Positions 1 through 62,796 of a stretch of 62,796 nt of DNA are shown piece by piece. A model generated the notes under the pieces. It did not search any database. It saw only the letters and a program-made list of their open reading frames with translations, and was not told where the DNA came from. The stretch covers positions 1 through 62,796 of the forward strand of contig CALVIP010000003.1 in NCBI GenBank assembly GCA_944331715.1, in the 5' to 3' direction. The number at the start of each line of letters is the position of its first letter. Positions within the stretch are counted from its first letter, which is position 1. This stretch comes from an uncultured Bacilli bacterium. Lineage in GTDB: Bacteria; Bacillota_I; Bacilli_A; RF39; UBA660. The translations under genes and the position numbers were made by a program.

Positions 1-246
1 AATCATTGGTCAGTAGAAAATAAATTACATTTTCATTTAGATTTTACATTTAGAGAAGATGCAAATACAACAAAGAACAAAGATGCTTTAATGAACTTAC
101 AGATAATAAATAAATTTACGTTAGGGATATTAAATAAAGTTAAACCTTATTATAACAATATAAGTTTAAAGAAAATAAGAAAGACAATAACTTTTAATTT
201 TGAGAAAAACTTTATAACAATGCTTTGTTATTTAGCTTTATGTTAG
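1..246 (+). mobile_element. 3' end of ISAs1-family transposase (runs off window start)
   Basis: Frame 1 reads NHWSVENKLHFHLDFTFREDANT...LCYLALC*; HW-x-x-EN-x-LH-x-x-LD-x-x-F-x-ED is the conserved C-terminal ISAs1 motif. Not in ORF track. Confidence 0.85.
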
Positions 247-264
247 TTAATGGTTTTTCTATAT

Positions 265-310
265 AAAAAAGCCATAAAACCTTTATATATCAAAGATTCT
301 ACGGCTTTTT
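265..310. repeat. Imperfect palindrome just after the transposase stop
   Basis: AAAAAAGCC ATAAAACCTTTATATATCAAAGATTCTAC GGCTTTTT; possible terminator or IS-end structure. Confidence 0.5.
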
Positions 311-403
311 AACTTTTTTTCATTATTTTATCCTGTCGATTTTCATCCAAAAAAACGCAATTTCCTTATAGATAAAAAATGTTAGGGACAATTTCCTAAC
401 ATT

Positions 404-1285
404 TTATTTATTCTTTTCCATCATTTTCTTAGCCATTTTTAAGATAAATTTATTAGTTGCAGGTACTTTTTCTCTGTCTTTCTTATAACCTAGTGTTTTT
501 AGAGAACTATCACTAGAATCAACACACAAATCTACTCCAGAGATAAAACTAGCCATGCTGGATCCTAAAAATACAATAGGTCCTGCCATTTCCTCACTAG
601 TAGCAAGACGATGAGCGACTCCTGTTTCAGCAAGTAGAGCTTCTTCTCCACCAGCCATCTTTTCAAATTCATCTTTCATGCCTGTATCAGTAGAGCCTGG
701 CATTACATTATTAACTCTAATACCTTGTTTACCTAGTTTAACTGATGCTTCACATGCATACTCTGATAAACATCTTTTAGAATACATATAGGCAAAAGTT
801 GAAGGAGATATTTTTGCAAGAGGTTCTACTACCCTCTCTACTTCTTCCCAAGTACCTGCATTTACTACTTTACTTTGCTCTTTTCTAAACTCTTTCCAAT
901 TAAGACCTGCAGTACTAGTTACATAGACAATACTGTCACCCTTACTCATTCTCTTAGTTAAATACTCTTCTGTAATATAGAAGTTTGCAGTATAATTACA
1001 ATTAAAAGTTGTCATATAATCTGTTTTAGAACCTGATAATCCTGCTACTCCAAAAAAACAGTCAATATGTTCAGGAAGTTTACTAAATAAGTTATCTATT
1101 TCTTCTTTTTTAGACAAATCACACTTTATAAACTCAGTTATTCCCTTAACATCACAAGGATTTAAGTCAACTGCATAACATCTAGCTCCTAAATCAACTA
1201 ACATTTCTACTGTTGCCTTACCCATACCGCTACTAGCTCCTGTTACTACACAAACTTTATCCTTATAACCAAAATAATCTTTCAT
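404..1285 (-). CDS. SDR family oxidoreductase (3-alpha-HSDH/carbonyl reductase-like)
   Basis: TGASSGMG Rossmann motif, YMYSK catalytic YxxxK, NNVMPG motif. Confidence 0.9.
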   Translation of the reverse strand: MKDYFGYKDKVCVVTGASSGMGKATVEMLVDLGARCYAVDLNPCDVKGITEFIKCDLSKKEEIDNLFSKLPEHIDCFFGVAGLSGSKTDYMTTFNCNYTANFYITEEYLTKRMSKGDSIVYVTSTAGLNWKEFRKEQSKVVNAGTWEEVERVVEPLAKISPSTFAYMYSKRCLSEYACEASVKLGKQGIRVNNVMPGSTDTGMKDEFEKMAGGEEALLAETGVAHRLATSEEMAGPIVFLGSSMASFISGVDLCVDSSDSSLKTLGYKKDREKVPATNKFILKMAKKMMEKNK

Positions 1286-1374
1286 ATAAATCCTACCTTT
1301 CTAACTAAAGTATAGATAGACAAAAGAAAAAAGTAAATAATTTATTAAAAATTAGATACTTTTTTACAGTATAT

Positions 1375-1529
1375 ATGATTTTCTAGTAGAATAATTTATT
1401 ACTCGCGGGCCATCTACAAGCGAGATAATCTGCAGTGTAGAATAATTTATTACTCGCATCCATCTACAAGCGAGAACATCTCCGTAAAAAGAAAATCATC
1501 TTACATATATTATATGAAGTTTCCCTCAT
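1375..1529 (-). ncRNA. Array C: two pseudoknot repeats (orphan type III antitoxin-like RNA) with leader hairpin and closing stem
   Basis: Repeats at 1386-1425 and 1437-1475; minus strand CUCGC-UU-GUAGA-UGG(AU/CCC)-GCGAG-UAAUAAAUUAU-UCUAC; 10-bp inverted repeat 1375-1384/1490-1499; leader AUGAGG-GAAA-CUUCAU at 1514-1529. Confidence 0.65.
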
Positions 1530-1542
1530 CTAATACGTTTTA

Positions 1543-1572
1543 ATCATATCATAAATGGTACTAGTATGTAAA
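1543..1572 (-). promoter_or_regulatory. sigma-A-type promoter of array C
   Basis: TTTACA-18 nt-TATGAT with extended TG. Confidence 0.65.
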
Positions 1573-1587
1573 GATATTTTTTTATTT

Positions 1588-1764
1588 TCATTTTTTACTT
1601 TTTTTAAACTTATTTTTTGTTTTTTTAGGTTTCTCTTCATCAAAATCAATAATACCTTCCCATTCAAAAGGTTTAAGTCCTTTAACAGCTTCACCTGCAG
1701 AAATTATTGGACGCTTTTGTTGAAAAAAGCCTTCAGGAAACTTTGTTATGTTTTTCTTTGCCAT
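1588..1764 (-). CDS. 58-aa basic small protein (candidate antitoxin), below ORF-track cutoff
   Basis: MAKKNITKFPEGFFQQKRPIISAGEAVKGLKPFEWEGIIDFDEEKPKKTKNKFKKSKK; RBS GGGAGGG; own promoter TTGACT-17-TAATAT at 1802-1830. Confidence 0.7.
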   Translation of the reverse strand: MAKKNITKFPEGFFQQKRPIISAGEAVKGLKPFEWEGIIDFDEEKPKKTKNKFKKSKK

Positions 1765-1859
1765 ATAACATTCCCTCCCATATAGAATTTAATACAATTA
1801 TATATTATCATTAATGTAACAAGCAGTCAATATTTTTAAATACCATTAACAAAATTAAA

Positions 1860-2267
1860 TTATAAATTTGTAATAGTATCTTTATTTTTATTTTCAACAT
1901 TTAAACTTATAACTAATTTTATTAACTTATCTAACATATCATCACTTAAACGACCAATTACTTTATATTCTATTTTATCTTTCTTAAAGTAGAATAAATC
2001 GTCTGCCCTAATATAACCAGTTTTGTTGTTAACATTTCTACCTTTAATTTTATTAGGTACTATCTCTAGATTACTTTTAATTTTTAACTTTCTTTTCTTA
2101 TGGTTTTCACTATGAAAACTACACATAATATTAGAAATGAAATCATATGAGTAACTCTCTATTATCCCTGCCTCATCACTGATTACCACAAAAGAGTGTT
2201 TAGGAACAACAGTGCCATTCCTATCTTTAAATTCCTTAACAACAATTATGTCTCCAACTCTACACAT
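1860..2267 (-). CDS. PemK/MazF-fold-like protein (candidate toxin)
   Basis: Likely start MCRVGDIIVV (RBS AAGGAGG); GDI..V, HSFVVIS and GYIRADDL pattern resemble MazF/Kid fold; palindrome ACACAAG/CTTGTGT upstream at 2293-2314. Confidence 0.5.
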   Translation of the reverse strand: MCRVGDIIVVKEFKDRNGTVVPKHSFVVISDEAGIIESYSYDFISNIMCSFHSENHKKRKLKIKSNLEIVPNKIKGRNVNNKTGYIRADDLFYFKKDKIEYKVIGRLSDDMLDKLIKLVISLNVENKNKDTITNL

Positions 2268-2363
2268 AGATACCCTCCTTTCTTTAATATTCACACAAGA
2301 AGAAATACTTGTGTCTACTATATAATTAACGATATCTTTATTTTTGCTCTTTTAATTCAACAC

Positions 2364-2397
2364 AAAAAAACTAGAGTTTTTCCTCTAGTCTCTTTTC
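2364..2397 (-). terminator. Intrinsic terminator after pheT
   Basis: ACTAGAG...CTCTAGT hairpin with T-tract on minus strand. Confidence 0.7.
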
Positions 2398-2413
2398 TAT
2401 TCTTTTAACTTTA

Positions 2414-4780
2414 TTACTTATCTCTTAATTCTACATCTAAAGATGTTGTTACTTTCTTAATGATATTATCAAATACATTCATAACTTCTTCATCAGTTAA
2501 TGTTCTATTACTATCCATAAATGTTAGATTATAGGCAATAGACTTTTTATTATTATCAAGTTTTTCATAAACATCGAATACCTTAATGTCACTAAGTAAT
2601 CTTCCTCCTGCTTTTTTAATAACTGTCTCTACTTCACTTGATAGCATAGCCTTAGGAACAATGAATGCTACATCTTTAACGATTGTTGGATATTTTGATG
2701 CTTCTTTATATTTTAATGGTTTAACTTTAGTCATTAAAGCATTTAAAGATAACTCACAAACATATACTTCATCCTTACATACTTTAGGATGAACTCTACC
2801 CATAATACCTATTCTTTTACGGTCAAGTAAAATATCTGCAGAAATTCCTGGATGTAAGTCTGAGACATTACTTTTAACAAAACTATAACGGTTTTTAAAG
2901 CCTAGATAATCAAGAATACTTTCTACTATTCCTTTCATTAGATAGAAGTCTACTTTCATAGAGCCTTTCCAAGAATTAGTAATATAATTACCTTTCATTA
3001 AGAATGCAATTTTAGATTCCTCAGTATAAGCTTTATCATAAGTTTTAGCGATCTCATAGATATTTATATCTTCTACTTTACGAGCTTTATTATAATTATA
3101 AACATTCATTAATGATGGAATTAAACTTGTTCTAACAACACTCTTATCAATACTCATTGGATTAGGTAAAGTAATTCTTTCTTTTTCTTCATAATCAAAG
3201 CTAGAAGCCATTGAAGGTGATACTAAAGTATAAGTTTTAACTTCATTAAGTCCTAAACTTCTAAGACGTTTAGATATAGCTTTACGGTATTTAACATCTC
3301 CAACATACTCACCACGTTTTACTTCAATATTAGGAAGAGTTCCTTTTATATTTTGATAACCATAAAGTCTACCAATCTCTTCTGCTATATCATTAACATT
3401 AGAGTCAATATCTAGTCTTCTACTAGGAATAGTTACAGTAAATTTACCATCTTTAATAGTATATGGAAAGTCTAGTCTTTCTAACTCATGTTTCATATCT
3501 TTTTCATCTATTTTAAGTCCTAGCATTTTGTCTACTTCAATAGGATAGAATTCTACTACTTTAGGAGTCTTATCTAGTTTATCGTGCATAACAGTTCCAG
3601 AAAGAACAGTTGCATTAGCATATTTTTCTAATAAGTGGCAAGCTCTATCAAGGGCCATATTAGTATATTCGTAACTTAATCCTTTACCATATCTTATACT
3701 AGCTTCACTTCTAAGGTCTAAATGACTAGCAGTATATCTAATACTAACAGGATCAAAGATAGCTGCTTCTATCAAGATATTTTTAGTAGTAGGTTCTACT
3801 TCAGTATTAAGTCCTCCCATAACACCGGCAACACAAATAGCGTCACTACCATTACTAATAACAATATCACTATTTTTTAAAGTTCTTTCCTTACCATCTA
3901 AAGTAGTAATTAACTCATTATCTTTAGCATCTCTAACTAATATTTTATCACCTAGAGAGTCTTTATCAAAGAAATGAAGTGGTTGACCAAACTCTAACAT
4001 AACATAATTAGAAATATCAACAACATTGTTTATTGGTCTCATACCTACTGATAATAATCTTCTTTTAATAAAATCAGGTGACTCTTTAATTTCAACATTA
4101 GTAACCATCTTTGCTAAGTAATAAGGACATTTAGGTGTATCAACTTCTAGTTTAAAATGATTATTAACGTTATCTTTATCTTCTTTATAAGATAAATCAG
4201 GTAATTTTACTTTTCTATTTAATATTGCAGATATTTCATAAGCAAAACCAATATGATAGTAACAGTCATTATTACGATGTTTATGAATATCTAACTCATA
4301 TAAAGTATCTTCTAATCCTAAATATACAAGAGGGTCTTTTCCAACAGGAGCAGTTTCAGTTAATTCTTCAATACCTTTAGCATAAGTCTCATCAGTCTTC
4401 TCTTCAAGACCTAATTCATATAAAGCACAAATCATACCATTAGATTCTACTCCTCTAATCTTACTTGATTTGATAGCAAAGTCACCTGGAAGCACAGCAC
4501 CTGGTAATGCTACTATTACTTTAAGTCCTTCACGTACATTAGGAGCACCACAAACTATTTGTTGTAGTTCTTCTTTACCTATATCTACCTGACATAAATG
4601 TAAATGGTCACTATCTGGATGGTCTATACAACTAACAACTTTACCAATTACTAAATTATCTATTTTATTAGTAATAACTTTTTCAATATTAATACCAGAT
4701 TCTGTTATTTTAACTGCAAGCTTCTCTAAATCTTGATCACTTATATCAATATAATCTTTTACCCATTCTAAATTAATCAT
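2414..4780 (-). CDS. pheT: Phenylalanyl-tRNA synthetase beta subunit
   Basis: VCGAPNV tRNA-binding domain, RPINNVVDISNYVMLEFGQPLHFFD, FDX-ACB C-terminus; start refined to MINLEWV. Confidence 0.97.
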   Translation of the reverse strand: MINLEWVKDYIDISDQDLEKLAVKITESGINIEKVITNKIDNLVIGKVVSCIDHPDSDHLHLCQVDIGKEELQQIVCGAPNVREGLKVIVALPGAVLPGDFAIKSSKIRGVESNGMICALYELGLEEKTDETYAKGIEELTETAPVGKDPLVYLGLEDTLYELDIHKHRNNDCYYHIGFAYEISAILNRKVKLPDLSYKEDKDNVNNHFKLEVDTPKCPYYLAKMVTNVEIKESPDFIKRRLLSVGMRPINNVVDISNYVMLEFGQPLHFFDKDSLGDKILVRDAKDNELITTLDGKERTLKNSDIVISNGSDAICVAGVMGGLNTEVEPTTKNILIEAAIFDPVSIRYTASHLDLRSEASIRYGKGLSYEYTNMALDRACHLLEKYANATVLSGTVMHDKLDKTPKVVEFYPIEVDKMLGLKIDEKDMKHELERLDFPYTIKDGKFTVTIPSRRLDIDSNVNDIAEEIGRLYGYQNIKGTLPNIEVKRGEYVGDVKYRKAISKRLRSLGLNEVKTYTLVSPSMASSFDYEEKERITLPNPMSIDKSVVRTSLIPSLMNVYNYNKARKVEDINIYEIAKTYDKAYTEESKIAFLMKGNYITNSWKGSMKVDFYLMKGIVESILDYLGFKNRYSFVKSNVSDLHPGISADILLDRKRIGIMGRVHPKVCKDEVYVCELSLNALMTKVKPLKYKEASKYPTIVKDVAFIVPKAMLSSEVETVIKKAGGRLLSDIKVFDVYEKLDNNKKSIAYNLTFMDSNRTLTDEEVMNVFDNIIKKVTTSLDVELRDK

Positions 4781-5822
4781 TACTACTAATCTCCCCTCTA
4801 TCAAAATTATTAACTTCTCTTAAGTCTGTATTATAGAAAACTCTTAAGTCATTAATACCATATTTAAGCATAGCAACTCTCTCTGCTCCAAAACCAAAGG
4901 CAAAACCACTCCAAACACTAGGATCAAAACCACTCATTCTAAGAACATCTGGATGAACTACTCCTGCTCCACAGATAGTAATAAATCCTGTATTTTTACA
5001 AATATTACAACCATCACCTTTACAATTAAAACAACTAATATCTACTTCAACTGATGGTTCTGTAAACTGATAATAACTTGGTCTTAATCTAACTTCAACA
5101 CTATCACCAAATAACTTTTTAAATACAACTTCAAAAGTACCTTTTAAGTCAGATAGTGATATATCTTTATCTACAAGTAATCCTTCTATTTGCATAAATT
5201 GATGAGAATGAGTCGCATCATCATCATCTCTTCTATAAGTCTTACCAGGACAAATAACTCTAACTGGTTTCTTACCTTCCGCTTTTAACATTGTCCTAAC
5301 TTGAACTGGTGAAGTTTGACTTCTAAGTAATATCTCTTCTCCTTCAATATAGAATGTATCTTGAGCATCTCTTGCAGGATGTCCTTTAGGTATATTTAAC
5401 ATCTCAAAGTTATATTTATCTTCCTCAACTTCAGGTCCATCAACTACATCATAACCCATAGACATAAAGATTTCTTCTACTTCTTCTATTAATTTCTCTA
5501 AGATATTAGGAGAACCTATACTAACTTTAGTAGAAGGTAAACTAATATCAATAGATTCACTTTCTAACTTTTTATTTAACTCATCAGTTTCAAGTTTCTC
5601 TTTCAATGCATTATACTTTTCATTAAAGTAAGTTCTTAGTGAATTAACTTCCATACCGAACTCTTTTTTCTTATCATTAGGAACATCTTTAATCTTACTA
5701 TTAAGTTCTGTAATAATACCTTTCTTACTTAAATATTTAATGTGTAGTTCATTAAGTTCTTTTAAGTCTTTAACACTTTCTAAATCTTTCTCAATTTCTT
5801 TTTTAATATCTTCTATATTCAT
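4773..5822 (-). CDS. pheS: Phenylalanyl-tRNA synthetase alpha subunit
   Basis: HPARDAQDTFY, LRSQTSPVQ, FTEPSVEVD, GFAFGFGAERVAML motifs. Confidence 0.98.
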   Translation of the reverse strand: MNIEDIKKEIEKDLESVKDLKELNELHIKYLSKKGIITELNSKIKDVPNDKKKEFGMEVNSLRTYFNEKYNALKEKLETDELNKKLESESIDISLPSTKVSIGSPNILEKLIEEVEEIFMSMGYDVVDGPEVEEDKYNFEMLNIPKGHPARDAQDTFYIEGEEILLRSQTSPVQVRTMLKAEGKKPVRVICPGKTYRRDDDDATHSHQFMQIEGLLVDKDISLSDLKGTFEVVFKKLFGDSVEVRLRPSYYQFTEPSVEVDISCFNCKGDGCNICKNTGFITICGAGVVHPDVLRMSGFDPSVWSGFAFGFGAERVAMLKYGINDLRVFYNTDLREVNNFDRGEISSND

Positions 5823-5823
5823 A

Positions 5824-6447
5824 TTAATACATCTCCTTTATCTTAATTAATCTTTTTATATGAGGAACATCTACATCTTTTTTAGGACTATAGTAAATTG
5901 TATTAAGTCCTGCATTCCTCGCTCCTACTATATCTTTATCATAATTATCTCCTATCATAACACATTTACTAGGTTTATAAGGACCACAAGCATGAAGAAA
6001 ACCTTCTTTACTAGGTTTCATATATTTTTCTGCTCCTATAATTTCTTTAAAGTATGAATCTAGTCCTAATTTCTTAAGCCTTCCTACTTGAGTATTAGTA
6101 AATGCATTTGAATATATTACATTCTCTATTCCTAATTCATTTAAATAATCAAGAACTTCTACTGCCCCAGGATGTATACATTCATTAACATTTATCATAT
6201 AATTAGCCCATTCATCTATTAACTCTGGACTTATATGAACCCCTGTGTTTATACTGAGAAAACCACTTAACATTTTTATGTCATATTTAGGATATCTTCT
6301 TTCATAAGCCCCAAGTAAACCAAACCATTTACCAATAAACTTTGTATAGTCTTCTTCACTTAAATTATCTTTAAATAACTTCTCTTCTATAGAAAAATCT
6401 CCATCTAAAATAGTACCATCAAGGTCCCAAATAAATCGTTTAATCAT
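5824..6447 (-). CDS. HAD-family hydrolase
   Basis: WDLDGT motif I, KP and GDNYDKD motifs. Confidence 0.9.
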   Translation of the reverse strand: MIKRFIWDLDGTILDGDFSIEEKLFKDNLSEEDYTKFIGKWFGLLGAYERRYPKYDIKMLSGFLSINTGVHISPELIDEWANYMINVNECIHPGAVEVLDYLNELGIENVIYSNAFTNTQVGRLKKLGLDSYFKEIIGAEKYMKPSKEGFLHACGPYKPSKCVMIGDNYDKDIVGARNAGLNTIYYSPKKDVDVPHIKRLIKIKEMY

Positions 6448-6461
6448 AACCTTCCTCCTAA

Positions 6462-6670
6462 AATAAAAAATAACTATAACTTAAGGGTGTTAAACTAACA
6501 CTGTACCACCTTAATTTATAGTTATTGTAACTATCTCATTAATCTTAACGCGAATTAACGCCTACAATTTTGTTATAGGAACTCTTAAGACGAATTCATA
6601 AACTATTCTTATCTATTTCCACCTACCATAGACTCTCTAAAAAAGAAATCATTTACTACTACTTCTTAAT
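6462..6670 (-). promoter_or_regulatory. T-box riboswitch (Phe)
   Basis: AGAGAG..GGUGGAAA stem I motifs, GAA-UUC specifier (UUC at 6592-6594), AAGGUGGUACAG T-box at 6501-6512, terminator with U-tract; upstream of HAD-pheS-pheT. Confidence 0.85.
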
Positions 6671-6727
6671 CACAGTCATTTCAAAAATTACTATACCATA
6701 TTTAAAAGTTAATTGTAAATAGAAAAT

Positions 6728-7258
6728 TTATTTTAATAAATCTGCAAGATACAATTCATCTTTATCATGTTTCTTCATATGTTTATATTTTTTAATATTA
6801 TCGACAAGTTTATTTATTCTTTTCCCACCATAATAATTTTCTAAAAACACATTAGATTGATTATATCTTACACCATCATATATAATATTTCTTTTAGCAA
6901 AATCCTTAGGACTTTCTTTACTTTTATTAAATTCATTTATTAAATTTTCATTTATTATAAGTAATATTTCCATTTCAGGTTTAGTACAAAACTTAAAAAT
7001 ATTCTCCCTTAAAACAATCTTCTTTAAATCTTTAGGTATCACTAACACATCTTTTTGAGTATCACCTATTCTATAAATAATAACGGAGTTATTATAATGT
7101 TTTAATTCAGTTTTAATTACTGGATTTTTAAGTTGCCTTACATTATATGGTCTTCTACCTATCAAATCATCCCTTGTAACTTTTAATTTATTGTTATCAA
7201 GTAACAAATTTATTAGTGTTTCTTCATTAGTGCCTTCACACATAATTAAATATTTCAT
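6728..7258 (-). CDS. TOPRIM/RloB-like protein, partner of the adjacent ATPase
   Basis: N-terminal LIMCEGTNE (TOPRIM glutamate motif), GDTQKD; abuts the ATPase gene. Confidence 0.55.
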   Translation of the reverse strand: MKYLIMCEGTNEETLINLLLDNNKLKVTRDDLIGRRPYNVRQLKNPVIKTELKHYNNSVIIYRIGDTQKDVLVIPKDLKKIVLRENIFKFCTKPEMEILLIINENLINEFNKSKESPKDFAKRNIIYDGVRYNQSNVFLENYYGGKRINKLVDNIKKYKHMKKHDKDELYLADLLK

Positions 7259-8416
7259 TTACATTAATTCCTTTTTAAAACTCATCAATGATTCATAATT
7301 AACATTTGTATCAAAGGCATTTGCATAAAATTTATTACTTTTTGATAATTCAGGTCTAAAATTATATTTCATATGCATATTTTCTAATGTTATATTTTTA
7401 TCGTATTTACTAATATAAATGTTATCATTTCTATTAAATAAATCTAAAAGTTCACAATAATGAGTAGTAAAAATTAAAGTAGCATTTTTCTTATTTACTG
7501 ATTTATCTTTATATAAATTAACTAAATTCTCTACAAGAGTTTTATGAAAATGATTTTCTATCTCATCAATTATAAGATCACACCCACTTTTAAGTGAAAA
7601 AACAACAAACGTAAATAAACAAAAACCTTTAGTAGTTCCGCTAGATAAAATAGCATACAACTCCTTTATTGAAACTTCTTTTGTTTTTCTATCTGAGTAA
7701 ACTATCTTAAATTTATTTTCATTGATCATTTCAATTGTTCCAAGATGTTCATCAAACATTTTTAAAATAGATGATATTATATCTAAATTATTATTTAATA
7801 ATTTATAAAGACTAAAAGCATTAACATAATTACGATATGCAAAATCATCACTTGGGCAATATAAACCTCTCATAGTAATATTTTTAAATAATGAATAAAT
7901 AATTGATGTGTCTTCAGGTAAATCTATATTATTAATAACTTCTTGATATTTTTCATATGCAAATAATTTATTTTCATTACAACCATATGTTTTTTGATAT
8001 TCTCTTTTGTACAATTTTTGATTTTTAAACAAAACTATTGTATCATCAAGTGAATTGCTATATAAATCTGTAACATATCTATATAAATAATTATCATGAT
8101 AAAAACAAATGTCTATATTTATAGGCTTATTGGTATATTTAAAAATATCTATTGAACTTTTTATTCTAAAATTAGAAAATATATCATAAATAATAGATAA
8201 CAATTCTACAGTCATTGTTTTCCCAGAAGCATTTTTACCAATTATTCCTACTGTTGTAAAAGTATATAATCCTTCAGCTATTTCATGAAGTTCAAATTCT
8301 TTATCATCAGAAGTCTTATTAGCTTTAGGTACAAAATCAATAGTAAAATTATCTTCACACAATTTAAAATTATTTGCAACTACTCTTAATAATTTCATTT
8401 CAAACCTCCATTTCAC
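7259..8416 (-). CDS. AAA_21/AbiEii-type ABC-like ATPase
   Basis: GKNASGKT Walker A, LSSGT signature, LIIDEIENHFH Walker B, FTTH H-loop; probable start 8398. Confidence 0.85.
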   Translation of the reverse strand: MKWRFEMKLLRVVANNFKLCEDNFTIDFVPKANKTSDDKEFELHEIAEGLYTFTTVGIIGKNASGKTMTVELLSIIYDIFSNFRIKSSIDIFKYTNKPINIDICFYHDNYLYRYVTDLYSNSLDDTIVLFKNQKLYKREYQKTYGCNENKLFAYEKYQEVINNIDLPEDTSIIYSLFKNITMRGLYCPSDDFAYRNYVNAFSLYKLLNNNLDIISSILKMFDEHLGTIEMINENKFKIVYSDRKTKEVSIKELYAILSSGTTKGFCLFTFVVFSLKSGCDLIIDEIENHFHKTLVENLVNLYKDKSVNKKNATLIFTTHYCELLDLFNRNDNIYISKYDKNITLENMHMKYNFRPELSKSNKFYANAFDTNVNYESLMSFKKELM

Positions 8417-8488
8417 AATTAATTATACCACATTTATTTAAAAAAATACATTTTATTTGTGATTTTCGGCATAAAACGTAAGAAAATA

Positions 8489-9043
8489 TCACTCTTTATT
8501 AAGTGAATACTTCTTTTCTAACTCTAAAACTTTCTCTCTTCTTTCATCCATTTCTACTAAATAGTTATAGTTATAATCTCCATCTAAATATTTGGTTAAA
8601 TTTCTAGCCATTAAATTATTCATATAATCATCATAATTATCAGTATAAACCTCTGCATTATATAACTGTTCTATTAAAACTTTTATATCATCAAGTTTTC
8701 TTGTATCATTTGTAATATCTAATCCTTCTAAAACTTTCTTATAATTATCAAAAGCTATTGTACCACTATCTAGTCCTAATAAAATCATTTTTCTAAGTTC
8801 TTTTTTTCTAGGAATAAATATACCTAAGGTACTTCTTACATATAAAGACCCTTTTATAGTAAAACTGTTCCATTCTTTTAAATTATTTATACTATCATAA
8901 ATATCAACACCTATTTGTTTTAACAACAAGTTATAACTATTAATAGAAAGATTACCATTTTTACTTGTCTCTTTATCAATAAACTTTTTCCTATCTTTCA
9001 TGATCTCTAAAGGATAATCAAACTTTTCTTTACCATTAATCAT
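8489..9043 (-). CDS. Hypothetical protein
   Basis: 184-aa ORF with RBS; no recognised motif. Confidence 0.7.
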   Translation of the reverse strand: MINGKEKFDYPLEIMKDRKKFIDKETSKNGNLSINSYNLLLKQIGVDIYDSINNLKEWNSFTIKGSLYVRSTLGIFIPRKKELRKMILLGLDSGTIAFDNYKKVLEGLDITNDTRKLDDIKVLIEQLYNAEVYTDNYDDYMNNLMARNLTKYLDGDYNYNYLVEMDERREKVLELEKKYSLNKE

Positions 9044-9088
9044 AAATACCCCTCTTTCTAATAAAGCATATTATATACGAAAATTTAT

Positions 9089-10027
9089 CTAAAGTAAAGT
9101 AATAGTCTTTATATTAAAATTATTATTTGTATGAGTACTAAATATTAATTGTCCCTTACTATTATCAAAAGCATTTATAATTTCTTCAATTATTCTATTA
9201 TCTAAAAAACTATCTATATCATCTATTATTAGGGCTTTCTCTTCTTCAGAGGCTTTTAAAATAAAAGGTATTATGGCAAAGACTAATCTATTACTAGAAG
9301 ATTCATCTCCATAATCTATTATATAGCTCTTATTATTTAAATTATGCTTAAATTTAGTAGTATAACCAACTTCTTTTCCTAACATAATGCTTTTAACATT
9401 ATAATCTATAATATTAACATTAATCTTTTTATAGAAGTCTAAAACATAAGGTTTTAACTTATTATTAGTATCTCTACTATATAGATTAAATGATGGTTCA
9501 ATAAGACTTTTTACATCTAAACAAATCCCTATAGTTGATGTTAAGAAGGTATATACTTCGTTCAAATCATCTTTAGCATAGCTTAAAAAGAGTCTATTAT
9601 CTAAAACAAGTTTAGATAGTTTTTTTAATCTTTTATCATTAAAGGTATAACTTTTATTTACTCTTTCAAAGATAATATTTTCTTCTTCAAAATCATAATA
9701 ATATAAATATTCTTTACTTACTTGTTTTTTATTAATGGTAAAGCCATAAATATATTTAGTGTTATTTTTAAGAAAAGTTATCTTAAAACTACTAGGTTTA
9801 TCATTATACATAAAAGTATTCAAGTAATTATTATTGTTTTTAAGTATTAAACTAACAGAATTAAGTATCTTTAATAAGTTAGTTTTACCACTATTAAAGC
9901 CTCCATTTATATTAACAATATTACTATCCATATCAAAAGTTATTTTATCCTTAAATGAGAAAAGATTCTCTACTTCTACTTCTAAAATCATAACTCCTCC
10001 CAGAAAATTAAAATAGTGCCTTAGCAC
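9089..10027 (-). CDS. Second, divergent AAA_21-type ATPase
   Basis: GGFNSGKT Walker A, ESSSN degenerate signature, IIDDID Walker B, FSTH; probable start 9991 (RBS GGAGGAG). Confidence 0.75.
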   Translation of the reverse strand: MLRHYFNFLGGVMILEVEVENLFSFKDKITFDMDSNIVNINGGFNSGKTNLLKILNSVSLILKNNNNYLNTFMYNDKPSSFKITFLKNNTKYIYGFTINKKQVSKEYLYYYDFEEENIIFERVNKSYTFNDKRLKKLSKLVLDNRLFLSYAKDDLNEVYTFLTSTIGICLDVKSLIEPSFNLYSRDTNNKLKPYVLDFYKKINVNIIDYNVKSIMLGKEVGYTTKFKHNLNNKSYIIDYGDESSSNRLVFAIIPFILKASEEEKALIIDDIDSFLDNRIIEEIINAFDNSKGQLIFSTHTNNNFNIKTITLL

Positions 10028-10029
10028 TA

Positions 10030-10575
10030 TTATACAGTCATTAATTCTTTTTCTTTATCTTTATAGATATTATCTATATCTTTATTATAGTCATTAACTA
10101 AATCTTGAACATCCTTCATCATACCTTTTGCTTCATCTTCAGGTAGTTCCATCTTCTCTATCTTTTCATTAGCTTCATGTCTAATATTTCTAATAGATAC
10201 TTTAGCATCCTCTGCCATGGCTTTAACTTGTTTAGTAAGTTCACGTCTTCGCTCTTCTGTTAAAGCAGGTATAACTATTCTAATAGTCTCTCCATCATTA
10301 GATGGATTAAATCCTAGATTAGCGGCAATAATAGCTTTCTCAATATTACCTAAGCATCCTCTATCAAAAGGTTTAATCAATAACTGAGTCGCTTCAGGAA
10401 CTGATATAGTTGCAAGGCTCTTTAATGGAGTCATAGATCCATAATAATCTACCATAACACCATCTAAACTAGATGGGTTAGCACGCCCTGCTCTAACTGT
10501 AGTAAAGCGTTTCTCTAAGTTAGCAAGAGTTCCTTTCATTTTATTTTCAATATCACTAATAAATTCACTATTCAT
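10030..10575 (-). CDS. frr: Ribosome recycling factor
   Basis: RAGRANP, GETIRIVIPALTEERRREL, SIRNIR. Confidence 0.97.
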   Translation of the reverse strand: MNSEFISDIENKMKGTLANLEKRFTTVRAGRANPSSLDGVMVDYYGSMTPLKSLATISVPEATQLLIKPFDRGCLGNIEKAIIAANLGFNPSNDGETIRIVIPALTEERRRELTKQVKAMAEDAKVSIRNIRHEANEKIEKMELPEDEAKGMMKDVQDLVNDYNKDIDNIYKDKEKELMTV

Positions 10576-10678
10576 ATAAATATCTCTCCTCAGTTAAATT
10601 TTACTATAAAGAAAAATAAATATCAATAACTTTATATATTTTTTAGAACAAGTAAAGTATCAAAAAGGCAAAAAAAAG

Positions 10679-10711
10679 CACGGCCAAAAGACTTCGCCTT
10701 TTAGGGCCGTG
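10679..10711 (-). terminator. GC-rich hairpin with GAA triloop (terminator and/or DGR cis hairpin)
   Basis: CACGGCC-CT-AAAAGGC-GAA-GTCTTTT-GGCCGTG followed by T-tract. Confidence 0.65.
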
Positions 10712-10727
10712 TTTTACTACTTCTTTA

Positions 10728-12191
10728 TTAACTTTGCAAAATATACGGATTACTACTACTTCCATCACCGTCAACAATCTTGATACTAGATTTTAGAAAG
10801 ACGACTGGGCGGACACCATAAGCATTGTCCGTAGTACGGCTGTTAACATATCCAGCGTAGTTCAGATCAAACACACTGCCAGAACCAGAGGCGCGGGGAG
10901 TGATTGTCCATTGATATGCTGAGTTAAATATCCAGTCATTATTGTAACAATCACTTACACTATCCCAACTATATAATTCTTTATTTGTTAAACAAGTATT
11001 TCTATCAGTTGTAGTTCCTCCACTTGTCGCATATCCATAATCACTCGGATACATTAATCCTACTTTTCCAGTCCAACTTGTACTTCTGCCACTATATACT
11101 GTTGTTCCTCTTTCTCTTTCGTAAAACATTGATGCAGTAACATCATCATTAGTACTACTTCCTCCTAAATACCAAAGTGTGTCTCCTATCATACTTTTGG
11201 CATCACTAGTTAAACTATTGGTCCAATAATCCCCATTATTTAAATTAGTATTTAACGTTGCATTAGGCCAATCATTTATGTTATTAGAGTCCCAAGTAAT
11301 ATCTCCAATAGATTCATTTCTTATTAATTTAAGTCTTTGTTCAACATTACCTGTTCCATCATCTACACTAAATACTCCTATTATTCTCCATGTTTCATTA
11401 TTAAAAGTTACATAGTTATTAGGATTTGCTCCTATATATCTATAATCTGTTAAAGCAGTTGTTTGTTCTGTGGCAGGATGAGAGAAAGTCCACATCTCTT
11501 TTTGTTGTTCACTTGTTGCACTATTGAAGTCTAAATCTTCTGGATTTGCTTTTGCAAGTATTGTATCAACTGCTGTTGATACTGGTTTATCTCCATCTTT
11601 TCCATAGACATTTATTTTTACTGAAAATGTTAAATTTCCTCCATCTCCTTGAGGATTATAATCTTCATCTACCCACATTCTTAACCTATAATTATTACTT
11701 TCACTACTACTCATACTACTAGTATATAAACTCATCTCTCCTGTTGGTCTTCCTGTAAAGTTATTGGCACTTGTCTCTTCATTATAGACTTCTGGTGTCA
11801 TTAACTCTTCTTCACCATCTTCTGTTAATCTAGTTAAATATAATTTTATATTAGAACCATCTATCTTCCTATCACTAGTTGTTACATCTTTAGCAGATAT
11901 CTCATAGTTAATATTAACATCTCCACTAATTTGACTACTTACTGTAAAATCAAAGTATTCTCCTTCAGTTAGTCTTTTCTTCCCAGTTGCATCTGTTGTT
12001 GGTAATGCTCCATTTAAACTTATTGTATTATCTGTTTCTTCATATGTCATTGTTATTGAACCTGTCGTTATACTATTTAATTTTGTTCCTGTTTTACTAT
12101 AACTAAAGGCCGCATAGCTTACCCCTATTATTGCTAGTATCATTACAATTATTAATCCTACTATTATTAATTCTTTCTTTTCCTTTACCAT
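10728..12191 (-). CDS. Secreted/surface protein with SipW-type signal and C-terminal GVRP (CLec-like) domain; candidate DGR target
   Basis: Hydrophobic N-terminus ending SYA; C-terminal WTITP...AYGVRPVVFLK; GC-shifted 3' region. Confidence 0.75.
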   Translation of the reverse strand: MVKEKKELIIVGLIIVMILAIIGVSYAAFSYSKTGTKLNSITTGSITMTYEETDNTISLNGALPTTDATGKKRLTEGEYFDFTVSSQISGDVNINYEISAKDVTTSDRKIDGSNIKLYLTRLTEDGEEELMTPEVYNEETSANNFTGRPTGEMSLYTSSMSSSESNNYRLRMWVDEDYNPQGDGGNLTFSVKINVYGKDGDKPVSTAVDTILAKANPEDLDFNSATSEQQKEMWTFSHPATEQTTALTDYRYIGANPNNYVTFNNETWRIIGVFSVDDGTGNVEQRLKLIRNESIGDITWDSNNINDWPNATLNTNLNNGDYWTNSLTSDAKSMIGDTLWYLGGSSTNDDVTASMFYERERGTTVYSGRSTSWTGKVGLMYPSDYGYATSGGTTTDRNTCLTNKELYSWDSVSDCYNNDWIFNSAYQWTITPRASGSGSVFDLNYAGYVNSRTTDNAYGVRPVVFLKSSIKIVDGDGSSSNPYILQS

Positions 12192-12367
12192 TTTATACTC
12201 CTCCTATTTTTTATAGTCTATCCCAATCATTATCTTTTATACTGTTTTAATATTAACACATATAATCCTTTATATCAATTATTTTGACACTATAAAAGAA
12301 CAGAATTTATACTTATCCTGCTCTTATATCATAATGAAAGAAAGTAATTTTATTACTTATATTAGGG

Positions 12368-12481
12368 TTAAATGCCCCCCCCCCAGGTAACAAGTTGTAA
12401 ACTTGAGGTTTTAGAAAAATGACGAATTAATTTCCCCCAGAATTGACAATTTATTTTACCCTGATAAATTAAATTAGCCAT
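12368..12481 (-). CDS. 37-aa ORF ending in a G10 tract
   Basis: RBS AAGAAAGGAAG; MANLIYQGKINCQFWGKLIRHFSKTSSLQLVTWGGGI*; C10 on plus strand at 12375-12384. Confidence 0.45.
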   Translation of the reverse strand: MANLIYQGKINCQFWGKLIRHFSKTSSLQLVTWGGGI

Positions 12482-12568
12482 ATCTACTTCTTCCTTTCTT
12501 TATCTTTGTTAACTTAATAGTACCATAATCTTCAAAGACAATCAATAACGATTTTACTTACTTTACAC

Positions 12569-13570
12569 TTATATTAAATTACTTCTTTTATAAGTACTTA
12601 CTTTAGAATCTAAATATATATCAACTGTTCCTTTATTAACCATCTTAATAAAGCCTAACCCATTAACACATATATCTTCATCATAACCCATTTCATAAGT
12701 TCTTTTCTGTAAATCTTTTAAATCATCATGCTTACTTGATATTCTTCTAATCTTTAAATCATTAGACATATAGAAAGTAAAACTATTCTTTTCTCCTTCT
12801 ACATAATCCATTCTAAAGAAGTTATCTACTATTACACTTTGTCCTTTCCTAAGTTGAAAAGTCTTAGGTTTAATCTCTTTTTTAGGACTTATCTTCTTAA
12901 ATTCATCATCACTAATATAATTAATTATACTACCACTATCAACAAGACCTGGTGTATCTATAAGAGTTAAATACTCATTTATTTCTATTTCTACTGTATT
13001 TAATGTAGTAGAAGGAAGTGGTGATATAGTAAGTTCTCTATCGCTAGTAGAATAATTTCTTAATAATTTATTTATTAAAGTACTCTTACCAGCATTAGTA
13101 TGACCTACTACATAGACATTATTAGTAGTCTGATATAGTTTTATTTGTTTTAATAAATAATCTATATTATAGTTTTTCTCACTACTTATAACTATTACTT
13201 TATCAAAGATATCATTATCTTTAAAATAATATATTAGTTTATCATCATTTACTGACTTAGGTAGTACATCTCTTTTATTTAGTACTAATATCATCTTATT
13301 AGGAATAATCTCTCTAATCTTATTAATATCTTCTTCTATATTAAGTAAATCTGCTATATAAAGTACTAAATCTTTAGTCTCTCCTACACTTTTAAGTATC
13401 TCTAAATACTCATCATTACTTTTAGTAACTACTTGATACTCTCCATAGTTTTTAATTCTAAAACATCTTTGACAGTATTCTTTATCTAAACTAGTAGTAT
13501 AACCTTCCCCTAAGATATTCTCATCTTGAAGCTTAACTCCACATCCAAGACAGTACTTCTCACTATTCAT
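12569..13570 (-). CDS. yqeH: Ribosome biogenesis GTPase YqeH
   Basis: CxxC...CQRCF zinc finger, circularly permuted NKRD, GHTNAGKS, DTPG. Confidence 0.93.
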   Translation of the reverse strand: MNSEKYCLGCGVKLQDENILGEGYTTSLDKEYCQRCFRIKNYGEYQVVTKSNDEYLEILKSVGETKDLVLYIADLLNIEEDINKIREIIPNKMILVLNKRDVLPKSVNDDKLIYYFKDNDIFDKVIVISSEKNYNIDYLLKQIKLYQTTNNVYVVGHTNAGKSTLINKLLRNYSTSDRELTISPLPSTTLNTVEIEINEYLTLIDTPGLVDSGSIINYISDDEFKKISPKKEIKPKTFQLRKGQSVIVDNFFRMDYVEGEKNSFTFYMSNDLKIRRISSKHDDLKDLQKRTYEMGYDEDICVNGLGFIKMVNKGTVDIYLDSKVSTYKRSNLI

Positions 13571-14093
13571 AATACTTTCCTTTCTTGAAAAGATTATTCT
13601 TACTATATTTATTCATAATCTTCTCTTCTAAATATCTATTAATATTAGTAATCTTTAAATCTTTAACTGCTAGAGGGTCTACAAATATTTTAGTAATATT
13701 ACCTTTATAGCCATATCCCATATCTGTAATAAATTGATCTCCTATGATAGCAATGTTTTTAGACTCTAAATTATATTTAGATTTAATTTTCTTAAGTGTT
13801 CTAATAGTAGGTTTAAGTGCAAAGGGATAGGAATCTACTCCTAAATCTTCACTAAACTTAGACACTCGTTTTTTAGGACTATTAGAAACTATAACTACTA
13901 AAAAATCTTTCTTTAATTTAGTAATTAACTCTTTAACTTTATCTTCTACCTTTACACTGTCTATTAAAGCTAGAGTATTATCTAAATCAAAGATTAAACA
14001 TTTAATATCTTTTTTCTTTAACTTACTATAGTTAATGTCAAAGATATTTTTCTTATATATATCTGGTAAATATTTCATAGTCTTACTCCTCAT
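13563..14093 (-). CDS. yqeG: YqeG HAD IIIA phosphatase
   Basis: FDLDNTL, IGDQFITD; synteny with yqeH. Confidence 0.9.
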   Translation of the reverse strand: MRSKTMKYLPDIYKKNIFDINYSKLKKKDIKCLIFDLDNTLALIDSVKVEDKVKELITKLKKDFLVVIVSNSPKKRVSKFSEDLGVDSYPFALKPTIRTLKKIKSKYNLESKNIAIIGDQFITDMGYGYKGNITKIFVDPLAVKDLKITNINRYLEEKIMNKYSKNNLFKKGKYYE

Positions 14094-14125
14094 ATATTTA
14101 GTATATACTAAAATTTAATATATTT

Positions 14126-15535
14126 CTAGTTATTTAATTTCTGTCTTATAGGCATAGTATCTATATCTAAAGAATCAAAACTATAACCATTACTTAAACA
14201 ATAGTCAATTATATTACTTAAAGCATCTCTTGTATAAGTCTTAGTATCATGCATTAAGATAACATTATATTTATCATGAGATATACTATTAACTACACTA
14301 TTATATAGTTTATGAGGATTAGTTGCAAAAGAAGCATCTCCACTATCAACATTCCAATCATAGTATTGATAATCTTTATTTAAGACTTCTTTAGTTAAAG
14401 TACTCATAATACCTTCGCTATATTTTTTAGAAATGGTATTACTAGAACCCCCTGGGAATCTAATTAATTTAGAATCAACTCCTGTTATATCATAAATTCT
14501 CTTATGAACTTGTTCTAAATCATTAAAGTAGTTATCTCTTGATGCATAAATAATATCATATTTATGAGATGCAGTATGAATACCAATAGAATGTCCTTCA
14601 TCTACAATTCTCTTAATTAAAGAATCATTTCCATTCATCGTTACAAAGAATGTCGCTTTAACTCCTTTTTCTTTTAAGATATCTAAAATTACATCAGTAG
14701 TTCCATCTCTTGGACCATCATCAAATGTAAGATAGATAGTATTAGTTTTTAATGGTTCTCTTACTTTAACATTTCTTACTATTTTACTTTTATTATTACT
14801 ACTATCACTAACTTCATAGGTTACTCTATAATCACCTACTTTAGTATTATCTATATCATTAGTTATTTTAATATTAGAAGTTAAATCACTATCACAGTTA
14901 TCACTAATAGTTACATTATCTTCTATATAAGGCTCATTTAAGTTTAAAAAGATATTATCATCTCCATTTAGTGTTATAGAAGGAGAATCTACATCTTTAG
15001 CAATTAACTTTCTTACAACTTCATTCTTATTACCACTACTATCAAAAACTATATAAATAATTTTATCTTTCTCTTTTTTTACTTTAACTTTATCAGTAAT
15101 ATCTTTATCTACATTATCATAAGCGGTATATCCAAGTTCTTTATACTCCCCATTAGGACAATAGTATTCTTTTAGATTACCATTTAGTTTAATTTTAGGT
15201 TTCTCTATATCTTTTACACTTATTTCTTTAGAGATATGATAAGTAAATATATTATCTTTATAAGTATAATTTATATTATAATCTCTATTTTTATTAGTAT
15301 TTATCTTATCAAGTGGTTTAACTATTCTTTTACTTCCAAACATATTACTTATAGTTATACCTTTATCAGCATAAGAAGAATTAATATTAACTATTTCTTT
15401 TAGGGGAGCATTTAAAGTTATTCTAGGAACAAATAAAAGTGCAAAAGTAAAAAGGACAAGTACTAAAGTAACACTAATATTTATAAAATACTCACTTTTA
15501 GAAACCCTTCTTTTTTTAATCTTCTTCTTAAGCAT
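14126..15535 (-). CDS. Membrane-anchored polysaccharide deacetylase with Ig-like repeats
   Basis: N-terminal TM; repeated D.EKP.I.LNG/AYDNVD units; LTFDDGP, HTASH, RFPGG, LMHD. Confidence 0.88.
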   Translation of the reverse strand: MLKKKIKKRRVSKSEYFINISVTLVLVLFTFALLFVPRITLNAPLKEIVNINSSYADKGITISNMFGSKRIVKPLDKINTNKNRDYNINYTYKDNIFTYHISKEISVKDIEKPKIKLNGNLKEYYCPNGEYKELGYTAYDNVDKDITDKVKVKKEKDKIIYIVFDSSGNKNEVVRKLIAKDVDSPSITLNGDDNIFLNLNEPYIEDNVTISDNCDSDLTSNIKITNDIDNTKVGDYRVTYEVSDSSNNKSKIVRNVKVREPLKTNTIYLTFDDGPRDGTTDVILDILKEKGVKATFFVTMNGNDSLIKRIVDEGHSIGIHTASHKYDIIYASRDNYFNDLEQVHKRIYDITGVDSKLIRFPGGSSNTISKKYSEGIMSTLTKEVLNKDYQYYDWNVDSGDASFATNPHKLYNSVVNSISHDKYNVILMHDTKTYTRDALSNIIDYCLSNGYSFDSLDIDTMPIRQKLNN

Positions 15536-15595
15536 AATCTCAACTCCTAATATTAGTATAGCAAGTTCTATAATTTTTACAATACACTAATATTT

Positions 15596-16315
15596 TTAAC
15601 TGAAGTCTATATCATTATACTTATTATTCTTAATAAATTCTCTAAGTATTTTAGTTAAGGCTCTTTTTTCAATTCGGGATACATAACTTCTAGATATATT
15701 TAATTTATCGGCAATTTGTTTTTGAGTCCATAAATCATTCCCTTCTAAACCATATCTTTTAACAATAATTTCTCTTTCTCTTTTAGTTAAGACTTTTAAG
15801 TAAGAGTTAAGTAGTTTTACATTATCTTTTAAGTTAATTTCTTCTATAAAATCAGGACGTGGGGCTTTTATAACATCAAGGATTGATATTTCATTACCTT
15901 CTTTATCAAAACCAACGGGTTCATTTAAAGAGAGATTTTTATTATTTTTGTTGTTTGCACGAAAGTACATTAATATTTCATTTTGAATACATTTAGCACA
16001 ATAAGTAGTCAAACGATTTCCTTTATTAGGAACAAAGGTATCTACTCCTTTAATAAGACCAATAGTACCAACACTAATAAGGTCATCTTGATCAACGTTT
16101 TTATAATCGAACTTTTTAACAATATGAGCGACTAATCTAAGGTTATGTTCTATTAAACTATTACGTGCTTCTTTATCTCCCTCCACCATCTTTTTAATGC
16201 ATTTTTCTTCCTCATCTTTTGATAGTGGTTCTTTAAAGACTTGATTAGAATAACTGGCTGTAAAAGTAAAGAAGCCTCTTAGACTATCAAATAAATTAAA
16301 CAACATTTTTATCAC
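15596..16315 (-). CDS. sigK: Sporulation sigma factor SigK (uninterrupted)
   Basis: Hydrophobic pro-sequence, IEHNLRLVAHIVKKF, DDLISVGTIGLIKG, ISRSYVSRIEKRAL. Confidence 0.88.
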   Translation of the reverse strand: MIKMLFNLFDSLRGFFTFTASYSNQVFKEPLSKDEEEKCIKKMVEGDKEARNSLIEHNLRLVAHIVKKFDYKNVDQDDLISVGTIGLIKGVDTFVPNKGNRLTTYCAKCIQNEILMYFRANNKNNKNLSLNEPVGFDKEGNEISILDVIKAPRPDFIEEINLKDNVKLLNSYLKVLTKREREIIVKRYGLEGNDLWTQKQIADKLNISRSYVSRIEKRALTKILREFIKNNKYNDIDFS

Positions 16316-16358
16316 CTAATAAATAATATGTCAAAAAAAAGAAGTTAGAATATTAGGT

Positions 16359-17435
16359 CTAACTCTTTGTGTATTTTTTAGTATTTGCCATTTCCCAATA
16401 ATAATCTGTTCTATCATAATCACCTATATTTTGGTATAACTTAGCAAGGCAAAATAAAGCTTCACTATCATCATTTATTTCTCTTTCTTTATCATCTACT
16501 ACAATATTACCTTTTATATTAGTAAAGTTTATGATTCTTGTATAATAACTTATAGTATTAGTTCTATCATCAACTTTTTTAAATACTTCTGCTAAAGCTT
16601 TTTCTGTTTTTAAAAGGATATCTTTTTTGTGTAAATTATCATATTTATCAATTAATAGGTGTTCAGCACGTTTATAAGATTCAATTGCCTTTGGATAATC
16701 TTCTTTTTTTTCATAACATAAGCCTAAAGCATAATGATAATCAGCGAAATTAAAATCTGCTTCAATGGACTTTTTTAAATATAATACTACCTCTTCATAG
16801 TTGTTATATCTATAAGAAGAAGCAATTTTATAATATAAATAACTCATATATTTAGCTTTATCAATATTATCAGTGTCTAAATTATCTTTAGCACTTTTAT
16901 AACAATAAAGGGCATCATCAAGAAATCTTATATCTTGAGAAACTATATTACCTTGTAGTATTTTAGCATTGGCAATATTTTTTTCCATTATCTTTAAATA
17001 TAATATTATTATTTATATCAGCGATAAGTTTGCTTGTATCAAAAGCAAGATCATAATTATTTTTCTTGCAAATACTATTAACTAACATAGCAAGATAATT
17101 TCTTGCATAGGTGTAATAGCGATTAATACCATCAATATTTTTTAATGCTTTAATTAATCTTGCACATGTTTTTTCAACATCAACATAATATAAAGCATTT
17201 GCTATCAAAGTATATAGATTATTATTAACATAGATATTAATCAATTTCTTTAATGATTGAACAGATTCTCTAAATTATTATTAACAGTTATAACTTCATC
17301 ATATTCAGTATAACTTTCTTTATAATACGGATCACAATCACTTACAAATAAACCTACAAAACGAAAATAGCTTGCTAGATATTTTCTTGTAAATTTATTA
17401 GTATCGTCTGTTATTATTTTTATGTCATTAATCAT
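16359..17435 (-). pseudogene. TPR-repeat gene split into three ORFs by two frameshifts
   Basis: ORFs 17250-17435 and 16359-16988 share a frame; middle ORF 16963-17244 is shifted; joins near 17275 and at A7 run 16978-16984; TPR-like helices (YHYALGLCYEKKEDYPKAIESY). Confidence 0.7.
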
Positions 17436-17450
17436 ATTTATCCCCCTATT

Positions 17451-17969
17451 TTATATATCTCTAAATAAATAGACATTTTCGTTTAAAGTTTGGTTAGGAA
17501 GAGTAAAGTCTCTACTACCTACTAATTCTCCACCCATATGTTTATAGAAACTATTGGCATTAGTATTAAGAGCAAGACAGCCAACAATCATACTATTAAA
17601 TCCCATTTTCTTAACTTCATCACAAGCTTTTTCAAAGAGTGTTCTACCATATCCTCTATGTTTAACTTCATCAAGTAAATATAAGGCCTGTAATTCTCCT
17701 ATATCTTTATAATTAGAATCTTTTGATTTACACACTCTAAGAACTCCTACATATTTATCATCTGCTTTTAAAAGAAATGATTTATCAAATTCTTTATTTA
17801 TATCTTTTTTCTTTCGTTCTATAGCTATATTTATTTCAGAATCTGTACCGATTAATTCTAAAAACTCTGCATTAACTATTCCTTTATAAGTCTCTTGCCA
17901 AGATTTAGTATTTATTTTAACATAATCACTTACATTGTTAGTATTTAACTCTTCTATAATACAATTCAC
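17451..17969 (-). CDS. GNAT acetyltransferase
   Basis: LYLLDEVKHRGYG acetyl-CoA motif, ANSFYKHMGG. Confidence 0.88.
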   Translation of the reverse strand: MNCIIEELNTNNVSDYVKINTKSWQETYKGIVNAEFLELIGTDSEINIAIERKKKDINKEFDKSFLLKADDKYVGVLRVCKSKDSNYKDIGELQALYLLDEVKHRGYGRTLFEKACDEVKKMGFNSMIVGCLALNTNANSFYKHMGGELVGSRDFTLPNQTLNENVYLFRDI

Positions 17970-19714
17970 TATAGTTTAACCTCTTCTTTTAATAGCGTAA
18001 TAAATTCATCTATTGTAACTGTACTAGTATCTTTTTCACCATGTCTTCTATAACTAATAGTATTATCAGTCTTTTCTTTATCTCCAAGTATTAGTGTATA
18101 GTTAATTTTTCTAGTTTGAGCTTCTCTTAATCTATAACCTAATTTTTCATTACGGTTATCTAACTCTACTCTAATACCATTTTTCTTTAACTCTTCATAT
18201 ACTTTACTAGCATATTCTCCTTGATATTCACTAGATACTGGTATAACTACTGCCTGAACAGGATTTAACCATAAAGGAAGATTACCTTTAGTCTCTTCAA
18301 GTAGGAAAGCAATAAATCTATCAAGAGAACCTAGTATTGCTCTATGAATAACTACTGGTCTAGCTTTATTTCCATCTTTATCAATATAGGTTAGTTCAAA
18401 TCTTTCAGGTAGTTGATAATCTAATTGTACAGTTGAAAGTGTTACATCATGACCAATAGCACTTTTAACTTGAACATCAAGTTTTGGTCCATAGAAAGCT
18501 GCTTCTCCTTCTGCTTCATAGAAGTCTGCTCCTATTTCTTCTAGAACTTCTCTTAGTTCTTGTTCACTTCTTTCCCATAGCTCATCATTACCAAAGTATT
18601 TATCTTTATTATTCTTATCTCTTAAAGAAAGTCTAAAACTATAATCTTTAAAGCCAAAGTCTTTATAAACATCAAGTATTAAATCAATAACACCTTTAAA
18701 CTCTTCTTTAATTTGTTCATTAGTACAGAAGATATGAGAATCATTTTGAGTAAAGGCTCTTGTTCTTTCAATACCACATAATGCTCCAGAAGCTTCATAT
18801 CTAAAGTCATTTGCAATCTCGGCAATACGTAGTGGTAAATCTCTATATGAATGAAGTGAATTTTGATACATCATCATATGATGAGGACAATTCATTGGTC
18901 TTAACACATATGCTTCATTATCAAGTTCCATAGCAGGAAACATATCATCTTTATAGTGATCCCAGTGTCCACTAGTTTTATATAAATCTACACTGCCAAG
19001 TGAAGGTGTCATAACATGTTTATAACCATGTTTTATTTCTTTATCAGTAATATAATCAACTAGTGTACGTCTAACAAAGAAACCATTTGGTAACCACATA
19101 GGAAGTCCTTTACCTACTAAATCAGAAAACATAAATATACCAAGTTCTTTACCTAATTTACGATGATCTCTTTCTCTAGCTTCCTCTAGCATTTCTAAAT
19201 GTTTATTTAAATCTTCTTCAGTCTCATAACAAACTCCATAAATACGTTGTAACATTTTATTTTTAGAGTCTCCTTTAAAGTATGCACCACTTACTCTAAG
19301 TAATTTAAAGTGTCTTAACTCTTTAGTAGATTCTACATGAGGTCCACGACAAAGATCAGTAAAGTCTCCTTGAGTATAGCATGTAATTACTTCATCATCA
19401 CTCATATTATTAATTAAATCTATTTTATAAGGGTCATCTTTAAATTTATCAAGTGCTTCTTCTCTAGTTAATTCATGACGAATGATTTTTTTATTACCTT
19501 TAGCAATTTTTTTCATTTCTTTTTCTATTACAGGTAAATCATCATCTGTTAAAGTCTTATCTCCTAAATCAATATCATAATAGAATCCATCTTCTATTAC
19601 AGGTCCTACCCAGAACTTTGCCTCCGGATATAACTTCTTAACTGCTTCTGCTAGTAAATGCGCACAAGAATGATTAAGTGGCATTAATTTTTCACTTTCT
19701 TTAATATTTATCAT
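17969..19714 (-). CDS. thrS: Threonyl-tRNA synthetase (short form without N-terminal TGS domain)
   Basis: NHSCAHLLA, DLCRGPH, LRPMNCPHH, GEAAFYGPK, PVVIHRA. Confidence 0.97.
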   Translation of the reverse strand: MINIKESEKLMPLNHSCAHLLAEAVKKLYPEAKFWVGPVIEDGFYYDIDLGDKTLTDDDLPVIEKEMKKIAKGNKKIIRHELTREEALDKFKDDPYKIDLINNMSDDEVITCYTQGDFTDLCRGPHVESTKELRHFKLLRVSGAYFKGDSKNKMLQRIYGVCYETEEDLNKHLEMLEEARERDHRKLGKELGIFMFSDLVGKGLPMWLPNGFFVRRTLVDYITDKEIKHGYKHVMTPSLGSVDLYKTSGHWDHYKDDMFPAMELDNEAYVLRPMNCPHHMMMYQNSLHSYRDLPLRIAEIANDFRYEASGALCGIERTRAFTQNDSHIFCTNEQIKEEFKGVIDLILDVYKDFGFKDYSFRLSLRDKNNKDKYFGNDELWERSEQELREVLEEIGADFYEAEGEAAFYGPKLDVQVKSAIGHDVTLSTVQLDYQLPERFELTYIDKDGNKARPVVIHRAILGSLDRFIAFLLEETKGNLPLWLNPVQAVVIPVSSEYQGEYASKVYEELKKNGIRVELDNRNEKLGYRLREAQTRKINYTLILGDKEKTDNTISYRRHGEKDTSTVTIDEFITLLKEEVKL

Positions 19715-19716
19715 AT

Positions 19717-20211
19717 TTATCTTCTCCTTCCATAATAATAATTTCTTTTACTTATAGTTTTTTGTCTATTAACTTTTTCAGTAGGTACTAATTCATCAAG
19801 GTATATTTCACTTTCTATGTTCCCTAACAACTCTACTTCTCCTGTAATTTCATCATAACCATAACCTAAACTTTCCAAAATTTCTTTTCTTCTTTTCTCT
19901 CTTTCATTAGCACTTAAATTACTACTTAAAATAGCATTTTTATTAAGTGCTAAACAATTACTATAACATCTAATATTCTTATCATCATCTCTAACATAAA
20001 TATATTTATCAGAGTCATCTTTAGATGCTATATCTAATGAAACAGCAGTAGGAGGAGTAACTCCTCTATTAATTAAATATATTGGCATATCATTATGATG
20101 AAACCTCGTTCTTTTACGATGATGACTTTTAACACCATACCAATTTTTCATAAATACGTGAATATTTTCGCATTCTTTTGAACTCTTGTAGTATCCCTTT
20201 TTCTTACCCAT
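19717..20211 (-). CDS. Basic hypothetical protein between the Thr T-box and thrS
   Basis: Start refined to MGKKKG (RBS AGGAG), because the track start lies inside the T-box terminator. Confidence 0.7.
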   Translation of the reverse strand: MGKKKGYYKSSKECENIHVFMKNWYGVKSHHRKRTRFHHNDMPIYLINRGVTPPTAVSLDIASKDDSDKYIYVRDDDKNIRCYSNCLALNKNAILSSNLSANEREKRRKEILESLGYGYDEITGEVELLGNIESEIYLDELVPTEKVNRQKTISKRNYYYGRRR

Positions 20212-20239
20212 ATTTTTTTCTCCTAACTTAACCTTATAT

Positions 20240-20450
20240 AATAAAAAGGATGATATCACTAGGAGTGCCTTACACTACACGATACCATCCTTTTTTAACT
20301 TAATTTAGATAACGGCACTAACCGGAATTACTTTGCATAACTCTACTCATTAAGGTAGTAATAAAAGAGCTTTTCTTAACTTTCACCAACCGTTAAGTCT
20401 CTAAGATTAAAAGGATTCTTTTACCAAGTCCCTAACTAATAACGTATTTA
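20240..20450 (-). promoter_or_regulatory. T-box riboswitch (Thr)
   Basis: AGAGA..GGUGAAA motifs, ACU/ACC specifier at 20354-20359, GGAUGGUAUCGUG T-box at 20278-20290, terminator; TTGACA promoter at 20481-20486. Confidence 0.8.
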
Positions 20451-20537
20451 CAACTATTATTTTACTACAAATTATAAAGATGTCAAATTATTTTTATAAT
20501 AAAACATATTTTCTATTAAAAAATGTATCTTGTTCGA

Positions 20538-20566
20538 TTGACACGATATAATACATATGTTATTCT
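20538..20566 (+). promoter_or_regulatory. Promoter of type I TA locus 1 toxin mRNA
   Basis: TTGACA-17-TATTCT. Confidence 0.7.
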
Positions 20567-20637
20567 TTAAGCAGGAATACCTAGTATGGGTGTTTTGCCT
20601 CTTTCAAAACTCTAATATTCAGGGGGAGAAAGGGGAA

Positions 20638-20712
20638 ATGTCTATGAGTAAGAAAGATTTTCTAATTGCATCATTAGTAATAATAATTATACTTCTGATT
20701 ATTTATAGATAG
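20638..20712 (+). CDS. Type I toxin-like hydrophobic peptide, locus 1 (22-24 aa)
   Basis: (MS)MSKKDFLIASLVIIIILLIIYR*; RBS AAAGGGGA; flanked by AGGAATACCTAGT (20573-20585) and ACTAGGTATTCCT (20789-20801). Confidence 0.75.
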   Translation: MSMSKKDFLIASLVIIIILLIIYR

Positions 20713-20865
20713 TAAAACGCCCTATTACAACTTTGTAATTAGGGTGTCTATCAAAAAACTTTTTTTTGAGGTAACACCCAAATGGCAAACTAGGTATTCC
20801 TCTTTTTTATAATATGTAAATTCTCTTTACATATTCATATTATCATAAATAATTAATTTTATCAA
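20713..20865 (-). ncRNA. Convergent antisense antitoxin RNA and its promoter, locus 1
   Basis: TTGATA-17-TAATAT (20837-20865), 5' hairpin AATATGTAAA/TTTACATATT, ends at hairpin CACCCTAATTACAAAGTTGTAATAGGGCG-TTTT. Confidence 0.65.
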
Positions 20866-20899
20866 GATATTAATCGTTGCAAAAAAGTATCATTTAATC

Positions 20900-21108
20900 T
20901 TTGCAACAGTATAAACATATGATATACTTTAAATGCAGTAAATGAGTGACATCTCATATAAAGATAAAAGAGGTTCACACTACTCCTTTAAAAAGTGTAT
21001 ATAAAGAGGTTGACGTTACTCCTAAAAAACGTATAAAGGTTCACACTATTCCTATAAAAGTGCATAAAAGTATAAGGGCGATACCTCTATTGGTATTACC
21101 CTATTTTT
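20900..21108 (+). ncRNA. Array A: promoter, leader, three degenerate ToxI-like pseudoknot repeats and terminator; no toxin gene follows
   Basis: TTTGCA-17-TATACT; leader ATGAGTGACATCTCAT (20942-20957); repeats 20964-21000, 21001-21032, 21033-21063; terminator 21075-21108. Confidence 0.7.
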
Positions 21109-21150
21109 ATTATTAAAAAGTAGAAATCATCAAAAAAGTAACATTTTTTC

Positions 21151-21369
21151 TTTACAACAATATAATCTTATGATATACTTTAGATGTATTAAATGAGTGA
21201 TACCTCATATAATAACAAAAGTCGGAATTCCCTTGCCACAGTAGGGAGCTAACAAAAGTCGGAATTCCCTTGCCATAGTAGGGAGCTAACAAAAGTCGGA
21301 ATTCCCTTGCCACAGTAGGGAGCTAAAAAACATGGGCGATTTTCATTTAGAAAGTCGTCCTTTTCTTTT
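21151..21369 (+). ncRNA. toxI: Array B: ToxI/AbiQ-type antitoxin RNA, 3 x 37-nt repeats, with promoter, leader and terminator
   Basis: TTTACA-17-TATACT; leader ATGAGTGATACCTCAT (21193-21208); AACAAAAGTCGGAATTCCCTTGCCA(C/T)AGTAGGGAGCT at 21214, 21251, 21288; terminator 21334-21369; toxN directly downstream. Confidence 0.9.
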
Positions 21370-21390
21370 ATTACGTAAGGGGGATTATTT

Positions 21391-21891
21391 ATGAAAACAC
21401 TTAAAATATACTATATTGATGAAAATTATATTAAATATTTAAGAAAATTTGATAAGATAGTACCGTATAATAAGACTCATACAAGACCATATATTGGTGT
21501 TGTATATGAATATAATGGGATTAATTATTTTGCACCTTTATCTAGTCCAAAACAAAAACATATAACAATGAATGAAAATGCTCTAGATATATTTAAAATC
21601 AATGATGGAATTTGGGGAATAGTTAATATTAATAATATGATTCCTGCTCCTACCTATTGTTTGACTGAAGTACTTCCACAAGTAAAAGATGAAAAGTACA
21701 GAAACTTAATATTAAATCAAACTAATTATTTAAATAGACATAAGTATAAATTACTATCTAAAGTTAAACAGTTTAGATTACGTTATGATAAAGGGTATTT
21801 ATCTAGCAGATTAAGAAAAAGATGTTGCAACTTTAAATTATTAGAAGAAAAATGTATGGAATATGAAAACTTAATACTAGAAACTAGTTAA
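21391..21891 (+). CDS. toxN: Type III TA endoribonuclease toxin, ToxN/AbiQ family
   Basis: IYYIDENYIKYLRKFD, RPYIGVV, YFAPLSSPK, NINNMIP, CCNFKLLEEKC; canonical repeats-terminator-toxin layout. Confidence 0.92.
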   Translation: MKTLKIYYIDENYIKYLRKFDKIVPYNKTHTRPYIGVVYEYNGINYFAPLSSPKQKHITMNENALDIFKINDGIWGIVNINNMIPAPTYCLTEVLPQVKDEKYRNLILNQTNYLNRHKYKLLSKVKQFRLRYDKGYLSSRLRKRCCNFKLLEEKCMEYENLILETS

Positions 21892-21912
21892 GAAAGAGCT
21901 TTATTCTCTTTC

Positions 21913-22782
21913 TTATTTTTCACTTCTCGCTTCATTTAAAAGAGTATCAAGTGTTACTAAAGTAAAACCTCTTTGTTTTATATAGTTTATTAATACTTTT
22001 AATTCAGATACATTAGACTCAGTTAATTTAATACTTATAATACTACCACTTCTTAAGTTACCTTTAGCACTACTATAAATATTACTATCTAGTCTTAAAG
22101 TAGGTATAATAGTATGCATAGATAACTTACTACATAAATTTAATACTTCTTCATTATCATAAGTTGCATAACAGTATTTAGTAGTAGTACTAGTAAGTGT
22201 TTTTATCTTATCAATAGATGCTTTAAATAATAGTTCATCATAAGCTTTATCATAACTAAGTACTTCTACTTCATTACCATTTACTACTGCATCCGTTACA
22301 AATGATGTATTACTATCAGTAAATTTACCATCTATAAAAAATGTACCTACTACTCCCATATCTTTTAATATATTTAATAAATTATCTATATAACTGCTAG
22401 TATCAACTGCAAAGACTAAAGCAATGTTGGTACTTATGCCATTACCACTAGAAATATACTTGTCATAATAATCATCTATCGATATAGTAGGTTCCACTTC
22501 TTCAAAGACTAATAGAGCATCATTATAACTACCATACCCTTTCATCTTGGTAAAGCTTTCTTCTAAATCTATAACAAGACCATTATATCCTGGTATTAAA
22601 TAATCCCCTTCTACCTTAGCATTAAGTGCATCTTCTTCTAAAGTACTCCCCTTATCTTTTATTTCTTTCATAATAGGATCATTAGATTCTAATAGTACAA
22701 TTGCTTTCTCAGTATAATAAAAAGAAAAAAGAACAAGTAACATAACAAATATTACTTCTATAACCTTTTTAATAAGAACCAC
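21913..22782 (-). CDS. Polysaccharide deacetylase-family protein, degenerate active site
   Basis: N-terminal TM, GTFFIDG, GNEV, LRSGSII; TFDD replaced by VFAVD. Confidence 0.7.
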   Translation of the reverse strand: MVLIKKVIEVIFVMLLVLFSFYYTEKAIVLLESNDPIMKEIKDKGSTLEEDALNAKVEGDYLIPGYNGLVIDLEESFTKMKGYGSYNDALLVFEEVEPTISIDDYYDKYISSGNGISTNIALVFAVDTSSYIDNLLNILKDMGVVGTFFIDGKFTDSNTSFVTDAVVNGNEVEVLSYDKAYDELLFKASIDKIKTLTSTTTKYCYATYDNEEVLNLCSKLSMHTIIPTLRLDSNIYSSAKGNLRSGSIISIKLTESNVSELKVLINYIKQRGFTLVTLDTLLNEARSEK

Positions 22783-22819
22783 CTCTATAAAATTTTATTA
22801 TAGAAATGAATAAATTATT

Positions 22820-24901
22820 CTAAGGATATAGAGTAAAATATGCATCACTTGCTCTTTTACTAATTCTTCTAGTAACTAAAGTTGAATAACTGTTTCTTGG
22901 ATTTTCCCAAGTAGAATCTGGACTTGTTACTGTTATAGACATCTTAGGACTACTTGATGGTGCATAACCTACAAAAGCAGTTGAAACTGTATCGGTATCA
23001 TTAATATCATCATCATTAGTATCTGTAGCACTTTGACTTGTTCCTGTCTTACCTGATGGATCATGAGAATCATCTATATAACCTACTCCTAAGCCATAAC
23101 TTTTATTCATAACAGCATAGAATCCTTCTTTAACTCTATTTAAATATTCAGGAGTTGTATTAACAGTATTTAAAACATTCTTCTCAAATGTATATATTAC
23201 ATCTCCTAAACTCTCATCATCAGTTGAAGCATGAACTTCTTTTAATAGATGAGGTTGCAATCTACTACCACCATTGGCAAAAGTTGAGATATACTGTGAT
23301 AACTGGATTGGTGTATATGTATCATATTGTCCCATTACAAAGTCAAGTAAAAGTCCAGGAGCTTTATTACTACTAGTATAGCCTAAAGACTCTACTGGTA
23401 AATCTATTTCAGTTTCAACACCAAGTCCAAACTCTTTAAAAGTATTTCTATAAATATCAAAAGCACTTTCATTAATTACTAATGGTTTGTTATATTGATA
23501 AGTTGCCCCTGCTACTTTCATCGCTGTTTTAAACTGATAAACATTACTAGATAATGCAAGAGCATCTATATCATTAATTCTCCCTAATGTCCTCCAAGAA
23601 CATTTCTGTGGTGTTCCTGCTATTTTAATACATTCATCTACTTGATAATCCCCTGGTTTAATAGCACCTGTATTATATCCTACTAACATACTAGCACCTT
23701 TAACAACAGAACCTGAAGTCATAGGATCAGTCATAATACCTGTAGTACAATCTATTGTTTTATAACCTCCATTACCATCACTAACCGCTTGTCTTCCTGC
23801 CATGGCAAGTATCTCTCCTGTATTAGGATCTTGAATAATAGCATAACTTCTATTGTAATATTCTGTATTTGGTTGTCCTTTAGTAGCAAGTATTTCTTCA
23901 TTTAATATCGCTTCTAATTGTTGTTGTAATTCTATATCAATAGTAAGTACTATATCATTACCTCTCTTACCTTCACTAACTAGTTCTAACTCATGAGAAT
24001 TAACTGTCTTATAAATAGCTTTTGTTCCTTTTAAATATTCTTCATATTGTTCTTCTAAATAACTAGTACCAACTATATCATTTAAAGAATACCCTTTAGC
24101 AAGATACTCATCTTTCTCTTCACTAGGAATATCACCAACATTACCTAAAATAGTTCTAAAAGTATCTCCATAATTATAAACTCTTTCCCAATCTAGTTTT
24201 GTATTAAATCCTGGTAAGTCTTCATTATTCTCTGCTATATAAGCATATTCTTCATCAGTTACATCTTCATTTTTAATAACTTTATCATCATAAGAGTATC
24301 CTTTATTCATCAAATAATATAAATAACTAGCACGTATTTCTTCTTCTGTAAAAGCATTTAACTCTTCATCAGTCACTCTTTCTATTTTAAGTTCATATAT
24401 ATCATCACTATCTAATTTTCTTTGTTCATACTTTTCCCATTCTTTATCAGTTATTCTATCATCCATATCACTACTATTCTTAGCGACAAAAAACTCTCTT
24501 TTATTTCTATCAGATACTTTATCATAATCTAGACTAAGATGACTAGAAACAAGATATGCAAGTTCTATTTCTTCTTTAGTTCCTCTACTTTTATCTTTAT
24601 TATAATAAATTGTCTTAACTGCTTTATTATCAACTATTACTTTTCCATTACGATCAAGTATTCTACCACGTGGTGAACTAGGTCCTTCTACTACTGTAGT
24701 AGCAAGAGTTGTAAGTTCTTCTTCATAATATGCTTGTTCTCTTAACATTACATGATAAAGTCTAAGGGTTATTACTAAAAATAAAACTACTAAAACACTG
24801 CCTAAAAAGAAGAATCTTTTCTTATAAGTATTTCTATTAACAGTATATTTTCTTTCTCTTCTATTAATGTTTTTCTTATTAACTTTCTGTTTTATCTTCA
24901 T
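22820..24901 (-). CDS. Class B penicillin-binding protein
   Basis: TM anchor, RGRILDRNG, GSVVK (SxxK), SSN, KTG. Confidence 0.92.
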   Translation of the reverse strand: MKIKQKVNKKNINRRERKYTVNRNTYKKRFFFLGSVLVVLFLVITLRLYHVMLREQAYYEEELTTLATTVVEGPSSPRGRILDRNGKVIVDNKAVKTIYYNKDKSRGTKEEIELAYLVSSHLSLDYDKVSDRNKREFFVAKNSSDMDDRITDKEWEKYEQRKLDSDDIYELKIERVTDEELNAFTEEEIRASYLYYLMNKGYSYDDKVIKNEDVTDEEYAYIAENNEDLPGFNTKLDWERVYNYGDTFRTILGNVGDIPSEEKDEYLAKGYSLNDIVGTSYLEEQYEEYLKGTKAIYKTVNSHELELVSEGKRGNDIVLTIDIELQQQLEAILNEEILATKGQPNTEYYNRSYAIIQDPNTGEILAMAGRQAVSDGNGGYKTIDCTTGIMTDPMTSGSVVKGASMLVGYNTGAIKPGDYQVDECIKIAGTPQKCSWRTLGRINDIDALALSSNVYQFKTAMKVAGATYQYNKPLVINESAFDIYRNTFKEFGLGVETEIDLPVESLGYTSSNKAPGLLLDFVMGQYDTYTPIQLSQYISTFANGGSRLQPHLLKEVHASTDDESLGDVIYTFEKNVLNTVNTTPEYLNRVKEGFYAVMNKSYGLGVGYIDDSHDPSGKTGTSQSATDTNDDDINDTDTVSTAFVGYAPSSSPKMSITVTSPDSTWENPRNSYSTLVTRRISKRASDAYFTLYP

Positions 24902-24981
24902 ACCTATAACACCCTCTTTCTTTACTAGTTTATCACATAATTTTAATTTTACTACATATAAATTAAATAAAGGAGAAAAAA

Positions 24982-25230
24982 ATGATAGAGAGAATAATAA
25001 AAAATAATATTAAAGTATTAAATCCCCATTTAGTAATGGGATACTTAGAAAGTAAAAATATTTATCCTACAGAAGATGAAGCGATTATTATTTGTAATTT
25101 TTTAAAAGAAAACTATAATATTTTATTAAAAGATAACAGTATTTTACTTAATTTAAGAGGAAATATCAGAGATGATATATATAGTGGAGTGTCAACTATT
25201 ATTATGAATTTAAAGAATACTTATCTATAA
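24982..25230 (+). CDS. Small hypothetical protein (possibly DUF2624-like)
   Basis: 82 aa; RBS AAGGAG. Confidence 0.6.
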   Translation: MIERIIKNNIKVLNPHLVMGYLESKNIYPTEDEAIIICNFLKENYNILLKDNSILLNLRGNIRDDIYSGVSTIIMNLKNTYL

Positions 25231-25271
25231 AAAGAAAACTATGATATAATTTATCATAGGAGAGATAATAT

Positions 25272-25709
25272 ATGAATAGAAAAGGATTCACATTAATTGA
25301 GTTACTCGCTACTATTGTAATAATGGCTTTAATACTTATTATGGTAATGCCTTCTATTACGGCTTTAAGAAATAACAATGAAAAAAAACAGTATGAGTAT
25401 TATGGCGATAGTTTAGTAGAAGCTGCTAAAATATTTGTTAATAAAGAAGGAGAAGATATTACTTCTTTAGGTACTTTAAACTTCATTGGATGCGTTGATA
25501 TAACCTATCAAGAACTTATTGATGCTGACTTAATTGAACCTTTTACAGAAGAAAATATAGATTGTAGCAATGCTCTTATTAGATATACAAAAGAAAGAAA
25601 AAAAGAAAGTTATAGCATTAACTTAACTTGCAAAGATACAAAAACAAATAAAGTTTTATATCAATCAGATGACATTCCTGATTCTACTTGTACTGTTACT
25701 GCTTACTAA
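25272..25709 (+). CDS. Type IV prepilin-like protein
   Basis: RKG/FTLIELLATIVI prepilin peptidase motif. Confidence 0.85.
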   Translation: MNRKGFTLIELLATIVIMALILIMVMPSITALRNNNEKKQYEYYGDSLVEAAKIFVNKEGEDITSLGTLNFIGCVDITYQELIDADLIEPFTEENIDCSNALIRYTKERKKESYSINLTCKDTKTNKVLYQSDDIPDSTCTVTAY

Positions 25710-26553
25710 CACTTCTAATTAAAGCTATTTCTTCTTTATAAGGAGCATGACCATCTATATAAGGTGTTTCTAATATTTTAGGAACATCTTTTAATTTATC
25801 ACAATCTATTACTTTTATTAAAGTATCTAAACCTATAGTACCTTTATCTATATTTTCATGTCTATCTTTATGAGATGCAATTATATTTTTACTATCATTA
25901 ATATGAATACATTTAATTTTATCTATACCGATAAGTTCATCAAAAGTTTCTAATATCTCATCAAAGTTATTCAAATCATAACCAGCATCATTTAAATGAC
26001 ACGTATCTAAACAAACACCAATTCTATTCTTTTTAGAAACTCCATCTATAATAGATTTTAACTCTTCAAAGTTTCTTCCTACTTCACTACCCTTACCTGC
26101 CATAGTTTCAAGTAAAATCATGACATTACTATTATCTTTATCTAAGACAAGATTAAGGGCTTTAATAATATTAGAAATACCTACATCTACTCCTTGCCCT
26201 ACATGAGAACCTGGATGTAAAACTAAATATTTCATACCAAAGGTATCAACACGCTTTAACTCTTCACTTAAGAAATTACATGAAAAGTTAAATTTACTTT
26301 CATCACCATTTGCAAGATTAATGATATAAGGAGCATGAACTATAACATTATCTTTATCTATACCATTATCTTTCATCATAGAATAAGCTTTCTTAACATT
26401 ATCTAAGTCTATACTACTCCTAATAGTATTTTGAGGAGCACCGGTATAAAACATAAAGGTATTTGCCCCATAACTTATAGCTTCTTCTACACTTCCAACC
26501 AAACCACTATCTTTTTTATATCCTACATGAGAACCTATTATTAACATAAACAT
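25696..26553 (-). CDS. nfo: Endonuclease IV
   Basis: VHAPYIINL, VLHPGSH, ETMAGKGSE, CLDTCH, HINDSK, DRHENI. Confidence 0.95.
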   Translation of the reverse strand: MFMLIIGSHVGYKKDSGLVGSVEEAISYGANTFMFYTGAPQNTIRSSIDLDNVKKAYSMMKDNGIDKDNVIVHAPYIINLANGDESKFNFSCNFLSEELKRVDTFGMKYLVLHPGSHVGQGVDVGISNIIKALNLVLDKDNSNVMILLETMAGKGSEVGRNFEELKSIIDGVSKKNRIGVCLDTCHLNDAGYDLNNFDEILETFDELIGIDKIKCIHINDSKNIIASHKDRHENIDKGTIGLDTLIKVIDCDKLKDVPKILETPYIDGHAPYKEEIALIRSVSKQ

Positions 26554-26627
26554 CCTTCTTTCTAAAAAAGATTATATAAGGAGAAAAGAAAAAACGTCAA
26601 GAGTTTTGACGTAAACAACTGATTTAT

Positions 26628-27758
<1,131 letters not shown>

Positions 27759-27765
27759 CTACAAG

Positions 27766-28185
27766 TTATTTACTTCTTCTATTCTCATTTGTATAATCAT
27801 AACTCTTTGTCTCTACAAATATTAATCTCTTCTTAGCATCCATTACTTTTTTCTGAAGTTCTAAAGACATTTCTTTTATAGTTTTTTCTAATAGATATGC
27901 TCTATATTTATTTTTAACTAATTGTCTAAATTTCTCTATTTCATTTAAGGCCTCATGATAAGCAGTACCTGTATCATCATCACTAGTTAAATAAAAGTTT
28001 ACTAATTTTAATAACTTTAAATATTTCTTATAGACTTTATTACTTATAAAGACTTTTTGTATATCTAGACTATATATAGATACTTTATTATCATGAGACT
28101 TAATAGTTAGCTCTTTTCCTAAAGTTAAATCTCCATTATAAGTAAAACTCTTTTCTATTATTAAATAATTATTCAACTGAACCAT
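27766..28185 (-). CDS. Hypothetical protein
   Basis: 139-aa ORF coupled to trmD. Confidence 0.65.
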   Translation of the reverse strand: MVQLNNYLIIEKSFTYNGDLTLGKELTIKSHDNKVSIYSLDIQKVFISNKVYKKYLKLLKLVNFYLTSDDDTGTAYHEALNEIEKFRQLVKNKYRAYLLEKTIKEMSLELQKKVMDAKKRLIFVETKSYDYTNENRRSK

Positions 28186-28849
28186 CTCCTTTTAATAAGT
28201 CAGGCCTATTTTTTTCTGTTAATTTAATTTGTTGTTCTCTTCGCCATTTATTTATCTTTTCATGATCTCCATTAACCAAAACATCAGGAACACTTAATCC
28301 TTCATAAACTCTAGGTTTTGTATAGGTTGGATAGTCTAACAAATTATCAGTAAATGATTCGTTTTGATAACTTTCTTTTCTTATAACACCATCTATTAGT
28401 CTTGTAATAGAATCTATTAAGACCATACAAGGTATCTCTCCTCCTGTTAGGATATAGTCTCCAATAGATATTTCCATATCACAAATAGTTTTTATTCTCT
28501 CATCAAAACCTTCATAATGGCCACAGATAATAATTAAATGTTTTTCATGTGATAAATCTATAGCAATAGACTGTTTGTATAACTTACCACTTGGAGTTAA
28601 TAAGATTACTTTAGATTCATCACTTCTTAAAGCTTTAACAGCATCAAATATTGGTTGACACATTAAAACCATACCTGCCCCTCCCCCATAAGGAGTATCA
28701 TCTACTTTTTTATGAGGATCTTTACTATAATCTCTAATATTATGAATATTAATTTCTACTAAATTATTACTAATTGCCCTTTTAATAATAGATTCATCAA
28801 ATACACTATTAAACATATCAGGAAATAAGGTTAAAACATCTATTTTCAT
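28169..28849 (-). CDS. trmD: tRNA (guanine-N1)-methyltransferase
   Basis: VDDTPYGGGAGM, CGHYEGFDER, SIGDYILTGGE. Confidence 0.97.
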   Translation of the reverse strand: MKIDVLTLFPDMFNSVFDESIIKRAISNNLVEINIHNIRDYSKDPHKKVDDTPYGGGAGMVLMCQPIFDAVKALRSDESKVILLTPSGKLYKQSIAIDLSHEKHLIIICGHYEGFDERIKTICDMEISIGDYILTGGEIPCMVLIDSITRLIDGVIRKESYQNESFTDNLLDYPTYTKPRVYEGLSVPDVLVNGDHEKINKWRREQQIKLTEKNRPDLLKGDGSVE

Positions 28850-28858
28850 AACTTCCTC

Positions 28859-29356
28859 CTATAGAAGTTTAACTATAACTTCTTTTTTATTACTATCTAT
28901 TTTTACAAACTCTTTATGATAAGGAACTAATACTTCATTGTTATTTATTAATAATCTAAGTATCTTATAATTATTACCAGTCTCTTCTACATCAAGAATC
29001 TTACCCTCTATATTATCAGTAGTTTTAACTTTATAGGTTATAAGTTCACTATCTAAGATATCTTCATTATTAAGATTAATATCTTCTTTAGATTTATATA
29101 CTTTCTTACCCTTCAAGAATAATACTTCATTTATATTATTAAAACCTTCAAAAGTAACCATATCATAGTCTTTATGAACTCTATAACTAGTTATTTCATA
29201 AGATTTATCATCTATAATTAAATTACTTCCTATTTTAAATATCTCTTCTCTTTGTTTAGTAGTTAAGTTATCTTTAATCCTAAGTTCTCCTTTAATACCA
29301 TGAGTATTAACTATTTTACCTATATATAATTTATTCATTAGATCCATCCATTTCAT
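28859..29356 (-). CDS. rimM: 16S rRNA processing protein RimM
   Basis: IGKIVNTHGIKGE; synteny with trmD. Confidence 0.93.
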   Translation of the reverse strand: MKWMDLMNKLYIGKIVNTHGIKGELRIKDNLTTKQREEIFKIGSNLIIDDKSYEITSYRVHKDYDMVTFEGFNNINEVLFLKGKKVYKSKEDINLNNEDILDSELITYKVKTTDNIEGKILDVEETGNNYKILRLLINNNEVLVPYHKEFVKIDSNKKEVIVKLL

Positions 29357-30089
29357 AAAGAATTATAGAAGTAGCGACTCCTACATTAAGGCTTTCTACT
29401 ACATCATTCATTGGTATATAGATAAATTTATCACTTTGTTCTAAATACTTAGGATTAACACCATTACCTTCATTACCTATTATAAGAGCGAAGACATCTT
29501 TTTCATCTTGAGATAAGTTCTTTACTTCTTCACCATACTTAACATTAGTTGCAAGTACTGGTATTTTTAATTTCTTTAAGATAGGAATTAATTTATCTAT
29601 GGAATAGAAAACTATTGGTACATGAAAAATCATTCCCTGTGTCGCTCTTACTACTTTAGGAGAATAAACATCTACCGTATTATCTCCTATTACAATAGTA
29701 TCAATATTAAAGGCAACTGCACTTCTAATAATAGTACCCATATTACCAGGATCTTGTATTTCATCTAATATTAGTATTCTCTTACCTATTGTCGTATCTA
29801 TTATCTTCTCACATAACCCTATCATCTTAGGAGGAGATGATAAACTACTTATTTTCTTTAAGACTTCTCTACTTACTTCAATCTGTTCTACATCTAGTGG
29901 TAATACCTCTCCTTCTTCTAATAGGATTTCTTTCAAAACACCAGCTTTATATGCTTCTAATACTAAATGTTCTCCTTCTACTATAAACTCATTATTAAGA
30001 TCACGATACTTTTTCTTCTGTAATTTATAATAGTACTTAACTTTCTCATTATCTAAACTAGTTATAACCATACTACTCCTCTTCTCCAT
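29331..30089 (-). CDS. TrmH/SpoU RNA methyltransferase
   Basis: QDPGNMGTIIR, GNEGNG, ESLNVGVA. Confidence 0.92.
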   Translation of the reverse strand: MEKRSSMVITSLDNEKVKYYYKLQKKKYRDLNNEFIVEGEHLVLEAYKAGVLKEILLEEGEVLPLDVEQIEVSREVLKKISSLSSPPKMIGLCEKIIDTTIGKRILILDEIQDPGNMGTIIRSAVAFNIDTIVIGDNTVDVYSPKVVRATQGMIFHVPIVFYSIDKLIPILKKLKIPVLATNVKYGEEVKNLSQDEKDVFALIIGNEGNGVNPKYLEQSDKFIYIPMNDVVESLNVGVATSIILYEMDGSNE

Positions 30090-30723
30090 ATTTATTAGTT
30101 AATTTTCTCCACTTCTTATAATCAGGACAGTTCTCTTCGACAATAGCCCAAAACTTCTTAGAATGATTCGCTTCTATTAAGTGACTTAACTCATGATAAA
30201 TAACATAATCAAGACATCCTATATCTTTAGTAATTAATTCTGTATTAAGTGTTATAACATGAGTTTTAACATTACATACTCCCCATCTAGTAGTCATCTT
30301 CCTAAGTCTTAATTTAGGATGAGGAATACTTCTTGTAAAGTTATTATAACACATTTCTAGATGTTCACTAAAAATACCTAAAGCTTGTTTCTTCTTCCAT
30401 TTATCTAAATCAAAGTCTCTTTTTATAAAAACTTTATTCTCACCTAATTTAAAGTCACAAAACTCTGTATATATAATATCATATTTTTTACCTAAAAAGT
30501 AAAATTCACTATTAAATTTTATCTTTTCTTTAACTTTCTTAATCATTTTCCTAATAGAACCATAATTTTCTTCTATTACACTCATTATCTTTTTATTAGA
30601 AGTTAAAGTATTACATGTCACATAGATAGTTAAATCATCTTTAACTCTAATATAAATATTTTTAGTAGTACTTTTCTTAACTATCTCTAAATTATAAGTT
30701 TCATTATCTATATTTAAAGTCAT
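30073..30723 (-). CDS. YgjP/SprT-like zinc metalloprotein
   Basis: TRWGVC, YVIYHELSHLIEANHSKKFW. Confidence 0.85.
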   Translation of the reverse strand: MTLNIDNETYNLEIVKKSTTKNIYIRVKDDLTIYVTCNTLTSNKKIMSVIEENYGSIRKMIKKVKEKIKFNSEFYFLGKKYDIIYTEFCDFKLGENKVFIKRDFDLDKWKKKQALGIFSEHLEMCYNNFTRSIPHPKLRLRKMTTRWGVCNVKTHVITLNTELITKDIGCLDYVIYHELSHLIEANHSKKFWAIVEENCPDYKKWRKLTNKYGEEE

Positions 30724-30736
30724 AGCATCATCCCTC

Positions 30737-30885
30737 TTGAAAAAATTAATTATTTATGATAATATGAATATGTAAAGAGAATTTACATATTATAAAAAAG
30801 AGGAATACCTAGCTTTGAGCTGTTAGGTACTACCCCATTATTGTTTGGTTAGTACCACTCTAAGGAGTAGGTACTATTTTTATTA
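30737..30885 (+). ncRNA. Antisense antitoxin RNA and promoter, type I locus 2
   Basis: TTGAAA-17-TAATAT; 77-nt block differs from locus 1 at one position; terminator AGTACC...GGTACT-ATTTTT at 30851-30884. Confidence 0.65.
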
Positions 30886-30961
30886 ACATAAATAATAAGA
30901 TTATTATTACGAAAATAAGCGAAAATATGATATAACATAGAAATTTTTCAAGTTTTCTCAT
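30860..30961 (-). CDS. Type I toxin-like peptide, locus 2 (33 aa)
   Basis: MRKLEKFLCYIIFSLIFVIIILLFMLIKIVPTP*; RBS GAAAGGGGA; promoter TTGTAT-17-TATTAT (31039-31067); 5'/3' arms 31020-31032 and 30801-30812. Confidence 0.72.
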   Translation of the reverse strand: MRKLEKFLCYIIFSLIFVIIILLFMLIKIVPTP

Positions 30962-31108
30962 ATTATCAGTTCCCCTTTCACATTATAAAAATATAAGTTA
31001 GGGGGATAGTACCTAAACAACTAAGTATTCCTAGGTAAATAATAACACAAATGTATCTTCAATACAAGCGAACAAGATACATTTTTTATGAATTTTATAT
31101 TAAAATTA

Positions 31109-31388
31109 TTGAAGCAATTAAATCTTTATGCTAATATGAATATGTAAATTTTCTTTACATGAGGAGTACTTAGTTTGCGTTTGGATGTTACCCCAAAAAA
31201 CAGGTTGAATATACTAATTAATAGAGAATTTTACTATCTATAAATAATTAAAAGAATAATAATTATTAATAAGATAACTATTAAGAAATCTTTCTTACTC
31301 AAAAGTAAGTACAAATTAATTTACACCATTCGTTACTAAGTATTCCTAAGTAAATGATAGTCTAAATGTATCTTTAAAACAAGATACA
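31109..31388 (-). pseudogene. Type I TA locus 3, apparently decayed paralogue of locus 1
   Basis: TTG-SKKDFLIVILLIIIILLIIYR* at 31234-31302; no RBS; antitoxin terminator hairpin shortened; both promoters retained. Confidence 0.6.
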
Positions 31389-31393
31389 TTTTT

Positions 31394-32617
31394 TTATTTA
31401 TCAGTCCTATGTTTAGTATAAGTTTTCATTTTATTTATAAAATCATTATTTTTACTTATAGTATCTTCATCAAAAGATTGCCCATACATATTAAAGTAAT
31501 TTTCATATAAACACGTTAAAAAGATACAATAATTTATAAAATTATCTTTTCCTAAATTATTATTAATATAAGAAATGCTATTATTAATTGCAGAATAATC
31601 AAATAGTTCTCTATAATTATCTAATAAAGGATTAACTAAAGATAGATATAAATCATAAGCACTCTTATAAGAAATATTATTATTATCATCTAAATCAAAG
31701 ATATAAATATTATCCTCCCTTAATCTTTTAAATAAACTTCTCGCTTTTTCCTGTGTTCTAAACTCATTAAAGATACTATAATCTTTATTTATTATAAAAC
31801 TACAATGTTTATCACCCATTTCACTTACATGTATAAGTTCATGTAAAAGATTTATATCAAGACATCTATCATGATATTTTTTTAAAAGTGGAAATGAAAT
31901 AAAAGTCTTAGAATACTCTTTAGATAGTGATGTAATAGCAGTTACATCACTATCAAAATCTTCTTCAAAATAAACTATCTTTCTTGCAAGAAGTATTTTC
32001 TTATAAAAAGGTATATCCCCTAATCTATCTAAGATATTTTTACCAAAGATAGAGCTTTTTATAACATTTCTCTCTAATACTTTCTCTTGTCTTTTTAAAA
32101 AGTCTATACAATCATCTAGTTTTTCTTCATCTAATAAAGGAATAATTCCTATTCTTTTACAAGTATCTATATAATCTTGTTGTAATTCTAAAAGTAAGTC
32201 TCTTACTTCATTATCATAAGTTAAATATTTTTTATATTTTTTATCAAAAGCATCAAATCTAAGTCCTAGAATAGCTTCTTTATTTTTATTAAATACATCA
32301 TCACTAATATTTAATAGTTCTTTTAAATATCTAAGAGTATAATCATCTATTTCATCTTGTAACTTTTCTCCCTTACTCATATAGTCATCCATTAATGATT
32401 TATAATATTTTAAATTATCTAAACTACTATCTAAATTATACAAGCTTTCATAAGTAACATCAGGAGTTGAATCAAAGAAGTAGAAAGCATCTTTAATTCT
32501 TGTAGTGATTAAGTCTTTAAAACTTTTATGATAGGAACTAGCAATTAAATCTATTAGATAATCTTGATATTCTAAAAATCTCTTGTTAGGGTTTAATAAT
32601 CTATCTAAGTCTTTCAT
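31394..32617 (-). CDS. Hypothetical protein with HEXXH...NE zinc-peptidase-like motif
   Basis: LLHELIHVSE...IFNEFRTQ; start overlaps the obg stop. Confidence 0.65.
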   Translation of the reverse strand: MKDLDRLLNPNKRFLEYQDYLIDLIASSYHKSFKDLITTRIKDAFYFFDSTPDVTYESLYNLDSSLDNLKYYKSLMDDYMSKGEKLQDEIDDYTLRYLKELLNISDDVFNKNKEAILGLRFDAFDKKYKKYLTYDNEVRDLLLELQQDYIDTCKRIGIIPLLDEEKLDDCIDFLKRQEKVLERNVIKSSIFGKNILDRLGDIPFYKKILLARKIVYFEEDFDSDVTAITSLSKEYSKTFISFPLLKKYHDRCLDINLLHELIHVSEMGDKHCSFIINKDYSIFNEFRTQEKARSLFKRLREDNIYIFDLDDNNNISYKSAYDLYLSLVNPLLDNYRELFDYSAINNSISYINNNLGKDNFINYCIFLTCLYENYFNMYGQSFDEDTISKNNDFINKMKTYTKHRTDK

Positions 32618-33888
32618 TATTTACGATACTCAAAATAAAAGTCTAATATTCTAACCATATCCCCATCAGTTGCACCCATTTTCTCTAACTCTTCATCAAT
32701 ACCCATTTTTCTTAGCTTATTACTAAATCTTTTAATACCTTCATCAGTAAATTTAGTCATTCTAAATAGTTTTTCTACTTTTTCTCCCTTAATTACAAAG
32801 TCTTCCCCTTCTTTTTCTATAATAAATGGTTTTTCTTCTTTAAATTTATATAAGACGTGAGACTCAAAAGCATCATCTTCATAAAGATTTTCTTCTTTTA
32901 TAGTATCTAATAAGTCACTTAAGTAATCTACTACTTCACTAAGTCCAGAACTTGTTAAGGCAGTTACTTCAAATATTTTCTTATCTTTTACTTTTTCTTT
33001 AAATTTATCAAGGTTATCAATACTACCTTCAATATCCATTTTATTTGCAATTATTACCATAGGTTTAGTAAGTAGTTTTTTATTAAATTCTTCAAGTTCT
33101 TTATTTATTAAAAGATAATCTTCATAAGGATCTCTTCCTTCAGTACCAGCCATATCAATAACATGTAATATTACTCTAGTACGCTCTATATGTCTTAAGA
33201 ATCTATCACCTAATCCTTCTCCTTTACTTGCACCTTCTATTAATCCTGGAAGATCTGCCATAACAAATGTTTTACCGTTAGTTGCACGTACTACTCCAAG
33301 ATTAGGTTTTAGCGTTGTAAAGTGATACTCTGCAATCTTAGGTTTAGCTTTACTTACTTTAGAGATAATAGTACTCTTACCAACACTAGGAAGACCAACA
33401 AGACCAACATCGGCAAGAAGTTTAAGTTCTACTTTAATAGTTCTCTCTTCTCCTGGTTCACCATTTTCGGAGAAGTTTGGAGCGGTATTAGTCTGGGTCT
33501 TAAAGGCAGTATTACCACGTCCACCTCTACCACCTTTTGCAATAATAGCAGAATCATTTTTACCTTTTAAATCGGCAAGAATAAGGCCTGTATCTAAATC
33601 TGTTACAACTGTTCCTTGAGGCACTTTAACTACTAAAGGTTCAGCACCTTTACCATGTTGATTCTTTCCTTTACCATTTTCACCTTTCCTACCTTTAATT
33701 TCTTTTTGATAACGTAAATCAAGTAAGGTATGAAGTCCTTCATCTACTTTAAAGATAATATCAGAACCATGTCCTCCATTACCGCCATAAGGTCCTCCCA
33801 TAGGAATATATTTTTCACGACGGAAAGCAGTACAACCATCTCCACCACTTCCAGCGATTACTTTAAGTGTTACTTCATCTACAAACAT
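32617..33888 (-). CDS. obg: GTPase Obg
   Basis: Gly-rich Obg fold, GLPSVGKS, YHFTT, DLPG, NKMD. Confidence 0.97.
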   Translation of the reverse strand: MFVDEVTLKVIAGSGGDGCTAFRREKYIPMGGPYGGNGGHGSDIIFKVDEGLHTLLDLRYQKEIKGRKGENGKGKNQHGKGAEPLVVKVPQGTVVTDLDTGLILADLKGKNDSAIIAKGGRGGRGNTAFKTQTNTAPNFSENGEPGEERTIKVELKLLADVGLVGLPSVGKSTIISKVSKAKPKIAEYHFTTLKPNLGVVRATNGKTFVMADLPGLIEGASKGEGLGDRFLRHIERTRVILHVIDMAGTEGRDPYEDYLLINKELEEFNKKLLTKPMVIIANKMDIEGSIDNLDKFKEKVKDKKIFEVTALTSSGLSEVVDYLSDLLDTIKEENLYEDDAFESHVLYKFKEEKPFIIEKEGEDFVIKGEKVEKLFRMTKFTDEGIKRFSNKLRKMGIDEELEKMGATDGDMVRILDFYFEYRK

Positions 33889-33959
33889 ATTAACACACTC
33901 CCCTCAAAACTTTCCTATATTATATCACAGAGAAAAGAAAAAAAGAAAGAGATTTCTTT

Positions 33960-34250
33960 CTACTCACTTACTGGATATACAGAAGCTTGTTTCTTATCTC
34001 TTCCTTTACGTTCAAACTTAACAATTCCATCTACTGTTGCATATAATGTATCATCATTACCACGTTTAACATTAACACCTGGGAATATCTTAGTTCCTCT
34101 TTGACGATAAATAATACTACCAGCAGTTATATATTCTCCATCAGCAGCTTTCGCACCTAATCTACGTCCAATAGAGTCCCTACCATTAGATGTAGAACTT
34201 TGTCCTTTTTTATGTGCAAAGAACTGAATATTTAATTCTAAAAATTTCAC
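33960..34250 (-). CDS. rpmA: 50S ribosomal protein L27 with N-terminal extension
   Basis: [22 protein letters not shown]. Confidence 0.97.
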
Positions 34251-34262
34251 TATAGTCCCTCC

Positions 34263-34565
34263 TTACTGTATCTCTATATTTTCTTTATATTTTAATTCTA
34301 ATTCTTTAAGTAGTCTTAACATATTTTTAAGTAGTGATTGTGTTACTCTATCAGTACTTAAAACTTTTATAGTTAAGCCTTTACTACTCGCTAGATAAGT
34401 AATAGTACTTTTATCAATAGTAAGAATACCATTTATAGTTGTTGTAACAATTGAACTAACAGCACTACAAACTATATCTTTACCATATTCATCATACATA
34501 GCATGTCCTAATATACTTATCTTTTTAAAATAACCCTTTTCTTTTTCTACTTTTACTTTAATCAT
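34263..34565 (-). CDS. prp: Ribosomal-processing cysteine protease Prp
   Basis: GHA...GKDIVCSAVS; lies between rplU and rpmA. Confidence 0.92.
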   Translation of the reverse strand: MIKVKVEKEKGYFKKISILGHAMYDEYGKDIVCSAVSSIVTTTINGILTIDKSTITYLASSKGLTIKVLSTDRVTQSLLKNMLRLLKELELKYKENIEIQ

Positions 34566-34567
34566 AA

Positions 34568-34870
34568 TTAACCATTAATCTTAGTAATTTTAACTTTTGT
34601 ATAAGGTTGTCTATGTCCTTGAGTTTTACGGTTACTTCTAGATTTGTTTTTATATTTAAAAACACGTATCTTCTTAGCTTTACCATTTTTTAAGACAGTA
34701 CCTTCTACAGTGACATTAGATAAATAAGGGGAACCAACTTTAGAATCAAGCATTAATACTTCTTCAAAAGTAACAACATCATTAGCATTAGCATTTAACT
34801 TTTCTACGAAGATTTCATCTCCTTCAGTTACACGATATTGTTTTCCACCAACTTTAATTACTGCGTACAT
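34568..34870 (-). CDS. rplU: 50S ribosomal protein L21
   Basis: MYAVIKVGGKQY, GHRQPYT. Confidence 0.97.
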   Translation of the reverse strand: MYAVIKVGGKQYRVTEGDEIFVEKLNANANDVVTFEEVLMLDSKVGSPYLSNVTVEGTVLKNGKAKKIRVFKYKNKSRSNRKTQGHRQPYTKVKITKING

Positions 34871-34892
34871 TTTTTAACCTCCTTTTTCAAAC

Positions 34893-34990
34893 TAAAGACT
34901 CGCTTTTAAGGTATTACTCTAAATAGTAATTTCTACCTCTTCAATGCGGTTTACAGCTTTTCCATCAATATGAGGTATAACAAGCTACAA
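34893..34990 (-). promoter_or_regulatory. L21 leader RNA (putative)
   Basis: Structured 5' UTR ending GCGAGUC upstream of rplU; promoter TTGACG-17-TAAAAT at 34999-35027. Confidence 0.6.
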
Positions 34991-35041
34991 ACAATATGAT
35001 TTTAGCACAAAAACAACTTTACGTCAAATACTTTTGATATT

Positions 35042-35743
35042 TTATTCATTTAAATATGGTAATAACTCTCTTGTAATAACAACATAACCTAAACTATTTA
35101 AATGTAATCCATCTTCAGTATACTTTTCTTTTAAATTACCTTCTTCATCTATTAAATCATCAAATAGATTAATATAATTACAACTTTCTCCATCACAGTA
35201 ATTAGATAATTTTTTATTTAAATCTCTAATCTTCTTATTAGTTCTATTATTAACAGTATTATTTTCTAAAGTAGAGTTTACAGGATAAACACTTTCTACA
35301 TATATAATTGATTCACTTCTATTTTCTTTTATCTCTTTTACTATTCTTTTAATATTATTAAAAGTAGTATCAACAATATCTTCACTAGTCATATCTAAAT
35401 CATTAGTACCTATTAATAAAAAGACTTTAGTAGGATTATATTGATAAACTCTAGTTTCCATATCGTTTAAGATATCTGTTGTCTTATTACCAGAAATTCC
35501 ACTGTTTACAACTGGCAAGTTATCATAATACTCTTCTAAAGGATAAAAATCAGTAATAGAATCTCCTAAGAATAAGAAATTATCGTTTGATTCATACACC
35601 ACTTCATAAGGATTAGTAAAAGTATTATTTTCTTTAGTGAGTAAAGAAATACCCATAATTATGATAATTATAAGCATAATAATTATAGTTATAAGATAAT
35701 ATTTATGTAATTTTATCTTTTCTTTAATAATATTTATATTCAT
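35042..35743 (-). CDS. SGNH/GDSL hydrolase with N-terminal TM
   Basis: FLGDSIT, NSGISG, IGTND, DGLH. Confidence 0.9.
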   Translation of the reverse strand: MNINIIKEKIKLHKYYLITIIIMLIIIIIMGISLLTKENNTFTNPYEVVYESNDNFLFLGDSITDFYPLEEYYDNLPVVNSGISGNKTTDILNDMETRVYQYNPTKVFLLIGTNDLDMTSEDIVDTTFNNIKRIVKEIKENRSESIIYVESVYPVNSTLENNTVNNRTNKKIRDLNKKLSNYCDGESCNYINLFDDLIDEEGNLKEKYTEDGLHLNSLGYVVITRELLPYLNE

Positions 35744-35765
35744 AAAGTCCCCCTGTTTAGTTATT

Positions 35766-36578
35766 TTAATTCTTCTTAACTAAAAAATGATAAATAATTA
35801 CTACTAGTACATTAATTAAAAATTTAGAAAGGACAACATCAATATGTAAGTTATCTACAAGTAGTAATAAAGATAATCCTTCTATTAAATAAAAGCATAT
35901 AATAGATGTTATTATATTGGAAAGCTTCTTTGTTTTAAATAAAGCCATAAATAAGCAAGAAATGGTATAGGTAATAGTAAAGTTTAAATAGATGTTCATA
36001 CCTGTAAGATTTAATAGGTAAAAGATAAATAGATTAAGTAATGCTGTTAAAATGACAAACTTATCTCGATTAAACCAACTAATATGATTAGAATCTTCTA
36101 TATAATTAGTAATAAGTTCTTTAAAGTTTTCATTATTACTATTAAACTCTTTAGGTTTAAATGTTTTACTTTTAATTAACATTTTATCTAACTTAGTTAA
36201 ATCTTTTAAAGGTATAATATAACCCAACCTACCAAACTCTTCTATTATTTGTTTTTGATGGTCATTAGTATGTTCATTATATTTAGAAAGTCTTGGGGTT
36301 GCAATTACTTTTTTATGATGTTTTAAAGCAGTTAGAATACTCCCTACTCCACCATGAGTAATAATAAGAGAAGCCTCATCCATAAGTTCTTCTAATCTAT
36401 CATTTGATACACTTTTAAATATCTCCATGTTATCACTTTTATATTTTGTATAACCTGCTTGAACTAATACTTTATCCTTGATATTACCTTTTTCTATTTC
36501 TTTATCAATCGCTTTTAATAATCTTTCAAAACTTTTATCTTGCGTACCTAGAGTTACTAAAATCATTAGAAACACCAC
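35766..36578 (-). CDS. PssE/Cps14G-type glycosyltransferase with C-terminal GtrA-like membrane domain
   Basis: VTLGTQ...F.RL, THGGVGS, EHTNDHQ; four hydrophobic C-terminal segments. Confidence 0.8.
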   Translation of the reverse strand: MVFLMILVTLGTQDKSFERLLKAIDKEIEKGNIKDKVLVQAGYTKYKSDNMEIFKSVSNDRLEELMDEASLIITHGGVGSILTALKHHKKVIATPRLSKYNEHTNDHQKQIIEEFGRLGYIIPLKDLTKLDKMLIKSKTFKPKEFNSNNENFKELITNYIEDSNHISWFNRDKFVILTALLNLFIFYLLNLTGMNIYLNFTITYTISCLFMALFKTKKLSNIITSIICFYLIEGLSLLLLVDNLHIDVVLSKFLINVLVVIIYHFLVKKN

Positions 36579-37048
36579 CCTCCATATGTTGCTTTAGGAT
36601 ATAGTTTCAACATAGGTCTCCACTGTACTATGAAAAGATTAGCGATATGGAACTTATAGAAAAGTGTACCTGTAATAGTTTTAGTTTTAATATTAGCGAA
36701 TGATTCTATATAGATTATTTTACTACCAAAGATTCTTCCGATACAACACATCGGTCCTGCCGTATGAGCACCTGTTGTAACAATATAATCAGGTTGATAT
36801 TTAAAATATAGGAAAAGACTAATAAAACAATTAGCAAGTAATTTAAAAGGATAAGTTAGCTTATGGTCTTTTGTACCATATAAAAGAAAGTTAACATTTT
36901 TATATTTTCTTTTTAATTTATTATTCGCTTTAGTCTTCTCTGTTATTAGAGAAAAATCATAGTTTTTTATAATACTATCAAGTTGCAAAAGTTCAGTTAA
37001 ATGTCCTCCTGTACTTGATATAAACATTACTTTTCTCACTTTCATCAC
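36566..37048 (-). CDS. PssD/Cps14F (Alg14-like) glycosyltransferase subunit
   Basis: SSTGGHL, TTGAH, IESFA, IVQW. Confidence 0.88.
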   Translation of the reverse strand: MMKVRKVMFISSTGGHLTELLQLDSIIKNYDFSLITEKTKANNKLKRKYKNVNFLLYGTKDHKLTYPFKLLANCFISLFLYFKYQPDYIVTTGAHTAGPMCCIGRIFGSKIIYIESFANIKTKTITGTLFYKFHIANLFIVQWRPMLKLYPKATYGGWCF

Positions 37049-38202
37049 TTTCTTTCAATTATTTTTTCCCAAGACGCACATACATTATCAGAAATATATC
37101 CTTTTACTTTACGTCTACCATTTTTACCTAATTCTTTTCTTATCTCTATATCTTTAGTTAAATCTAATATCTTTTTCTCCATAGCTTTAAAGTTACGATG
37201 TTTTATTAAGTATCCATCACGTCCTGATGTAATAACTTCTTTAGCACCTTCTGCAGAATCAAAAGCAATACAAGGTAGACCATTACTCATCGCTTCAAGT
37301 AACACTATACCAAAACTCTCTGTATAACTAGTCATAACATAAATACTAGCTTTATGCATTAATTTCTCTATTTCTTTACTATTTTTAAAACCATGAAGTG
37401 TAACATCATTTTCTAAGTTTTTTTCTTTAATAAATCTCTCTAACTTACTACGTTCACTTCCATCTCCTACGATATCTAGATGCCATTTACATTTTTTATT
37501 TTTTAAATCTAGATATATTTTTAATAAATCTAAATATCCCTTTTCAGGAGATAACCTTCCAACTGATATTAAATGTTCATTTGTTAAAGGACTCTTAGTT
37601 TTAGGAATATTTTCAATAGCATTAGGTATATAGATACATTTACATTTAAAAGAACGCATTTTCTTATGATAAAACTTCTGTAGTCCTTTGGATACTAAAA
37701 CAAAATAATCTAAGTTTTTAGCACTTCTAATAACATCTGTAGCGTATTTCATATCATCATGATAATGATTATGTTCCCAACCTATTTTTAAAGTATTATC
37801 TTTACCATATTCACTTAATAATTCATTTAAGAAAACACGAGTGGAAATAATAACATCGGCATCAGTATTTTTTATATAATCTACCATACTCTTACGTCTT
37901 TTATATAATATTTTAAGGCTTTTTAAAGATTCTTTTCCAAGATTTATTAATTTTAAATTATGTAAAGCTTCACTCCATTCTTTTCTATTGGGACTTAATG
38001 TTTTTGGAAGTAAATAAGTAACTTTTACTTTCTCATCTATATCAAATACAGGCTTATCATAAAGTCTATAAATAGATACTATTTCGATATCATATTTATC
38101 TAATTTAACAAGAGAATTAGCAAGTGATACAATTGCTTTTTCTACTCCACCATAGCCTAGATGTAATGCTAATATAGATATTTTCTTTTTCATAAGAAGC
38201 AC
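37045..38202 (-). CDS. GT4 glycosyltransferase
   Basis: GGVEK, VGRL..EKG, ESFGIVLLEAM. Confidence 0.9.
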   Translation of the reverse strand: MLLMKKKISILALHLGYGGVEKAIVSLANSLVKLDKYDIEIVSIYRLYDKPVFDIDEKVKVTYLLPKTLSPNRKEWSEALHNLKLINLGKESLKSLKILYKRRKSMVDYIKNTDADVIISTRVFLNELLSEYGKDNTLKIGWEHNHYHDDMKYATDVIRSAKNLDYFVLVSKGLQKFYHKKMRSFKCKCIYIPNAIENIPKTKSPLTNEHLISVGRLSPEKGYLDLLKIYLDLKNKKCKWHLDIVGDGSERSKLERFIKEKNLENDVTLHGFKNSKEIEKLMHKASIYVMTSYTESFGIVLLEAMSNGLPCIAFDSAEGAKEVITSGRDGYLIKHRNFKAMEKKILDLTKDIEIRKELGKNGRRKVKGYISDNVCASWEKIIERK

Positions 38203-38314
38203 CTCCGTTCATGTATATTAATTTAATCAATCTTAGTATATATTAATTTTTTAGATTAGGCAACGATTAACGTGATAATAGAAAGAAAAAATCTAGTTTT
38301 CACTAGATTATTTT

Positions 38315-39448
38315 CTAAAAGTTTTTATCTCTTAAGAATGGTGGAAAATCATAGTCAGTATCATCTAGTAATTCACCGCCATCATCGTCATCATCTGTAT
38401 CATTTTGAGGCATTGTTGCAACGTATGATATTTCCTCACGACTTCTTCTAGAAGGAGCAGCATTTGAGAATACTGGTTGTTTAGTTTCACCTTGGTCTTT
38501 TCTATCAAATCCTGTAGCGATTACTGTAACAATAACTTCATCAGATAAGTTTTCATTAATAACAGAACCAAATATAGTATTAATATCATTACCTGAAGCA
38601 GCTCTTACTACTTCAGCAGCTTGTTCTGCTTCAAATAAAGTTAGATTAACTCCACCAGTTATATTAATAATAGCATCTGTAGCTCCACTAATACTAGTTT
38701 CAAGTAATGGACTAGATACAGCTTGTTGAGCAGCTTCTATTGCTCTATCTTCTCCCATACCAATACCAATACCAATAATAGCACGACCAGAGTCCTTCAT
38801 TACTGATTGAACATCTGCAAAGTCAAGGTTAACAAGTCCTACTACAGCGATTAAGTCTGAAATTGATTGAACACCACGACGAAGTACATTATCTACTTCT
38901 TTAAATGCTTCTAACATTGGTGTTGTTTTATCTATAATTTCTCTTAAACGATCATTTGGAATAACAATTAGGGTATCAACATGTTTTTCAAGTTCTGCTA
39001 ATCCTTTTAATGCATTATCCATTCTCTTTCTACCTTCAAAAGTAAATGGTTTAGTAACAATAGCTACTGTTAATGCACCAAGAGCTTGAGCAATTTCTGC
39101 AACAACAGGAGCTGCTCCTGTTCCTGTTCCACCGCCCATTCCACATGTAATAAATACCATATCAGCACCAGTTAAAGCATCTTCTAATTCTTTTTTTGAC
39201 TCTAAAGCAGCTTCTCTTCCAATATCAGGACGAGATCCAGCTCCAAGTCCATCTGTTAAATTAGCTCCTAATTGAATTTTTACATCAGCTTTAGAATTAT
39301 TTAATACTTGTAAATCGGTATTAGCAACTATAAATTCTACACCTTTAACACCTGATTCTACCATTCTATTTACAGCATTACCGCCGCCGCCACCGCATCC
39401 GATTACTTTTATTTTCGCTAATTGATCCATTTCTAGTCCGTTTCCCAT
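38315..39448 (-). CDS. ftsZ: Cell division protein FtsZ
   Basis: [24 protein letters not shown]. Confidence 0.98.
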
Positions 39449-39464
39449 GTTTGTTCCTCCTTAA

Positions 39465-40700
39465 TTAGTTTTCAAAAAAGTGACCAAAGAATCTATTTGT
39501 CATTGCATCATTATTCATATTTTTCTTCTTAGGTGATATAAAACTCTCAATTTCATCTAAAGAAAACATATCAATGCTCTTTTCTTTTAACATACATTTC
39601 TTATCAAAATATTTACAACTTCCAAAGGCACTTGTGTATTTATTATGTCTAGCTCCTAGCTCTTTCATATTAAAACAACTAGCTTTAATACCTAAAGTTT
39701 CTTCTACTACATAGTTAAAACCTGCAAGCTCACTAATACCACCTACTACAATTATATAACTTATTTCTCTTTTTGTTAAGCGATTTATCTCATTTTTTGC
39801 AAGTTTTAAGATTTCTTTTATCCTTGATTCTATAACTTCTGATATTTGTGTTTGATTTATAGTTATTTTTTTGTTTTCTTTATTAATAATAGTAATGTTA
39901 TCATTATTATCTGCATATCTAGCTGAAGTTAAGGCAAATGTTTCTTTTAAACTCTTAGCTTCCTTTAAATCTAATTTATAAACAAAAGCAATATCTTTAT
40001 CTACACTACTGCTACCAACAGGAATATATGAGTTTTTTATCATTATACCTTTATTAAAAACACCAACACTAGTAATATCAGCACCTATATTAATAATAGC
40101 GCCCATTTTTCTATCTAATTCTTTAGTAGCAATAGTATAATAATCTCCTTGAGTATTATAAATAATATCAGTTATATTGATTCCTATACTTCTAACAATA
40201 TTTATAAAAGGATAGATTTCTTCTTTTGGGGAAGTTGCAACTACTGCCTTTAAGAACAATTTTTCTCCAACTTCTCCTAAAGGATTAATAACACTAGCTT
40301 CATCATCTACAGTAAAAGATATCGGTAAACAACTAACAAGCTCTCTTGTATTATCATAAGTATCCTCTACAGTATCATGAATAACATTCTCTATATCTTT
40401 ACCAGTAACTTTCTCTCCTCTTATATTAACAAGTCCACTTTCTATAGTCATATTAGCTCTATTGGCAGGCAAAGTTAATATTACTTCTCTTATTTTCATC
40501 CCTATCTTTTCTTCTGTAATTTTTAAAGCTCTTAAAAGAGAGTTTTTAAGTTTTTTCTCATCATAGATTGTATTCTTCTTTAATCCTAATGTCTTAACTG
40601 AGGTAGATGCTAAAACATGGTAATTACTATTATTAGCATTTACTACTACTATTTTAATCTCACCATTTCCTATATCAAGACCTGTATAGATATGATTCAT
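39465..40700 (-). CDS. ftsA: Cell division protein FtsA
   Basis: GLDIG, INIGADIT, VGG; upstream of ftsZ. Confidence 0.9.
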   Translation of the reverse strand: MNHIYTGLDIGNGEIKIVVVNANNSNYHVLASTSVKTLGLKKNTIYDEKKLKNSLLRALKITEEKIGMKIREVILTLPANRANMTIESGLVNIRGEKVTGKDIENVIHDTVEDTYDNTRELVSCLPISFTVDDEASVINPLGEVGEKLFLKAVVATSPKEEIYPFINIVRSIGINITDIIYNTQGDYYTIATKELDRKMGAIINIGADITSVGVFNKGIMIKNSYIPVGSSSVDKDIAFVYKLDLKEAKSLKETFALTSARYADNNDNITIINKENKKITINQTQISEVIESRIKEILKLAKNEINRLTKREISYIIVVGGISELAGFNYVVEETLGIKASCFNMKELGARHNKYTSAFGSCKYFDKKCMLKEKSIDMFSLDEIESFISPKKKNMNNDAMTNRFFGHFFEN

Positions 40701-40860
40701 GAATTAACACCACTACCTTTCTGCCACAAAGTTCATTTACCCTTTCTTACTCTATAGATTAATTATACATAATTAATGATTTTTTAACAAGCATTTTTAA
40801 AAACTAACGATAATAAACAAGGAAATTTTAAGTTTTATATGTTTAAAAAGAAAGAAACAA

Positions 40861-41121
40861 TCACATTTCTTTCTTTATTTTTTCAAGTTCTTCTATACTT
40901 AGTCCTGTATTTTTAGATACTACTTCTATAGGTATACCTAATTTAAGAAGATTCTTGGCAATTGATTTTTCTCTTTCTTTAACACCAGCATCATAACCAT
41001 CATCATAGCCATCAAGCCTTGTCTAGTTTATCTCTTTTCTTCTAACTAACTATACATTGTAATCTGTTCTAAATTTATCTTCTTCATTTAGTCTTTCTAA
41101 CTTATCCACGATATATAACGC
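40861..41121 (-). pseudogene. Silent duplicate of the Rpn 3' end with an alternative C-terminal tail
   Basis: Homologous to 41135-41389 (offset 268 nt); TAG stops at 41050-41052 and 41023-41025; open alternative tail RLDGYDDGYDAGVKEREK...KKEM*. Confidence 0.8.
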
Positions 41122-41134
41122 ATTCTTGTTTCTA

Positions 41135-41977
41135 TCAGCTATTTAATTCTTCTATTAAGTTGTTTATCTCCTCTTCGCTTAAACCAGTAACTTTTATTAT
41201 ATCTTCTTTAGACGTACCTATATTAAGAAGATTTTTAGCAATAGAGATTTTTTCTGCTTTAGCACCAGCATCATAGCCATCAAGTCTAGCAGAATTTATC
41301 TCTTTTCTTCTAACTAACTCTACATTATAATCTGTTCTAAACTTATCATCTTCATTTAGTCTTTCTAATTTATCCACGATATATAACGCCTCCTCACATC
41401 CATTTGCAATCCCTCTCATCTCTTCGTATGAATCTGCTACCATCATTGCCATAAATGTTTCTTCTTCGTTACTTCCATTATATCTTACATTTTGTAGACT
41501 TTCAAGATAAATATTATGTATTTTTATATCATCTATTACATCATTATATTTCTCATTTCTTAAGGTATAATCTACATTAATTGCATCTGGGTTTATCTTA
41601 TAGAGACTATTATTAAAGTTAATTAGAACTGTTTTCATCTTAACAAAATCTTCTCCTTTTTCAAGACCTCCTCCTGCTATACTAAAGAGATACATTCTGT
41701 TTTTAATTAAGACTCTTTCTGAGACATCTTTATTCATTTCTATTATAATAAAATCTCTATCTTTTTTTAATAAGATATCAAGTCTATAATCTCTTGCAAC
41801 ATTTCCACTATTTATCTCATTATCATATAACTCATACCCTTCTAAATCTAATTTAGAATAATACTTAATTAATTTTTCATAAAAGAATCTACTATCTTCA
41901 TCTTTAAACATTCTTTTAAATGTTGTGTCAGATAAAAGTGTAAAGAACTCTTTTTCTTTATTTTCTTCTTTTTGCAT
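41135..41977 (-). CDS. Rpn-family PD-(D/E)XK nuclease/putative transposase
   Basis: SDTTFKRMF, RLDILL, IIEMN; C-terminal IAKNLL...IIKVTGLS tail. Confidence 0.82.
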   Translation of the reverse strand: MQKEENKEKEFFTLLSDTTFKRMFKDEDSRFFYEKLIKYYSKLDLEGYELYDNEINSGNVARDYRLDILLKKDRDFIIIEMNKDVSERVLIKNRMYLFSIAGGGLEKGEDFVKMKTVLINFNNSLYKINPDAINVDYTLRNEKYNDVIDDIKIHNIYLESLQNVRYNGSNEEETFMAMMVADSYEEMRGIANGCEEALYIVDKLERLNEDDKFRTDYNVELVRRKEINSARLDGYDAGAKAEKISIAKNLLNIGTSKEDIIKVTGLSEEEINNLIEELNS

Positions 41978-42044
41978 TTAATTCCTCCATAATAATAATT
42001 TATCTGCACAGATGCCTACACTCTAACACGGAAGAGGGATTAAT

Positions 42045-42162
42045 GCAAAAAGAGAATTTTATAAATTCAGTTAAAAACAGGGCTGAATTTATTAAATTCG
42101 TCTAGAGAAAATTAAAAATTGACTCTAAAAAATAGGGTCAATTTACAAAATTCATACTTTTT
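42045..42162. repeat. ~118-bp double-hairpin intergenic element, copy 1
   Basis: Aligns with 46936-47052; abuts the pbpB stop codon. Confidence 0.8.
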
Positions 42163-44331
42163 TTAAAACTTTGGATTTAATGTCAAAGTTATTTCCATAT
42201 TATCAGTAATAGTTGTACCAGCACCAATACTTTGACTTGTAACATAACCATTACCTTCTAGTTTAACACTAATACCTAGAAGTTTTAACAAGTCTTCCGC
42301 TTGTTTACTAGAAAGACCATTCACATCTGGAACAGTTAAATTACTGTCATTAGTAATAAGAAAAACCTTTGTTCCTGCTGTTACTTTATCTCCCTTAGAA
42401 GGATATTGCTTAGTTACTTTATTACCATTACCTACAACAGTTACAGACATACCCATACTTTCTAATTCTGTTTTAGATGAAGTTATATCTTTGTTTTTAT
42501 AAGATGTTAAACTATATTCAGTTAATTTCTCTTCACTTGTAGTATCAGGATCTGTTCCATAGTATTTACTTATATTAACAACTATATCTTTAATCGCTGT
42601 CCAAATTACTTTTTGATTACCACCATCAGGTCTTTTAACTGAAGCATAGATTATAACTTTAGGATCATCATTAGGATAAATTCCTGCAAATGATGAAATA
42701 ATATCAGAAGCTCCTGTTAAGTAACCTCCTCCATTTTCATCTGCTATTTGCGCTGTACCAGTTTTACCTATTAAGTTATAACCATCTAATCTATATCCTG
42801 CTCCTGTCATGCCTGATTCATTAACAGTATTCCACATAAGTTGTCTAATCTTATTAACAGTAGTTTCACTTGCAACAGTATCTACTTCTGTTCTTTCTCC
42901 TTTATATACAGTTTCTCCTGTATCAGGATCTACTATTTTCTCAACTAAATAAGGTTTTAACATAACTCCCCCATTAGTAAGAGAAGTTAAAGCCTGAATA
43001 TTTTGAATAGGTGTTGTCGTAATACCTTGTCCAAATCCAGCATTAAATATTTCTGTTTCATATTTAAAATCTAGTTCACCTGTCGCTTCATTAGGAAGTT
43101 CAATACCTGTTTTTTTACTAAATCCTAGTTTCTTAAAATAACTTCTAAGAATATCTGCAGATAAATGACGATCTATTAGATTAATAACACCAACGTTACT
43201 TGATAAAGCGAAACCTTTATCAAAAGTAATATCTCCCCAACCTGCTCTATTATGATCACCTATTTCAGTTCCATCACTTGTTACATAAACACCTGAATGA
43301 TATATTTCATTACCATTATAAACACCTTGTTCCATTGCCGCCATATAAGTAAATATCTTCATAGTAGAACCAGGCTCATATGGACTTGAAACATTCATAT
43401 CTAAGTAATTAGTAATATCTCTTTTATTAGGATCAAATGAAGGAGATGTACTTGATGCTAATATTGCCCCAGTCTTAGCATCTGCTATCATGATTGTAAA
43501 CCATTCATAATTATAGTTAGCTTCAGCATCACTTAATGCTTGTTCTACAAAGAACTGAATACTACTATTAAGAGTTAGATATATATCTTTACCATCACTA
43601 GCTTCTTTACTTATTTCATTAGTACCTGCTATTTTAAACCCTCGTAAATCTTTTTGATAAGTAGTATAACCATCTTCACCTTTTAAAGTACTATCATAAT
43701 ACTTTTCAATACCCATCTCCCCAGTCATAGTAGTTTCTTCTTCTCCATCTTCATTAGTAGTAACTTCTTCTTTAGCATAACCTAGAATGTAGGAAGCAAA
43801 GTCTCCTTTAGGATAATATCTTTTAAAGCTTTCTATAAAGTCTATTCCTGGTAAATTTAACTCTTCTATTTTTCCTTTAGTAATCTCTGTTAGCCCTTTT
43901 CCTATAGTACCAAATTCAGTTTGATAGACTCCTTCTTTATTTAAGTATTTAAGTATTTCTTCTTTACTACATTCTAGAACACCTGCAAGTTTTTCTGCCG
44001 TCATTTCTTTGTCTACAACATGTTGTGGGTTATCTTCATCTGTAGTTCTAGATGGAGAAAGATAAGCGATTAACTTATAAGATGAAACATTTTGTGCTAA
44101 AGCTTCTCCATCACTACTATAAATATTACCACGTTCTGCTTTTATAATATCTGTTTTTGTAGTACGCTGTCTTGCTAAAGCTTGTAAATTTGTATCATCA
44201 ACTTCTTCTGCTAAAGCAAGTTGAGTTACTCTTGCAATCATTAGAGCAAACAAAAAAAGAGAAGTAATTATTAAAAGTTTACTATATCTTATATTATTTT
44301 TCCTTCTCTTTTTTCTTTTCAAGTTTACCAC
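42163..44331 (-). CDS. pbpB: Division class B PBP with PASTA domains
   Basis: EPGSTMK, SSN, KTG, two PASTA repeats; dcw synteny. Confidence 0.9.
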   Translation of the reverse strand: MVNLKRKKRRKNNIRYSKLLIITSLFLFALMIARVTQLALAEEVDDTNLQALARQRTTKTDIIKAERGNIYSSDGEALAQNVSSYKLIAYLSPSRTTDEDNPQHVVDKEMTAEKLAGVLECSKEEILKYLNKEGVYQTEFGTIGKGLTEITKGKIEELNLPGIDFIESFKRYYPKGDFASYILGYAKEEVTTNEDGEEETTMTGEMGIEKYYDSTLKGEDGYTTYQKDLRGFKIAGTNEISKEASDGKDIYLTLNSSIQFFVEQALSDAEANYNYEWFTIMIADAKTGAILASSTSPSFDPNKRDITNYLDMNVSSPYEPGSTMKIFTYMAAMEQGVYNGNEIYHSGVYVTSDGTEIGDHNRAGWGDITFDKGFALSSNVGVINLIDRHLSADILRSYFKKLGFSKKTGIELPNEATGELDFKYETEIFNAGFGQGITTTPIQNIQALTSLTNGGVMLKPYLVEKIVDPDTGETVYKGERTEVDTVASETTVNKIRQLMWNTVNESGMTGAGYRLDGYNLIGKTGTAQIADENGGGYLTGASDIISSFAGIYPNDDPKVIIYASVKRPDGGNQKVIWTAIKDIVVNISKYYGTDPDTTSEEKLTEYSLTSYKNKDITSSKTELESMGMSVTVVGNGNKVTKQYPSKGDKVTAGTKVFLITNDSNLTVPDVNGLSSKQAEDLLKLLGISVKLEGNGYVTSQSIGAGTTITDNMEITLTLNPKF

Positions 44332-44337
44332 TTCCTA

Positions 44338-44637
44338 TTATTCATTGATATTTTTAATGTTATCATTATTATAACTTAATCCTTGTTCTTTGGCAACTTC
44401 TTCTATTTTGTCTAGAGATGCTAATTCATTTATTTTCATAGATAAGCTCTCATTAGTCTTAGTTTGTTCACTTATTTCTTTTTTAGTTTTCTCAACTTCA
44501 AAGTTTATCTTAGACAAAGTTGCTTTAGAAAATACTATTGTTAGAGGGGCACTAATCGCTAATACTAATGCAAATGTATAAATAAGACGTTCAAACTTAC
44601 TCATTTTAACTCTTTTTACTACTTTTCTCTTAGCCAT
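44338..44637 (-). CDS. ftsL: Cell division protein FtsL
   Basis: Basic N-terminus, TM, coiled coil, IEEVAKEQGL; synteny. Confidence 0.85.
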   Translation of the reverse strand: MAKRKVVKRVKMSKFERLIYTFALVLAISAPLTIVFSKATLSKINFEVEKTKKEISEQTKTNESLSMKINELASLDKIEEVAKEQGLSYNNDNIKNINE

Positions 44638-44648
44638 AAGTATTCCTC

Positions 44649-45572
44649 CTATTTTATTCTTTCTATTACTCTAAGTGTAGCAGAATGAGCTCTATTATTA
44701 TGTTCTAGCTCTTCACTACTAGCTTTTATTCCTTTTTTAGTAATTAGTTTAAAGTCTGGTAGTTTATCTATAGGTATATTAGGTAATCCTTTAGATAAAG
44801 GATCTATCTCACACATTTCATTAAATTTTTTCTTAACTATTTTATCTTCTAAAGAATGGAATGTTATAACAGCAATTCTTCCTCCAATATTTAACATAGA
44901 TAAACTATCATCAAGAGATTTCTTTAAGACGTTTAATTCATCATTAACTTCTATTCTTAAAGCTTGAAATATTTGTTTAGCAGGATGTTTTTTAACTCTC
45001 TCCTTATATGGAACAGAGGACTTAATAATATCTACTAATTCTAAAGTAGTTTCGATTTTCTTAGTCTCTCTATACTTAACAATATTTCTAGCGATAGATC
45101 CCGAAAACTTACTTTCACCATAGTCTTTAAAGATTCTCTTTAACTCATCATAACTATAAGTATTAACTATTAATTTAGCAGTTAACTTATTATCTTTATC
45201 CATCCTCATATCAAGGGGAGCATCAAATCTATAAGAGAAACCACGATAGTCTTCGTCTAACTGTGGACTTGATACTCCAAGATCGTAAAGGATAGCATCT
45301 ACTTTTTCTACACCTAATGATTTTAACTTATCTTTAGCATAGACAAAGTTAGAATCAATTATTTGGAAGTTTTTACCGATAGTAGAAAGTTTATCTTTAC
45401 TATAGGCAAGTGCTTCCTCGTCTTGGTCAAAGGCGAATAGATACCCATTTTTAATTCTTTTTAAAATTTGACTACTATGTCCTGCAAAGCCTAAAGTCAT
45501 ATCAACAGCGATACTGTCATCTTTTAGATTTAAAGATTCTATAGTTTCCTTAAGTAATACTGACTCATGCAT
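44649..45572 (-). CDS. rsmH: 16S rRNA m4C1402 methyltransferase
   Basis: HESVLL, DLGVSSPQLD, PLDMRMD, ITFHSLED. Confidence 0.96.
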   Translation of the reverse strand: MHESVLLKETIESLNLKDDSIAVDMTLGFAGHSSQILKRIKNGYLFAFDQDEEALAYSKDKLSTIGKNFQIIDSNFVYAKDKLKSLGVEKVDAILYDLGVSSPQLDEDYRGFSYRFDAPLDMRMDKDNKLTAKLIVNTYSYDELKRIFKDYGESKFSGSIARNIVKYRETKKIETTLELVDIIKSSVPYKERVKKHPAKQIFQALRIEVNDELNVLKKSLDDSLSMLNIGGRIAVITFHSLEDKIVKKKFNEMCEIDPLSKGLPNIPIDKLPDFKLITKKGIKASSEELEHNNRAHSATLRVIERIK

Positions 45573-46003
45573 TATATCTTCTCCTCAAATAAGTTTTCAG
45601 CAATATCGGACATTTCATCATTACAAGAACTCATAAACTCATTGAAGGCATCCTCATCCCATATTTCTAACCTATCTCCCGTTCCTACAATTACACATTT
45701 TTTAGATAGATTAGCATAACTAACAAGAGGACTTGGAATATTAGCTCTTCCCTGTTTATCAAGTTCAATGGCAGTAGCACCAGACATAAAGAAGCGTGTG
45801 AAAGCTCTAGCATCTTTTTTAGTAAATGGTAAGCTTTCTAATTTAGTAACAATATGGTTAAAAGTATCATTAGGATAAACATAAATACAATGTTCTATAC
45901 CACGAGTAATAATAAAATCATTACCTAATATATCACGATATTTAGATGGTATAGCAATTCTACCTTTATCATCTATATTATGATGAAACTCTCCTATAAA
46001 CAT
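45572..46003 (-). CDS. mraZ: Transcriptional regulator MraZ
   Basis: MFIGEF..NIDDKGR, DKQGR; start refined. Confidence 0.95.
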   Translation of the reverse strand: MFIGEFHHNIDDKGRIAIPSKYRDILGNDFIITRGIEHCIYVYPNDTFNHIVTKLESLPFTKKDARAFTRFFMSGATAIELDKQGRANIPSPLVSYANLSKKCVIVGTGDRLEIWDEDAFNEFMSSCNDEMSDIAENLFEEKI

Positions 46004-46011
46004 ATTTATCC

Positions 46012-46036
46012 CCCACTTTTCCCCACAGTCTACCAC
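46012..46036 (-). promoter_or_regulatory. MraZ binding boxes
   Basis: GTGGT/GTGGG/GTGGG repeated at 10-nt spacing upstream of mraZ. Confidence 0.8.
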
Positions 46037-46161
46037 TGCTTAATTATATGTTACACAAAATTATTAAAAATGTAAATAAAATAAGGGATATTTAATTAGA
46101 CAAATAAAGTATTTGACAAAAAATATGTAAACAAGATGAAAAAAGGTATTGACACAGTCTA

Positions 46162-46939
46162 TTACTTCATTTTATCTAACAAACTATCTAAAAGCTCTTC
46201 ACTTTCTATCTTAGTAATTGCAAAACACTTCTTACCTAAATCTTTAAAACTTGCTCCAGAATGATATAGAACTTTCTTATCTAAAATGATAAATCTATTA
46301 TGAAAAGAGTTATTAACTACTAAAGTAACATTATCATACTGTTCTTTATATTTTTCATAATCTTGTATTTTATATTTATTAGTAACAAGAGTAACTTTTC
46401 TATTAGTCTTAGATAATATATCTAATATATTCTTATCAATATAATTATCTATTATAATGATACTACTTAAAGCTTTTTCAAATATCTTTATCATAAGAGA
46501 ATAAGCATCATAAATCTGTCCTTCAAAAAAGATATGATTATTTTTATCTTTAAAACTATCAAAGGTATTCTCTATTAAAGAAAGCCTATTTTCATGATTA
46601 ATTAACATCTTACCATAGTCCATATCTACCACCACGAGTTTCCATATTTTTTTGGTCGAAATTTTCGACCAAAAAATTTTTACTTTCTTTATCTGTTAAC
46701 TTCCAAGAAAATCTTTCCGGAAATTTTTCCATATTATTCTTAACTGCCTCATTAATCCTCTTTGTTTCGACATGATATAGTTTAGCCAAATCACTATCTA
46801 ACATCACTTGCGTACCTCTTATCACATAAATCATATTCTCTATTTTTATATCTTCTTTTTCTATTAAATCGTTAATAATTATAACCTCCTTTTGTAAAAT
46901 AATTATTTCAACTCTAACATAATAGAAAAAATAATGCAA
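46162..46939 (-). pseudogene. ORF6N-domain/PLD-like fusion gene, internally deleted and frameshifted
   Basis: N-part RGTQVMLDSDLAKLY; C-part HNRFIILD..YHSGASFKDLGKK; lacks the PYVFTEQGVAML block present in the paralogue at 60.5-61.4 kb. Confidence 0.75.
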
Positions 46940-47052
46940 AAAGAGAATTTTGCAAATTCAAGACAAAATTCCCTTCAATTTTTAAAATTCACCTAGAGAA
47001 AATAAAAAATTGACCCTAAAATTAGAGTCAATTCATAAAATTCATACTTTTT
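46936..47052. repeat. ~118-bp double-hairpin intergenic element, copy 2
   Basis: Aligns with 42045-42162; abuts the rnj stop codon. Confidence 0.8.
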
Positions 47053-48733
47053 ACACTTCTTGTATTACTGTTATAATCATAGGTTTTGTTTCCATAGTTT
47101 TATAAAAATATTTACCTAAGACATCTCTTACTTCTGTCTTTATAGCACTATATTCTACTCTCTTAGTATTTTCACTTATATTTTTCTCTATTATTTCTAA
47201 AGATATATTTTTAATCTCATCTACTAAATCTAGATTATCTTTAACATAAATAAAACCTCTTGTTAGAACTTCTGGTCCTGCTAATATCTTTTTAGTCTCT
47301 CTATCTAAAGTACAACTAATAATAACAATACCGTTTTCTCCTAACATTTCTCTATCTTTTAAGACTAAATCTCCAATATCACCATTGCTTTTACCATCTA
47401 TTAGAATTTCATCAACTGGTATATGTTCATTAGTAGGTACAAGATTGCCTTTAATAAACAGAGTTACATCTCCATTTTGCTTTAAGATAATATTATCTTT
47501 AGATATTCCTAAAGATTCTGCAATCTCTGCATTAGCATATTGATTACGATATTCTCCTTTTACTGGAAAATAATACTTAGGATTCATTATATTTATTAAT
47601 AAAGATAAATCTTCTCTTGATGCATGATGTAACAAGTGTTTCTTACTAGATAAACTAATAGCATTAACACCAAGCATAGCGATATCATCCATAACAGTTG
47701 CAAGACGCTTTTCTATTCCTTCATAAGCAGGTTCTGTTATAAAAATTGTATCATTAGTATTAAGTTTAATAAACTTATCATACCCTTTAATAATTCTTTC
47801 TAAGTTTGCAAAAGGCTTTTCTTTCTCATCTGATATTAATACTACAACATCTTTATCTTCTAAATTATTTAAATCTCCAATTACTCTTCTATCAATAGTT
47901 AAATAATTATTCTTTATGGCATAGTTAATAGTATTTTGTAGAGAATGACCCATAATAACAATCTTTCTATGAGTCTTACTAACTTCATCAAATATCTCTT
48001 GTATTCTATAGAAATGAGCAGGAAAAACAGTTGCAATTATTCTCCCTTTATTTCTTGCTAATACATTTCTAATAAAGTCACTTACTCTATTATTAGGACT
48101 AGTATATCCATCACGCTCAGCATACATAGATTCTGCTAAAAGACAAAGTACTCCTTGTTTACCAACATAAGCAAGTTTACCTATATCTGTTTTATATAGA
48201 CCTGTTTCTGTATGATCAAAGGTAAAATCTCCTGTATAAACTATCGCTCCGTCTTTAGTATATAAAACATAGCATAAGGCATCAGGAATAGAATGAGTCA
48301 TAGAAATAGGAAATATACTTTCCCTACCAAACTCTAATTTATGATGTGGTTTAATCTCTATTAAATGACTCTTTTTAATTTCTTGTTCTGTTAAATCTTG
48401 TTTTAATATTTCTAAAGTTAGTTTCGCTCCATATATATTGATTTCTGGAATTTGCTTTAATATATCAGGAACTGCTCCCATATTACCTTCATGACCGTGA
48501 CTTAAAAAGATCCCTTTTATTCTTTTTCTGTTTTTTATTAAATAATCAAAGTTAGGAATAATATAATCTATTCCTAGATTTTTTTCATTATCAAATTTAC
48601 TTCCGGCATCAAATACATAGATGTTTTTATCTACTTCAACAACATACATATTCTTACCATTTTCGTTTAGTCCACCTAAACTAAATATTTTTATTTTACT
48701 CATAAATTCTCCTTTCTTTTTATATAGAAACAA
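47051..48733 (-). CDS. rnj: Ribonuclease J
   Basis: GGLNENGKN, THSIPD, YTGDF, PVKGEYR; metal motif altered to SHGHEGN. Confidence 0.9.
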   Translation of the reverse strand: MFLYKKKGEFMSKIKIFSLGGLNENGKNMYVVEVDKNIYVFDAGSKFDNEKNLGIDYIIPNFDYLIKNRKRIKGIFLSHGHEGNMGAVPDILKQIPEINIYGAKLTLEILKQDLTEQEIKKSHLIEIKPHHKLEFGRESIFPISMTHSIPDALCYVLYTKDGAIVYTGDFTFDHTETGLYKTDIGKLAYVGKQGVLCLLAESMYAERDGYTSPNNRVSDFIRNVLARNKGRIIATVFPAHFYRIQEIFDEVSKTHRKIVIMGHSLQNTINYAIKNNYLTIDRRVIGDLNNLEDKDVVVLISDEKEKPFANLERIIKGYDKFIKLNTNDTIFITEPAYEGIEKRLATVMDDIAMLGVNAISLSSKKHLLHHASREDLSLLINIMNPKYYFPVKGEYRNQYANAEIAESLGISKDNIILKQNGDVTLFIKGNLVPTNEHIPVDEILIDGKSNGDIGDLVLKDREMLGENGIVIISCTLDRETKKILAGPEVLTRGFIYVKDNLDLVDEIKNISLEIIEKNISENTKRVEYSAIKTEVRDVLGKYFYKTMETKPMIITVIQEV

Positions 48734-48760
48734 AACTTCATTAAGTATACACTATTTCCC

Positions 48761-49231
48761 TTATATTTTCAAATGAAAATTTTTGACTAACAACTTATCA
48801 GCTTCTTTTATTTTTCTTTCAACTGCCAATTTTTCGTTATTATTTTTAGTAAAATATTCATCATGATAATGATTCAATTTATAAATTCTATAATTAATTA
48901 ACAAACTTAAATAAATATCATGATTAGTATAAAGATTTTCTATAATTTTAGTATTACAATAATTAAATCCTAAACTTTTAGTATCTTCTCTTTCAAATCC
49001 TTCTTCTACAGAAGTTGCAATCAAACCTAAAACTTTAGTTGCAATAGTAGCACTATTTACTAAAACAGCTAATCGTTCACTTATTTCAGGGTCTATTAAT
49101 AATTCTTGATTTTCTAAAATATTCTCTAAATTAAATATAACAATATCTTCTCTTATCTCATAACCTTCATCTTCTAAATCAAAAAGATGTTCTGTTAAAC
49201 TATTATACAATTTTAATTCTTGTGTTTTCAT
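48761..49231 (-). CDS. Hypothetical protein
   Basis: 156-aa ORF between rnc and rnj. Confidence 0.65.
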   Translation of the reverse strand: MKTQELKLYNSLTEHLFDLEDEGYEIREDIVIFNLENILENQELLIDPEISERLAVLVNSATIATKVLGLIATSVEEGFEREDTKSLGFNYCNTKIIENLYTNHDIYLSLLINYRIYKLNHYHDEYFTKNNNEKLAVERKIKEADKLLVKNFHLKI

Positions 49232-49233
49232 AA

Positions 49234-49899
49234 TTATATAGCAAGTTTCTCTAAAGCATTTTTAGCAGCTAGTTGTTCTGCTTCCTTCTTACTGCTTCCT
49301 ACTCCTTCTCCATAGATAATACCATCTACTCTTACTTGCATTTTAAATGTTTTATCATGAGGAGGACCTGACTCTGAAATTAGTTCATAATAAAGACTCT
49401 TTTTAGTGGTTTGAACTGCCTCTTGTAAAGCAGATTTATAATCTGAGAAAAATGTTACATTAGGATTAGTAACATAAGGGACTATAATATCTAAAATAAC
49501 TCTTCTAACAGTGGCATAGCCAAGATCTAAGTAAATAGCACCCATAAAAGATTCAAAGATATCAGCAACTATAGCTTTCTTTAGTTTACCTCCATGTAAT
49601 TCCTCACCATGTCCTACTTTTATATAGTTATTTAGCCCAAGACCTAAAGAGTACTCATATAAAGCATTTTCACATACATAACTTGCTCTTACTTTAGTCA
49701 TAGTACCTTCATTTTCATTATGGTTACGATATAAGTAATCAGCCATGACTAAATCAACAACAGCATCTCCTAAAAACTCTAATCTCTCATAATCTTTTTT
49801 CGCTCTATGTTCATTAGCATATGATGAATGAGAAAATGCTACTTCATAAAGTTTTAAATTTTTAGGAGTTATATTTAATTTTTTAAATAATTCATCCAT
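49234..49899 (-). CDS. rnc: Ribonuclease III
   Basis: ERLEFLGDAV, ADIFES, dsRBD DYKSALQE...KKEAEQ. Confidence 0.97.
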   Translation of the reverse strand: MDELFKKLNITPKNLKLYEVAFSHSSYANEHRAKKDYERLEFLGDAVVDLVMADYLYRNHNENEGTMTKVRASYVCENALYEYSLGLGLNNYIKVGHGEELHGGKLKKAIVADIFESFMGAIYLDLGYATVRRVILDIIVPYVTNPNVTFFSDYKSALQEAVQTTKKSLYYELISESGPPHDKTFKMQVRVDGIIYGEGVGSSKKEAEQLAAKNALEKLAI

Positions 49900-50251
49900 T
49901 GATTATCACTTCTTTCCATATATCTTCTTTAAATCCAGTTAAAACAATAGTTTCTCCCACTAAAAGAGGCCTTTTAACAAGCATACCATCAGTAGATAAT
50001 AACTCTAACTTTTCATCAAGAGTCATGTTAGGTAATTTATCTTTTAGATGTAACTCTTTATATAAATTACCACTAGTATTAAAGAAAGTCTTTATATCTT
50101 TACCACTAACTTCAAGAAACTTTTTTAATTCATTCTTAGTAGGATTATCAGTTACGATATTTCTATCAGTATATTTAATATTATTATCATCTAAAAACTT
50201 TTTAGCTTTCCTACAAGTACTACACTTTGGATATTCTATAAATAAATACAT
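49892..50251 (-). CDS. ArsC/Spx-family protein
   Basis: YPKCSTCRKA, LVKRP; start refined to MYLF. Confidence 0.88.
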   Translation of the reverse strand: MYLFIEYPKCSTCRKAKKFLDDNNIKYTDRNIVTDNPTKNELKKFLEVSGKDIKTFFNTSGNLYKELHLKDKLPNMTLDEKLELLSTDGMLVKRPLLVGETIVLTGFKEDIWKEVIING

Positions 50252-50323
50252 AATGGTCCCTCTTTCCATACTTATTATACATAAATTTAAGACAAAAGAA
50301 AAGTAGTATTAAAAAACACATAA

Positions 50324-51538
50324 CTACATGTGCTTCTTATAATCAGAATCATTATTTTGTTTCATTTTTTCTAAATCATCTCTCATAATATATAATTCAA
50401 TTAAAATAATTACTCTTACATAGTCTTTATCTTCTAGCATTGAAGCAATTCCTCCAATTCTAGAAAGTTTTTTTAAACTTTTTATATAATCAAAAACTTC
50501 GTTATAAGTACTAGTAATAATTATTTTCTTGTGAGCATCTTTTTCTGATATAAATTGTTTTATATAATCTTGATGAACTGCTCTTCTCAATTCTCCTATA
50601 TGGTCTTTAATTATTATCATTTCTTCAATCATATTAATTTCATCATTAGTTTTGGAAAAAAGCTGTCCCTCATCAAAGTTTGTTTTTAAATTTATATATT
50701 CTTGAACGATTTCATCATCATCTGTTTTTTCTACTTTATCTTTTAGATCATTAATTTTATTTTGTAAGTAAAATGCTTGGGATATAAGCATAGCAATTTC
50801 TTCATTAATATCATTAAAGTAGTCCTTAACTATAGTAGAGAAATCTTCCAAATTTTGATGATGCCATTCAAGAATCTTGTTATATGCATTTTTCATTGTT
50901 GTATCTATCTCTGCTTTTGCAATATCATATCCAGCATAATATTTGTATTTTTCAGTTAATACTTCTATTTTTCTTAAAATTTCATTTTCAATACTATATT
51001 TTTCTTTTATACTTAATAATTGTTCATAAAATTCATCAAAACTACAGTTATAATTAACCCTATTAGTAACTTCTTTTTCATCAATATTATATCTTTGATA
51101 AAATTCATTTTGAAATTTTAAATACACTTTTAATATCTCTGTAAGTGAATTATTATAAGAACAATCAACTTCTCTAACTGTATTATACATTTTTGTTCCA
51201 AAAATTCTAATAATTTCATTTATATAAAAAACAATATTAGGAAAAAGTTGTCCATATTTTTTTATTTGATATTTCTTTAATCCTTCTATTTTCTCCAACT
51301 TATAATTTAAAACTAAATCTATATTTTCTTGATAATCACTTCTATCTTCGCTGTTTAATAATGTTTCATAGGCTATATTTATTTGTTTTAACTTCTCTTC
51401 AGCTTTTTTTCTTTCTTTATCATCTTTAAAATTATCTGGATGATATTTCTTTGCTAATTTACGATAAACTATTTTAAGTCCTTTTTCATCGTAACTACCA
51501 CTAATTTCTAAAATGCTTAAAGCCTCATAAACTGTCAT
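50324..51538 (-). CDS. J-domain protein with long helical C-terminus
   Basis: YRKLAKKYHPD...KLKQINIAYETL. Confidence 0.8.
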   Translation of the reverse strand: MTVYEALSILEISGSYDEKGLKIVYRKLAKKYHPDNFKDDKERKKAEEKLKQINIAYETLLNSEDRSDYQENIDLVLNYKLEKIEGLKKYQIKKYGQLFPNIVFYINEIIRIFGTKMYNTVREVDCSYNNSLTEILKVYLKFQNEFYQRYNIDEKEVTNRVNYNCSFDEFYEQLLSIKEKYSIENEILRKIEVLTEKYKYYAGYDIAKAEIDTTMKNAYNKILEWHHQNLEDFSTIVKDYFNDINEEIAMLISQAFYLQNKINDLKDKVEKTDDDEIVQEYINLKTNFDEGQLFSKTNDEINMIEEMIIIKDHIGELRRAVHQDYIKQFISEKDAHKKIIITSTYNEVFDYIKSLKKLSRIGGIASMLEDKDYVRVIILIELYIMRDDLEKMKQNNDSDYKKHM

Positions 51539-51656
51539 AATACTTGTCCCTTTCAGATTGTTTCATATTATATAATAAAATATGGTAACTGTCAAATTTA
51601 CAGTATCAAAAAAGAAGATTCTAAGTCTTCTATTTTTATTAAATATAGTTTTACTA

Positions 51657-52448
51657 CTATTCAAGATTTAATTTATTTTTAAGAATATAGTTAGTTATAG
51701 GAGTAATTATCGTTGTAATGATAATTACAAGTCCAATTAGTATTCCAAATAAGATATTAACTGATGATATTATTCCTATTTCATTATCTAGGCTTCTTAC
51801 AAAATCTGGATTAATTGTTCCAATAAAGACAAGAGCGAAAGTAAAGTACATCTCATAGATAACATAAAGAATGATGTAGGCAAGAAAACTAAAGCCTAGT
51901 TTATTAGTATTTTTTAATTGTCCTAAAGCGATAGATAAATAACATACAGCAAGTCCTGAAATATAGGCTACTATCATAAGAACTGCCATAAGGATAAACA
52001 TAATTACTCCATCCATTGGTATATCTTTAAAGAAGTTAGCAACACCATTTGCAAAACTACTCCATTCTCCATTACCTATTACTAGTATTATAATAGATAT
52101 AAACATAACAACAATACTTGATAACATAGTAGTTACACTTGTTATAAATTTAGATGTTATTATAGTACTTTTCTTAACAGGTAAAGTATTAATCAAATAT
52201 CCTCTTTCAGTGGCAAAATCTAAATAGAAATCTCTAATACTTAAGAAAAATGTTCCTATTACTAATACCATTAATATTACAATATAACTTAATATCATTA
52301 ATCCATTTAAAGTAGAAAATAAATTAGATGTATCACTTAAATTATTAAGGATAACTGTTAATATAGTAATAACTAATGTAATTAGATATATTGGTAGTAA
52401 AGTCTTATAAAGATTTTTAAAATCATATTTTAATAATTTACTTAACAT
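51657..52448 (-). CDS. ABC transporter permease
   Basis: Six TM segments, RGYLINTLPV. Confidence 0.85.
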   Translation of the reverse strand: MLSKLLKYDFKNLYKTLLPIYLITLVITILTVILNNLSDTSNLFSTLNGLMILSYIVILMVLVIGTFFLSIRDFYLDFATERGYLINTLPVKKSTIITSKFITSVTTMLSSIVVMFISIIILVIGNGEWSSFANGVANFFKDIPMDGVIMFILMAVLMIVAYISGLAVCYLSIALGQLKNTNKLGFSFLAYIILYVIYEMYFTFALVFIGTINPDFVRSLDNEIGIISSVNILFGILIGLVIIITTIITPITNYILKNKLNLE

Positions 52449-53137
52449 TTAAATTCCTCTCTAAATAAATCATTAATAGACATATTAGTTTCTTTTCTAA
52501 TATCATCTGTACTACCACTTCTTACGACTTTACCATTCTTTAAAAATATAACTTCATCTAATACTTTCTCTAAATCACTAATTAAGTGAGTTGAAATAAG
52601 TAGTGAAGCATCATTACTAAAATTAGTTAATATTGTATTAATGATATAATCTCTTGCAGCAGGATCTATCCCACCAATAGGTTCATCTAAAATATATAGT
52701 TTCGCTTTCCTACTCATAACAAGTATTAATTGTACTTTTTCTTTAGTACCTTTAGACATTGTCTTTAATTTCTGATTTAAATCTAGATCTAACTTACCTA
52801 TTAACTCTTTCGCTTTATCTATTCTAAAGTCTTCATAAAAGTCTTTAAAATAGTTAAGTAACTCTAATACTGTCATATTATTATTTAAATAATTTTTATC
52901 AGGTAAGTAAGAGATTAACTTCTTAGTTTCAACTCCAAGGTCTAGTCCTTCTACTTTAATAGAACCAGAATCTTCTTTTAATAAATCATTTATTAATTTG
53001 ATAAGAGTTGTCTTTCCACTACCATTAGGTCCTAAAAGTCCTACGATTTTACCTTTAGGAATGCTAAAAGTAACATCATCTAATACTCTATTAGCACCAT
53101 AACTTTTACTTACATGACTAACTTCTAATAAAGCCAT
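52442..53137 (-). CDS. ABC transporter ATP-binding protein
   Basis: GPNGSGKT, MSKG, LDEP. Confidence 0.92.
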   Translation of the reverse strand: MALLEVSHVSKSYGANRVLDDVTFSIPKGKIVGLLGPNGSGKTTLIKLINDLLKEDSGSIKVEGLDLGVETKKLISYLPDKNYLNNNMTVLELLNYFKDFYEDFRIDKAKELIGKLDLDLNQKLKTMSKGTKEKVQLILVMSRKAKLYILDEPIGGIDPAARDYIINTILTNFSNDASLLISTHLISDLEKVLDEVIFLKNGKVVRSGSTDDIRKETNMSINDLFREEFKC

Positions 53138-53496
53138 TAAATTTCACTCTCCTTTAGTATTTTCTTAATATCAGCATCACTATATCCTAAAGATTTTAAA
53201 TTATTAATAAAATCTTGATATAGACTCTTTGCAAGTAATCTTTTCTCTTTTAAGATAAACTCTCTATTTTCAGTAACATATTTACCACTAGTTCTAACTG
53301 TATAAATAAATCCCTCTTCTTCTAAACCTTGTAAAGCTTTCTGCATTGTATTAGGATTTACTTGATATTTAAGAGCAAAGTCACGAACAGAAGGTATTTT
53401 ACTGCTAGGTAATAACTCTCCTTTAAATATCTCTTTCTTAATTATTTCTTCTAGTTGTAAATAGATAGGTTTATCATTATCAAAAACATAACTTAT
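53137..53496 (-). CDS. GntR (YtrA-subfamily) regulator
   Basis: PIYLQL, PSVR, VNPNTMQKA; start inferred at ATA 53496 behind RBS GAGGTG. Confidence 0.85.
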   Translation of the reverse strand: MSYVFDNDKPIYLQLEEIIKKEIFKGELLPSSKIPSVRDFALKYQVNPNTMQKALQGLEEEGFIYTVRTSGKYVTENREFILKEKRLLAKSLYQDFINNLKSLGYSDADIKKILKESEI

Positions 53497-53513
53497 AATT
53501 ATCACCTCTTTTT

Positions 53514-53562
53514 TGTATTGCTTGCTTAATACAGTTATACAATAAACATATGATAATGTCAA
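53514..53562 (-). promoter_or_regulatory. Promoter and YtrA-like operator
   Basis: TTGACA-17-TATAAC followed by TGTA-N12-TACA palindrome. Confidence 0.65.
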
Positions 53563-53631
53563 GAAAATTATTATTTTAATTGAACTATTTATAATCCTTA
53601 GATATAATAAATGACATAAGGAGAAAAACGT

Positions 53632-55197
53632 ATGACAAAAAATGAATTAAGACAGAAAATAGGTATTAAAGATATATATAGAAATGATGATTATACTTTT
53701 GTATATTTAGATAATGAACAAAAATTATTAGTTAAAGATGAGAAAATATATGATATTTCCGAGTATGACTCTTTTCATAAAGTTATTACTATGAATAATA
53801 TAGATTATGTTCTTGTATCTAAAGACTATTCTTTATCTTTAGTTAATTTAGAAACTAAAGATATAGTCTTTGAAGATGACAAAGCCTATGAGGTAAATAA
53901 GGTAGATGATAAATGTCTAAAAGTAATTATGAAAATAGGTGGTGGTGATGATAGTATTTATAACATTGAGACAAAAGAATATTTAAGTATCCCTACTGAT
54001 TATGAATTTGAACATTCTTTAGAAAATAATTTATATGTTTATAGTGAAAAAAGCAAAAATTTTGAAAAAGAGTTTTTAGATAGAAAAAGAGTTGTTCTTA
54101 ATGCTAATGGTAAAGTATTATTAAAAGATATTACAGGTTGGATTAATTATTGTGGTAATTATTTAGTAATTAACAATGATGATAAAATAAGGATTATTAA
54201 TTTAAATGATAAAGGTAACATAGAAGAAAAGACAGTAGAATTTAATAAAAACTTACTTATTAAGCCAATATTTTATGATGAAAAAATAGTATTAGTTAAA
54301 AATGAATTAATAGAAATATATGATTTAGATTTAGAGTTAATTAACAGTATTGAAGTAAATGATTTAAATAACGTTGTAGATTATGAACTTACTAACAACA
54401 CATTAAAATTTTGTATTTCCTATCAAGCTACTAATAAATACCTTTTTGTTAATTTAAAAAATGGAAAGACTATCTCTCATGTTAGAATAGAGCCATATCC
54501 ATGGTGGATTCCTACTACTTATATAGGAAGAGAAAAAATAGATGATGAAGAACAAGACTATTACTTTTATGATGAAGAATTTAATTTAAGAAAGAAAATA
54601 AATGGTAAAAAGGTTTATAGCATTGACTGTAAAAAAGAGTGTATGTTTTATATAGAAAGTGATAATAGAAAACAATTTCTTAATATGGAAACAGGCTTAC
54701 TAAAAGATGTTCCTTATGATTATATGTATTTTCATTTATCCCTTCCCTATGGTTATGGAGTAAACTTTGATACAGAAACGATGGACTTTTTTGATGAAGA
54801 GTTAAATGTCATTATAAAAGATTTTAATTATAAGAAATATAATATAAGCCCCTCACACACAGAGTTCGGTTATTTTATAATAAAGGATTATCTATGTATT
54901 TCAAAACATGTTGTTGATGGTCGTGGCTTATCTCACTTTAGAAAAATAATTGAAAGAAACGGAGGACAAGTTATATTAGATGCCTATGACTGTAAAATTT
55001 ATCCTTTAGGTAACTATATTCAAATAATTAAAGATGGAGAGACTAAATATTTTAATACTGAAGTTGATAAGTTTACTCCCCTTTCTATCATGGCTCCTGT
55101 TAATGAAAAAGGAAAAATAGATATTACTGAACAATCTACTTTAAAAGAATCTTTATCATTAATAGATAAAGGATTTCAAAAAACTAAGAAACTATAA
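53632..55197 (+). CDS. Hypothetical beta-rich repeat protein
   Basis: 521 aa; RBS AAGGAG; repeated short beta-like units. Confidence 0.7.
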   Translation: MTKNELRQKIGIKDIYRNDDYTFVYLDNEQKLLVKDEKIYDISEYDSFHKVITMNNIDYVLVSKDYSLSLVNLETKDIVFEDDKAYEVNKVDDKCLKVIMKIGGGDDSIYNIETKEYLSIPTDYEFEHSLENNLYVYSEKSKNFEKEFLDRKRVVLNANGKVLLKDITGWINYCGNYLVINNDDKIRIINLNDKGNIEEKTVEFNKNLLIKPIFYDEKIVLVKNELIEIYDLDLELINSIEVNDLNNVVDYELTNNTLKFCISYQATNKYLFVNLKNGKTISHVRIEPYPWWIPTTYIGREKIDDEEQDYYFYDEEFNLRKKINGKKVYSIDCKKECMFYIESDNRKQFLNMETGLLKDVPYDYMYFHLSLPYGYGVNFDTETMDFFDEELNVIIKDFNYKKYNISPSHTEFGYFIIKDYLCISKHVVDGRGLSHFRKIIERNGGQVILDAYDCKIYPLGNYIQIIKDGETKYFNTEVDKFTPLSIMAPVNEKGKIDITEQSTLKESLSLIDKGFQKTKKL

Positions 55198-55230
55198 CAA
55201 AAAGATGCTTTCAAAATCATAAGCATCTTT

Positions 55231-56820
55231 TTAATTCTTTAATTTAAAAGTTTTAGGGGCATAGTAATATATTAAGATTAAAGATATTATAGAATAAAGT
55301 ACTACAAAGATTATCATAATGATTCCAAAGATAAATGAAGACACCTCTATTTTTGAAATATAGTAACACGCCCAATAAGTTATTATACTTGCAATTGTAT
55401 AAGTAGTACTTTTCATTTCCATTCCAATATTATAAGGTTGTAACAAATAATATAAGACTAAGTTATGAATAGAAAAGAAAATAGACATTGAAATAATTGA
55501 TAGTATTATAATTATATAATTTATTGGATTAGTTGTCCCACCACTTAAATATAATAGTATTGCAAGAATTAAAGCAAGAACTGTAGTTGGTAATAAGTTA
55601 ATAACTATTACAGTTTTAAGTCTTTCTTTAAATAAAGATAAAACTATCTTAGGTTCCCTATAAAACCTATAGAATAACATAGAATGATCACAGTTCATAA
55701 ACATAGCATTAGTAATATTTTTACCAGTATTAATAAAATACATTAAGAATAACATATAAGGTAAAAGTAATAAAGCAAATGTATTAATACCTTGTTTTAA
55801 GACAGGAATAAAGAATATAAGTATTCCTAAAACTATTCCTATTATCAAGATAAACATAGTCGTTTTTTTAGCACTATCAATTAAGATTTTCCTATGACGT
55901 TTTACAAATAAATCGTGAAAATAAGCGAAACCACTCTTATCACTAGTTATACCCTTATCAAGAGTAATCTGTTCTCTACTCGTTTTAGTAATTAATTCAG
56001 TATTATTAGAAGTATTTGTAACAAAAATATTATCTTGTTTTAATAATTCTTTACATAGATATTGATAATTATTATAAGTTAATACTTTTCTAAAAGATAT
56101 TATTCCTAATATTAAAGTAATAATAAAAACTATATAGAAAACATTAACAGGTATTACTAAATTATAGTATGGTAATAAATACCCTATTAATAAAAGTGCT
56201 ATTATTAAACCAAAGTATAAAGTCCAAGACTTAGGTTTATTCTCATTTATAATGATATTTTTCTTTTTCATGCGATAAAAATAAAATACTACAGCAATTG
56301 ATTTAACACTTACAGTAAATAATACTAACATTAGGGCTTGATACCAAGTAATAACATTAAAGAATAATAGTATTAAAGATACTAATTGTCCTATAACAGT
56401 ACTTCCTAAAAAATAAATAAAGTTAGGAATAATATAGTCTTTCGCCCTCATTTTCATTAAGACTATTAAATAGTATTTATCTCTTGTGGGATTGAATATT
56501 TCTGTATTAGAAAAACTTCCAATTAAGGCTAGAAATATATAAATATGTATTATGTAACTAACATCAAAACCTTTATAAAGAGTTAAAGGTAATAACAAGA
56601 ATATATATATGTATAGTAGTTTATAACCAAAAGTCCTAATTATTTCTCTTATAATAAATATTATAAAACTAATTACTTTAAAACTATTAAAGCTATAGAA
56701 CTTAGTAGGTATTATTTTACCTATTAAAGGTAATTTACTAATACCATAGATAATCTGATTAACAGTATAAGCATTCTTTACTTTTAAAGATATTAAAAAG
56801 TTATTAAGCATCTTCTTCAC
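55231..56820 (-). CDS. Multi-TM ABC permease
   Basis: About 12 hydrophobic segments; coupled to an ATPase gene. Confidence 0.8.
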   Translation of the reverse strand: MKKMLNNFLISLKVKNAYTVNQIIYGISKLPLIGKIIPTKFYSFNSFKVISFIIFIIREIIRTFGYKLLYIYIFLLLPLTLYKGFDVSYIIHIYIFLALIGSFSNTEIFNPTRDKYYLIVLMKMRAKDYIIPNFIYFLGSTVIGQLVSLILLFFNVITWYQALMLVLFTVSVKSIAVVFYFYRMKKKNIIINENKPKSWTLYFGLIIALLLIGYLLPYYNLVIPVNVFYIVFIITLILGIISFRKVLTYNNYQYLCKELLKQDNIFVTNTSNNTELITKTSREQITLDKGITSDKSGFAYFHDLFVKRHRKILIDSAKKTTMFILIIGIVLGILIFFIPVLKQGINTFALLLLPYMLFLMYFINTGKNITNAMFMNCDHSMLFYRFYREPKIVLSLFKERLKTVIVINLLPTTVLALILAILLYLSGGTTNPINYIIIILSIISMSIFFSIHNLVLYYLLQPYNIGMEMKSTTYTIASIITYWACYYISKIEVSSFIFGIIMIIFVVLYSIISLILIYYYAPKTFKLKN

Positions 56821-57511
56821 CTTTTAAGATATTAATTATTTTATTCTTTAATTCTTTATCTGTTAGTTCATCTCTTTTTATTTCTAAAAGTTCCCCCTTA
56901 TTTAGAACTACTATCTCATCACATAAATCTAGAGCAAGTTCCATAATATGAGTAGAAAAGATAAGAATTCTATTCTTTTTCATTTTCTTTAATAACTCTT
57001 TCATCTCTTCTGCTACTACAACATCAAATGATGTTAAAGGCTCATCTAATAATAAAATATTAGGACTTGCTATTAAATAGATCAACATCTGCATTTTATT
57101 CTTCATACCATGAGAATAATCTTTCATAAGCTTATCTCTATCTTCTTTATCTATTTTAACTATATCAAAATATTCATCTATAGTTTTTAAGTCTTTAATG
57201 TTATCTTTATTAATATCTATAAAGTATTTTAAAAACTCTCTTCCTGTTAGAAATTCAGGTACTACAGGTGTTGATAGAACATAACCTATATCACTACTTT
57301 CTATTTTTTTATCAGACTTGCCATCACTTAAATAAAACTCTCCACTATCACACTTTAAATCTTCATTTAAGCAGTTAAAAAAAGTAGTCTTTCCTGCTCC
57401 ATTTCTTCCTAATAATCCATAAATCTTACCACTTTCAAAAGTAAAATTAATATTTTTAAGTACACACTTTTTATCAAAGCTTTTATTTAGATTTTCTATC
57501 ACTAACTTCAT
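56804..57511 (-). CDS. ABC transporter ATP-binding protein
   Basis: GRNGAGKT, YSHGM, LLDEP. Confidence 0.92.
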   Translation of the reverse strand: MKLVIENLNKSFDKKCVLKNINFTFESGKIYGLLGRNGAGKTTFFNCLNEDLKCDSGEFYLSDGKSDKKIESSDIGYVLSTPVVPEFLTGREFLKYFIDINKDNIKDLKTIDEYFDIVKIDKEDRDKLMKDYSHGMKNKMQMLIYLIASPNILLLDEPLTSFDVVVAEEMKELLKKMKKNRILIFSTHIMELALDLCDEIVVLNKGELLEIKRDELTDKELKNKIINILKGEEDA

Positions 57512-57717
57512 AATAACTCCTCATTTCTTTTTAAGTCTATCATAGATGAAATTAAATGACAATATCTATAATTTTTACTTAAAATTATATCTTATACAGT
57601 GGTAAAAATTACCAGTAAAAACTTTATATTTTTAATTGTTATAAGATATATAATATGTTACTATATATTTAGGAACATTTAATAGTTGGGTGGGGCCTCA
57701 GAAAGGAGGTCGATATA

Positions 57718-57801
57718 ATGAACAAGAAAAATTCATTGATCGTTGCTTTAGTAGTTATAATCCTTTTCCAAAATCTATTACTGCTTTTAGCTTTAATATA
57801 G
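57718..57801 (+). CDS. Type I toxin-like peptide, locus 4 (27 aa)
   Basis: MNKKNSLIVALVVIILFQNLLLLLALI*; RBS AGAAAGGAGG; promoter TTGTTA-17-TACTAT (57636-57664); arms 57670-57681 and 57875-57886. Confidence 0.75.
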   Translation: MNKKNSLIVALVVIILFQNLLLLLALI

Positions 57802-57950
57802 AAAAGCCACCTAACTCACAGCGTTGAATTAGGTGGAACAACAATTATATAGGTTTCACTCAACACGGTAATACTAAGTGTTCCTACTTTTTTATTTTAT
57901 GCAAATTTCTTTGACATATTAATAGTATCACAAAATATTATATTTTTCAA
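57802..57950 (-). ncRNA. Antisense antitoxin RNA and promoter, locus 4
   Basis: TTGAAA-17-TACTAT (57922-57950); terminator CCACCTAATTCAACGCTGTGAGTTAGGTGG-CTTTT. Confidence 0.6.
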
Positions 57951-57960
57951 GTTATAGAGA

Positions 57961-58860
57961 TTAAAAACTACTATAATATTTCTCTATTTTATAGTTATTT
58001 ATAATATCTTTACTTATCTTAAGATTACCTCTACCAACGCCAAGATTATGATTTTCTTTATTAGTACCATGATAGTCACTTCCACCTGATATTAAAAGAT
58101 TTCTTTTCTTTACAAAATCAAGTAAATAATTAGTTTGTTCTTCACTAAACGTTGTATAAAAACACTCTACTCCATCTAAAGCAACTTCATTATAAAGTTT
58201 ATCTAGAAAGTTTTCTGTATCAGTAAATTTATATTGATAAGGATGGGCTAAGAAAGCAATACCACTGTTTTCATGGATAAGTTTTACTATTTCTTTGATA
58301 GAAGGTTTAAACTCAGCATGATTTATAAACAATTTACTTTTAGGATTAGTTAATCCTTTTCTATAGAAATTACTAAAAGATGCCCAAATGTCTTCTTTTA
58401 GTTTTTCTTTATTATTTTCGTATTTTACTAATTCTTCATATATTCCACGTTCAAAAAACTCATTTGCAAACTTTTTATCTCTCACTCTTTCAAGATGAAA
58501 CTCTAAATTAAGTTCTTTTATTTTATCAAGTAATCTATTATAAAGAATATTGGTCCTTTTATTAACCAACTCATCACTATAAAACTCTTCTAAATATTTA
58601 TTAACATTTTTATAATCAAAACCATAACCTAATACTTCTATTAATCTATTATCAAAACTAGTAGTAAATTCACATCCTACTAATACATCTCCTTTATATA
58701 TTTCTTTTACATTAAACTTTTCCATTTCAAAATAAGCATTACAATTATTATGATCTGTTATAGAAATAACTTCTAAACCTAAAGACTCAGCTTTCTCTAA
58801 TAGTTCTTTAACTGTATCTGTTCCATCAGAATAAGTTGTATGCATATGTAAATCTATCAT
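57961..58860 (-). CDS. PHP-domain metallophosphoesterase
   Basis: DLHMHTTYSDG, ITDHN, LAHP, GGSDYHG. Confidence 0.92.
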   Translation of the reverse strand: MIDLHMHTTYSDGTDTVKELLEKAESLGLEVISITDHNNCNAYFEMEKFNVKEIYKGDVLVGCEFTTSFDNRLIEVLGYGFDYKNVNKYLEEFYSDELVNKRTNILYNRLLDKIKELNLEFHLERVRDKKFANEFFERGIYEELVKYENNKEKLKEDIWASFSNFYRKGLTNPKSKLFINHAEFKPSIKEIVKLIHENSGIAFLAHPYQYKFTDTENFLDKLYNEVALDGVECFYTTFSEEQTNYLLDFVKKRNLLISGGSDYHGTNKENHNLGVGRGNLKISKDIINNYKIEKYYSSF

Positions 58861-58863
58861 TAT

Positions 58864-59343
58864 TTATTCTCCTTTATATATTTTTAAAGCATCCCCTAAT
58901 ATATCACCGTATTTTTCAAGATAGTTTTTAGTATGTTCTGTCATGTTAGATGGTAAGTTATCTACATTAAACCACTCTAACTTTTTACTTTCATTATCAT
59001 TAACCATCAAATCTCCACTATATTTCTTTACTACATAGATAGCAGTTATATCATATAATTTATCTCCATTAGGATATTCTCTATATGTATCTTTTCCTGA
59101 TAACACTTTAACCATCTCTAAATCTATAATATCTAAGTTAGTTTCTTCTTTTAATTCACGTCTTGCCACATCTTCAAAGCTTTCACCTAATTCCATCGCT
59201 CCACCTGAAAAACCATACTGATTATAATTCGTTCTAAGTTGCATAAGCACTTTATCTTTATCATTAAAAACAAATAGAAGAACTCCTGCTGTTAAGATTG
59301 GATTATGTCCTACATACTTTCTTAAATCTTTTATATAACTCAT
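58864..59343 (-). CDS. NUDIX hydrolase
   Basis: GGAMELGESFEDVARRELKEET Nudix box. Confidence 0.92.
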   Translation of the reverse strand: MSYIKDLRKYVGHNPILTAGVLLFVFNDKDKVLMQLRTNYNQYGFSGGAMELGESFEDVARRELKEETNLDIIDLEMVKVLSGKDTYREYPNGDKLYDITAIYVVKKYSGDLMVNDNESKKLEWFNVDNLPSNMTEHTKNYLEKYGDILGDALKIYKGE

Positions 59344-59855
59344 ACTAATTCCTTTCTCATTATATATCTAATTTTACCACCATACATTAACTTTTCTTTA
59401 TATTTTTTGTAACCTGCCTTCTCTAATGTTTTAAGACTTGCTAAATTATCAGGATGAACAGTCGCATAAGAGTATTTTATACTATTATCTCTTTCTTTCA
59501 TTATAGACTCTGCTTTTAAAATTAAAATCTCTTGTAAATGATTTCCTCTATATTTTGGTAATACTCCAGCATTATCCATCTCAATAGATGAAGATAATTC
59601 ATCTTTAGGTATTTCTTCTGCAAGTTCACTATTAGGATTAATATGTCGCTCTGCTATTAGAAAACCTACTAATTCATCTTTATATAAGGCTTTAACAATA
59701 ATAGCATTATCTTCTAGTTTCTTTAATATCTTATCATATTCCATTAAATCAATAGAATACCATTCTTTATGTTCCAAATTTTCATAAATTGTTTTACAAA
59801 CTTCAATAATCTTTTCTATATCATTAATATTTCCTTCTTTAATTATAAAATTCAT
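59340..59855 (-). CDS. GNAT acetyltransferase
   Basis: GVLPKYRGNHLQ, VHPDNLAS. Confidence 0.88.
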   Translation of the reverse strand: MNFIIKEGNINDIEKIIEVCKTIYENLEHKEWYSIDLMEYDKILKKLEDNAIIVKALYKDELVGFLIAERHINPNSELAEEIPKDELSSSIEMDNAGVLPKYRGNHLQEILILKAESIMKERDNSIKYSYATVHPDNLASLKTLEKAGYKKYKEKLMYGGKIRYIMRKELV

Positions 59856-59865
59856 TTATTCCTCC

Positions 59866-60291
59866 CTAAAATGGATAATTAAAAACTTCATTATCATAAT
59901 CATCCATAACTTCTAAAAAATAATCCATATTATTTTTTATATCTTTGCATAACTCTTCATATAATTCACTACTAATATGGTTATTCTCACTCATACACTT
60001 ATAAAACTTCTTAATACTAGAAGCATTTTCTTTGATAGATGTTTTACTAGACCACATACATTTTCTAATAAACCAGTCACTTAAAAATGTATATACTTCT
60101 AAAGGACCATCTTCCATTTTAGTAGGTTCATAATAATTTAAAAAATCATTTAGAAAAAACTCCATATTACTTAAATGTTTCCCTATTGTCTTATCAGTTA
60201 ATCCTTTATCTTCTAAATACTTTTCAAACTCTAAAAGAAATTTTTCATTTCTTTTAACATTTTTATTAACTTCTTTTTCATAATTATCCAT
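59866..60291 (-). CDS. Hypothetical protein resembling an integrase N-terminal SAM-like domain
   Basis: FEKYLEDKGLTDKTIGKHLSN...SSIKKFYK; no catalytic domain. Confidence 0.5.
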   Translation of the reverse strand: MDNYEKEVNKNVKRNEKFLLEFEKYLEDKGLTDKTIGKHLSNMEFFLNDFLNYYEPTKMEDGPLEVYTFLSDWFIRKCMWSSKTSIKENASSIKKFYKCMSENNHISSELYEELCKDIKNNMDYFLEVMDDYDNEVFNYPF

Positions 60292-60512
60292 ATATTATCA
60301 CTCCAAACTTTTTATATATTAACTTTATCATATTTATTTATCAGTTACTAGTTAATATAGAGTTTTCTTGTATAGGAATAACTCTAGTTTTAATAGTATT
60401 CATAGAAATTCTCCTTTAACATAAAACTTAATATAATTATACTAATTAAGCTATTACTTTTACAAGCATTTACATTTTAATTAGGCAGAATTCCACCAAT
60501 TTAAAATATTTG

Positions 60513-61401
60513 CTATCTATTTAGCACTTTATGTACCTGTTTTATCAGTGTCTCTTTTACTTCACTATCCCCTATTAAGGTAATGGAAAATGTTTTATAA
60601 CCTATTCTATTTATACTAGCACCGAGAGTGATAGACTATATTCTCATCTATAATAAAATATCTATCATGAAATGTATTATCATATATAACAGTTAAGTTA
60701 TTATATTGTTTATTATATTTTTCTATATCCTGTAAGGTAAGTAAATTATTAGGTTTAGTTATAATTGTTACTTCTATCTTTAATCTTTTTACAATATCTA
60801 GCATTGTATTATCTGCATACCCATCAATTATTATTAGTTTCTTTTTAGCACTATTAAATATCTCTTGTATTTTAGAGTATGCATCATAAATTTGACCATT
60901 GAAATATATTTCCGTAGTCTTCCTTTTTTCTTCAAATTTTTGAAAAGAGTCCTCTAAAGCCTTAATTTTATCATGGTCTTCAATTACCATATTATTTATA
61001 TATTTTTGTTCCAACAAATTATTTGAGACATATTTTCTCATGGCAACAAAAGCATCCATTATTCTTATACTTACTTCTGTTGCAACTTTAGTTCTAAGTA
61101 TTGTCGCTAACATTGCAACACCTTGTTCTGTAAAAACATATGGATTATATCTTCTGCCACCTTTTATATTTGAGGTTCCAATTTGGAACCTCAAAGCATT
61201 ATATTCTTCATCAGTTAATCTAAACATAAAATTTTCAGGAAATCTTTCTAAATTTCTTTTTACTGCTTTATTTATATCTTTCGTCCCGTTGCTACATTCA
61301 TAAAGCCTTGCTAAATCACTATCTAACATCACTTGAACTCCACGAACTTCATAGATTAATTTTTCTATATTAATATTATTCTTTAATATAACATCATTCA
61401 T
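60513..61401 (-). pseudogene. ORF6N-domain/PLD-like fusion with +1 frameshift near the 3' end
   Basis: VRGVQVMLDSDLARLY, PYVFTEQGVAMLA, HDRYFIID; after the shift near 60625 reading continues LGASINRIGYKTFSI...LNR*. Confidence 0.78.
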
Positions 61402-61466
61402 ATATTTTCCCCCTGTGATTTTAAGGTTTATACTAGAAACATTTCACTTATATAATATACTGTTTA

Positions 61467-62672
61467 TTATTTTTTCTTTCGTAATTTTAATAATGCTATA
61501 GATTCTAAATGATAAGTATTAGGAAATTCATCTACTAGTTTAATAGATTTTAGTTCATATTCATTATCTAAAAGATTAATATCACGGGCAAGGGTCAAGG
61601 GATTACAAGAAACATAAATAATATTCTTTACCTTTAAAGATAAGAGAAATTCTATTAAGTCTTTAGAAAGACCACTTCTTGGTGGATCTAAAATAATAGT
61701 ATCAGGAGTATAATCTAATCTTTTAATGACTTTACTAACATCACCTAAATAAAACTCTGTATTAGTAATATTATTTAACTTAGCATTACTTTTAGCATCC
61801 CTAACTGCATCTTCCACTACTTCAATACCAATTACTTTCTTAGCATAGTCACTAACTAGTAGACTAATAGTACCAGTACCGCAATATAAGTCATAGATAA
61901 TATTACAATCTAGTTCTTTAACTAAATTAATAACTTCTTTATAAATTAAACTAATACCTTCTTTATTTACTTGAAAGAAAGAGTCTTTTCTTACCATAAA
62001 CTTTTTAGATAGGACATCTATCGTCAATGAAGAAACACCACTGATTAGTTCATTGTTATAGTATAGAGAACTAACAGTTGATGAGAAAAAATCTTTAATA
62101 GATTCTTTATCTTCCCTACCTTCTAATATTAACATAAGTCTACCATCTAAAGATTTAATAATCGCTTTAGTTAATTTCTTATGTACTTTAATAAAAGAAT
62201 TTAAAGAGGCGGTTAGAGTTATAATATCACTATCTAATAAATTACATTTATCTATAGGTATTAAATTATTAGTCTCTTCTTCATAATAACCTAACTTATC
62301 TCCTTTAATATGAAAAGTTACTTTATTACGATAGTTATAACATTTAGTAGAAATTATTTCTAAAGAGTCTAAATTATAATTTGTATATTTAGAGAAAATA
62401 TTCTTAACAGCATTCTTTTTAAATTCTAACTGTTCATCATAATTTAAATGTCCTATCTGACAACCTCCGCAAGTTTGATAATAAGGACAATATTTTACTT
62501 TAAGGGTATCACATCTTTTACCTATAGAGTATCTTTTCTTATCTTTTACTATATCAATAGATACTTCTTCTCCCATTTTTACTTTAGATATAAATATTAC
62601 TTTATTCTCAACTTTGGCAATTCCTCTTCCTAAATGGTCATAATCTATTATTTTAACTAACATAAACTTCAC
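61467..62672 (-). CDS. rlmD: 23S rRNA m5U methyltransferase
   Basis: TRAM domain, CPYYQTCGGC, FFQVN, DLYCGTG, DPPRSG, YVSCNP. Confidence 0.92.
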   Translation of the reverse strand: MKFMLVKIIDYDHLGRGIAKVENKVIFISKVKMGEEVSIDIVKDKKRYSIGKRCDTLKVKYCPYYQTCGGCQIGHLNYDEQLEFKKNAVKNIFSKYTNYNLDSLEIISTKCYNYRNKVTFHIKGDKLGYYEEETNNLIPIDKCNLLDSDIITLTASLNSFIKVHKKLTKAIIKSLDGRLMLILEGREDKESIKDFFSSTVSSLYYNNELISGVSSLTIDVLSKKFMVRKDSFFQVNKEGISLIYKEVINLVKELDCNIIYDLYCGTGTISLLVSDYAKKVIGIEVVEDAVRDAKSNAKLNNITNTEFYLGDVSKVIKRLDYTPDTIILDPPRSGLSKDLIEFLLSLKVKNIIYVSCNPLTLARDINLLDNEYELKSIKLVDEFPNTYHLESIALLKLRKKK

Positions 62673-62796
62673 CTACTAATAGATTACTACAAAATTTATG
62701 AATGGAAAAGCTTTTTAATATTTTGAGTTTCCGTGTTTTTTCTGACATAGTGTAATTTTAATTATAAAAAGGCGAAGCTTAAAAAAAACTTCGCTT

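Follow-up and report, generated by a model that had tools for sequence, protein, structure and literature searches.

Two short repeat arrays in the genome of an uncultured member of the Bacilli, one of the ToxI type (array A) and one of the CptI type (array C), are probably toxin-less type III antitoxin genes that were left behind by recombination between flanks or by loss of the toxin, and they may still be competent as antidotes.

Three antitoxin modules with a common promoter and leader

The window (the whole stretch of DNA that was analysed, 62,796 nt) belongs to assembly G000 and, according to the initial annotation, carries three loci with a common extended -10 promoter and 5' stem-loop, a different pseudoknot repeat behind each of them, and a toxin gene behind one repeat only. 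All of these elements were recovered at the positions given there, and a toxin gene does lie directly 3' of array B, not of A or C:

20900-20928, plus strand: promoter of module A, TTTGCA-17-TATACT with TG extension (promoter consensus scan)
20934-20965, plus strand: leader stem-loop of module A, core 20942-20957 (covariance model R1, 36.3 bits, E 4.2e-4)
20967-21062, plus strand: array A, three non-identical ToxI-type units (TRF, sequence reading)
21076-21109, plus strand: terminator of module A, GGGCGATACC...GGTATTACCC followed by a T run (sequence reading, fold)
21151-21179, plus strand: promoter of module B, TTTACA-17-TATACT with TG extension (promoter consensus scan)
21185-21216, plus strand: leader stem-loop of module B, core 21193-21208 (covariance model R1, 43.6 bits, E 7.9e-6)
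21213-21330, plus strand: array B, ToxI, 37 nt x 3.2, 96% matches (TRF)
21334-21370, plus strand: intrinsic terminator between toxI-B and toxN-B (terminator scan)
21391-21891, plus strand: toxN-B, 166 aa (Pfam PF13958 ToxN_toxin, 2.6e-41; PADLOC AbiQ, 1.8e-37)
1572-1543, minus strand: promoter of module C, TTTACA-18-TATGAT with TG extension, kept in 13 species
1506-1537, minus strand: leader stem-loop of module C, core 1514-1529 (covariance model R1, 47.7 bits, E 8.6e-7)
1386-1474, minus strand: array C, two CptI-type pseudoknot units with a period of 50 (sequence reading, genus covariation)
1375-1500, minus strand: inverted repeat closing array C, GATGATTTTC at 1500-1491 and GAAAATCAT at 1383-1375

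Array B and the ORF at 21391-21891 form a complete ToxIN system, with a toxin of the ToxN/AbiQ family and the order promoter, repeats, terminator, toxin.

The leader hairpin, initially described as 16 nt long, turned out on folding to be part of a stem-loop of about 29 nt, (G)UAUUA-N-AUGAG...CUCAU-A-UAAUA. In module C the core reads ATGAGG-GAAA-CTTCAT with UAUUA/UAAUA on either side, and this stem is seen in the fold. Covariation within the stem is evident among 34 distinct copies, pair 14-21 being AU in 18, GU in 10 and GC in 6, and pair 15-20 being GC in 20 and AU in 7. The strict hairpin motif matched four times in the 1.16-Mb assembly, where base composition leads to an estimate of about 0.1 matches; three of the matches are loci A, B and C and the fourth falls in coding DNA on contig C2. 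The covariance model built from the leader likewise retrieved exactly four copies from this genome, namely the three loci and a toxIN locus on contig C16. The C16 copy had been missed by the strict motif.

A scan of this genome and its relatives for the leader, as had been proposed, yielded 141 copies in 40 of the 53 genomes of the genus, none of which stands directly before a protein gene. Type III arrays follow 78 copies (75 clear arrays and 3 degenerate, toxin-less CptI-like units), and type I-like antitoxin sRNAs follow another 61, so that the leader is not confined to type III systems. It would protect the antitoxin RNA at its 5' terminus and so stabilise it.

Array A is a ToxI array separated from its toxin

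Array A consists of short tandem repeats (period of approximately 33-36 nt x 2.7, 73% matches in TRF), each with the potential to form an H-type pseudoknot, as expected of ToxI. S1 is AGG/CCT, and the S2 helix varies: unit 1 has ACAC/GTGT (20977-20980 paired to 20995-20998), unit 2 has ACGT/ACGT (21013-21016 paired to 21029-21032) and unit 3 has CAC/GTG; a double compensatory change between the S2 helices of units 1 and 2 can be read directly from the sequence. The terminator of module A was not called by the consensus scan because of a mismatch in its stem, and it is also present upstream of toxN-A in G006 and G019. No cognate ToxN gene lies directly downstream of array A in the window, the next element being the promoter of module B.

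The toxin expected behind array A is encountered in other species. The array is 96% identical to the one upstream of the 179-aa ToxN-A of G019 (Pfam PF13958, 2.1e-46), and this second ToxN allele, behind 96%-identical repeats, occupies the same site, between thrS and a deacetylase gene, in three species. There G006, G019 and G071 possess one or two B-type units and then A-type units within one transcript, with the terminator and the 179-aa ToxN behind them. Array A is thus ToxI by descent, since the same units precede a PF13958 protein in these three genomes, and orphan by context. Judged from its sequence, it is the antitoxin of the second, 179-aa ToxN allele, which it would putatively neutralise.

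Array C is a CptI array next to a dehydrogenase gene

Array C was not called by TRF at a score of 30, and self-BLAST of the module gives 92.5% identity over 40 nt. Its two units (unit 1, 1474-1437; unit 2, 1424-1386; minus strand) show the hallmarks of CptI, that is, about two repeats of 40-50 nt, an H-type pseudoknot and a long A-rich loop; the sequences are CTCGC/GCGAG for S1, GTAGA/TCTAC for S2 and TAATAAATTAT for the loop. The arms of the closing inverted repeat pair in RNAfold and occur also in orphan copies of other species. Across 25 distinct CptI units from the genus, 97.6% of the cells of the pseudoknot are paired, versus 31-53% in slid controls; both sides change in 6 of the 10 pairs, and 4 of the 5 S2 pairs are compensatory.

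No CptN gene lies directly downstream of array C in the window, where the next gene encodes a short-chain dehydrogenase (SDR). In G018, G021, G033 and G035 (loci L008-L011), a promoter, leader and two-unit array 85-90% identical to those of module C stand ahead of a terminator and then an intact ORF of 162 aa that matches CptN of PDB 4RMO (E 1.3e-15), and in G020 and G025 (L007 and L012) the same type of array precedes a broken copy of this ORF. CptN of the array C class is altogether intact in 6 genomes, broken in 4 and absent from 8 genomes with the orphan only. Array C is, by these comparisons, a CptI array, and neutralisation of CptN by it is putative.

A toxin partner in reversed order was considered as well and rejected, the candidate being an ORF of 144/135 aa that lies on the minus strand at 1860-2294, upstream of array C. 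G023 and G015 have the array and lack this ORF. It has no match in Pfam, NCBIfam or PADLOC; it matches PHROG 21589 (function unknown) and shows a weak MazF-like match.

Both arrays lack a cognate toxin in the assembly

The proposed identity of A and C as type III antitoxins is borne out by sister species, in which near-identical arrays, framed by the same promoter-leader and a terminator, directly precede ToxN (A) or CptN (C) at the same sites. That their cognate toxins are not encoded here also holds: the assembly contains four ToxN genes and one CptN gene, none of the cognate classes and each with its own, different array; with G000 87.6% complete, a cognate toxin could sit in the unassembled DNA.

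Searches of the arrays against Rfam gave nothing at the gathering score and noise only at E values up to 10, and a riboswitch or another known RNA was set aside on this basis. A phage origin, or a phage pseudo-ToxI, was rejected because the arrays are chromosomal, syntenic and located among housekeeping genes, and because exact-pattern scans of IMG/VR with the units of arrays C and A returned 0 matches. Two matches to the leader pattern in IMG/VR both lie within GC-rich coding DNA.

Toxin loss and exchange of arrays across the genus

The census covered the 75 leader-bearing, clear type III arrays from 53 genomes of one genus. The toxin is missing behind 33 of them, broken behind 6, intact behind 35 and cut by a contig end in 1 case, in agreement with the suggestion that the RNAs outlast recurrent losses of the toxins. 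CptI arrays have an intact toxin in 20 cases, a broken one in 4 and none in 24; for ToxI arrays the corresponding figures are 15, 2 and 9. Broken toxins include toxN-A of G036, which has an early stop, and toxN-B of G025, which has no start codon.

Orphan CptI arrays remain structurally sound, as at least one fully paired pseudoknot was found in 23 of 24, against 19 of 20 toxin-linked arrays, and a -10 box is recognisable upstream of 22 of the 24 (in a pass with a stricter unit pattern). Half of the orphan arrays have been reduced to a single unit, compared with two units in every one of the 20 toxin-linked arrays. Such shortened orphans could remain functional, given that one CptI repeat suffices for full antitoxic activity in E. 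rectale (Rao 2015, PMC4627078). The orphan beside the SDR gene is present in at least 12 species with promoter and leader kept; in a 13-species alignment all of its stem substitutions keep pairing, four through wobble pairs and one, CTCAC/GTGAG, being compensatory. The same site offers a deletion series across species, from two units through one unit and a truncated copy (G006) to none (G072). Intergenic flanks at the SDR site are about as conserved as the array, and conservation alone is therefore no proof of selection.

The initial annotation had envisaged a mobile or duplicated cassette with interchangeable repeats. Interchange is well attested, both by the hybrid B+A arrays of G006, G019 and G071 (G010 and G072 have hybrid arrays without toxin) and by homology between genomes that returns within the last 75 nt of toxN; from there (approximately position 21817 of toxN-B to the stop) G000 and the toxN-A allele of G006 share 95.7% DNA identity in the locus comparison. 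Mobility is not, as nothing in the data shows it.

Origin of the orphan arrays

Toxin loss combined with exchange of cassettes between shared flanks most likely gave rise to the arrays. In these small-genome gut Bacilli, antitoxin RNAs would be expressed from a common cassette with an extended -10 sigma-A promoter, in the order promoter, transcript opening with the stem-loop of ~29 nt, pseudoknot repeats, intrinsic terminator and toxin gene. Paralogous and allelic loci would have both flanks in common, promoter and leader on the left and, on the right, the terminator or the final 75 nt of toxN, so that homologous recombination could swap, fuse or delete the interior of the cassette. Deleting the toxin and keeping the antidote would be harmless, whereas losing the antidote while a stable toxin persists would not, and toxin loss may consequently leave behind arrays that are equipped with a promoter and structurally intact. 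Such orphans would still be transcribed and act as competent antidotes that neutralise a re-entering cognate toxin until deletion erodes them, and an anti-addiction role is plausible. We consider it possible, but only tentatively, that the orphans constitute a selected set of RNAs for anti-addiction or immunity against toxins of sister species, with the leader as a signal dedicated to the stability or handling of antitoxin RNAs, whether of type I or type III. If so, a toxin cassette could be lost, replaced or regained without killing the cell, and antidotes would be kept against toxins circulating at the same recombination hot spots.

A plainer view is that A and C are pure relics, non-functional remains of deleted toxIN and cptIN loci that drift towards loss with no effect on the cell. 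The series of two-unit, one-unit, truncated and absent copies at one syntenic site is what neutral erosion would produce, and the prevalence of one-unit orphans, the equal conservation of the flanks at the SDR site and the broken S2 in the single-unit A module found in G006, G019 and G071, where GCG stands in place of the required GTG, point the same way. Against it stand the persistence of the SDR-site orphan with promoter, leader and exclusively pairing-neutral stem changes, the fully paired unit kept in nearly all orphans, and the toxin-less copy that accompanies a complete cptIN about 1 kb upstream of it in G018, G021 and G030. We therefore regard pure relics as unlikely, and find it similarly doubtful that the intact look of the arrays is due only to their youth or to DNA exchange between species.

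Two further explanations grant the arrays a present function of another kind. Orphans might be kept as a back-up supply that cross-neutralises resident toxins, C acting on the CptN of contig C19 and A on a ToxN. The C19 CptN of G000 is indeed 53% identical to the cognate class and its array shares S1 and the A-rich loop with array C, and the 87% identity between array B and the array on C47 makes some cross-talk between paralogues conceivable; yet every resident toxin already has its own array, array A is unlike all arrays of the resident ToxN loci, and S2 differs between the CptI classes by compensatory changes (GTAGA/TCTAC vs CTGGA/TCCAG), a pattern that would be expected of insulated specificities. 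A back-up role is accordingly improbable. Least credible of all, to the point of being very improbable, is that the arrays are not antitoxins but cis-regulatory RNAs exerting riboswitch-like control over the SDR gene (C) and the toxIN-B operon (A). In most species the distance from array C to the SDR gene downstream of it is indeed approximately 100 nt, and the units of array A give the superficial impression of a small H-type pseudoknot aptamer. However, a separate promoter for the SDR gene (TTTACT-17-TATACT, 1337-1309) lies between its start codon and the array, the same orphan stands before the L21 operon in G021 and before obg in G008, and modules A and B are separated by a terminator belonging to A and a promoter belonging to B. 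The absence of any Rfam match and the occurrence of the same repeats as bona fide toxin-linked arrays elsewhere also argue against such control.

Relation to known systems

Array C resembles CptIN of E. rectale (PDB 4RMO; PMC3401426, PMC4627078) in its two repeats of ~45-50 nt, in its H-type pseudoknots with a long A-rich loop crossing S1 and, in its relatives, in the position of promoter, array and terminator directly upstream of the CptN homologue. It differs in that an unrelated dehydrogenase gene takes the place of CptN in the window, and in having a 5' stem-loop leader, none being described for CptIN. Array B with its ToxN is a canonical member of the ToxIN/AbiQ group (ToxIN_Pa of Pectobacterium, ToxIN_Bt of Bacillus thuringiensis, AbiQ of Lactococcus). 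Array A has the same layout and precedes the 179-aa PF13958 toxin in relatives, but is without a toxin here and consists of three non-identical units with covarying S2; a further difference from the known systems is the fusion of A and B units into one array in relatives.

Toxin-less ToxI-like repeats that neutralise a toxin encoded elsewhere are known as pseudo-ToxI from escape mutants of phage PhiTE; they are phage-borne and arise under selection to escape abortive infection (reviewed in PMC5086642). The orphans described here are likewise toxin-less repeat arrays, but they are chromosomal, syntenic across species and descended from loci resident in these genomes. In published surveys, type III systems are located through the toxin protein, with repeats then sought upstream of it (Blower 2012, PMC3401426; the 2025 tenpIN survey, PMC12283969), an approach to which toxin-less arrays are invisible.

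One genus with 33 toxin-less arrays out of 75, together with cognate toxins, broken toxins and hybrid arrays in sister species, provides a natural series of loss and exchange of toxin-antitoxin loci, and suggests that RNA antidotes can remain after their toxins have gone. Among type II systems, solitary antidotes are known as orphan or anti-addiction antitoxins, such as a chromosomal ccd that cancels post-segregational killing by the plasmid copy. These are proteins, in contrast to the RNA arrays described here, and the surveys and reviews consulted make no mention of an RNA counterpart for type III. The 5' stem-loop on both type I-like and type III RNAs offers a handle for searching for non-coding antitoxins without a protein anchor. 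Furthermore, the matched sets of CptI variants with a covarying S2 helix make the rules of antitoxin specificity directly testable; in the closed genome G071, a two-unit orphan CptI array has an S2 class unlike that of any of its three cptIN loci.

Three modules, one toxin

The window is contig C3 of assembly G000 (1.16 Mb, 27% G+C, 108 contigs, 87.6% complete). As the initial annotation described, each of its three modules consists of a promoter, a hairpin and a repeat array; all three promoters possess a -10 box with a TG extension, ~13 nt upstream of the hairpin core.

1514-1529, minus strand: leader hairpin core, module C
20942-20957, plus strand: leader hairpin core, module A
21193-21208, plus strand: leader hairpin core, module B

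In RNAfold the hairpin lengthens to ~29 nt (UAUUA-N-AUGAG...CUCAU-A-UAAUA), and transcription would be predicted to start at or beside the base of this stem. Array B comprises 3.2 copies of a 37-nt unit (96% matches), array A 2.7 copies of ~33-36 nt (73% matches) and array C two units of 50 nt; no Rfam family was matched by any of them. The earlier observation that only array B has a toxin was borne out: behind it come a terminator and a ToxN/AbiQ gene, a combination missing behind arrays A and C. By tblastn, G000 encodes four ToxN genes (contigs C3, C47, C16 and C1) and one CptN gene (C19), each preceded by its own distinct array, and none of the five belongs to the cognate class of array A or C. 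The strict hairpin motif first proposed fits the three modules but misses the leader of the C16 toxIN, which has a GAAA loop.

Two side observations concern these other loci. The second toxIN, on C47 (497-620), has a toxin 73% identical to ToxN-B, the toxin of array B, in a gene extending past the contig end. The array of this locus shares 87% identity with array B but lacks the leader hairpin, and cross-talk between the two systems is conceivable. A nearly identical stretch between array terminator and toxin gene (AAATTTATATATTGACGAACATA, holding a TTGACG -35-like box) recurs in the toxIN on C1 (~48,950-48,990), the cptIN on C19 (~4,075-4,100) and two cptIN loci (L240, L241) of the relative G071. 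It is a second shared module and looks like a toxin-proximal promoter common to ToxN and CptN loci.

Array C and CptI

A BLAST search of module C against 60 relatives yielded matches in most genomes of the genus. All genomes compared are MAGs, with the sole exception of the closed genome G071. In G018, G021, G033 and G035 (L008-L011), a promoter-leader-array 85-90% identical to module C precedes a terminator and then a 162-aa ORF that is intact in these four genomes and broken in G020 and G025 (L007, L012). This ORF matched nothing in Pfam or PADLOC, and is similar over its full length to the CptN toxin of PDB 4RMO (E 1.3e-15). Because this CptN-like protein lies behind its near-copies, array C is, as judged by sequence, a CptI antitoxin array. 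In its long loop, rich in A (UAAUAAAUUAU), there is a parallel to the A-minor loop described for E. rectale CptI (PMC4627078). Pairing among 25 distinct CptI units of the genus supports the predicted H-type pseudoknot, with 97.6% of cells paired (31-53% when the partner is slid) and compensatory changes at four of the five pairs of stem S2. From this covariation, discrete S2 classes, putatively of specificity, were derived (GTAGA/TCTAC, CCGGA/TCCGG, CTGGG/CCCAG, CTGGA/TCCAG and GTGGT/ACCAT). At a class cut-off of at least 73% identity, six genomes have an intact copy of the cognate CptN and four have one disrupted by stops or frameshifts; eight lack it and retain only the orphan (toxin-less) array. 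Such an array directly precedes the promoter of an SDR (short-chain dehydrogenase) gene in G000, G019, G023, G031, G015 and G006, while G018, G021 and G030 carry a complete cptIN plus an extra toxin-less copy ~1 kb downstream.

Array A and probable cassette exchange

G000 shares its thrS-deacetylase site with G006, G019 and G071, which possess two modules there. The first is a single A unit with its own terminator; the second runs from a B leader through one or two B units and three A units to a terminator, behind which a 179-aa PF13958 protein, ToxN-A, is encoded. Because these ToxN-A-linked A units are 96% identical to those of G000, the non-identity of units within array A is native rather than a product of decay; S2 of array A also covaries from unit to unit (ACAC/GUGU versus ACGU/ACGU). 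The hybrid arrays (L015, L016 and L047 of these three genomes, and L107 of G072), each joining one or two B units to three A units in one predicted transcript, preserve the frame of the repeat across the B-A fusion and lie upstream of ToxN-A, but of nothing in G072; G010 likewise has a hybrid array and no toxin. In G036 toxN-A is interrupted by an early TGA, in G025 toxN-B has no start codon, and the site of G015 resembles that of G000.

G000 and G006 share ~90% DNA identity as far as the arrays, and identity returns (95.7%) starting 75 nt before the toxN stop. The last 23 residues of ToxN-B and ToxN-A are common bar one substitution (I and L, respectively), versus ~45% identity elsewhere. This pattern is the signature of cassette exchange between the shared flanks. 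Hybrid arrays and a toxN with common 3' end and divergent interior thus agree with the original proposal of interchangeable antitoxin repeats in one cassette.

Census of the leader

Pattern matching in public genomes showed the leader motif to be almost confined to MAGs of uncultured gut Bacilli recovered from rabbit, chicken, goat and Hadza samples, among them Ca. Coprosoma, Ca. Faecisoma, CAG:822 and CAG:605. In the 34 distinct copies used to build a covariance model, R1, covariation is seen at stem pairs 14-21 and 15-20, and ten copies have G-U at 14-21, which speaks for an RNA helix rather than a DNA palindrome. Within the genus, R1 detected 141 copies, spread over 40 of the 53 genomes; across the order, it detected copies in 20 of 127 genera, all in one family. 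The flanks of all 141 were fetched and classified.

Elements following the 141 leader copies
CptI arrays: 49 (toxin intact 20, broken 4, none 24, contig end 1)
Degenerate CptI-like units: 3 (intact 0, broken 0, none 3, contig end 0)
ToxI arrays: 26 (intact 15, broken 2, none 9, contig end 0)
Type I-like sRNA modules: 61 (toxin not applicable)
Other elements: 2 (toxin not applicable)

The leader does head type III arrays, as first suggested, but is not confined to them: because 61 of 141 copies head type I-like modules, it is, on this census, a 5' module that antitoxin RNAs share family-wide rather than a type III signature. A hydrophobic ORF of 22-29 aa with a Shine-Dalgarno sequence lies opposite 39 of the 61, and such modules are stacked head-to-tail in 2-4 copies spaced ~370-420 nt (L028 of G012, L025 of G013, L033 of G032 and others). 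5' stem-loops in Firmicutes have a known relation to RNase J1 or RNase Y; given this and its position at the predicted transcript start, the leader may act as a 5'-terminal stabiliser of the antitoxin RNA.

Orphan arrays

That toxins are lost while RNAs persist, as anticipated, is reflected in the 33 of 75 clear type III arrays (44%) without a toxin gene, a count based on five reference proteins, to which an unrelated toxin family would be invisible. In the closed genome G071, none of the three cptIN loci has the S2 class of an orphan CptI found there, an array of two units with a terminator of its own; orphan status is therefore no assembly artefact. Toxin-linked CptI arrays have two units without exception; orphans have two in 12 cases and one in 12. 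At least one fully paired pseudoknot is present in 23 of 24 orphans versus 19 of 20 toxin-linked arrays, and 22 of 24 orphans have a recognisable -10 box (pass with a stricter unit pattern).

The cognate ToxN and CptN occur in sister species at the same sites as arrays A and C, and the reading of A as the antitoxin gene of a ToxN, and of C as that of a CptN, both toxins absent from the G000 assembly, is well supported by such comparisons. The most economical mechanism would combine recombination between shared flanks with an asymmetry of loss: a cell would survive losing the toxin, but not the antidote. Orphans might simply be slow to disappear; that they are kept for a purpose, for example anti-addiction or to allow turnover of cassettes, we consider possible but less likely than not. 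Across 13 species, the SDR site has two units in five and one in six; in G006 the copy is truncated, and G072 has lost it altogether. Stem substitutions there all retain pairing, four as wobble changes and one as a compensatory pair; because the flanking DNA is equally conserved, selection on these orphans is no more than suggested. The nearest precedent of an array without toxin is phage pseudo-ToxI (PMC5086642). Orphan arrays are not mentioned in the type III review, the 2012 survey (PMC3401426) or the 2025 tenpIN survey (PMC12283969), all of which take the toxin as the starting point of searches.

Neighbouring elements

Directly upstream of module A lies a type I-like locus (20557-20870). 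Its plus-strand ORF ends MSKKDFLIASLVIIIILLIIYR (stop at 20712), of the same family as MSKKDLLISLLVVIIMLLIGLLYK, found opposite leader-bearing sRNAs in relatives. From a convergent minus-strand promoter (TTGATA-17-TAATAT, 20865-20837), the predicted RNA would start with a variant hairpin, ATGTAAA-GAGA-TTTACAT (20832-20814, not detected by R1), followed by AGGAATACCTAG.

Near module C, a 58-aa lysine-rich ORF (MAKKNITKFPEGFFQQKRPIISAGEAVKGLKPFEWEG..., 1588-1764, minus) has its own promoter and matched no family; most genus genomes keep it directly downstream of cptIN-C or of a 135-aa ORF. The latter (1860-2294, minus; 144 aa, or 135 aa from an internal ATG) resembles PHROG 21589, of unknown function (E 1.1e-32), with a weak MazF-like match (7e-4). 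It lies between pheT and the 58-aa ORF, a position taken in relatives by cptIN together with an ORF of 167-179 aa, and may be an alternative cassette at this hot spot. An ordinary T-box leader lies at 6480-6682, minus (RF00230, 109.7 bits), and an open-ended ORF at the contig start (1-246, …HWSVENKLHFHLDFTFREDANTTKNKDA…) looks like what we presume to be the C-terminal end of a transposase.

Follow-up and report, generated by a model that had tools for sequence, protein, structure and literature searches.

A probable stand-alone cptI antitoxin gene beside pheT in an uncultured gut Bacilli bacterium

What is a tandem pair of nearly identical RNA pseudoknots doing in front of an oxidoreductase gene, with no toxin beside it? 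The question is raised by one end of the window, by which we mean the whole 62,796-nt stretch of DNA that was analysed (positions 1 to 62,796 of contig CALVIP010000003.1, assembly GCA_944331715.1, from an uncultured Bacilli bacterium). The minus strand of this region carries, in order, pheT (4804..2414), a 144-aa ORF, a 58-aa ORF (1764..1588), the pseudoknot array, which we call array C, and a gene for an SDR-family oxidoreductase (1285..404). A preliminary description of this DNA had likened array C to CptI antitoxin RNAs and had pointed to a closing stem around the array, and to the absence of a downstream toxin, as atypical. Both features do depart from canonical CptIN loci, and the next minus-strand gene after the array is indeed that of the SDR oxidoreductase. 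Our analysis indicates that array C is very probably a stand-alone cptI gene, the antitoxin half of a CptIN system whose toxin was lost or never came along. This identification draws on sequence anatomy, toxin-linked homologues and covariation, from which we infer folding in vivo, transcription, processing and antitoxic activity.

Array C comprises 2.2 repeats (two full and a partial third) with a period of 50/51 nt, and it is flanked by elements of a transcription unit. Listed in the direction of the minus strand, the features are:

1543..1572, minus strand: predicted promoter-like site of the array, TTTACA-18-TG-n-TATGAT (extended -10), from a consensus scan with 10/12 matches
1507..1536, minus strand: leader hairpin 1, with an AUGAGG-GAAA-CUUCAU core, at the predicted 5' end of the transcript (from folding)
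1484..1504, minus strand: leader hairpin 2, GUAAGA-UGAUUUUCU-UUUUAC (from folding), whose loop is the 5' arm of the closing stem and whose 3' arm is CUUUUUACGG
1476..1483, minus strand: 5' linker GGAGAUGU, running on into U1475 and resembling the inter-repeat linker (linker family [GC][AG]A[AG]AU[GU][UA]U across arrays)
1475..1437, minus strand: CptI-type unit 1, U-CUCGC-UU-GUAGA-UGG-AU-GCGAG-UAAUAAAUUAU-UCUAC, an H-type pseudoknot scoring 68.4 bits (E 7e-15) with covariance model R1
1436..1425, minus strand: inter-repeat linker ACUGCAGAUUAU, the same in toxin-linked arrays (for example, L017)
about 1425..1386, minus strand: CptI-type unit 2, identical to unit 1 except for CCC in place of AU in the post-UGG loop, scoring 68.2 bits with model R1
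1375..1384, minus strand: partial third repeat AGAAAAUCAU (xGAAAAUnnU), which doubles as the 3' arm of the closing stem, a 10-bp pairing formed in the minimum-free-energy fold
1327..1365, minus strand: AU-rich terminator-like hairpin AAAAAAGUA..UACUUUUUU enclosing an inner stem, UAAUUU/AAAUUA, and then CUUUUG (from folding)
1309..1337, minus strand: promoter-like site of the SDR gene, TTTACT-17-TATACT, from a consensus scan, just before the SDR ribosome-binding site
404..1285, minus strand: SDR-family oxidoreductase gene, 293 aa (Pfam adh_short_C2 9.6e-24, adh_short 3.1e-21), the array's neighbour and outside the RNA element

The first stem (S1) of unit 1 joins CUCGC (1474..1470) to GCGAG (1457..1453), the second (S2) joins GUAGA (1467..1463) to UCUAC (1441..1437), and the 11-nt, A/U-rich loop 3, UAAUAAAUUAU, occupies 1452..1442; the stems of each unit interleave into an H-type pseudoknot, with unit lengths of 39/40 nt. 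Two units with these stems and an A-rich loop 3 had already been reported and are present, on the minus strand, and the sequence bears out the accompanying remark that the copies differ only in the post-UGG loop (loop 2) and the linkers. The 40-nt unit found no match in 100 shuffles. Every array of the family is terminated by an N-GAAAAU-type partial repeat, presumed to be the 3' processing site. The 5' linker is presumed to be the first site of processing by CptN, by analogy with CptI of Eubacterium rectale, which is cut after A45, in a single-stranded tail (PMC4627078).

When 60 related genomes were searched with blastn, the array region turned up in many members of the same genus; several of these relatives have, after the array, a terminator containing G+C and then a 162-170-aa ORF starting M..K.GYLYHI. 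Arrays of the same unit in sister genomes lie 60-175 nt upstream of a gene matching CptN: the toxin of one relative (L015:1725-2213, genome G021) aligned over its full length with the CptN chain 4RMO_A (E 1.3e-15) and scored 133.6 bits with the NCBIfam model NF047359 ('type III toxin-antitoxin system CptIN family toxin'), whose cut-off is 90. Pfam assigned this toxin to no family and PADLOC gave a weak AbiQ match (E 0.0055), which, with partner toxins that pass the CptN model and a unit of 50 nt, speaks against classing the array as ToxI.

Covariation gives the second line of evidence. We built the unit covariance model R1 from a 14-unit seed in which S2 was modelled and S1 was not, so that the alignment leans towards S2; four of the five S2 pairs in this seed change on both sides (GUAGA/UCUAC, CCGGA/UCCGG, CUGGG/CCCAG, CCAGA/UCUGG, UCGGG/CCCGA). 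When the set was widened with 80 further CptN loci from public genomes, and the units found there, to 52 distinct units, 96.5% of cells were paired (30-48% with the partners slid), and compensatory changes appeared in 7 of the 10 pseudoknot pairs: all five of S2 and two of S1, where U-A changes to C-G, and C-G to G-C or U-A. G.U pairs are confined to the minus-strand reading, which fixes the strand together with the promoter, the terminator and the orientation of the toxins. The likeness to CptI, proposed in the preliminary description, is thus supported by CptN-linked homologous arrays and by covariation of both stems. Neither of the outcomes that it had named as fatal, a known riboswitch match or a lack of covariation, was found; Rfam returned nothing for window positions 1200-1900 at gathering score or at E ≤ 10, with two chance eukaryotic matches elsewhere in the stretch.

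The cptIN family was defined by Blower et al. 2012 (PMC3401426), with repeats of 40-48 nt in 1.9-3.4 copies, and its E. rectale member (Rao et al. 2015, PMC4627078; PDB 4RMO) has a repeat period of 45 nt; we derived the sequence of the latter from primers in PMC4627078. E. rectale CptI and array C share about two tandem repeats behind a promoter of their own (predicted in array C) with a terminator at the end, single-stranded inter-repeat tails (again predicted in array C) and a GUUU-type 5' tail. They also share an H-type pseudoknot with two 5-bp stems, a first loop of 1-2 bases and a long loop, rich in A, around an AUAAAU core; for array C the stems are backed by covariation and the three-dimensional fold is predicted. 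The toxin of E. rectale CptI is CptN, as are the cognate toxins of the homologues of array C. The differences are a period of 50/51 nt, slightly above the published range, a UGG+2-3-nt loop between S2 and S1, an 11-nt A/U loop in place of one of 9 nt, a pair of leader hairpins, the 10-bp inverted repeat peculiar to its lineage, and the absence of an adjacent toxin; a cptN gene downstream, behind the terminator, is found in homologous arrays and not in array C. ToxI/ToxIN and AbiQ follow the same logic (a pseudoknot antitoxin encoded in repeats, with a terminator and an endoribonuclease toxin after them), but ToxI units measure 34-37 nt and are held by base triplexes, and their toxin belongs to a family other than CptN.

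Promoter, repeats, partial repeat and terminator form the architecture of a type III locus, and the promoter-like site, leader hairpins, terminator and second promoter-like site together make array C look like its own transcription unit. The array promoter-like site is conserved before homologous arrays in relatives. The stem of leader hairpin 1 varies compensatorily between arrays (AUGAGG/CUUCAU, AUGAAA/UUUCAU, CACU/AGUG), and at the position of hairpin 2 other array types have tight hairpins (GUAAGUA-GUUU-UACUUAC, GUAAGUUA-UA-UAACUUAC). The terminator-like hairpin (-8.9 kcal/mol, z -3.86, with 0 of 200 shuffles as good) is kept in all SDR-linked loci; it was missed by the consensus scan because that scan requires G+C pairs.

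Leader hairpin 1 is also common to array C and the ToxI-like arrays at 20.9-21.2 kb of the window. The first of these (20967-21059) consists of 36-nt units in 2.7 copies with a terminator and no toxin, and the second, directly after it (21213-21891), of 37-nt units in 3.2 copies with a terminator and a ToxN/AbiQ-like 166-aa gene (21391-21891); both have the promoter-plus-hairpin leader of the array C type. Elsewhere, a 367-nt tandem repeat in 2.9 copies (L032, G013:C28, 1645-2711) has copies that start with the same promoter and a GAUGA(A/G)GGAAACUUCAU hairpin leader, each followed by a different short non-coding unit, so the use of this leader module extends past type III arrays.

The closing stem had been proposed to clamp the pair of pseudoknots. 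The perfect 10-bp inverted repeat on which that idea rested is present, joining AUGAUUUUCU (1499..1490) to AGAAAAUCAU (1384..1375). Between flanks this AT-rich, a 10-bp Watson-Crick run turns up in 1.06% of shuffles, and in 0.34% of pairs of genomic segments at equal spacing, which makes the stem unusual, not overwhelmingly so. It reaches 9-10 bp in six SDR-linked genomes only, shrinks to 6 bp in G015, is interrupted by a U.U mismatch in G018 and is missing from G025, where hairpin 2 is deleted; other array types have AU runs of just 5-8 bp at this position, and no compensatory change was seen among the compared loci. The comparison therefore lends no support to a conserved clamp, a role that we reject for a pairing restricted to one lineage, free of compensation, broken or missing in three relatives and at a chance level of ~0.3-1%. 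The closing stem is a real, lineage-limited feature that may stabilise the uncut precursor. A second flank pairing that crosses the first, CUUUUUACGG (1491..1482) with CUGUAAAAAAG (1369..1359), exists much as it had been described, with one bulged A. We treat this long-range pairing as putative: one of its arms also serves leader hairpin 2, as that hairpin's 3' arm, and the other serves the terminator hairpin, as its 5' arm. Folding predicts both of these local hairpins, and the loci hardly vary there.

If array C is an antitoxin gene, where is its toxin? No CptN is encoded on the window's contig. The genome's own assembly, which is 87.6% complete, has a single CptN, on contig C19, that is 53% identical to the GUAGA-type toxin and has a two-unit array of a different type (S2 CUGGA/UCCAG and CUAGG/CCUGG) and a terminator of its own. 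When a tree of 84 CptN proteins was labelled by their arrays, GUAGA arrays paired only with one long-branch clade (support 100/100, branch 0.74), and the C19 toxin fell in the CUGGA/CCAGG clade. The cognate toxin of array C is therefore not in this assembly, in whose missing part it could still lie, and, with the toxin gene absent, array C is an orphan antitoxin.

Such absence is not rare in the genus. Model R1 found units in 42 of its 53 genomes, up to 12 per genome. We tallied the 92 arrays formed by the first 150 units listed, crossed with a CptN profile search: an intact CptN lies 60-175 nt downstream of 47 and a broken CptN downstream of 8, while within 600 nt of the other 37, which include a few next to contig ends, there is no toxin. 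Among uncultured gut Bacilli, a subfamily of CptIN whose repeats measure 50 nt has expanded, to as many as 12 units per 1.5-Mb genome, and some 40% of these 92 arrays have lost their toxin and keep promoter, pseudoknots and terminator. Array C belongs to a known type of element and has been orphaned, a state that is common in this group of uncultured gut bacteria. A limited literature search, which included a 2016 review (PMC5086642) and a 2025 tenpIN survey (PMC12283969), brought up no mention of chromosomal toxin-less type III arrays.

Elsewhere in the genus, orphans were visibly made by toxin deletion. The direct example is L159 (G029:C36:12000-13100), in which an intact two-unit array and terminator are followed by just the first four codons of cptN (MKVK) and then by an unrelated gene.

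Other arrangements were also encountered. L152 (G015:C37, 331-417) is an array of one further unit type (S2 AUGGU/ACCAU, loop UAAUAAAUCAG) that has a promoter and a terminator and lacks a toxin. Two complete cptIN loci of different unit types stand in tandem, and several genomes have a cptI-cptN-cptI layout, at dnaG and pheT sites, in which the second array is toxin-less and sometimes of another type (both arrangements among G019:C36:12218-13775, L058, L090, L092 and L118). A chimeric single unit in L062 (G074:C18, ~29074-29126) has S2 arms from two types, CUGGG with UCCGG, which pair through G.U, and apparently arose by recombination between neighbouring repeats.

The site beside pheT is a variable slot across genomes, with the following layouts on record:

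G021: pheT-167aa-cptI-cptN-58aa-cptI-rplU
G025 and G018: pheT-cptI-cptN-58aa-cptI-SDR
this genome and five others: pheT-144aa-58aa-cptI-SDR
G023 and G015: pheT-cptI-SDR
G022: pheT-144aa-58aa-SDR, with the array deleted

Searches of Pfam, NCBIfam, PADLOC and PDB sequences placed neither the 144-aa ORF (1860-2294, minus strand) nor the 58-aa ORF (1588-1764, minus strand) in a family. The 144-aa gene fills the place taken by 167aa-cptI-cptN elsewhere in the genus, and the 58-aa gene stays in both layouts.

These observations are consistent with the following scheme. The sigma-A-type promoter (1572..1543) would start a transcript of ~200 nt on the minus strand, which would run through the two 5' hairpins, the repeats and the partial third repeat to the AU-rich terminator. 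By analogy with E. rectale CptIN, CptN would cut such a precursor in its single-stranded linkers and stay bound to the 50-nt pseudoknots, which would block its active site. Array C would most likely be the remainder of a cptIN cassette at the variable site beside pheT, whose toxin was lost or never accompanied the array, and judging from its sequence signals it is probably still transcribed and left unprocessed. That an antitoxin should outlive its toxin is expected, since loss of the toxin is harmless and loss of the antitoxin first is lethal (PMC7354431).

As for its present state, we lean towards a remnant of fairly recent date that still works as an RNA gene. The 36-nt pseudoknot core of eight orthologous SDR-linked orphans has 2 variable columns, both with changes that keep G.U pairs, and this proportion is lower than in the downstream sequence (22/100, p 0.039) or in all flanks (61/177, p 0.0002), in a comparison of closely related MAGs whose kinship inflates apparent conservation. 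Units of orphan and toxin-linked arrays score equally on the model (p 0.41). A conserved core and equal scores fit a maintained function better than a decaying relic.

The same results bear on a possible but doubtful alternative, that selection keeps array C as stand-alone immunity against incoming CptN of the GUAGA clade on phages or mobile elements, in the manner of an anti-addiction module or decoy or as a chromosomal counterpart of phage pseudo-ToxI. Besides the conserved core, with both its substitutions pairing as G.U, and the undegraded state of orphan units relative to toxin-linked ones, the idea gains from the intact promoter, hairpins and terminator of array C, from the recurrence of orphans at several sites (G015, at 90% completeness, holds three or more arrays without an intact cptN) and from a predicted viral contig that carries a full cptIN of this family. 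However, orphans are oftener reduced to a single unit (20/37, against 11/47 toxin-linked arrays, among the first 150 units listed), G006 retains a truncated array and G022 has lost it by deletion, and the conservation, measured on closely related loci, may be owed to recent origin or to exchange with toxin-linked arrays. Those CptI RNAs that have been tested are also toxin-specific (PMC4627078), so any immunity would be narrow.

Precedents for antitoxins without toxins are of two kinds. Pseudo-ToxI of Pectobacterium phage TE, selected as an abortive-infection escape, is phage-borne and can neutralise a toxin in trans (PMC5086642); like array C it consists of antitoxin-type repeats without a toxin gene, but array C is chromosomal, beside pheT and the SDR gene. 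Type II orphan antitoxins, or anti-addiction modules, possibly protect against incoming cognate toxins (PMC7354431); they are proteins, whereas array C is a repeat RNA that would normally need the toxin for its processing. If orphan arrays are maintained, they amount to an RNA form of anti-addiction immunity, relevant to the spread and decay of cptIN cassettes; if they are not, they offer a clean record of the expected order of toxin-antitoxin decay, toxin first. A bolder conjecture, in which we place somewhat less credence than in immunity for array C itself, is that toxin-less cptI arrays are maintained chromosomal RNA 'vaccines' in small-genome gut Bacilli, each independently promoted and pre-arming the cell against one CptN clade on phages or mobile elements, with the closing stem of the SDR lineage stabilising the uncut precursor.

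A phage origin of array C itself was considered and dropped, as no orphan array was found in the phage and viral data searched: blastn of 50,697 phage records gave no match to array C, and a pattern scan of IMG/VR gave one chance match inside a coding region and one complete cptIN locus. The latter (L151, IMGVR_UViG_3300011008_002676, 4590-5000) lies on a 63-kb predicted viral contig and has two units, a terminator and a CptN gene.

It is improbable that array C serves instead as an extra antitoxin, acting in trans on the genome's sole CptN, that on contig C19. The two array types have in common an S1 of 4-5 bp, the UGG, a UAAUAAAU loop and AAUGUU-like linkers, and at 53% identity the toxins are closer to each other than the pairs at 35-44% for which no cross-inhibition was seen (PMC4627078). 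The C19 toxin, however, is already provided with an array of two units and a terminator, the two array types differ in S2 and in their linkers, and the exclusive pairing of GUAGA arrays with the long-branch CptN clade points to co-evolved specificity.

We give very little weight to a reversed-order type III system in which the 144-aa protein encoded upstream (2294..1860), on the far side of the 58-aa gene, would be the toxin and array C its antitoxin. That gene does sit in the cptI-cptN slot of other genomes, between pheT and the 58-aa gene, and it has no annotated family, but we reject the protein as a partner toxin because gene and array are inherited separately (G022 keeps the gene, at 95.8% identity, without a GUAGA array, and G023 and G015 show the reverse) and because similarity of the protein could be detected neither to CptN (hhalign probability 0.1%) nor to solved structures.

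Small H-type pseudoknots whose loops are rich in A are known to sense ligands, preQ1-I and SAM-II being examples, and array C lies on the same strand as the SDR gene, 100-250 nt upstream of its start, but a tandem riboswitch or cis-regulatory leader controlling that gene is the least credible reading of all and already contradicted: no Rfam covariance model matches the array even at E ≤ 10, the same arrays lie in front of cptN, rplU, dnaG or unrelated genes elsewhere, the SDR gene is set apart from the array by a terminator-like hairpin and a promoter-like site of its own, and in G022, where array and array promoter are deleted, the SDR promoter-like stretch and the SDR gene remain. By this genomic evidence array C appears independent of the SDR gene and not its regulator. 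Type III antitoxins are invisible to ORF-based annotation and no Rfam model matches them here, so such arrays are easily misread as riboswitches or as new RNA classes.

The SDR protein itself matched the NCBIfam SDR families below their cut-offs only. At the contig start, an open frame runs off the end of the sequence (window 1-246, plus strand), with no Pfam match at E ≤ 0.01; it looks like the C-terminus of an ISAs1-type transposase. The window's sole Rfam match is a T-box leader (RF00230, 109.7 bits) at 6480-6682 on the minus strand.

Follow-up and report, generated by a model that had tools for sequence, protein, structure and literature searches.

The locus described here raises the question of what holds a small MazF-like protein in check. 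Three elements follow one another on the minus strand of a 62,796-nt stretch of DNA from an uncultured Bacilli bacterium (the whole stretch is hereafter the window): a 135-aa ORF, a 58-aa ORF and a repeat array, termed array C. A first-pass annotation read them either as a toxin-first type II pair or as a new type III family whose RNA antitoxin lies downstream of the toxin, possibly with protein and RNA antidotes together. Our analysis assigns a probability of about 0.78 to a two-gene type II (protein-protein) toxin–antitoxin (TA) module composed of the 135-aa and 58-aa genes, with array C as a separate, orphan CptI array. The pair is most likely an ordinary protein-protein TA system of a family not yet catalogued.

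Coordinates of the locus are collected in Table 1. Array C (1481..1386) falls beyond the span of 1588–2314 that the first-pass annotation had given to the three-part unit. The hairpin behind pheT was reported on the plus strand by the scan, and the T-run on the minus strand was read directly from the sequence; this hairpin is kept in sister genomes. The 135-aa ORF runs from an ATG at 2267 to a stop at 1862–1860, is preceded by the ribosome-binding site AGGAGG and begins MCRVGD. An alternative GTG start would give a protein of 144 aa, yet all homologues in an alignment of 28 sequences begin MC(K/R)xGD.

Table 1 Features of the cassette and its surroundings, in the order in which the minus strand is read, with the distant T-box leader last.
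Feature	Position	Strand	Basis or remark
pheT end	2414	-	first in 5'->3' minus-strand reading
Terminator-like hairpin with T-run, closing the pheST operon	2370..2389	-	just upstream of cassette
Palindrome ACACAAG-N8-CTTGTGT, 7-bp arms, candidate operator	2293..2314	.	between terminator and toxin RBS
135-aa putative toxin, predicted MazF/PemK fold, putative endoribonuclease	1860..2267	-	AF2, Foldseek, PF02452 in homologues, phrog_21589
Spacer between 135-aa and 58-aa ORFs, 95 nt	1765-1859	-	sequence
Sigma-70-type promoter TTGACT-17-(TG)TAATAT, inside spacer, 5' of the 58-aa gene	1802..1830	-	promoter scan
58-aa partner, putative antitoxin, RBS GGGAGG	1588..1764	-	conserved motif, adjacency, co-variation
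Promoter-like TTTACA-18-(TG)TATGAT of the CptI-type module, outside cassette	1543..1572	-	promoter scan
Array C, two 50/51-nt CptI-type repeats, putative orphan type III antitoxin array, outside cassette	1386..1481	-	repeat scan
AT-rich inverted repeat with T-runs on its flanks, terminator-like end of CptI module	1327..1365	.	sequence
Short-chain dehydrogenase (SDR-family) gene, after array C	1285..404	-	annotated
T-box leader RF00230, 109.7 bits, upstream of pheS	6480-6682	-	Rfam

The 135-aa protein had been described as MazF-fold-like, and structure prediction bears this out. An AF2 model built from the 28-sequence alignment reached a pLDDT of 91.8 and a pTM of 0.85. When this model was compared with the PDB by Foldseek, the best 50 matches listed were type II toxins of the MazF/PemK type (MazF, EndoA/YdcE, MoxT and similar) together with a single CptN, with TM-scores of 0.5–0.63 on the query and 0.6–0.73 on the target. 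The protein is thus predicted to have the MazF/PemK fold, the SH3-like barrel of MazF, Kid and CcdB. Sequence comparison is consistent with this assignment at the level of the family. The window protein itself has no Pfam match at E ≤ 1 and reaches no NCBIfam or PADLOC model, while 25 of 51 divergent homologues, scanned singly, match PF02452 (PemK_toxin) at E ≤ 1, the best at 2.5e-6. It matches phrog_21589, a family with no assigned function, at 8.7e-33, and shows a weak match to a PHROG labelled ‘MazF-like’ (8.3e-4). Sequence and profile searches of PDB chains with the toxin family returned no MazF, which was found by the fold search alone. It is a compact family, with 79 close relatives and, among 1.8 billion representative sequences, 225 clusters at 50% identity.

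Whether the MazF-like gene and the small ORF behind it belong together can be read from their distribution. We fetched 80 genomic loci and ran an HMM built from the small protein over every ORF in them. A partner homologue lies adjacent to the toxin gene and on the same strand in 75 of these loci, and is present in every one of the 13 viral contigs that carry the toxin. The five partnerless loci comprise two contigs that stop ~130–150 nt past the toxin gene, two loci with a fragmentary toxin and one in which an IS has inserted directly behind the toxin. Both gene orders occur: the toxin precedes its partner in ~46 loci, mostly with gaps of 60–125 nt, and follows it in ~29 loci with gaps of 0–17 nt. 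On the toxin tree gene order requires just 2 changes, compared with 25.7 when labels are shuffled. Pairwise identities of toxins and partners are correlated (r = 0.73 over 81 pairs), whereas the maximum over 500 permutations was 0.11. One metagenomic protein of 196 aa (P0088) joins partner and toxin in a single frame as a natural fusion; it may be a real fusion or the product of a lost stop codon. The flanking genes of the cassette vary between genomes, and the copies borne by phages adjoin lysis genes, a position that fits a putative role in addiction or abortive infection. Comparison of the loci therefore establishes, at the level of gene content, a mobile two-gene cassette made up of a protein of predicted MazF fold and a co-evolving small protein. 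The proposal of a toxin-first type II pair is supported by a partner that is conserved in both gene orders, co-varies with the toxin and is fused to it in one natural protein.

Two loci depart from the simple two-gene layout. In L053 (2632–3657) a single toxin gene is flanked by partner genes on either side, and in L105 (1473–3263) the toxin gene is present in two divergent copies, one with and one without a partner.

The residues that are nearly invariant in the toxin family are G5, D6, H24, F26, S50, F94, G105 and N134, with H24 and S50 conserved at 90% or above. In an hhalign comparison with B. subtilis MazF (the reference is identical to PDB 4me7_A), H24 stands opposite the catalytic R25, and S50 adjoins the position of T48 in a stretch where the alignment is gapped. 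Neither the canonical catalytic Arg (R25 of the B. subtilis protein, R29 of the E. coli one) nor the Thr (T48/T52) is present in the 135-aa protein. Other marks of MazEF/PemIK toxins are kept: an N-terminal strand with GD(I/V) and, where the active site lies, a strand of the form (R/H)-P/S-hydrophobic. Because the hhalign match is weak (E = 0.068), we treat H24 and S50 as a candidate active site that would replace Arg and Thr with plausible chemistry. RNase activity is not assured since the canonical catalytic Arg is missing, and we describe the protein as a probable divergent, sequence-specific endoribonuclease of the MazF/PemK fold.

The missing Arg leaves room for a different reading of the same conserved pair, in which the MazF-fold protein is no RNase toxin and acts as a CcdB-like gyrase poison or a non-toxic nucleic-acid binder, with the small protein as its cofactor or regulator. 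Proteins with the CcdB/MazF fold do not all have the same activity, and the replacement of the catalytic Arg by His, together with the failure of the window protein to reach any curated toxin model, would be in keeping with such a role. Yet His and Ser/Thr can serve in general acid-base catalysis, and Kid employs a His. The best structural matches are MazF RNases and not CcdB. The cassette further displays traits typical of TA systems, among them mobility between contexts, presence in phages by lysis genes, both gene orders, degraded or IS-hit copies and an extra promoter for the second gene. We consider a non-RNase function unlikely on these grounds, and retain a toxin that cuts RNA as the preferred reading.

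The partner is short and distinctive. Its conserved motif, KFPxGFF..RP..EALKD.xPxxW, is followed by a Lys-rich tail, and its best-kept residues are P32 (99%) and W35 (94%). In the first three loci inspected a 50–58-aa ORF with M.KK..KFPxGFF..RP......W lies downstream of the toxin gene, and in a prophage locus an 86-aa ORF sharing the same core sits upstream of it. Ten diverse partners gave no match in Pfam, NCBIfam, PADLOC or PHROG, and these family searches detected no AbrB/MazE, RHH, HTH, Phd or other DNA-binding domain in them. MazE has a Trp in its toxin-binding C-terminal tail, which the conserved Trp of the partner resembles. We modelled with AF2 an in-frame read-through version of the cassette at locus L055, in which the stop codon was read as Gly. 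In this model (overall pTM 0.78) the N-terminal 30 residues of the partner reach pLDDT 82–93 almost without regular secondary structure, and the linker has a pLDDT of 46. Such values are compatible with an extended partner peptide docked on the toxin, the docking being read from the confidence values because the fusion model yields no contact map. The 58-aa protein would then be a new, short and largely extended antitoxin without a recognisable DNA-binding domain, which neutralises the toxin through binding.

The roles within the pair could in principle be exchanged, the 58-aa ORF encoding a small basic peptide with toxic or effector activity and the MazF-fold protein serving as its neutraliser or processing enzyme. 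The Lys-rich tail and the strong promoter that the 58-aa gene has to itself would suit this assignment. The 58-aa protein, on the other hand, has no hydrophobic segment of the type typical of small membrane toxins, and in all solved structures among the matches listed the MazF fold belongs to a toxin. The member of a TA pair that is expressed separately and more strongly is normally the labile antitoxin. One example is mqsRA, in which mqsA has constitutive promoters of its own (PMC6918082). We regard the exchange as very improbable and continue to take the 135-aa protein as the putative toxin and the 58-aa protein as the putative antitoxin.

The locus had been described as three separately promoted units, and this stands for two of them. 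The 58-aa gene has a near-consensus site of its own in the spacer, TTGACT-17-TG-TAATAT, and a promoter-like site precedes array C (TTTACA-18-(TG)TATGAT, 1572..1543). The 135-aa gene has no consensus promoter that the scan could detect. Single matches are of little weight in such AT-rich DNA: the scan gave 6 promoter matches against 8.0±2.8 in shuffled sequence, which is not above chance. The site in the window spacer (1830..1802) is meaningful solely because comparable sites recur across the family. Sigma-70-type sites are found in 39 of 43 toxin-first spacers, as against 14.0±3.0 (maximum 24) in 200 mononucleotide shuffles, and many of these spacers hold a perfect TTGACA-17-TGnTATAAT.

Upstream of the 135-aa ORF the palindrome noted in the first-pass annotation is present at 2293–2314. 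It is kept in all close, nearly identical relatives, two of which have 6-bp arms, and was not found in the distant loci. Because it is not conserved beyond the close clade, comparison lends no support to an operator role, and the palindrome may be regarded as a candidate operator at most. The cassette stands directly behind the terminator of pheST, an operon under T-box control. Read-through from pheST could, speculatively, couple transcription or dosage of the toxin to the charging of Phe-tRNA.

Array C has the hallmarks of a CptI antitoxin RNA, a family characterised from the CptIN system of Eubacterium rectale (Rao et al. 2015, PMC4627078; PDB 4RMO) whose features include an H-type pseudoknot. 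Like that system, array C alone among the elements of this locus has two repeats of ~45–50 nt with H-type pseudoknot potential, the stem being CTCGC/GCGAG and the loop GTAGA pairing with a downstream TCTAC. Its module is laid out as promoter, repeats and terminator. Rfam returned nothing relevant for array or cassette, either for the whole window at the gathering threshold or for positions 1250–2420 at E ≤ 10. At high stringency array C is unique in its own assembly, and a DNA search over 200 genera of the host's family recovered two-repeat arrays 70–76% identical to it in about a dozen other genera. A gene of ~160 aa lies within about 100 nt downstream of the array in twelve of the homologous loci, and its product in one of them (L115) matches CptN (PDB 4RMO) at E = 2.5e-19. 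The MazF-like gene or its partner is present in none of the 24 other array loci.

The same genome also holds a complete CptIN system, on contig 19 (locus L132, with cptN on the minus strand at C19:3554-4012). There a TTGACA promoter and a leader hairpin come first, then two repeats of ~49 nt that are homologous to those of array C, a terminator and cptN. The pseudoknot pairing of loop and tail is compensated between the two arrays, reading GUAGA/UCUAC in array C and CUGGA/UCCAG on contig 19. A two-sided change of this kind is as expected for the H-type pseudoknot of CptI (PMC4627078). No cptN gene lies directly downstream of array C, where the SDR gene is found instead. Array C is therefore an orphan, followed by SDR in the window and by obg in one sister genome.

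We aligned the array C region in six sister genomes, which with the window makes seven genomes of the genus. In six of the seven the array lies on the same strand as the toxin gene and within ~1 kb of it. Three genomes have two array units, one has two hairpins and a deletion, two have a single unit and one has none. In four of the six sister genomes a further gene stands between the cassette and the array promoter. It encodes an Asp/Glu racemase of 237–238 aa (PF01177, 1.1e-38) whose ATG overlaps the stop of the small ORF (ATGA). The window retains ATGAAAA of this gene, and the sister genome without an array retains ~45 nt; to judge from the alignment, both remnants look like deletions. Array C would accordingly be an immediate neighbour of the 58-aa gene in the window following loss of the racemase gene.

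These observations bear on the suggestion of a new type III or mixed system whose toxin is the MazF-fold protein and whose antidote is array C RNA, either alone or together with the 58-aa protein. Two points speak in its favour. CptN, a type III toxin, has the same fold (rank 26 among the Foldseek matches, TMq 0.57), and an array accompanies the toxin gene at close range in nearly all genomes of the genus, six of seven. The latter co-occurrence reflects shared synteny rather than independent association. The racemase gene intervenes in four of the sister genomes, and one of the six has the cassette but no array. Direct repeats near the cassette were sought by an exact-seed scan with control windows, TRF having missed array C and its copies in relatives. 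The scan detected such repeats in the 400 nt behind the cassette at 2 of 74 family loci, compared with 2 of 717 control windows. Of these two loci, one has the same syntenic array C and the other is beside an IS. Type III loci place a tandem array immediately upstream of the toxin gene, with a terminator between them, and array C lies downstream of the 135-aa gene and beyond the 58-aa gene. In other genera the homologous arrays precede cptN and accompany neither a MazF-like gene nor a partner, and the genome of the window already has a CptIN system complete with a homologous array. We therefore find a type III or mixed role scarcely credible. Neither the idea of a new type III family with its RNA antidote downstream of the toxin nor that of dual protein and RNA antidotes is upheld. 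On sequence evidence, array C is a CptI-type array unrelated to the MazF-like cassette and adjacent to it by chance.

We also asked whether array C might serve the SDR gene as leader or operator, perhaps in the manner of a small pseudoknot riboswitch. This was dropped, as homologous arrays precede cptN elsewhere and obg replaces SDR behind the same module in one sister genome.

Repeats of other kinds were seen near individual cassettes. At L082 (3433–3612) the toxin gene has no partner. Behind it a 58-nt unit that contains a terminator-like hairpin is repeated in tandem (2.5 copies, 98% identity), and next comes an IS that carries genes for an HTH protein and a transposase. This repeat has no obvious likeness to array C and looks IS-associated. 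At L003 (3742–3900) five direct repeats with the 16-nt core TTATTCCTTTGAAAAA and variable spacers of ~17 nt are found ~80 nt beyond the cassette, ahead of a gene with an FtsK/SpoIIIE domain. Judged by their arrangement, the L003 repeats look like iterons, that is protein-binding sites, and not like a type III array. A ~120-nt GC-rich and apparently structured segment stands in AT-rich DNA downstream of the cassette at L001 (3880–4000).

For the cassette itself we propose the following mechanism. The 135-aa toxin would cut RNA. The 58-aa antitoxin would wrap onto it through its KFPxGFF and PxxW segments and, once bound, block the groove in which the toxin binds its RNA substrate. Antitoxin would be kept in excess by its own strong promoter in the ~95-nt spacer. 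The toxin would be in low supply, its transcription depending on a weak promoter or on read-through of the pheT terminator. If the antitoxin were lost or degraded, the toxin would be freed.

The closest known counterparts are MazEF/PemIK systems (Kis-Kid, EndoAI-EndoA). These share the toxin fold and have a small protein partner adjacent on the same strand; members of the present family give weak but repeated matches to PF02452. Differences are found in each component. The window toxin fits no curated model and has His24 and Ser50 in place of the catalytic Arg and Thr. The partner has no match to a Pfam domain, AbrB/MazE and RHH included, and falls in no family described so far. In the clade of the window the toxin gene comes first, separated from its partner by a ~95-nt spacer with a promoter. 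The type II norm is an antitoxin whose N-terminal DNA-binding domain autoregulates the operon, and a partner without such a domain is unusual for type II.

In gene order the cassette resembles the toxin-first type II systems mqsRA, higBA, hicAB and rnlAB. The resemblance to mqsRA extends to promoters: as reported in PMC6918082, the second gene of that operon, the antitoxin gene mqsA, has constitutive promoters of its own, which uncouple antitoxin from toxin. In mqsRA, however, these promoters lie inside the toxin gene, and here the promoter occupies the spacer between the two genes. MqsA acts as a repressor that binds DNA, whereas no DNA-binding domain is detectable in the window partner, and both the toxin fold and the antitoxin of mqsRA and the other toxin-first systems are unrelated to those of the window pair. 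As for CptIN, homologous arrays elsewhere precede cptN and array C is followed by the SDR-family dehydrogenase gene; the 135-aa protein is no sequence-level homologue of CptN and has a protein partner of its own.

A more specific version of the type II reading can be put forward tentatively. The cassette would be a minimal type II module, made up of a MazF-fold RNase with a His/Ser active site and an extended antitoxin of ~50 aa without a DNA-binding domain, in which the ratio of the two proteins is set by promoter architecture and not by autoregulation. We think this version possible but rather doubtful. If it is true, placing the antitoxin first would provide tight coupling, and placing it second would call for a dedicated strong promoter.

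What is new here is an unmodelled PemK-like subfamily and a new, very small antitoxin, the kind of TA system itself being well known. The analysis adds an uncatalogued TA family of 225 clusters, hosted by gut Bacilli from the ‘Tenericutes-like’ group of small-genome MAGs, by Clostridia and by phages of both. Neither component is recognised by the current models of Pfam, NCBIfam and PADLOC, and as a result the toxin is annotated as hypothetical and the antitoxin is left uncalled. Because the adjacent repeats form an orphan CptI array, the locus provides no evidence for a ‘reversed’ type III system or a dual antidote. The family does provide a clean natural experiment on the reversal of TA gene order, in which the switch to toxin-first is accompanied by a ~100-nt spacer with a near-consensus promoter.

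Some further features of the window lie apart from the cassette. An open-ended ORF on the plus strand ends within positions 1–246 and contains …HWSVENKLHFHLDFTFREDA…; it has no Pfam match at E ≤ 1 and resembles the C-terminus of an IS transposase (ISAs1/IS4-like). Two tandem arrays lie close together further along, one of 2.7 copies of a 36-nt unit at 20967–21059 and the other of 3.2 copies of a 37-nt unit, with 96% identity, at 21213–21330.

Follow-up and report, generated by a model that had tools for sequence, protein, structure and literature searches.

A probable remote and orphaned DGR variable region at the 3' end of a gene for a membrane-anchored surface protein in Candidatus Onthousia, an uncultured genus of chicken-gut Bacilli

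Among the described systems closest to the locus reported here is the DGR of Treponema denticola, which is chromosomal and non-phage and comprises adjacent and scattered surface-protein paralogues (TvpA, seven remote targets; PMC5758913, PMC6602519). In that system one template repeat (TR) serves several targets, the variable regions (VRs) are C-terminal and the changes follow an A-to-N pattern, while the domain is of the FGE-sulfatase/CLec1 type and the accessory element is HRDC (PMC5758913). DGRs that combine Avd with a small MutS-domain-I-like gene (MSL), as well as remote targets, were described by Wu et al. 2018 (PMC5758913); these MSL-containing DGRs, of architecture D (PMC5758913), include that of Legionella pneumophila (LdtA), whose target is a surface-exposed DUF1566/CLec2 lipoprotein with a C-terminal VR. 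DUF6273 proteins are known as DGR targets from Faecalibacterium prophages, where the VR lies at the C-terminal end of the DUF6273 domain and phage tail or receptor-binding proteins undergo diversification in cis (PMC11792537). [quoted passage not shown]

The locus that we describe resembles the T. denticola DGR in its chromosomal, non-phage setting, in its adjacent and scattered surface-protein paralogues, in the single TR for several targets and in the C-terminal position and A-to-N pattern of the VRs, but differs in having a DUF6273-like domain, MSL plus Avd as accessory genes and a TR downstream of the RT, and in that the cassette is missing from the genome under study. With the Legionella system it shares MSL, Avd, a surface-exposed target and a C-terminal VR, whereas gene order and TR position differ, and the host belongs to a genus of gut Bacilli with reduced genomes, in which there are three or more RT lineages and each genome holds many targets. 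As in the Faecalibacterium prophages, the VR is found at the end of a DUF6273-type domain; here, however, the protein is cellular, membrane-anchored and encoded between housekeeping genes, and its DUF6273 match lies below the Pfam cut-off. The GC-rich 3' element, Avd and, as we assume, adenine-specific mutagenic retrohoming are common to BPP-1 and to the present system; unlike in BPP-1, the target is remote, its VR is not followed by a GAAA-loop hairpin at 4-34 bp, the TR is placed downstream of the RT and there is an additional MSL gene.

The window, by which we mean the whole stretch of 62,796 nt that was analysed, is contig C3 of an assembly of 1.16 Mb (108 contigs, 87.6% complete, smallest contig 2,504 nt), and the relatives named below (G and L numbers for genomes and loci) belong to the same genus, Candidatus Onthousia. 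The gene that bears the VR is placed between yqeH and frr, no cassette stands beside it in the window, and the gene layout at locus L061 is identical. Coordinates are collected in Table 1. The C-terminal part of the encoded protein (residues ~246-487) is a divergent DUF6273-like domain that carries the VR. The promoter-like site upstream of the gene is a candidate from a consensus match. At E<=1e-50 the protein has 4928 homologues; its family gives 3-44 matches per genome in 53 of the 53 genomes of the genus, and VR-bearing paralogues, in genomes of 1.1-1.6 Mb, number 10 in the genome studied here, with at least 17 matches in G052.

Table 1. Position of the target gene, its variable region and neighbouring features in the window
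Feature	Position	Strand	Basis or detail
frr (ribosome recycling factor), downstream neighbour	10030..10575	minus	ORF list
Predicted intrinsic terminator	10670..10711	minus	33-nt hairpin 10679-10711, GAA loop 10693-10695, C + T8 10670-10678; terminator scan and RNA fold
Target gene, 487 aa	10728..12191	minus	ORF list
GC-rich 3' end of VR, common to TR	10805..10817	minus	GGTGTCCGCCCAG; VR/TR sequences
Probable DGR variable region (VR), 96 nt	10806..10901	minus	encodes TPRASGSGSVFDLNYAGYVNSRTTDNAYGVRP, residues 431-462 of 487
Promoter-like site upstream of target gene	12250..12278	minus	TTGATA, 17 nt, TAATAT, with TG; consensus scan only
N-terminal membrane anchor or signal of target protein	residues ~5-28		conserved motif GVSYAAF, hydrophobic
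Beta-sandwich domain of target protein	residues ~40-200		AlphaFold model and secondary structure

The VR stands out by its base composition. It has 53.1% GC (54% in the interval 10800-10899), in a genome with 27.3% GC whose 100-nt segments average 27.2% (sd 5.7%); only 0.18% of the sampled 100-nt segments reach 50% GC or more. It is read in frame near the 3' end of an intact ORF, 27 of its 32 codons on the minus strand are NNY, and it finishes with GGT GTC CGC CCA, encoding GVRP. A preliminary description of this DNA, made from the letters alone, had pointed to the GC-rich stretch (54%), the NNY codons and the GVRP end, all of which a recount reproduced. Its estimate of about 25% GC for the gene body was too low, the measured value being about 31% (31.5% for the gene without the VR), and the span that it gave, 10679-10922, includes the VR (10806-10901) but runs from the hairpin to just upstream of it.

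The VR was compared, without gaps, with the TRs of two sister species of the same genus (G023 and G057), and not with a TR of its own genome. G023 is the species whose orthologue of the target protein is closest (89% amino acid identity); relative to its TR, the VR is changed at 16 of 34 adenine sites and at 0 of 62 other sites. The alignment to the TR of G057 covers 93 nt, with 76 matches and 17 mismatches, all of them at template adenines and none at the 59 remaining sites; the probability that all 17 would land on the 34 adenine sites out of 93 is 1.4e-9. The changes are limited to the first two positions of AAY codons. The same holds at the adenine level for two further alleles, one at the same locus of an ENA contig encoding a 94%-identical protein (L060, with 20 changes at adenine sites and 0 elsewhere) and one in G050 (17 and 0). 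When seven alleles of this VR class were pooled (the window VR and six from other genomes), 114 of 238 adenine-site cells were changed, and 12 of 434 non-adenine cells. Identity to the orthologues is 69-79% in the VR, 84-95% in the upstream part of the gene and 95-100% in the 78 nt downstream of the VR, and in the protein alignment the variable block stands between the invariant WTITP and GVRPVVFLKSSIKIVDGDG. A pattern scan of JGI metagenomes returned no VR alleles. Of 185,579 species genomes, only 5 contain the TR itself, and these all belong to Candidatus Onthousia. Because the mismatches to the TR fall on adenines only and the orthologues are hypervariable in this region, we regard the VR as a DGR product: judged from sequence, this segment is, with a probability of about 0.88, a genuine DGR variable region at the 3' end of a gene for a surface protein with a membrane anchor, a remote target and probably an orphaned one.

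Cassettes of the kind that carries this TR, named RT363 after the length of their RT, are present in G015, G018, G057 (C1:1407600-1409700), G053 and G023 (contigs C29 and C21). The order is pilin gene, target (469-481 aa), MSL, Avd, 363-aa RT, TR and Rpn-like gene, followed in G057 by uvrC. The RT contains LPIGNMTSQ and YMDD, which is the DGR signature ([ILV]GxxxSQ plus YxDD, next to a TR and often with Avd). MSL matches PF01624 with 26.6 bits, above the cut-off, and Avd matches bAvd (PF22296) with an E of 3e-9. The intergenic region between target and MSL contains no TR; instead, the 96-nt TR is placed after the RT, starting about 10 nt past its stop codon. The RT363-class targets have C-termini, a 3' coding end and a terminator hairpin nearly identical to those of the window. 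The complete, single-contig genome G057 has one RT363 cassette with an adjacent VR and, 63 kb away, a second VR in a paralogous 535-aa gene, with 14 changes at adenine sites and 2 others, one of them at the VR/TR boundary; this remote VR is a precedent, within the genus, for action in trans. Because a TR that differs from the window VR only at adenines sits beside a DGR-type RT in these relatives, the core claim of the preliminary description, a DGR variable region with no RT in the window, is right. That description had proposed a search for such a template and had named as counter-evidence the lack of template and RT in the genome or relatives, together with a lack of adenine-specific variation; relatives, though not this assembly, carry both template and RT, and the differences are adenine-specific, so that this counter-evidence did not arise.

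A second class of cassette, RT368, occurs in G008, G006, G019, G015 and G017, with the order target, VR, hairpin, TR, small ORF, Avd and RT, and with differences between TR and VR at adenines only. A complete one is found at locus L026 of G017 (HAD, YqeH, target, ORF127, Avd, RT, frr), where the chromosomal slot occupied by our gene in the window (yqeH, target, frr) holds an RT368 cassette between target and frr. Across the genus, RT lineages number three or more and paralogous targets run into the tens. TR and VR do not always fit each other: their lengths are unequal within G023 and within G015, where the adjacent TR exceeds the adjacent VR by 3 nt, and the adjacent VR of G057 has 5 non-adenine mismatches to its own TR. 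The misfits within G015 and G057 therefore suggest that recombination also moves DGR modules around.

No matching TR, Avd of either class or RT363 was found in the 1.16 Mb assembly to which the window belongs (87.6% complete), and an adenine-tolerant, ungapped scan of the whole assembly with the window VR and three paralogue VRs yielded only VRs and A-rich noise, and no TR. Matches to PF00078 occur in two places of this genome, on contigs C6 and C80. The strong RVT_1 match on C6 was rejected as a DGR RT, since it is of the group II intron maturase type (YADD, RGWINYF). Contig C80 ends within an RT, of which it retains the C-terminal 206 aa; this fragment has the DGR signature AIGNVTSQ but a YMDG box in place of the YMDD of 96-97% identical relatives, a difference of one GAT to GGT change, and the upstream half of its cassette, including the target, is absent from the assembly. 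In NCBIfam, which has no DGR-specific model, hits to the fragment were confined to group II, Drt and retron models, with scores falling well short of the cut-offs. As the writer of the window VR this RT was rejected as well: it is of the RT368 class, and the RT368 TR of relatives (CGCCGGCCGATTTCAATAATGG...) is unrelated to the VR.

The contiguous counterpart of the RT363 cassette site, from pilin gene to uvrC, lies on contig C12 and contains a different, decayed cassette: a target of 618 aa, whose two VRs are of another class, a TR copy, MSL and the Rpn-like gene, with neither Avd nor RT. The N-terminus of this target is that of the RT363-class adjacent target and its C-terminal domains belong to another class, and the TR copy differs from the intact TR of G015:C1 by a 12-nt deletion and several substitutions. 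Being decayed and of the other VR class, this TR-like element was rejected as a template for the window VR. Since the cognate cassette is absent and both its usual site on C12 and the RT on C80 look decayed, the window VR most likely represents an orphan, frozen at its last-written allele. Diversification in trans, which the preliminary description had put forward, thus holds as history, with the precedent of G057, and is doubtful as an ongoing process in this genome, whose assembly has no cognate TR or RT and whose other DGR parts are decayed.

We also analysed the domain that carries the VR. The last 240 aa of the protein match DUF6273 (PF19789) with 17.7 bits (E 0.0034, profile positions 27-172 of 172), below the cut-off of 23.5, and a paralogue on C5 matches the same profile with 41.6 bits; the C-terminal domain is best described as a probable divergent relative of DUF6273. 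With a model of the C-terminal part (pLDDT 57), the only significant Foldseek match was 9qa6, an IgA peptidase of Thomasclavelia ramosa whose N-terminal domain is DUF6273. The full-length AlphaFold model (pLDDT 68) gave matches only for the N-terminal beta-sandwich domain, with weak similarity to carbohydrate-binding modules, TasA fibres and archaeal bundling pili; a low-confidence stretch of this model, residues 432-457, overlaps the VR. No match was found in the target protein to the CLec, FGE or DUF1566 families of Pfam, none in a profile search of PDB sequences, and none to Mtd or TvpA in Foldseek with these low-confidence models (pLDDT 68 and 57). A C-terminal VR within a CLec fold had been expected at the outset; the C-terminal location is borne out, and a CLec fold is conjectural, the observations on the fold being a weak DUF6273 match and models of low confidence.

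These data suggest how the VR may have been written. A cassette of the sister-Onthousia kind, with MSL, Avd, RT363 and a 96-nt TR just 3' of the RT, would transcribe its TR, and a complex of RT and Avd would make a cDNA, misincorporating opposite template adenines. The cDNA would then replace the VR, anchored at the GC-rich 3' end GGTGTCCGCCCAG that VR and TR have in common, and the gene in the window would be a non-adjacent, remote target of such a cassette. We infer these retrohoming steps for the RT363 system by analogy with phage BPP-1. VR and TR part directly after GGTGTCCGCCCAG, the VR continuing from CAG with TCGTC and the TR with CCGAT, and by analogy with the (GC)14 IMH of BPP-1 (PMC3240598) this element is likely IMH-like, the site where cDNA integration would be initiated. 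Because the TR contains 34 adenines, including 12 AAY codons, roughly 1e17-1e18 protein variants would be possible in the 32-residue patch at the C-terminus of the DUF6273-like domain.

Past the stop codon of the gene, at 16 nt, there is a hairpin (CACGGCC-CU-AAAAGGC-GAA-GUCUUUU-GGCCGUG) with a mixed 16-bp stem, a 3-nt GAA loop and a U8 tail, which begins 94 nt from the VR. A tail of this kind is typical of intrinsic terminators, and a downstream hairpin is a common feature of DGRs but not a universal requirement. In published DGR hairpins a GC stem of 7-10 bp carries a GRNA loop of 4 nt, and the distance to the VR is 4-34 bp (PMC3240598, PMC6602519), values from which the window hairpin departs in its distance (94 nt) and in its 3-nt loop. 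By its sequence, the GAA hairpin is an ordinary intrinsic terminator and not a DGR hairpin. The preliminary description was right to note it past the stop, but the DGR role given to it does not agree with the published loop, stem and distance, nor with the U8 tail. A search of Rfam over 10000-12600 gave no RNA family. The hairpin is kept 3' of RT363-class VRs (window, G015, G018, G057, G023 and L061), with a compensatory change of the loop-closing pair from C-G to U-A in G015 and G018, and G023, G050 and L060 carry IS insertions within or next to it. This conservation, the hairpin of different sequence that follows RT368-class VRs at a similar distance, and the report that the spacing between VR and hairpin can vary somewhat (Guo et al., PMC3240598) would suit a target-recognition hairpin, or a structure acting both as terminator and as DGR signal. 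The conservation among RT363-class targets is, however, explained by a terminator role, and two further observations speak against recognition: the remote VR of G057 shows its adenine pattern without such a hairpin, and in paralogues with two VRs the first is situated within the coding sequence, far upstream of any terminator. We thus hold a recognition role for the GAA hairpin to be quite unlikely.

Several other explanations of the locus have to be considered. The lack of non-adenine changes (0/62) relative to the TR of the closest species, although the 5' part of the gene is 8% diverged, suggests recent writing, which fits a still-active system or a recent loss or import. The VR could still be actively diversified in trans by an MSL-Avd-RT363-TR cassette whose place would be the 12% of the genome missing from the assembly or a short contig left out of the bin. 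Such a contig could have been lost because the assembly is incomplete, is broken at the C80 DGR, whose upstream half is missing, and contains no contig under 2.5 kb; DGR regions also break the assemblies of relatives, with RTs located at contig ends in G004, G006, G021 and G023, and remote targeting works in G057. Against ongoing diversification, neither RT363 nor Avd nor TR occurs anywhere in the 1.16 Mb, the cassette of readable relatives lies between the pilin-adjacent target and the Rpn-like gene, a site which on C12 is contiguous, decayed and devoid of Avd and RT, and the sole DGR RT present, that of C80, has a substitution in its catalytic box; we consider it possible, though on balance doubtful. 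Alternatively, the VR module may have arrived in finished form from a paralogue or from a relative with a DGR, through homologous recombination or gene conversion. Import is conceivable because conservation at the 3' end is unusually high and modules have visibly been reshuffled among loci as well as species: the sequence 3' of the VR (78 nt) and the terminator are 95-100% identical across species, as compared with 84-95% for the 5' parts, and the N-terminal domain, which is conserved, and the 3' end, which is near-identical, are common to paralogues and could support such exchange. The different VR class with its own cassette in the yqeH-target-frr slot of G017, the mixed target of C12 and the unequal TR and VR lengths within G015 and G023 are in line with this. 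Conservation downstream of the VR would, however, also be expected of a DGR recognition region, and the window allele is unique among those seen, any donor thus being unsampled. We judge import to be unlikely; it would, in any case, alter the place of writing and not the identity of the element.

That the patch is not a DGR product at all, its GC content deriving from amino-acid composition, ordinary diversifying selection or chance, would be in keeping with the abundance of G, S, R, T and A in the encoded residues and with the missing TR in the assembly. The adenine-only pattern effectively excludes this, since each of the 16-17 differences from the TR is at a template adenine and the other 59-62 sites are unchanged (P ~1e-9); the independent alleles of L060 and G050 behave alike, changes occur only at the first and second positions of AAY codons, and a paralogue on C39 without a VR signature has a low GC content (35%). 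Finally, rewriting of the VR may go on with no cassette at the usual site, for example from an unbinned mobile element and with target recognition that does not involve a GRNA loop, which we consider very unlikely. A nucleotide block (...TCTAAAATC...) is conserved right after every VR of both classes and, were the VR so rewritten, this block might serve as the target signal, perhaps jointly with the terminator hairpin that follows at about 94 nt; if true, it would be a new kind of DGR target signal, through which one cassette serves many VR-bearing paralogues.

An orphaned remote target, the reading that we prefer, was recognizable here from raw sequence, the genome being AT-rich and the region showing a local GC spike, NNY codons and a terminal GVRP, with no retroelement on the contig or in the assembly. 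For DGR biology in general this is a confirmation and no surprise, and the window VR adds a documented example to a known system. For the organisms concerned, an uncultured chicken-gut genus with genomes of 1-1.5 Mb, it means that much coding capacity is spent on surface proteins diversified by DGRs, whose cassettes are gained, decayed and reshuffled between species. The genus is a natural system for the persistence of DGR targets after loss of the cassette, and for the gut ligands of DUF6273 ligand-binding domains.

Outside the window, the genome carries ten further VR-like segments of 47-57% GC, all of a second class and all in genes paralogous to the window gene, some of which contain two each. 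These segments have the pattern WTLTPYSxSxVRxV...GVRPSINLKS and differ from one another mainly at bases 1 and 2 of NNC codons. They resemble intact template repeats (TRs) that adjoin 317-aa reverse transcriptases (RTs) in related genomes, for example that on contig C1 of G015; neither an intact TR nor an RT for this class was found in our own assembly. In the matches of a genome search, this DGR RT lineage shows one TAA within the matched stretch in many species (G015:C1, G020, G014, G006, G016, G004), probably an alignment artefact; the 317-aa frame of the G015:C1 RT is open.

Parts of DGR cassettes are present in the assembly. The decayed cassette on C12 occupies the pilin...uvrC site, where sister species have the cassette of the 363-aa RT (RT363). 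It retains a MutS-like ORF of 127 aa, both Avd and RT are absent from it, and its TR copy shows a 12-nt deletion plus point changes when compared with the TR of G015:C1. On C80, an RT fragment truncated by the contig end is 96-97% identical to the intact 368-aa RTs of relatives, with the catalytic motif YMDG in place of YMDD (GAT to GGT); no target, TR or Avd belonging to this RT was found in our assembly.

Features of the own genome and of relatives (C, contig; G, related genome; L, locus)
Feature	Location	Genome
Second-class VR-like segment	C1:64-159	own
Second-class VR-like segments, two	C5:47686-47780, C5:48327-48422	own
Second-class VR-like segments, two	C9:30858-30970, C9:31500-31600	own
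Second-class VR-like segments, two	C12:14686-14781, C12:15319-15414	own
Second-class VR-like segment	C23:11641-11736	own
Second-class VR-like segments, two	C71:2239-2334, C71:2881-2975	own
Decayed DGR cassette	C12:13758-14510	own
DGR-type RT fragment, truncated by contig end	C80:2839-3459	own
IS insertion at equivalent of window 10670-10725	C4 (L052)	G023
IS insertion at equivalent of window 10670-10725	C3 (L053)	G050
IS insertion at equivalent of window 10670-10725	L060	ENA contig

All 11 VRs of the genome are followed, about 10-20 nt further on, by TCTAAAATC, which codes for LKS (10780-10800 in the window) and whose synonymous sites are invariant across both VR classes. As a feature of sequence, this conservation may reflect a cis signal or merely common ancestry.

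Among relatives, the fit of TR to adjacent VR is inconsistent inside single genomes (G015:C75, L050; G057:C1, L058; G023:C29/C21/C4). The adjacent VR is 3 nt shorter than the TR in G015, and has 5 non-A mismatches in G057, where a remote VR fits well. In G023, the RT363 gene breaks off within the IGN motif at one contig end and continues at another; either an insertion or an assembly break may account for this split. In addition, three independent genomes have IS elements in or directly beside the terminator hairpin 3' of the equivalent of the window gene, and their contigs end at the hairpin because an IS inserted there. The L060 element is of IS256 type (Transposase_mut) and its end sequence recurs in G023. 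These insertions suggest that the hairpin is a hot spot.

At the N-terminus of the window protein, the motif GVSYAAF(S/N)YS is conserved (window 12100-12191); proteins of the TasA/camelysin type have a similar signal region. The beta-sandwich domain that follows (residues about 40-200) gave weak Foldseek matches to TasA fibres (8aur) and to archaeal bundling pili (7ueg), and type IV pilin-like genes adjoin some paralogues of the window gene. The members of this family might form surface fibres bearing a variable tip domain.

Follow-up and report, generated by a model that had tools for sequence, protein, structure and literature searches.

Each of the four loci analyzed here is probably a type I toxin-antitoxin cassette complete in itself, with two RNAs: an mRNA for a small hydrophobic peptide and a convergent antisense RNA. 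They lie in a window of 62,796 nucleotides, the whole stretch of DNA analyzed, from a gut Bacilli MAG of 1.16 Mb with a GC content of 27%. Comparison of homologous loci shows that the peptide, the 5'-3' pairing of its mRNA, and the structure of the antisense RNA are all under selection. An earlier note had placed four loci with one shared architecture at these positions, and direct reading as well as nhmmer bore this out. The count as a "family of four" was too low: an iterated nhmmer search (E <= 6e-27) found 18 copies in the source genome, and the family extends across the lineage.

Architecture of the loci

In each locus, an upstream promoter of the form TTGNNN-17-TANNNT ends 8 nt before a 5' arm with the motif AGGAAYAYYTA. 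An SD and a short hydrophobic ORF follow (with the exception of locus 3, which has no SD), then a hairpin at the stop codon or directly 3' of it, and a complementary 3' arm that leads into a T-run. The cassette is completed by a convergent promoter, also TTGNNN-17-TANNNT and with a TGn. All elements named before, promoters, arms, peptide, and hairpin, were thus recovered in every locus, except that the ORF of locus 3 lacks an SD and an ATG.

Evaluation of the two promoters needs to consider that promoter-like hexamers within a single locus were not above chance in comparison to shuffled AT-rich sequence. It is their fixed position across homologues and not the hexamers alone that supports them. 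In a comparative set of 44 full loci from many genomes, all with one architecture and 41 to 44 of them used in the individual tests, the position of the toxin promoter was kept in 43 of 44 loci and that of the antisense promoter in 39 of 44, 38 of these with TGn.

Locus 1 occupies 20517 to 20879 on the plus strand. The promoter scan placed its toxin promoter, TTGACA-17-TATTCT with TGn, at 20538-20566, followed by the 5' arm (AGGAATACCTAG, TGGGTGTT, CCTC; 20573-20602), which is the start of the predicted mRNA. In the MFE and centroid folds, this arm pairs with 20768-20801, and the cognate arm duplex has an energy of -37.4 kcal/mol. In the MFE fold, the SD GAAAGGGG (20628-20635) forms pairs with CCTCTTTC, located upstream of it. 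The spacing of the SD favors the second ATG at 20644, which yields the 22-aa peptide MSKKDFLIASLVIIIILLIIYR (20644-20712) instead of the 24 aa counted from the ATG at 20638. The post-stop hairpin (20718-20746), the helix of which covaries across loci, is on the minus strand the predicted antisense terminator SL3, followed by TTTTACT. The 3' arm (GAGG, AACACCCA, CTAGGTATTCCT) and the T-run cover 20768-20808. On the minus strand, the promoter scan found the antisense promoter TTGATA-17-TAATAT with TGn at 20837-20865. The predicted antisense RNA of about 126 nt (20711-20836, minus strand) is composed of SL1, an A-rich linker, SL2, SL3, and a U-run, with a three-hairpin fold of -37.0 kcal/mol. Locus 1 adjoins a ToxIN system.

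Locus 4 (57613-57959, plus strand) is built likewise. Its toxin promoter, TTGTTA-17-TACTAT with TGn, is located at 57636-57664 and its 5' arm at 57671-57699, which pairs with 57851-57885 in the MFE and centroid folds. The SD GGAGG (57705-57709) precedes the 27-aa ORF MNKKNSLIVALVVIILFQNLLLLLALI (57718-57801), and the 3' arm with the U-run spans 57851-57894. The post-stop hairpin (57807-57836) represents the predicted antisense terminator on the minus strand, where the terminator scan found 12 pairs followed by CTTTTCTATA, with 0.0 such sites expected. The antisense unit (57800-57950, minus strand) contains the promoter TTGAAA-17-TACTAT at 57950-57922 and a predicted RNA from 57921 to 57800, which scored 109 bits with R1, the covariance model described below.

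Loci 2 and 3 are adjoining and on the minus strand. In locus 2 (30727-31096), the toxin promoter has its -35 site at 31062-31067 and its -10 site at 31039-31044, the 5' arm is at 31021-31032, the ORF MRKLEKFLCYIIFSLIFVIIILLFMLIKIVPTP at 30860-30961, the hairpin at 30850-30876, and the 3' arm at 30801-30837; the mRNA fold reaches -74.5 kcal/mol (z = -8.0). The antisense promoter TTGAAA-17-TAATAT (30737-30765, plus strand) precedes a predicted antisense RNA at 30766-30881 (plus strand). The ORF runs into the hairpin here, which means that the antisense RNA covers the last codons; in most loci, it stops at the stop codon.

Locus 3 (31103-31394) has retained its toxin promoter (31344-31372, minus strand) and its 5' arm (31326-31337, minus strand). 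Its ORF-like frame (31234-31314, minus strand) has a TTG start and neither an SD nor an ATG, indicating that the locus is probably disarmed. The antisense unit, read directly at 31109-31235 on the plus strand, has a promoter (TTGAAG-17-TAATAT, 31109-31137) and an intact SL1, the A-rich linker is deleted, and the fold is weak (-16.7 kcal/mol). As a probably disarmed copy, locus 3 still has its antisense gene. The copy is missing at the same site in another genome, G210.

Coding constraint and pairing of both RNAs

The ORFs of 22 to 33 aa encode a basic N terminus and then a hydrophobic run of about 20 residues, and an SD-preceded ORF was present in 40 of the 44 loci. Entropy of the ORF by codon position was 0.64, 0.23, and 0.81 for positions 1, 2, and 3, respectively, and 879 of 1316 residue differences stayed within the group ILVFMAC. 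This comparison shows that the ORF is under coding selection. Several unrelated-looking peptide subfamilies are nevertheless located on one common RNA scaffold.

The first 30 nt or so of the mRNA pair with the last 45 nt or so, with compensatory changes and cognate specificity. On average, 24.5 of the first 30 nt were paired with the last 60 nt in the MFE folds, the toxin mRNA folds of three loci had z scores of -4.1, -7.0, and -8.0 against dinucleotide shuffles, and RNAalifold recovered helix 1 and the post-stop hairpin. Double changes were found at 17 of 19 pairs. The energy of the 5'/3' duplex was -33.8 kcal/mol for cognate arms, compared to -24.5 kcal/mol for non-cognate and -12.3 kcal/mol for shuffled arms. 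In 41 of 43 loci, the duplex ended 0 to 3 nt before the U-rich tract.

The predicted antisense RNA is 112 to 130 nt long, extends over the entire 3' UTR as far as the stop codon, and has three hairpins in nearly all 44 folds, locus 3 being the exception. In the shuffle controls, which do not correct for the relatedness of the sequences, none of 500 shuffles reached the observed proportion of paired cells, neither the 95.1% of the mRNA lock (84.2% in shuffles; 32 to 50% when slid) nor the 93.7% of the antisense RNA. SL2 was 97.9% paired, and at two of its positions U-G was the commonest pair, which becomes a mismatch if read on the other strand. Among the pair types of helix 1, about 39 cells have a U-G or G-U pair on the peptide strand; in DNA or on the opposite strand, they would turn into A-C mismatches. 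In energy, the 5'-3' duplex favored the peptide strand in 43 of 43 loci and the 3' hairpin favored the antisense strand in 40 of 43 (mean of -12.2 versus -6.0 kcal/mol). Judged from these wobble pairs and strand differences, both strands look functional. Such wobbles are unusually clean sequence-only evidence for structured RNAs from both strands, and the family is therefore well suited to testing how modules of this kind can be detected in metagenomes.

Many dispersed copies of about 350 bp with inverted-repeat arms, usually at gene ends and flanked by hairpin and T-run elements, would also be expected of non-coding elements, either MITEs with the arms as terminal inverted repeats or terminator or insulator cassettes, in which ORF and antisense promoter are incidental. 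This explanation is very unlikely, given that the wobble pairs of the arms are strand specific, with those of helix 1 mismatching in DNA, that every locus tested has its stronger duplex on the peptide strand, that the codon-position pattern exists and SD plus start are kept in 40 of 44 loci, and that conservation reaches past the arms into two positioned promoters. Identity between copies is 65 to 80%, unlike that of near-identical, recently active MITEs. A miniature inverted-repeat transposable element, with terminal repeats that function as DNA, equivalent strands, and no constraint on coding, does not agree with the strand-asymmetric duplex energies, strand-specific wobbles, and conserved ORF.

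Pairing between the antisense RNA and the region where toxin translation starts was no stronger than for shuffled sequences (-16.0 versus -14.2 kcal/mol, mean z of -0.64), with z below -2 in 7 of 43 loci. Accessibility of the SD in silico was about 0.28, no matter if the mRNA was free, antisense bound, or 3' truncated, so that no translation-activating step was found by this measure in these three states. A translational switch is not supported by this unchanged accessibility.

Distribution and behavior of the family

The strict arm pair occurred six times in the source genome, always inside such a locus. There is one copy per 65 kb here, and the copies make up about 0.5% of some of the smallest genomes of free-replicating gut bacteria. 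The covariance model R1, built from homologues of the locus 1 antisense RNA, matched hundreds of homologues within the taxonomic family of the source genome, in 134 of 201 genomes and 68 of 98 genera; in the other genomes of a class-wide sample, no match was found. Most of what is known about type I systems comes from a few cultivated Proteobacteria and Firmicutes. The family described here occurs in about two-thirds of the genomes of an uncultured family of animal and human gut Bacilli.

An accidental resemblance of the four loci, arising from AT-rich sequence between genes, is so improbable that it can be set aside. Promoter-like hexamers are indeed as frequent in shuffled sequence, but nhmmer E-values from 1e-27 to 1e-80 for 18 copies, the covariation, and the homologues in 134 of 201 related genomes refute a chance origin.

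Copy number within one genus of reduced genomes of 1 to 1.5 Mb varies from 0 to 18 or more. The cassettes are surrounded by housekeeping genes, usually at gene ends, may form tandem arrays, and differ in presence at syntenic sites. No recognizable mobile elements carrying the loci were seen in their neighborhoods, and no cassette copies were found in phage and plasmid collections. Behavior of a selfish element is seen in the sequences as variable copy number, tandem copies, a disarmed copy, and presence or absence at syntenic sites.

Alternatively, the peptides may be harmless small membrane proteins, for instance modulators of transporters or membranes, tuned by a cis-antisense RNA and devoid of addiction or suicide behavior. 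Coding selection on the peptide, the location among housekeeping genes, and an SD that in silico stays occluded throughout, with no evident activating step, are in agreement with this possibility, and many small hydrophobic proteins of Gram-positive bacteria are non-toxins. On the other hand, copy numbers between 0 and 18 or more in a single genus of such reduced genomes, the tandem arrays, the disarmed copy with its antisense gene, and gain and loss at syntenic sites indicate a selfish or defense module rather than a conserved physiological protein. Unrelated-looking peptide subfamilies on one RNA scaffold and the elaborate end-locking of the mRNA, a typical feature of toxin mRNAs, also speak against harmless proteins, which are regarded as improbable.

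Known type I systems and the proposed mechanism

The loci had been assigned to no named family in the earlier note, and this agrees with all searches. In Rfam, no family reached its gathering score in the window, and none of the type I antitoxin families matched any locus at E <= 10; Pfam and NCBIfam gave no type I toxin family at E <= 10. A full-text search found no paper that pairs "type I toxin-antitoxin" with "RF39," and a wider literature search found no paper linking type I toxins to the RF39 lineage. The loci of Clostridioides difficile were compared by description only.

The layout recognized before, a hydrophobic peptide mRNA with a convergent antisense RNA over its 3' end as in 3'-overlap type I systems of Firmicutes, was corroborated, and the Bacillus systems bsrG/SR4 and txpA/RatA are the closest analogues. 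In bsrG/SR4 of the B. subtilis SPbeta prophage, txpA/RatA, bsrE/SR5, and yonT/SR6, a convergent antisense RNA is complementary to the mRNA 3' end and the SD is within a double-stranded region, as here. Overlap at the 3' side is a class feature of the Bacillus families in T1TAdb, which lists 24 families (PMC8594479), and decay in these systems depends on RNase III (PMC3834814). The differences are that no sequence relationship of the loci here to the Rfam antitoxin or Pfam and NCBIfam toxin families was detected, that the peptides have 22 to 33 aa with a basic N terminus compared to 38 aa of BsrG, and that the antisense RNA has 112 to 130 nt, mostly stopping at the stop codon without ORF overlap, compared to about 180 nt of SR4. 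Moreover, the mRNA ends close in a duplex of about 30 bp with the 3' arm as antisense target, and the loci here are located between chromosomal genes, in up to 18 or more copies, whereas those of B. subtilis are mostly prophage borne.

A long-distance 5'-3' lock of the mRNA is shared with hok/Sok of plasmid R1 and AapA1/IsoA1 of Helicobacter pylori, in which the full-length mRNA is locked with a sequestered SD and alternative local 5' hairpins exist. These systems are Gram-negative, and their antisense RNA targets the 5' or initiation part of a 3'-processed mRNA instead of the 3' arm; Pfam gave no match to Hok, and the antisense gene here is opposite the 3' UTR and not the 5' or ORF part. The family thus combines an end-to-end lock like that of hok and AapA with a 3'-overlapping antisense RNA like that of Bacillus, two principles that had been described only in separate systems.

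Fst/RNAII (par of pAD1) and SprA1/SprA1AS are Gram-positive systems with peptides of about 30 aa, comparable to those here. Pfam and NCBIfam gave no match to the Fst/Ldr toxin family, and the peptides appear to lack the charged C-terminal tail typical of Fst. In both systems, the antisense RNA overlaps the 3' UTR and not the ORF (PMC8594479), but functional pairing occurs outside the overlap at the initiation region, where complementarity here was no more than chance.

The type I toxins of C. difficile are longer, about 34 to 53 aa. CD2517.1/RCd8 and its relatives are multi-copy chromosomal loci of a gut Firmicute with a convergent, 3'-overlapping antisense RNA, often near defense loci (PMC5961336), as locus 1 is to ToxIN. 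They belong to a different lineage.

Coding constraint, both RNA structures, and fixed promoters are evident from the comparison of loci; transcription, toxicity, decay, and a biological role in selfish maintenance or abortive phage defense are only inferred. The sigma-A promoter would yield an mRNA of about 225 to 250 nt for the 22- to 33-aa peptide, with a short basic N terminus and one membrane-spanning hydrophobic stretch. The mRNA ends would pair in three stacked helices and the SD would be held in a local hairpin. Because the duplex stops 0 to 3 nt before the U-run, both RNA ends would be buried, and with the SD in a hairpin, the full-length mRNA should be stable but poorly translated. 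The convergent extended -10 promoter would produce the antisense RNA of 112 to 130 nt, composed of a 5' hairpin, the A-rich linker, SL2 complementary to the mRNA 3' arm, and a terminator formed by the complement of the stop-codon hairpin. Being fully complementary to the whole 3' UTR, it could compete with the mRNA 5' end for the 3' arm, open the end-to-end lock, and form a duplex of about 100 bp. By analogy to bsrG/SR4 and txpA/RatA, the toxin mRNA in this duplex may then be degraded in an RNase III-dependent manner; the window contains an RNase III gene at 49234-49899 (115 bits). Once antisense synthesis ceases, translation of the stable mRNA would yield peptide that damages the membrane. 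If the peptides are toxic, the family would offer many compact parts, as yet untapped, for kill switches and RNA regulation, and it would mark genome conflict in reduced genomes.

A more tentative and rather unlikely extension is that the 5' end of the mRNA itself supplies the upstream half of the terminator at which its transcription stops. On the peptide strand, the local 3' hairpin is weak (mean of -6.0 kcal/mol), its sequence being tuned for the antisense strand, whereas the 5'-3' duplex of about 30 bp (-33.8 kcal/mol) stops directly before the U-rich tract. In a single co-transcriptional event, spanning a loop of about 200 nt, the RNA would then be terminated, its ends buried, and the inert fold formed. 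As a mimic of the 5' arm, the antisense RNA would compete at the same site, so that it could control termination or read-through as well as decay.

Loci with different toxins have identical antisense 5' modules: those of loci 1 and 2 have 81 nt in common with 98% identity. As a corollary, the cassettes could form a cross-talking network instead of independent pairs.

Architecture of the cassettes and their predicted peptides

Reading of all four stretches and their alignment in one orientation revealed a single common architecture for locus 1 (20517-20879, plus strand), locus 2 (30727-31096, minus strand), locus 3 (31103-31394, minus strand), and locus 4 (57613-57959, plus strand), which confirmed that these loci share the layout described in the earlier note. 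In the direction of the peptide, the cassette starts with a TTGNNN-17-TANNNT promoter, followed 8 nt downstream by the “5′ arm” AGGAAYAYYTA, a purine-rich SD sequence, a short hydrophobic ORF, and a hairpin located at its stop codon. Next come the reverse complement of the 5′ arm (the “3′ arm”), a T-run, a short inverted repeat, and, on the opposite strand, a convergent promoter. The predicted peptides are M(SM)SKKDFLIASLVIIIILLIIYR for locus 1, MRKLEKFLCYIIFSLIFVIIILLFMLIKIVPTP for locus 2, and MNKKNSLIVALVVIILFQNLLLLLALI for locus 4. The SD sequence of locus 1, GAAAGGGG, is separated from the first ATG by 2 nt and from the second by 8 nt, and because the homologues align on the second ATG, the peptide of locus 1 is probably 22 aa long. 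Locus 3 retained the frame (..SKKDFLIVILLIIIILLIIYR) with TTG as its only start and no SD sequence. On its antisense side, a 12-nt deletion removed the A-rich linker of the predicted antisense RNA, and the 5′ hairpin of this RNA (SL1) and both promoters are intact. We interpret locus 3 as a disarmed copy.

At the same position, 40 of the 44 full-length homologous loci used for comparison had an ATG ORF of 24 to 33 codons with an SD sequence in front of it. At this base composition, about 8% of random codons would be stops, and an open frame of 27 codons should arise by chance in about 9% of the loci. In the 19 ungapped ORFs with 27 codons, the entropy was 0.64 at the first, 0.23 at the second, and 0.81 at the third codon position, and two thirds of the residue differences remained inside the group I/L/V/F/M/A/C. 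Judged from these sequences, the substitutions follow the pattern of selection for a hydrophobic helix. One RNA scaffold is used by at least three peptide subfamilies, MNKKDFLI..., MKKRxFVIKVLRY...IKK, and MRKLEKFLC...VPTP. The ORFs of the main subfamily (e.g., homologous locus L117:1515-1746 and C6:3825-4162 in the genome of the window) kept the codons AUC UUC CUU for I-F-L, which are GC-rich for this genome. The sequence UCUUCCUUU from these codons was paired with the SD sequence in many MFE folds and may be a second, ORF-internal anti-SD.

Inside single loci, promoter-like hexamers were not more frequent than in shuffled sequences. The toxin promoter, TTGNNN-17(±1)-TANNNT, was found 6 to 13 nt (mostly 8 nt) before the 5′ arm in 43 of the 44 loci, with a TGn in 29 of them, and the antisense promoter site at a fixed 25 to 26 nt on the other strand in 39 of the 44 loci, with a TGn in 38. 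An additional hairpin with a T-run was located upstream of the toxin promoter (31360-31390 and 31047-31085 in the window, C6:4160-4200 elsewhere in the same genome, and in homologues). The hairpin of the main subfamily, GTTACGAAAATTCGTAAC, is followed by TTTTTT on the peptide strand and would stop read-through from the upstream gene; that of the subfamily containing loci 1, 2, and 3, ATGTATCTT...AAGATACAT, carries the T-run on the antisense strand and would stop antisense read-through. Both flanks of the cassettes thus appear to be insulated.

Structures of the two predicted RNAs

The ends of the predicted toxin mRNA pair with each other to form a “lock” composed of three stacked helices. In the MFE folds of 43 predicted mRNAs, pairing with the final 60 nt involved a mean of 24.5 of the first 30 nt; in the region of the SD sequence, about 7.7 of 10 bases were paired. 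The three mRNAs of the intact loci in the window reached −58.7, −73.6, and −74.5 kcal/mol (z = −4.1, −7.0, and −8.0), and their end-to-end duplex was present in the MFE as well as in the centroid folds. RNAalifold recovered helix 1 of the lock and the post-stop hairpin from an alignment of 41 sequences. Lock helices 2 and 3 and the inner part of SL1 were misplaced in the MAFFT alignments and were therefore judged per sequence by folding and not by column counts. In total, 95.1% of the lock cells were paired, compared to 84.2% in shuffled sequences (0 of 500 as high) and 32 to 50% in slid controls, and double changes occurred at 17 of the 19 pairs. The calculated energy of the arm duplex was −33.8 kcal/mol for the own arms of a locus, −24.5 kcal/mol for the arms of other loci, and −12.3 kcal/mol for shuffled arms, so that the duplex of the 5′ and 3′ arms is, by these energies, cognate-specific.

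The minus-strand sequence downstream of the convergent promoter adopted the same fold in essentially every locus. The predicted antisense RNA, with a total length of 112 to 130 nt, is composed of SL1, an A-rich linker, SL2, which is a 10- to 14-bp hairpin and the complement of the 3′ arm of the mRNA, and SL3, a terminator hairpin complementary to the post-stop hairpin and followed by a U-run. SL3 of locus 4 was also picked up on the minus strand by an independent terminator scan, with 0.0 hits expected. Among 41 sequences, 93.7% of the cells of the antisense RNA were paired (0 of 500 shuffles as high), with 97.9% for SL2.

The two strands can be told apart by their wobble pairs and their energies. 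Where lock helix 1 departs from Watson-Crick pairing, the cells are U-G or G-U when read on the peptide strand and would be A-C mismatches on the other strand. At two positions of SL2, the antisense strand has U-G as its most frequent pair, and these positions would be mismatches on the peptide strand. The duplex of the 5′ and 3′ arms was stronger on the peptide strand in all 43 loci (−33.8 versus −27.8 kcal/mol), and the 3′ hairpin was stronger on the antisense strand in 40 of the 43 loci (−12.2 versus −6.0 kcal/mol). This asymmetry is the strongest argument obtainable from sequence alone that both RNAs should exist. It also led to rejection of the interpretation that the cassettes are MITEs, because inverted repeats that act at the DNA level would not display it. 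The end of the lock duplex was situated 0 to 3 nt upstream of the U-run in 41 of the 43 loci. This distance and the strand asymmetry fit, but do not prove, a function of the mRNA 5′ end as one half of a terminator.

Proposed mode of action and relation to known systems

The entire 3′ UTR, about 100 nt long, has a perfect complement in the antisense RNA. The SL2 region of this RNA is nearly identical in sequence to the 5′ arm of the mRNA, which means that the two must be competitors for the 3′ arm. The antisense RNA would thereby open the lock and form a long duplex with the toxin mRNA, which would be cut by RNase III, and the toxin mRNA would subsequently be degraded. The gene for the nuclease required in this scheme is located at 49234-49899 on the minus strand of the window (PF14622, 115 bits). 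We infer such a Bacillus-type mechanism by analogy with bsrG/SR4, after two more specific ideas were not supported. One was a translational switch by refolding around the SD sequence; it was dropped since the SD accessibility predicted by a partition-function model was 0.28 to 0.31 whatever the state, with the mRNA free, the 3′ UTR blocked by the antisense RNA, or the 3′ arm removed. The other was a second pairing site as is characteristic of both Fst and SprA1, but pairing of the antisense RNA with the translation initiation region was not beyond chance (mean z of −0.64), which separates the cassettes from these two systems. In the bsrG/SR4 system, SR4, which is complementary to the mRNA 3′ end, promotes decay that depends on RNase III (PMC3834814). 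Processing of the 5′ end that removes the anti-SD is one possibility for how translation may be switched on.

The layout places the cassettes with txpA/RatA and bsrG/SR4, which supports the 3′-overlap type I arrangement proposed in the earlier note, but homology to these systems was not found. The cassettes have, in addition, an end-to-end lock similar to that of hok/AapA, and the 3′ arm of the lock in the cassettes is the antisense target. With the layout of txpA/RatA and bsrG/SR4, no homology to them, no second-site pairing, and a lock resembling that of hok/AapA, the cassettes have a layout of a known kind with added features.

T1TAdb lists 24 families (PMC8594479). Rfam did not assign a type I antitoxin family to any of the loci at E ≤ 10 and yielded only chance matches, for instance, to snoRNAs. 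The sole Rfam family in the window at gathering score was an unrelated T-box leader (6480-6682, minus strand; RF00230, 109.7 bits). Pfam and NCBIfam returned no type I toxin family and nothing meaningful for four peptides. A full-text literature search found no paper containing both “type I toxin-antitoxin” and “RF39,” and a wider search found none connecting type I toxins with the lineage of the window. These results agree with the earlier note, in which neither peptides nor scaffold had been recognized as a named family. Comparison of the sequences gives very good support to the two-RNA, peptide-coding architecture. The full interpretation as type I toxin-antitoxin systems, which includes the predicted toxicity, antitoxin action, and transcription, is probable, although less firmly so. 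The cassettes would represent a large, undescribed, and mechanistically distinctive family that is nevertheless of a familiar kind.

Genomic setting and distribution

The loci of the window reside among ordinary genes, such as a threonyl-tRNA synthetase operon, genes for a SpoU methylase and a YgjP-like peptidase, an ABC ATPase, and a PHP-domain protein. Directly downstream of locus 1 is a ToxIN type III system (20900-21891; ToxN at 21391-21891, PF13958, E = 2.6e-41), so that two RNA-antitoxin systems are located side by side. The collections of phages and plasmids contained no match to the cassettes, and a link to known mobile elements was therefore not established.

Locus 4 is present at the same site in two related genomes that are 99% (G210) and 89% (G214) identical. 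The interval between ygjP and orf407 contains one cassette in G210 versus locus 2 plus the disarmed locus 3 here, with locus 3 being absent from G210. More distant congeners had no cassette beside ygjP, and their neighbor genes differ or the contig ends, so the boundaries of the insertion could not be defined. Loci 1 and 2 share a block of 81 nt with 98% identity (20787-20867 and 30735-30815) despite peptides that look unrelated. This block extends over the 3′ arm, U-run, SL1, and antisense promoter, and suggests recombination or gene conversion between cassettes. As predicted from these sequences, the antisense RNAs of loci 1 and 2 could each pair with the last 19 nt or so of the toxin mRNA of the other locus, since the terminal 19 nt are identical in both.

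The earlier note had described a family of four; all four are real, but the family is larger. Iterated nhmmer searches identified 18 copies in the genome of the window (1.16 Mb, 27% GC, completeness of 87.6%), among them tandem pairs and partial copies, which is one copy per 65 kb or 0.56% of the DNA. The neighboring genomes, from uncultured Bacilli, uncultured Tenericutes, “Candidatus Onthousia,” and “Candidatus Faecimonas,” originate from animal and human guts, and presumably belong to an RF39-type order in GTDB. Among 101 genomes from the same taxonomic family, 51 contained relatives of locus 4 by BLAST. R1, a covariance model built from the homologues of the antisense RNA, matched 134 of 201 genomes and 68 of 98 genera of this family, with a maximum of at least 18 per genome, and the copy number within the window's own genus ranged from 0 to at least 18. 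In a class-wide sample of 401 genomes, 24 were positive, all from this one taxonomic family. Tandem arrays of three cassettes with a period of about 360 to 400 bp were present in relatives (L115 on G059:C22, L135 on G092:C16, and G086:C3:184241-185063), and some tandem arrays in related genomes combine different peptide subfamilies.
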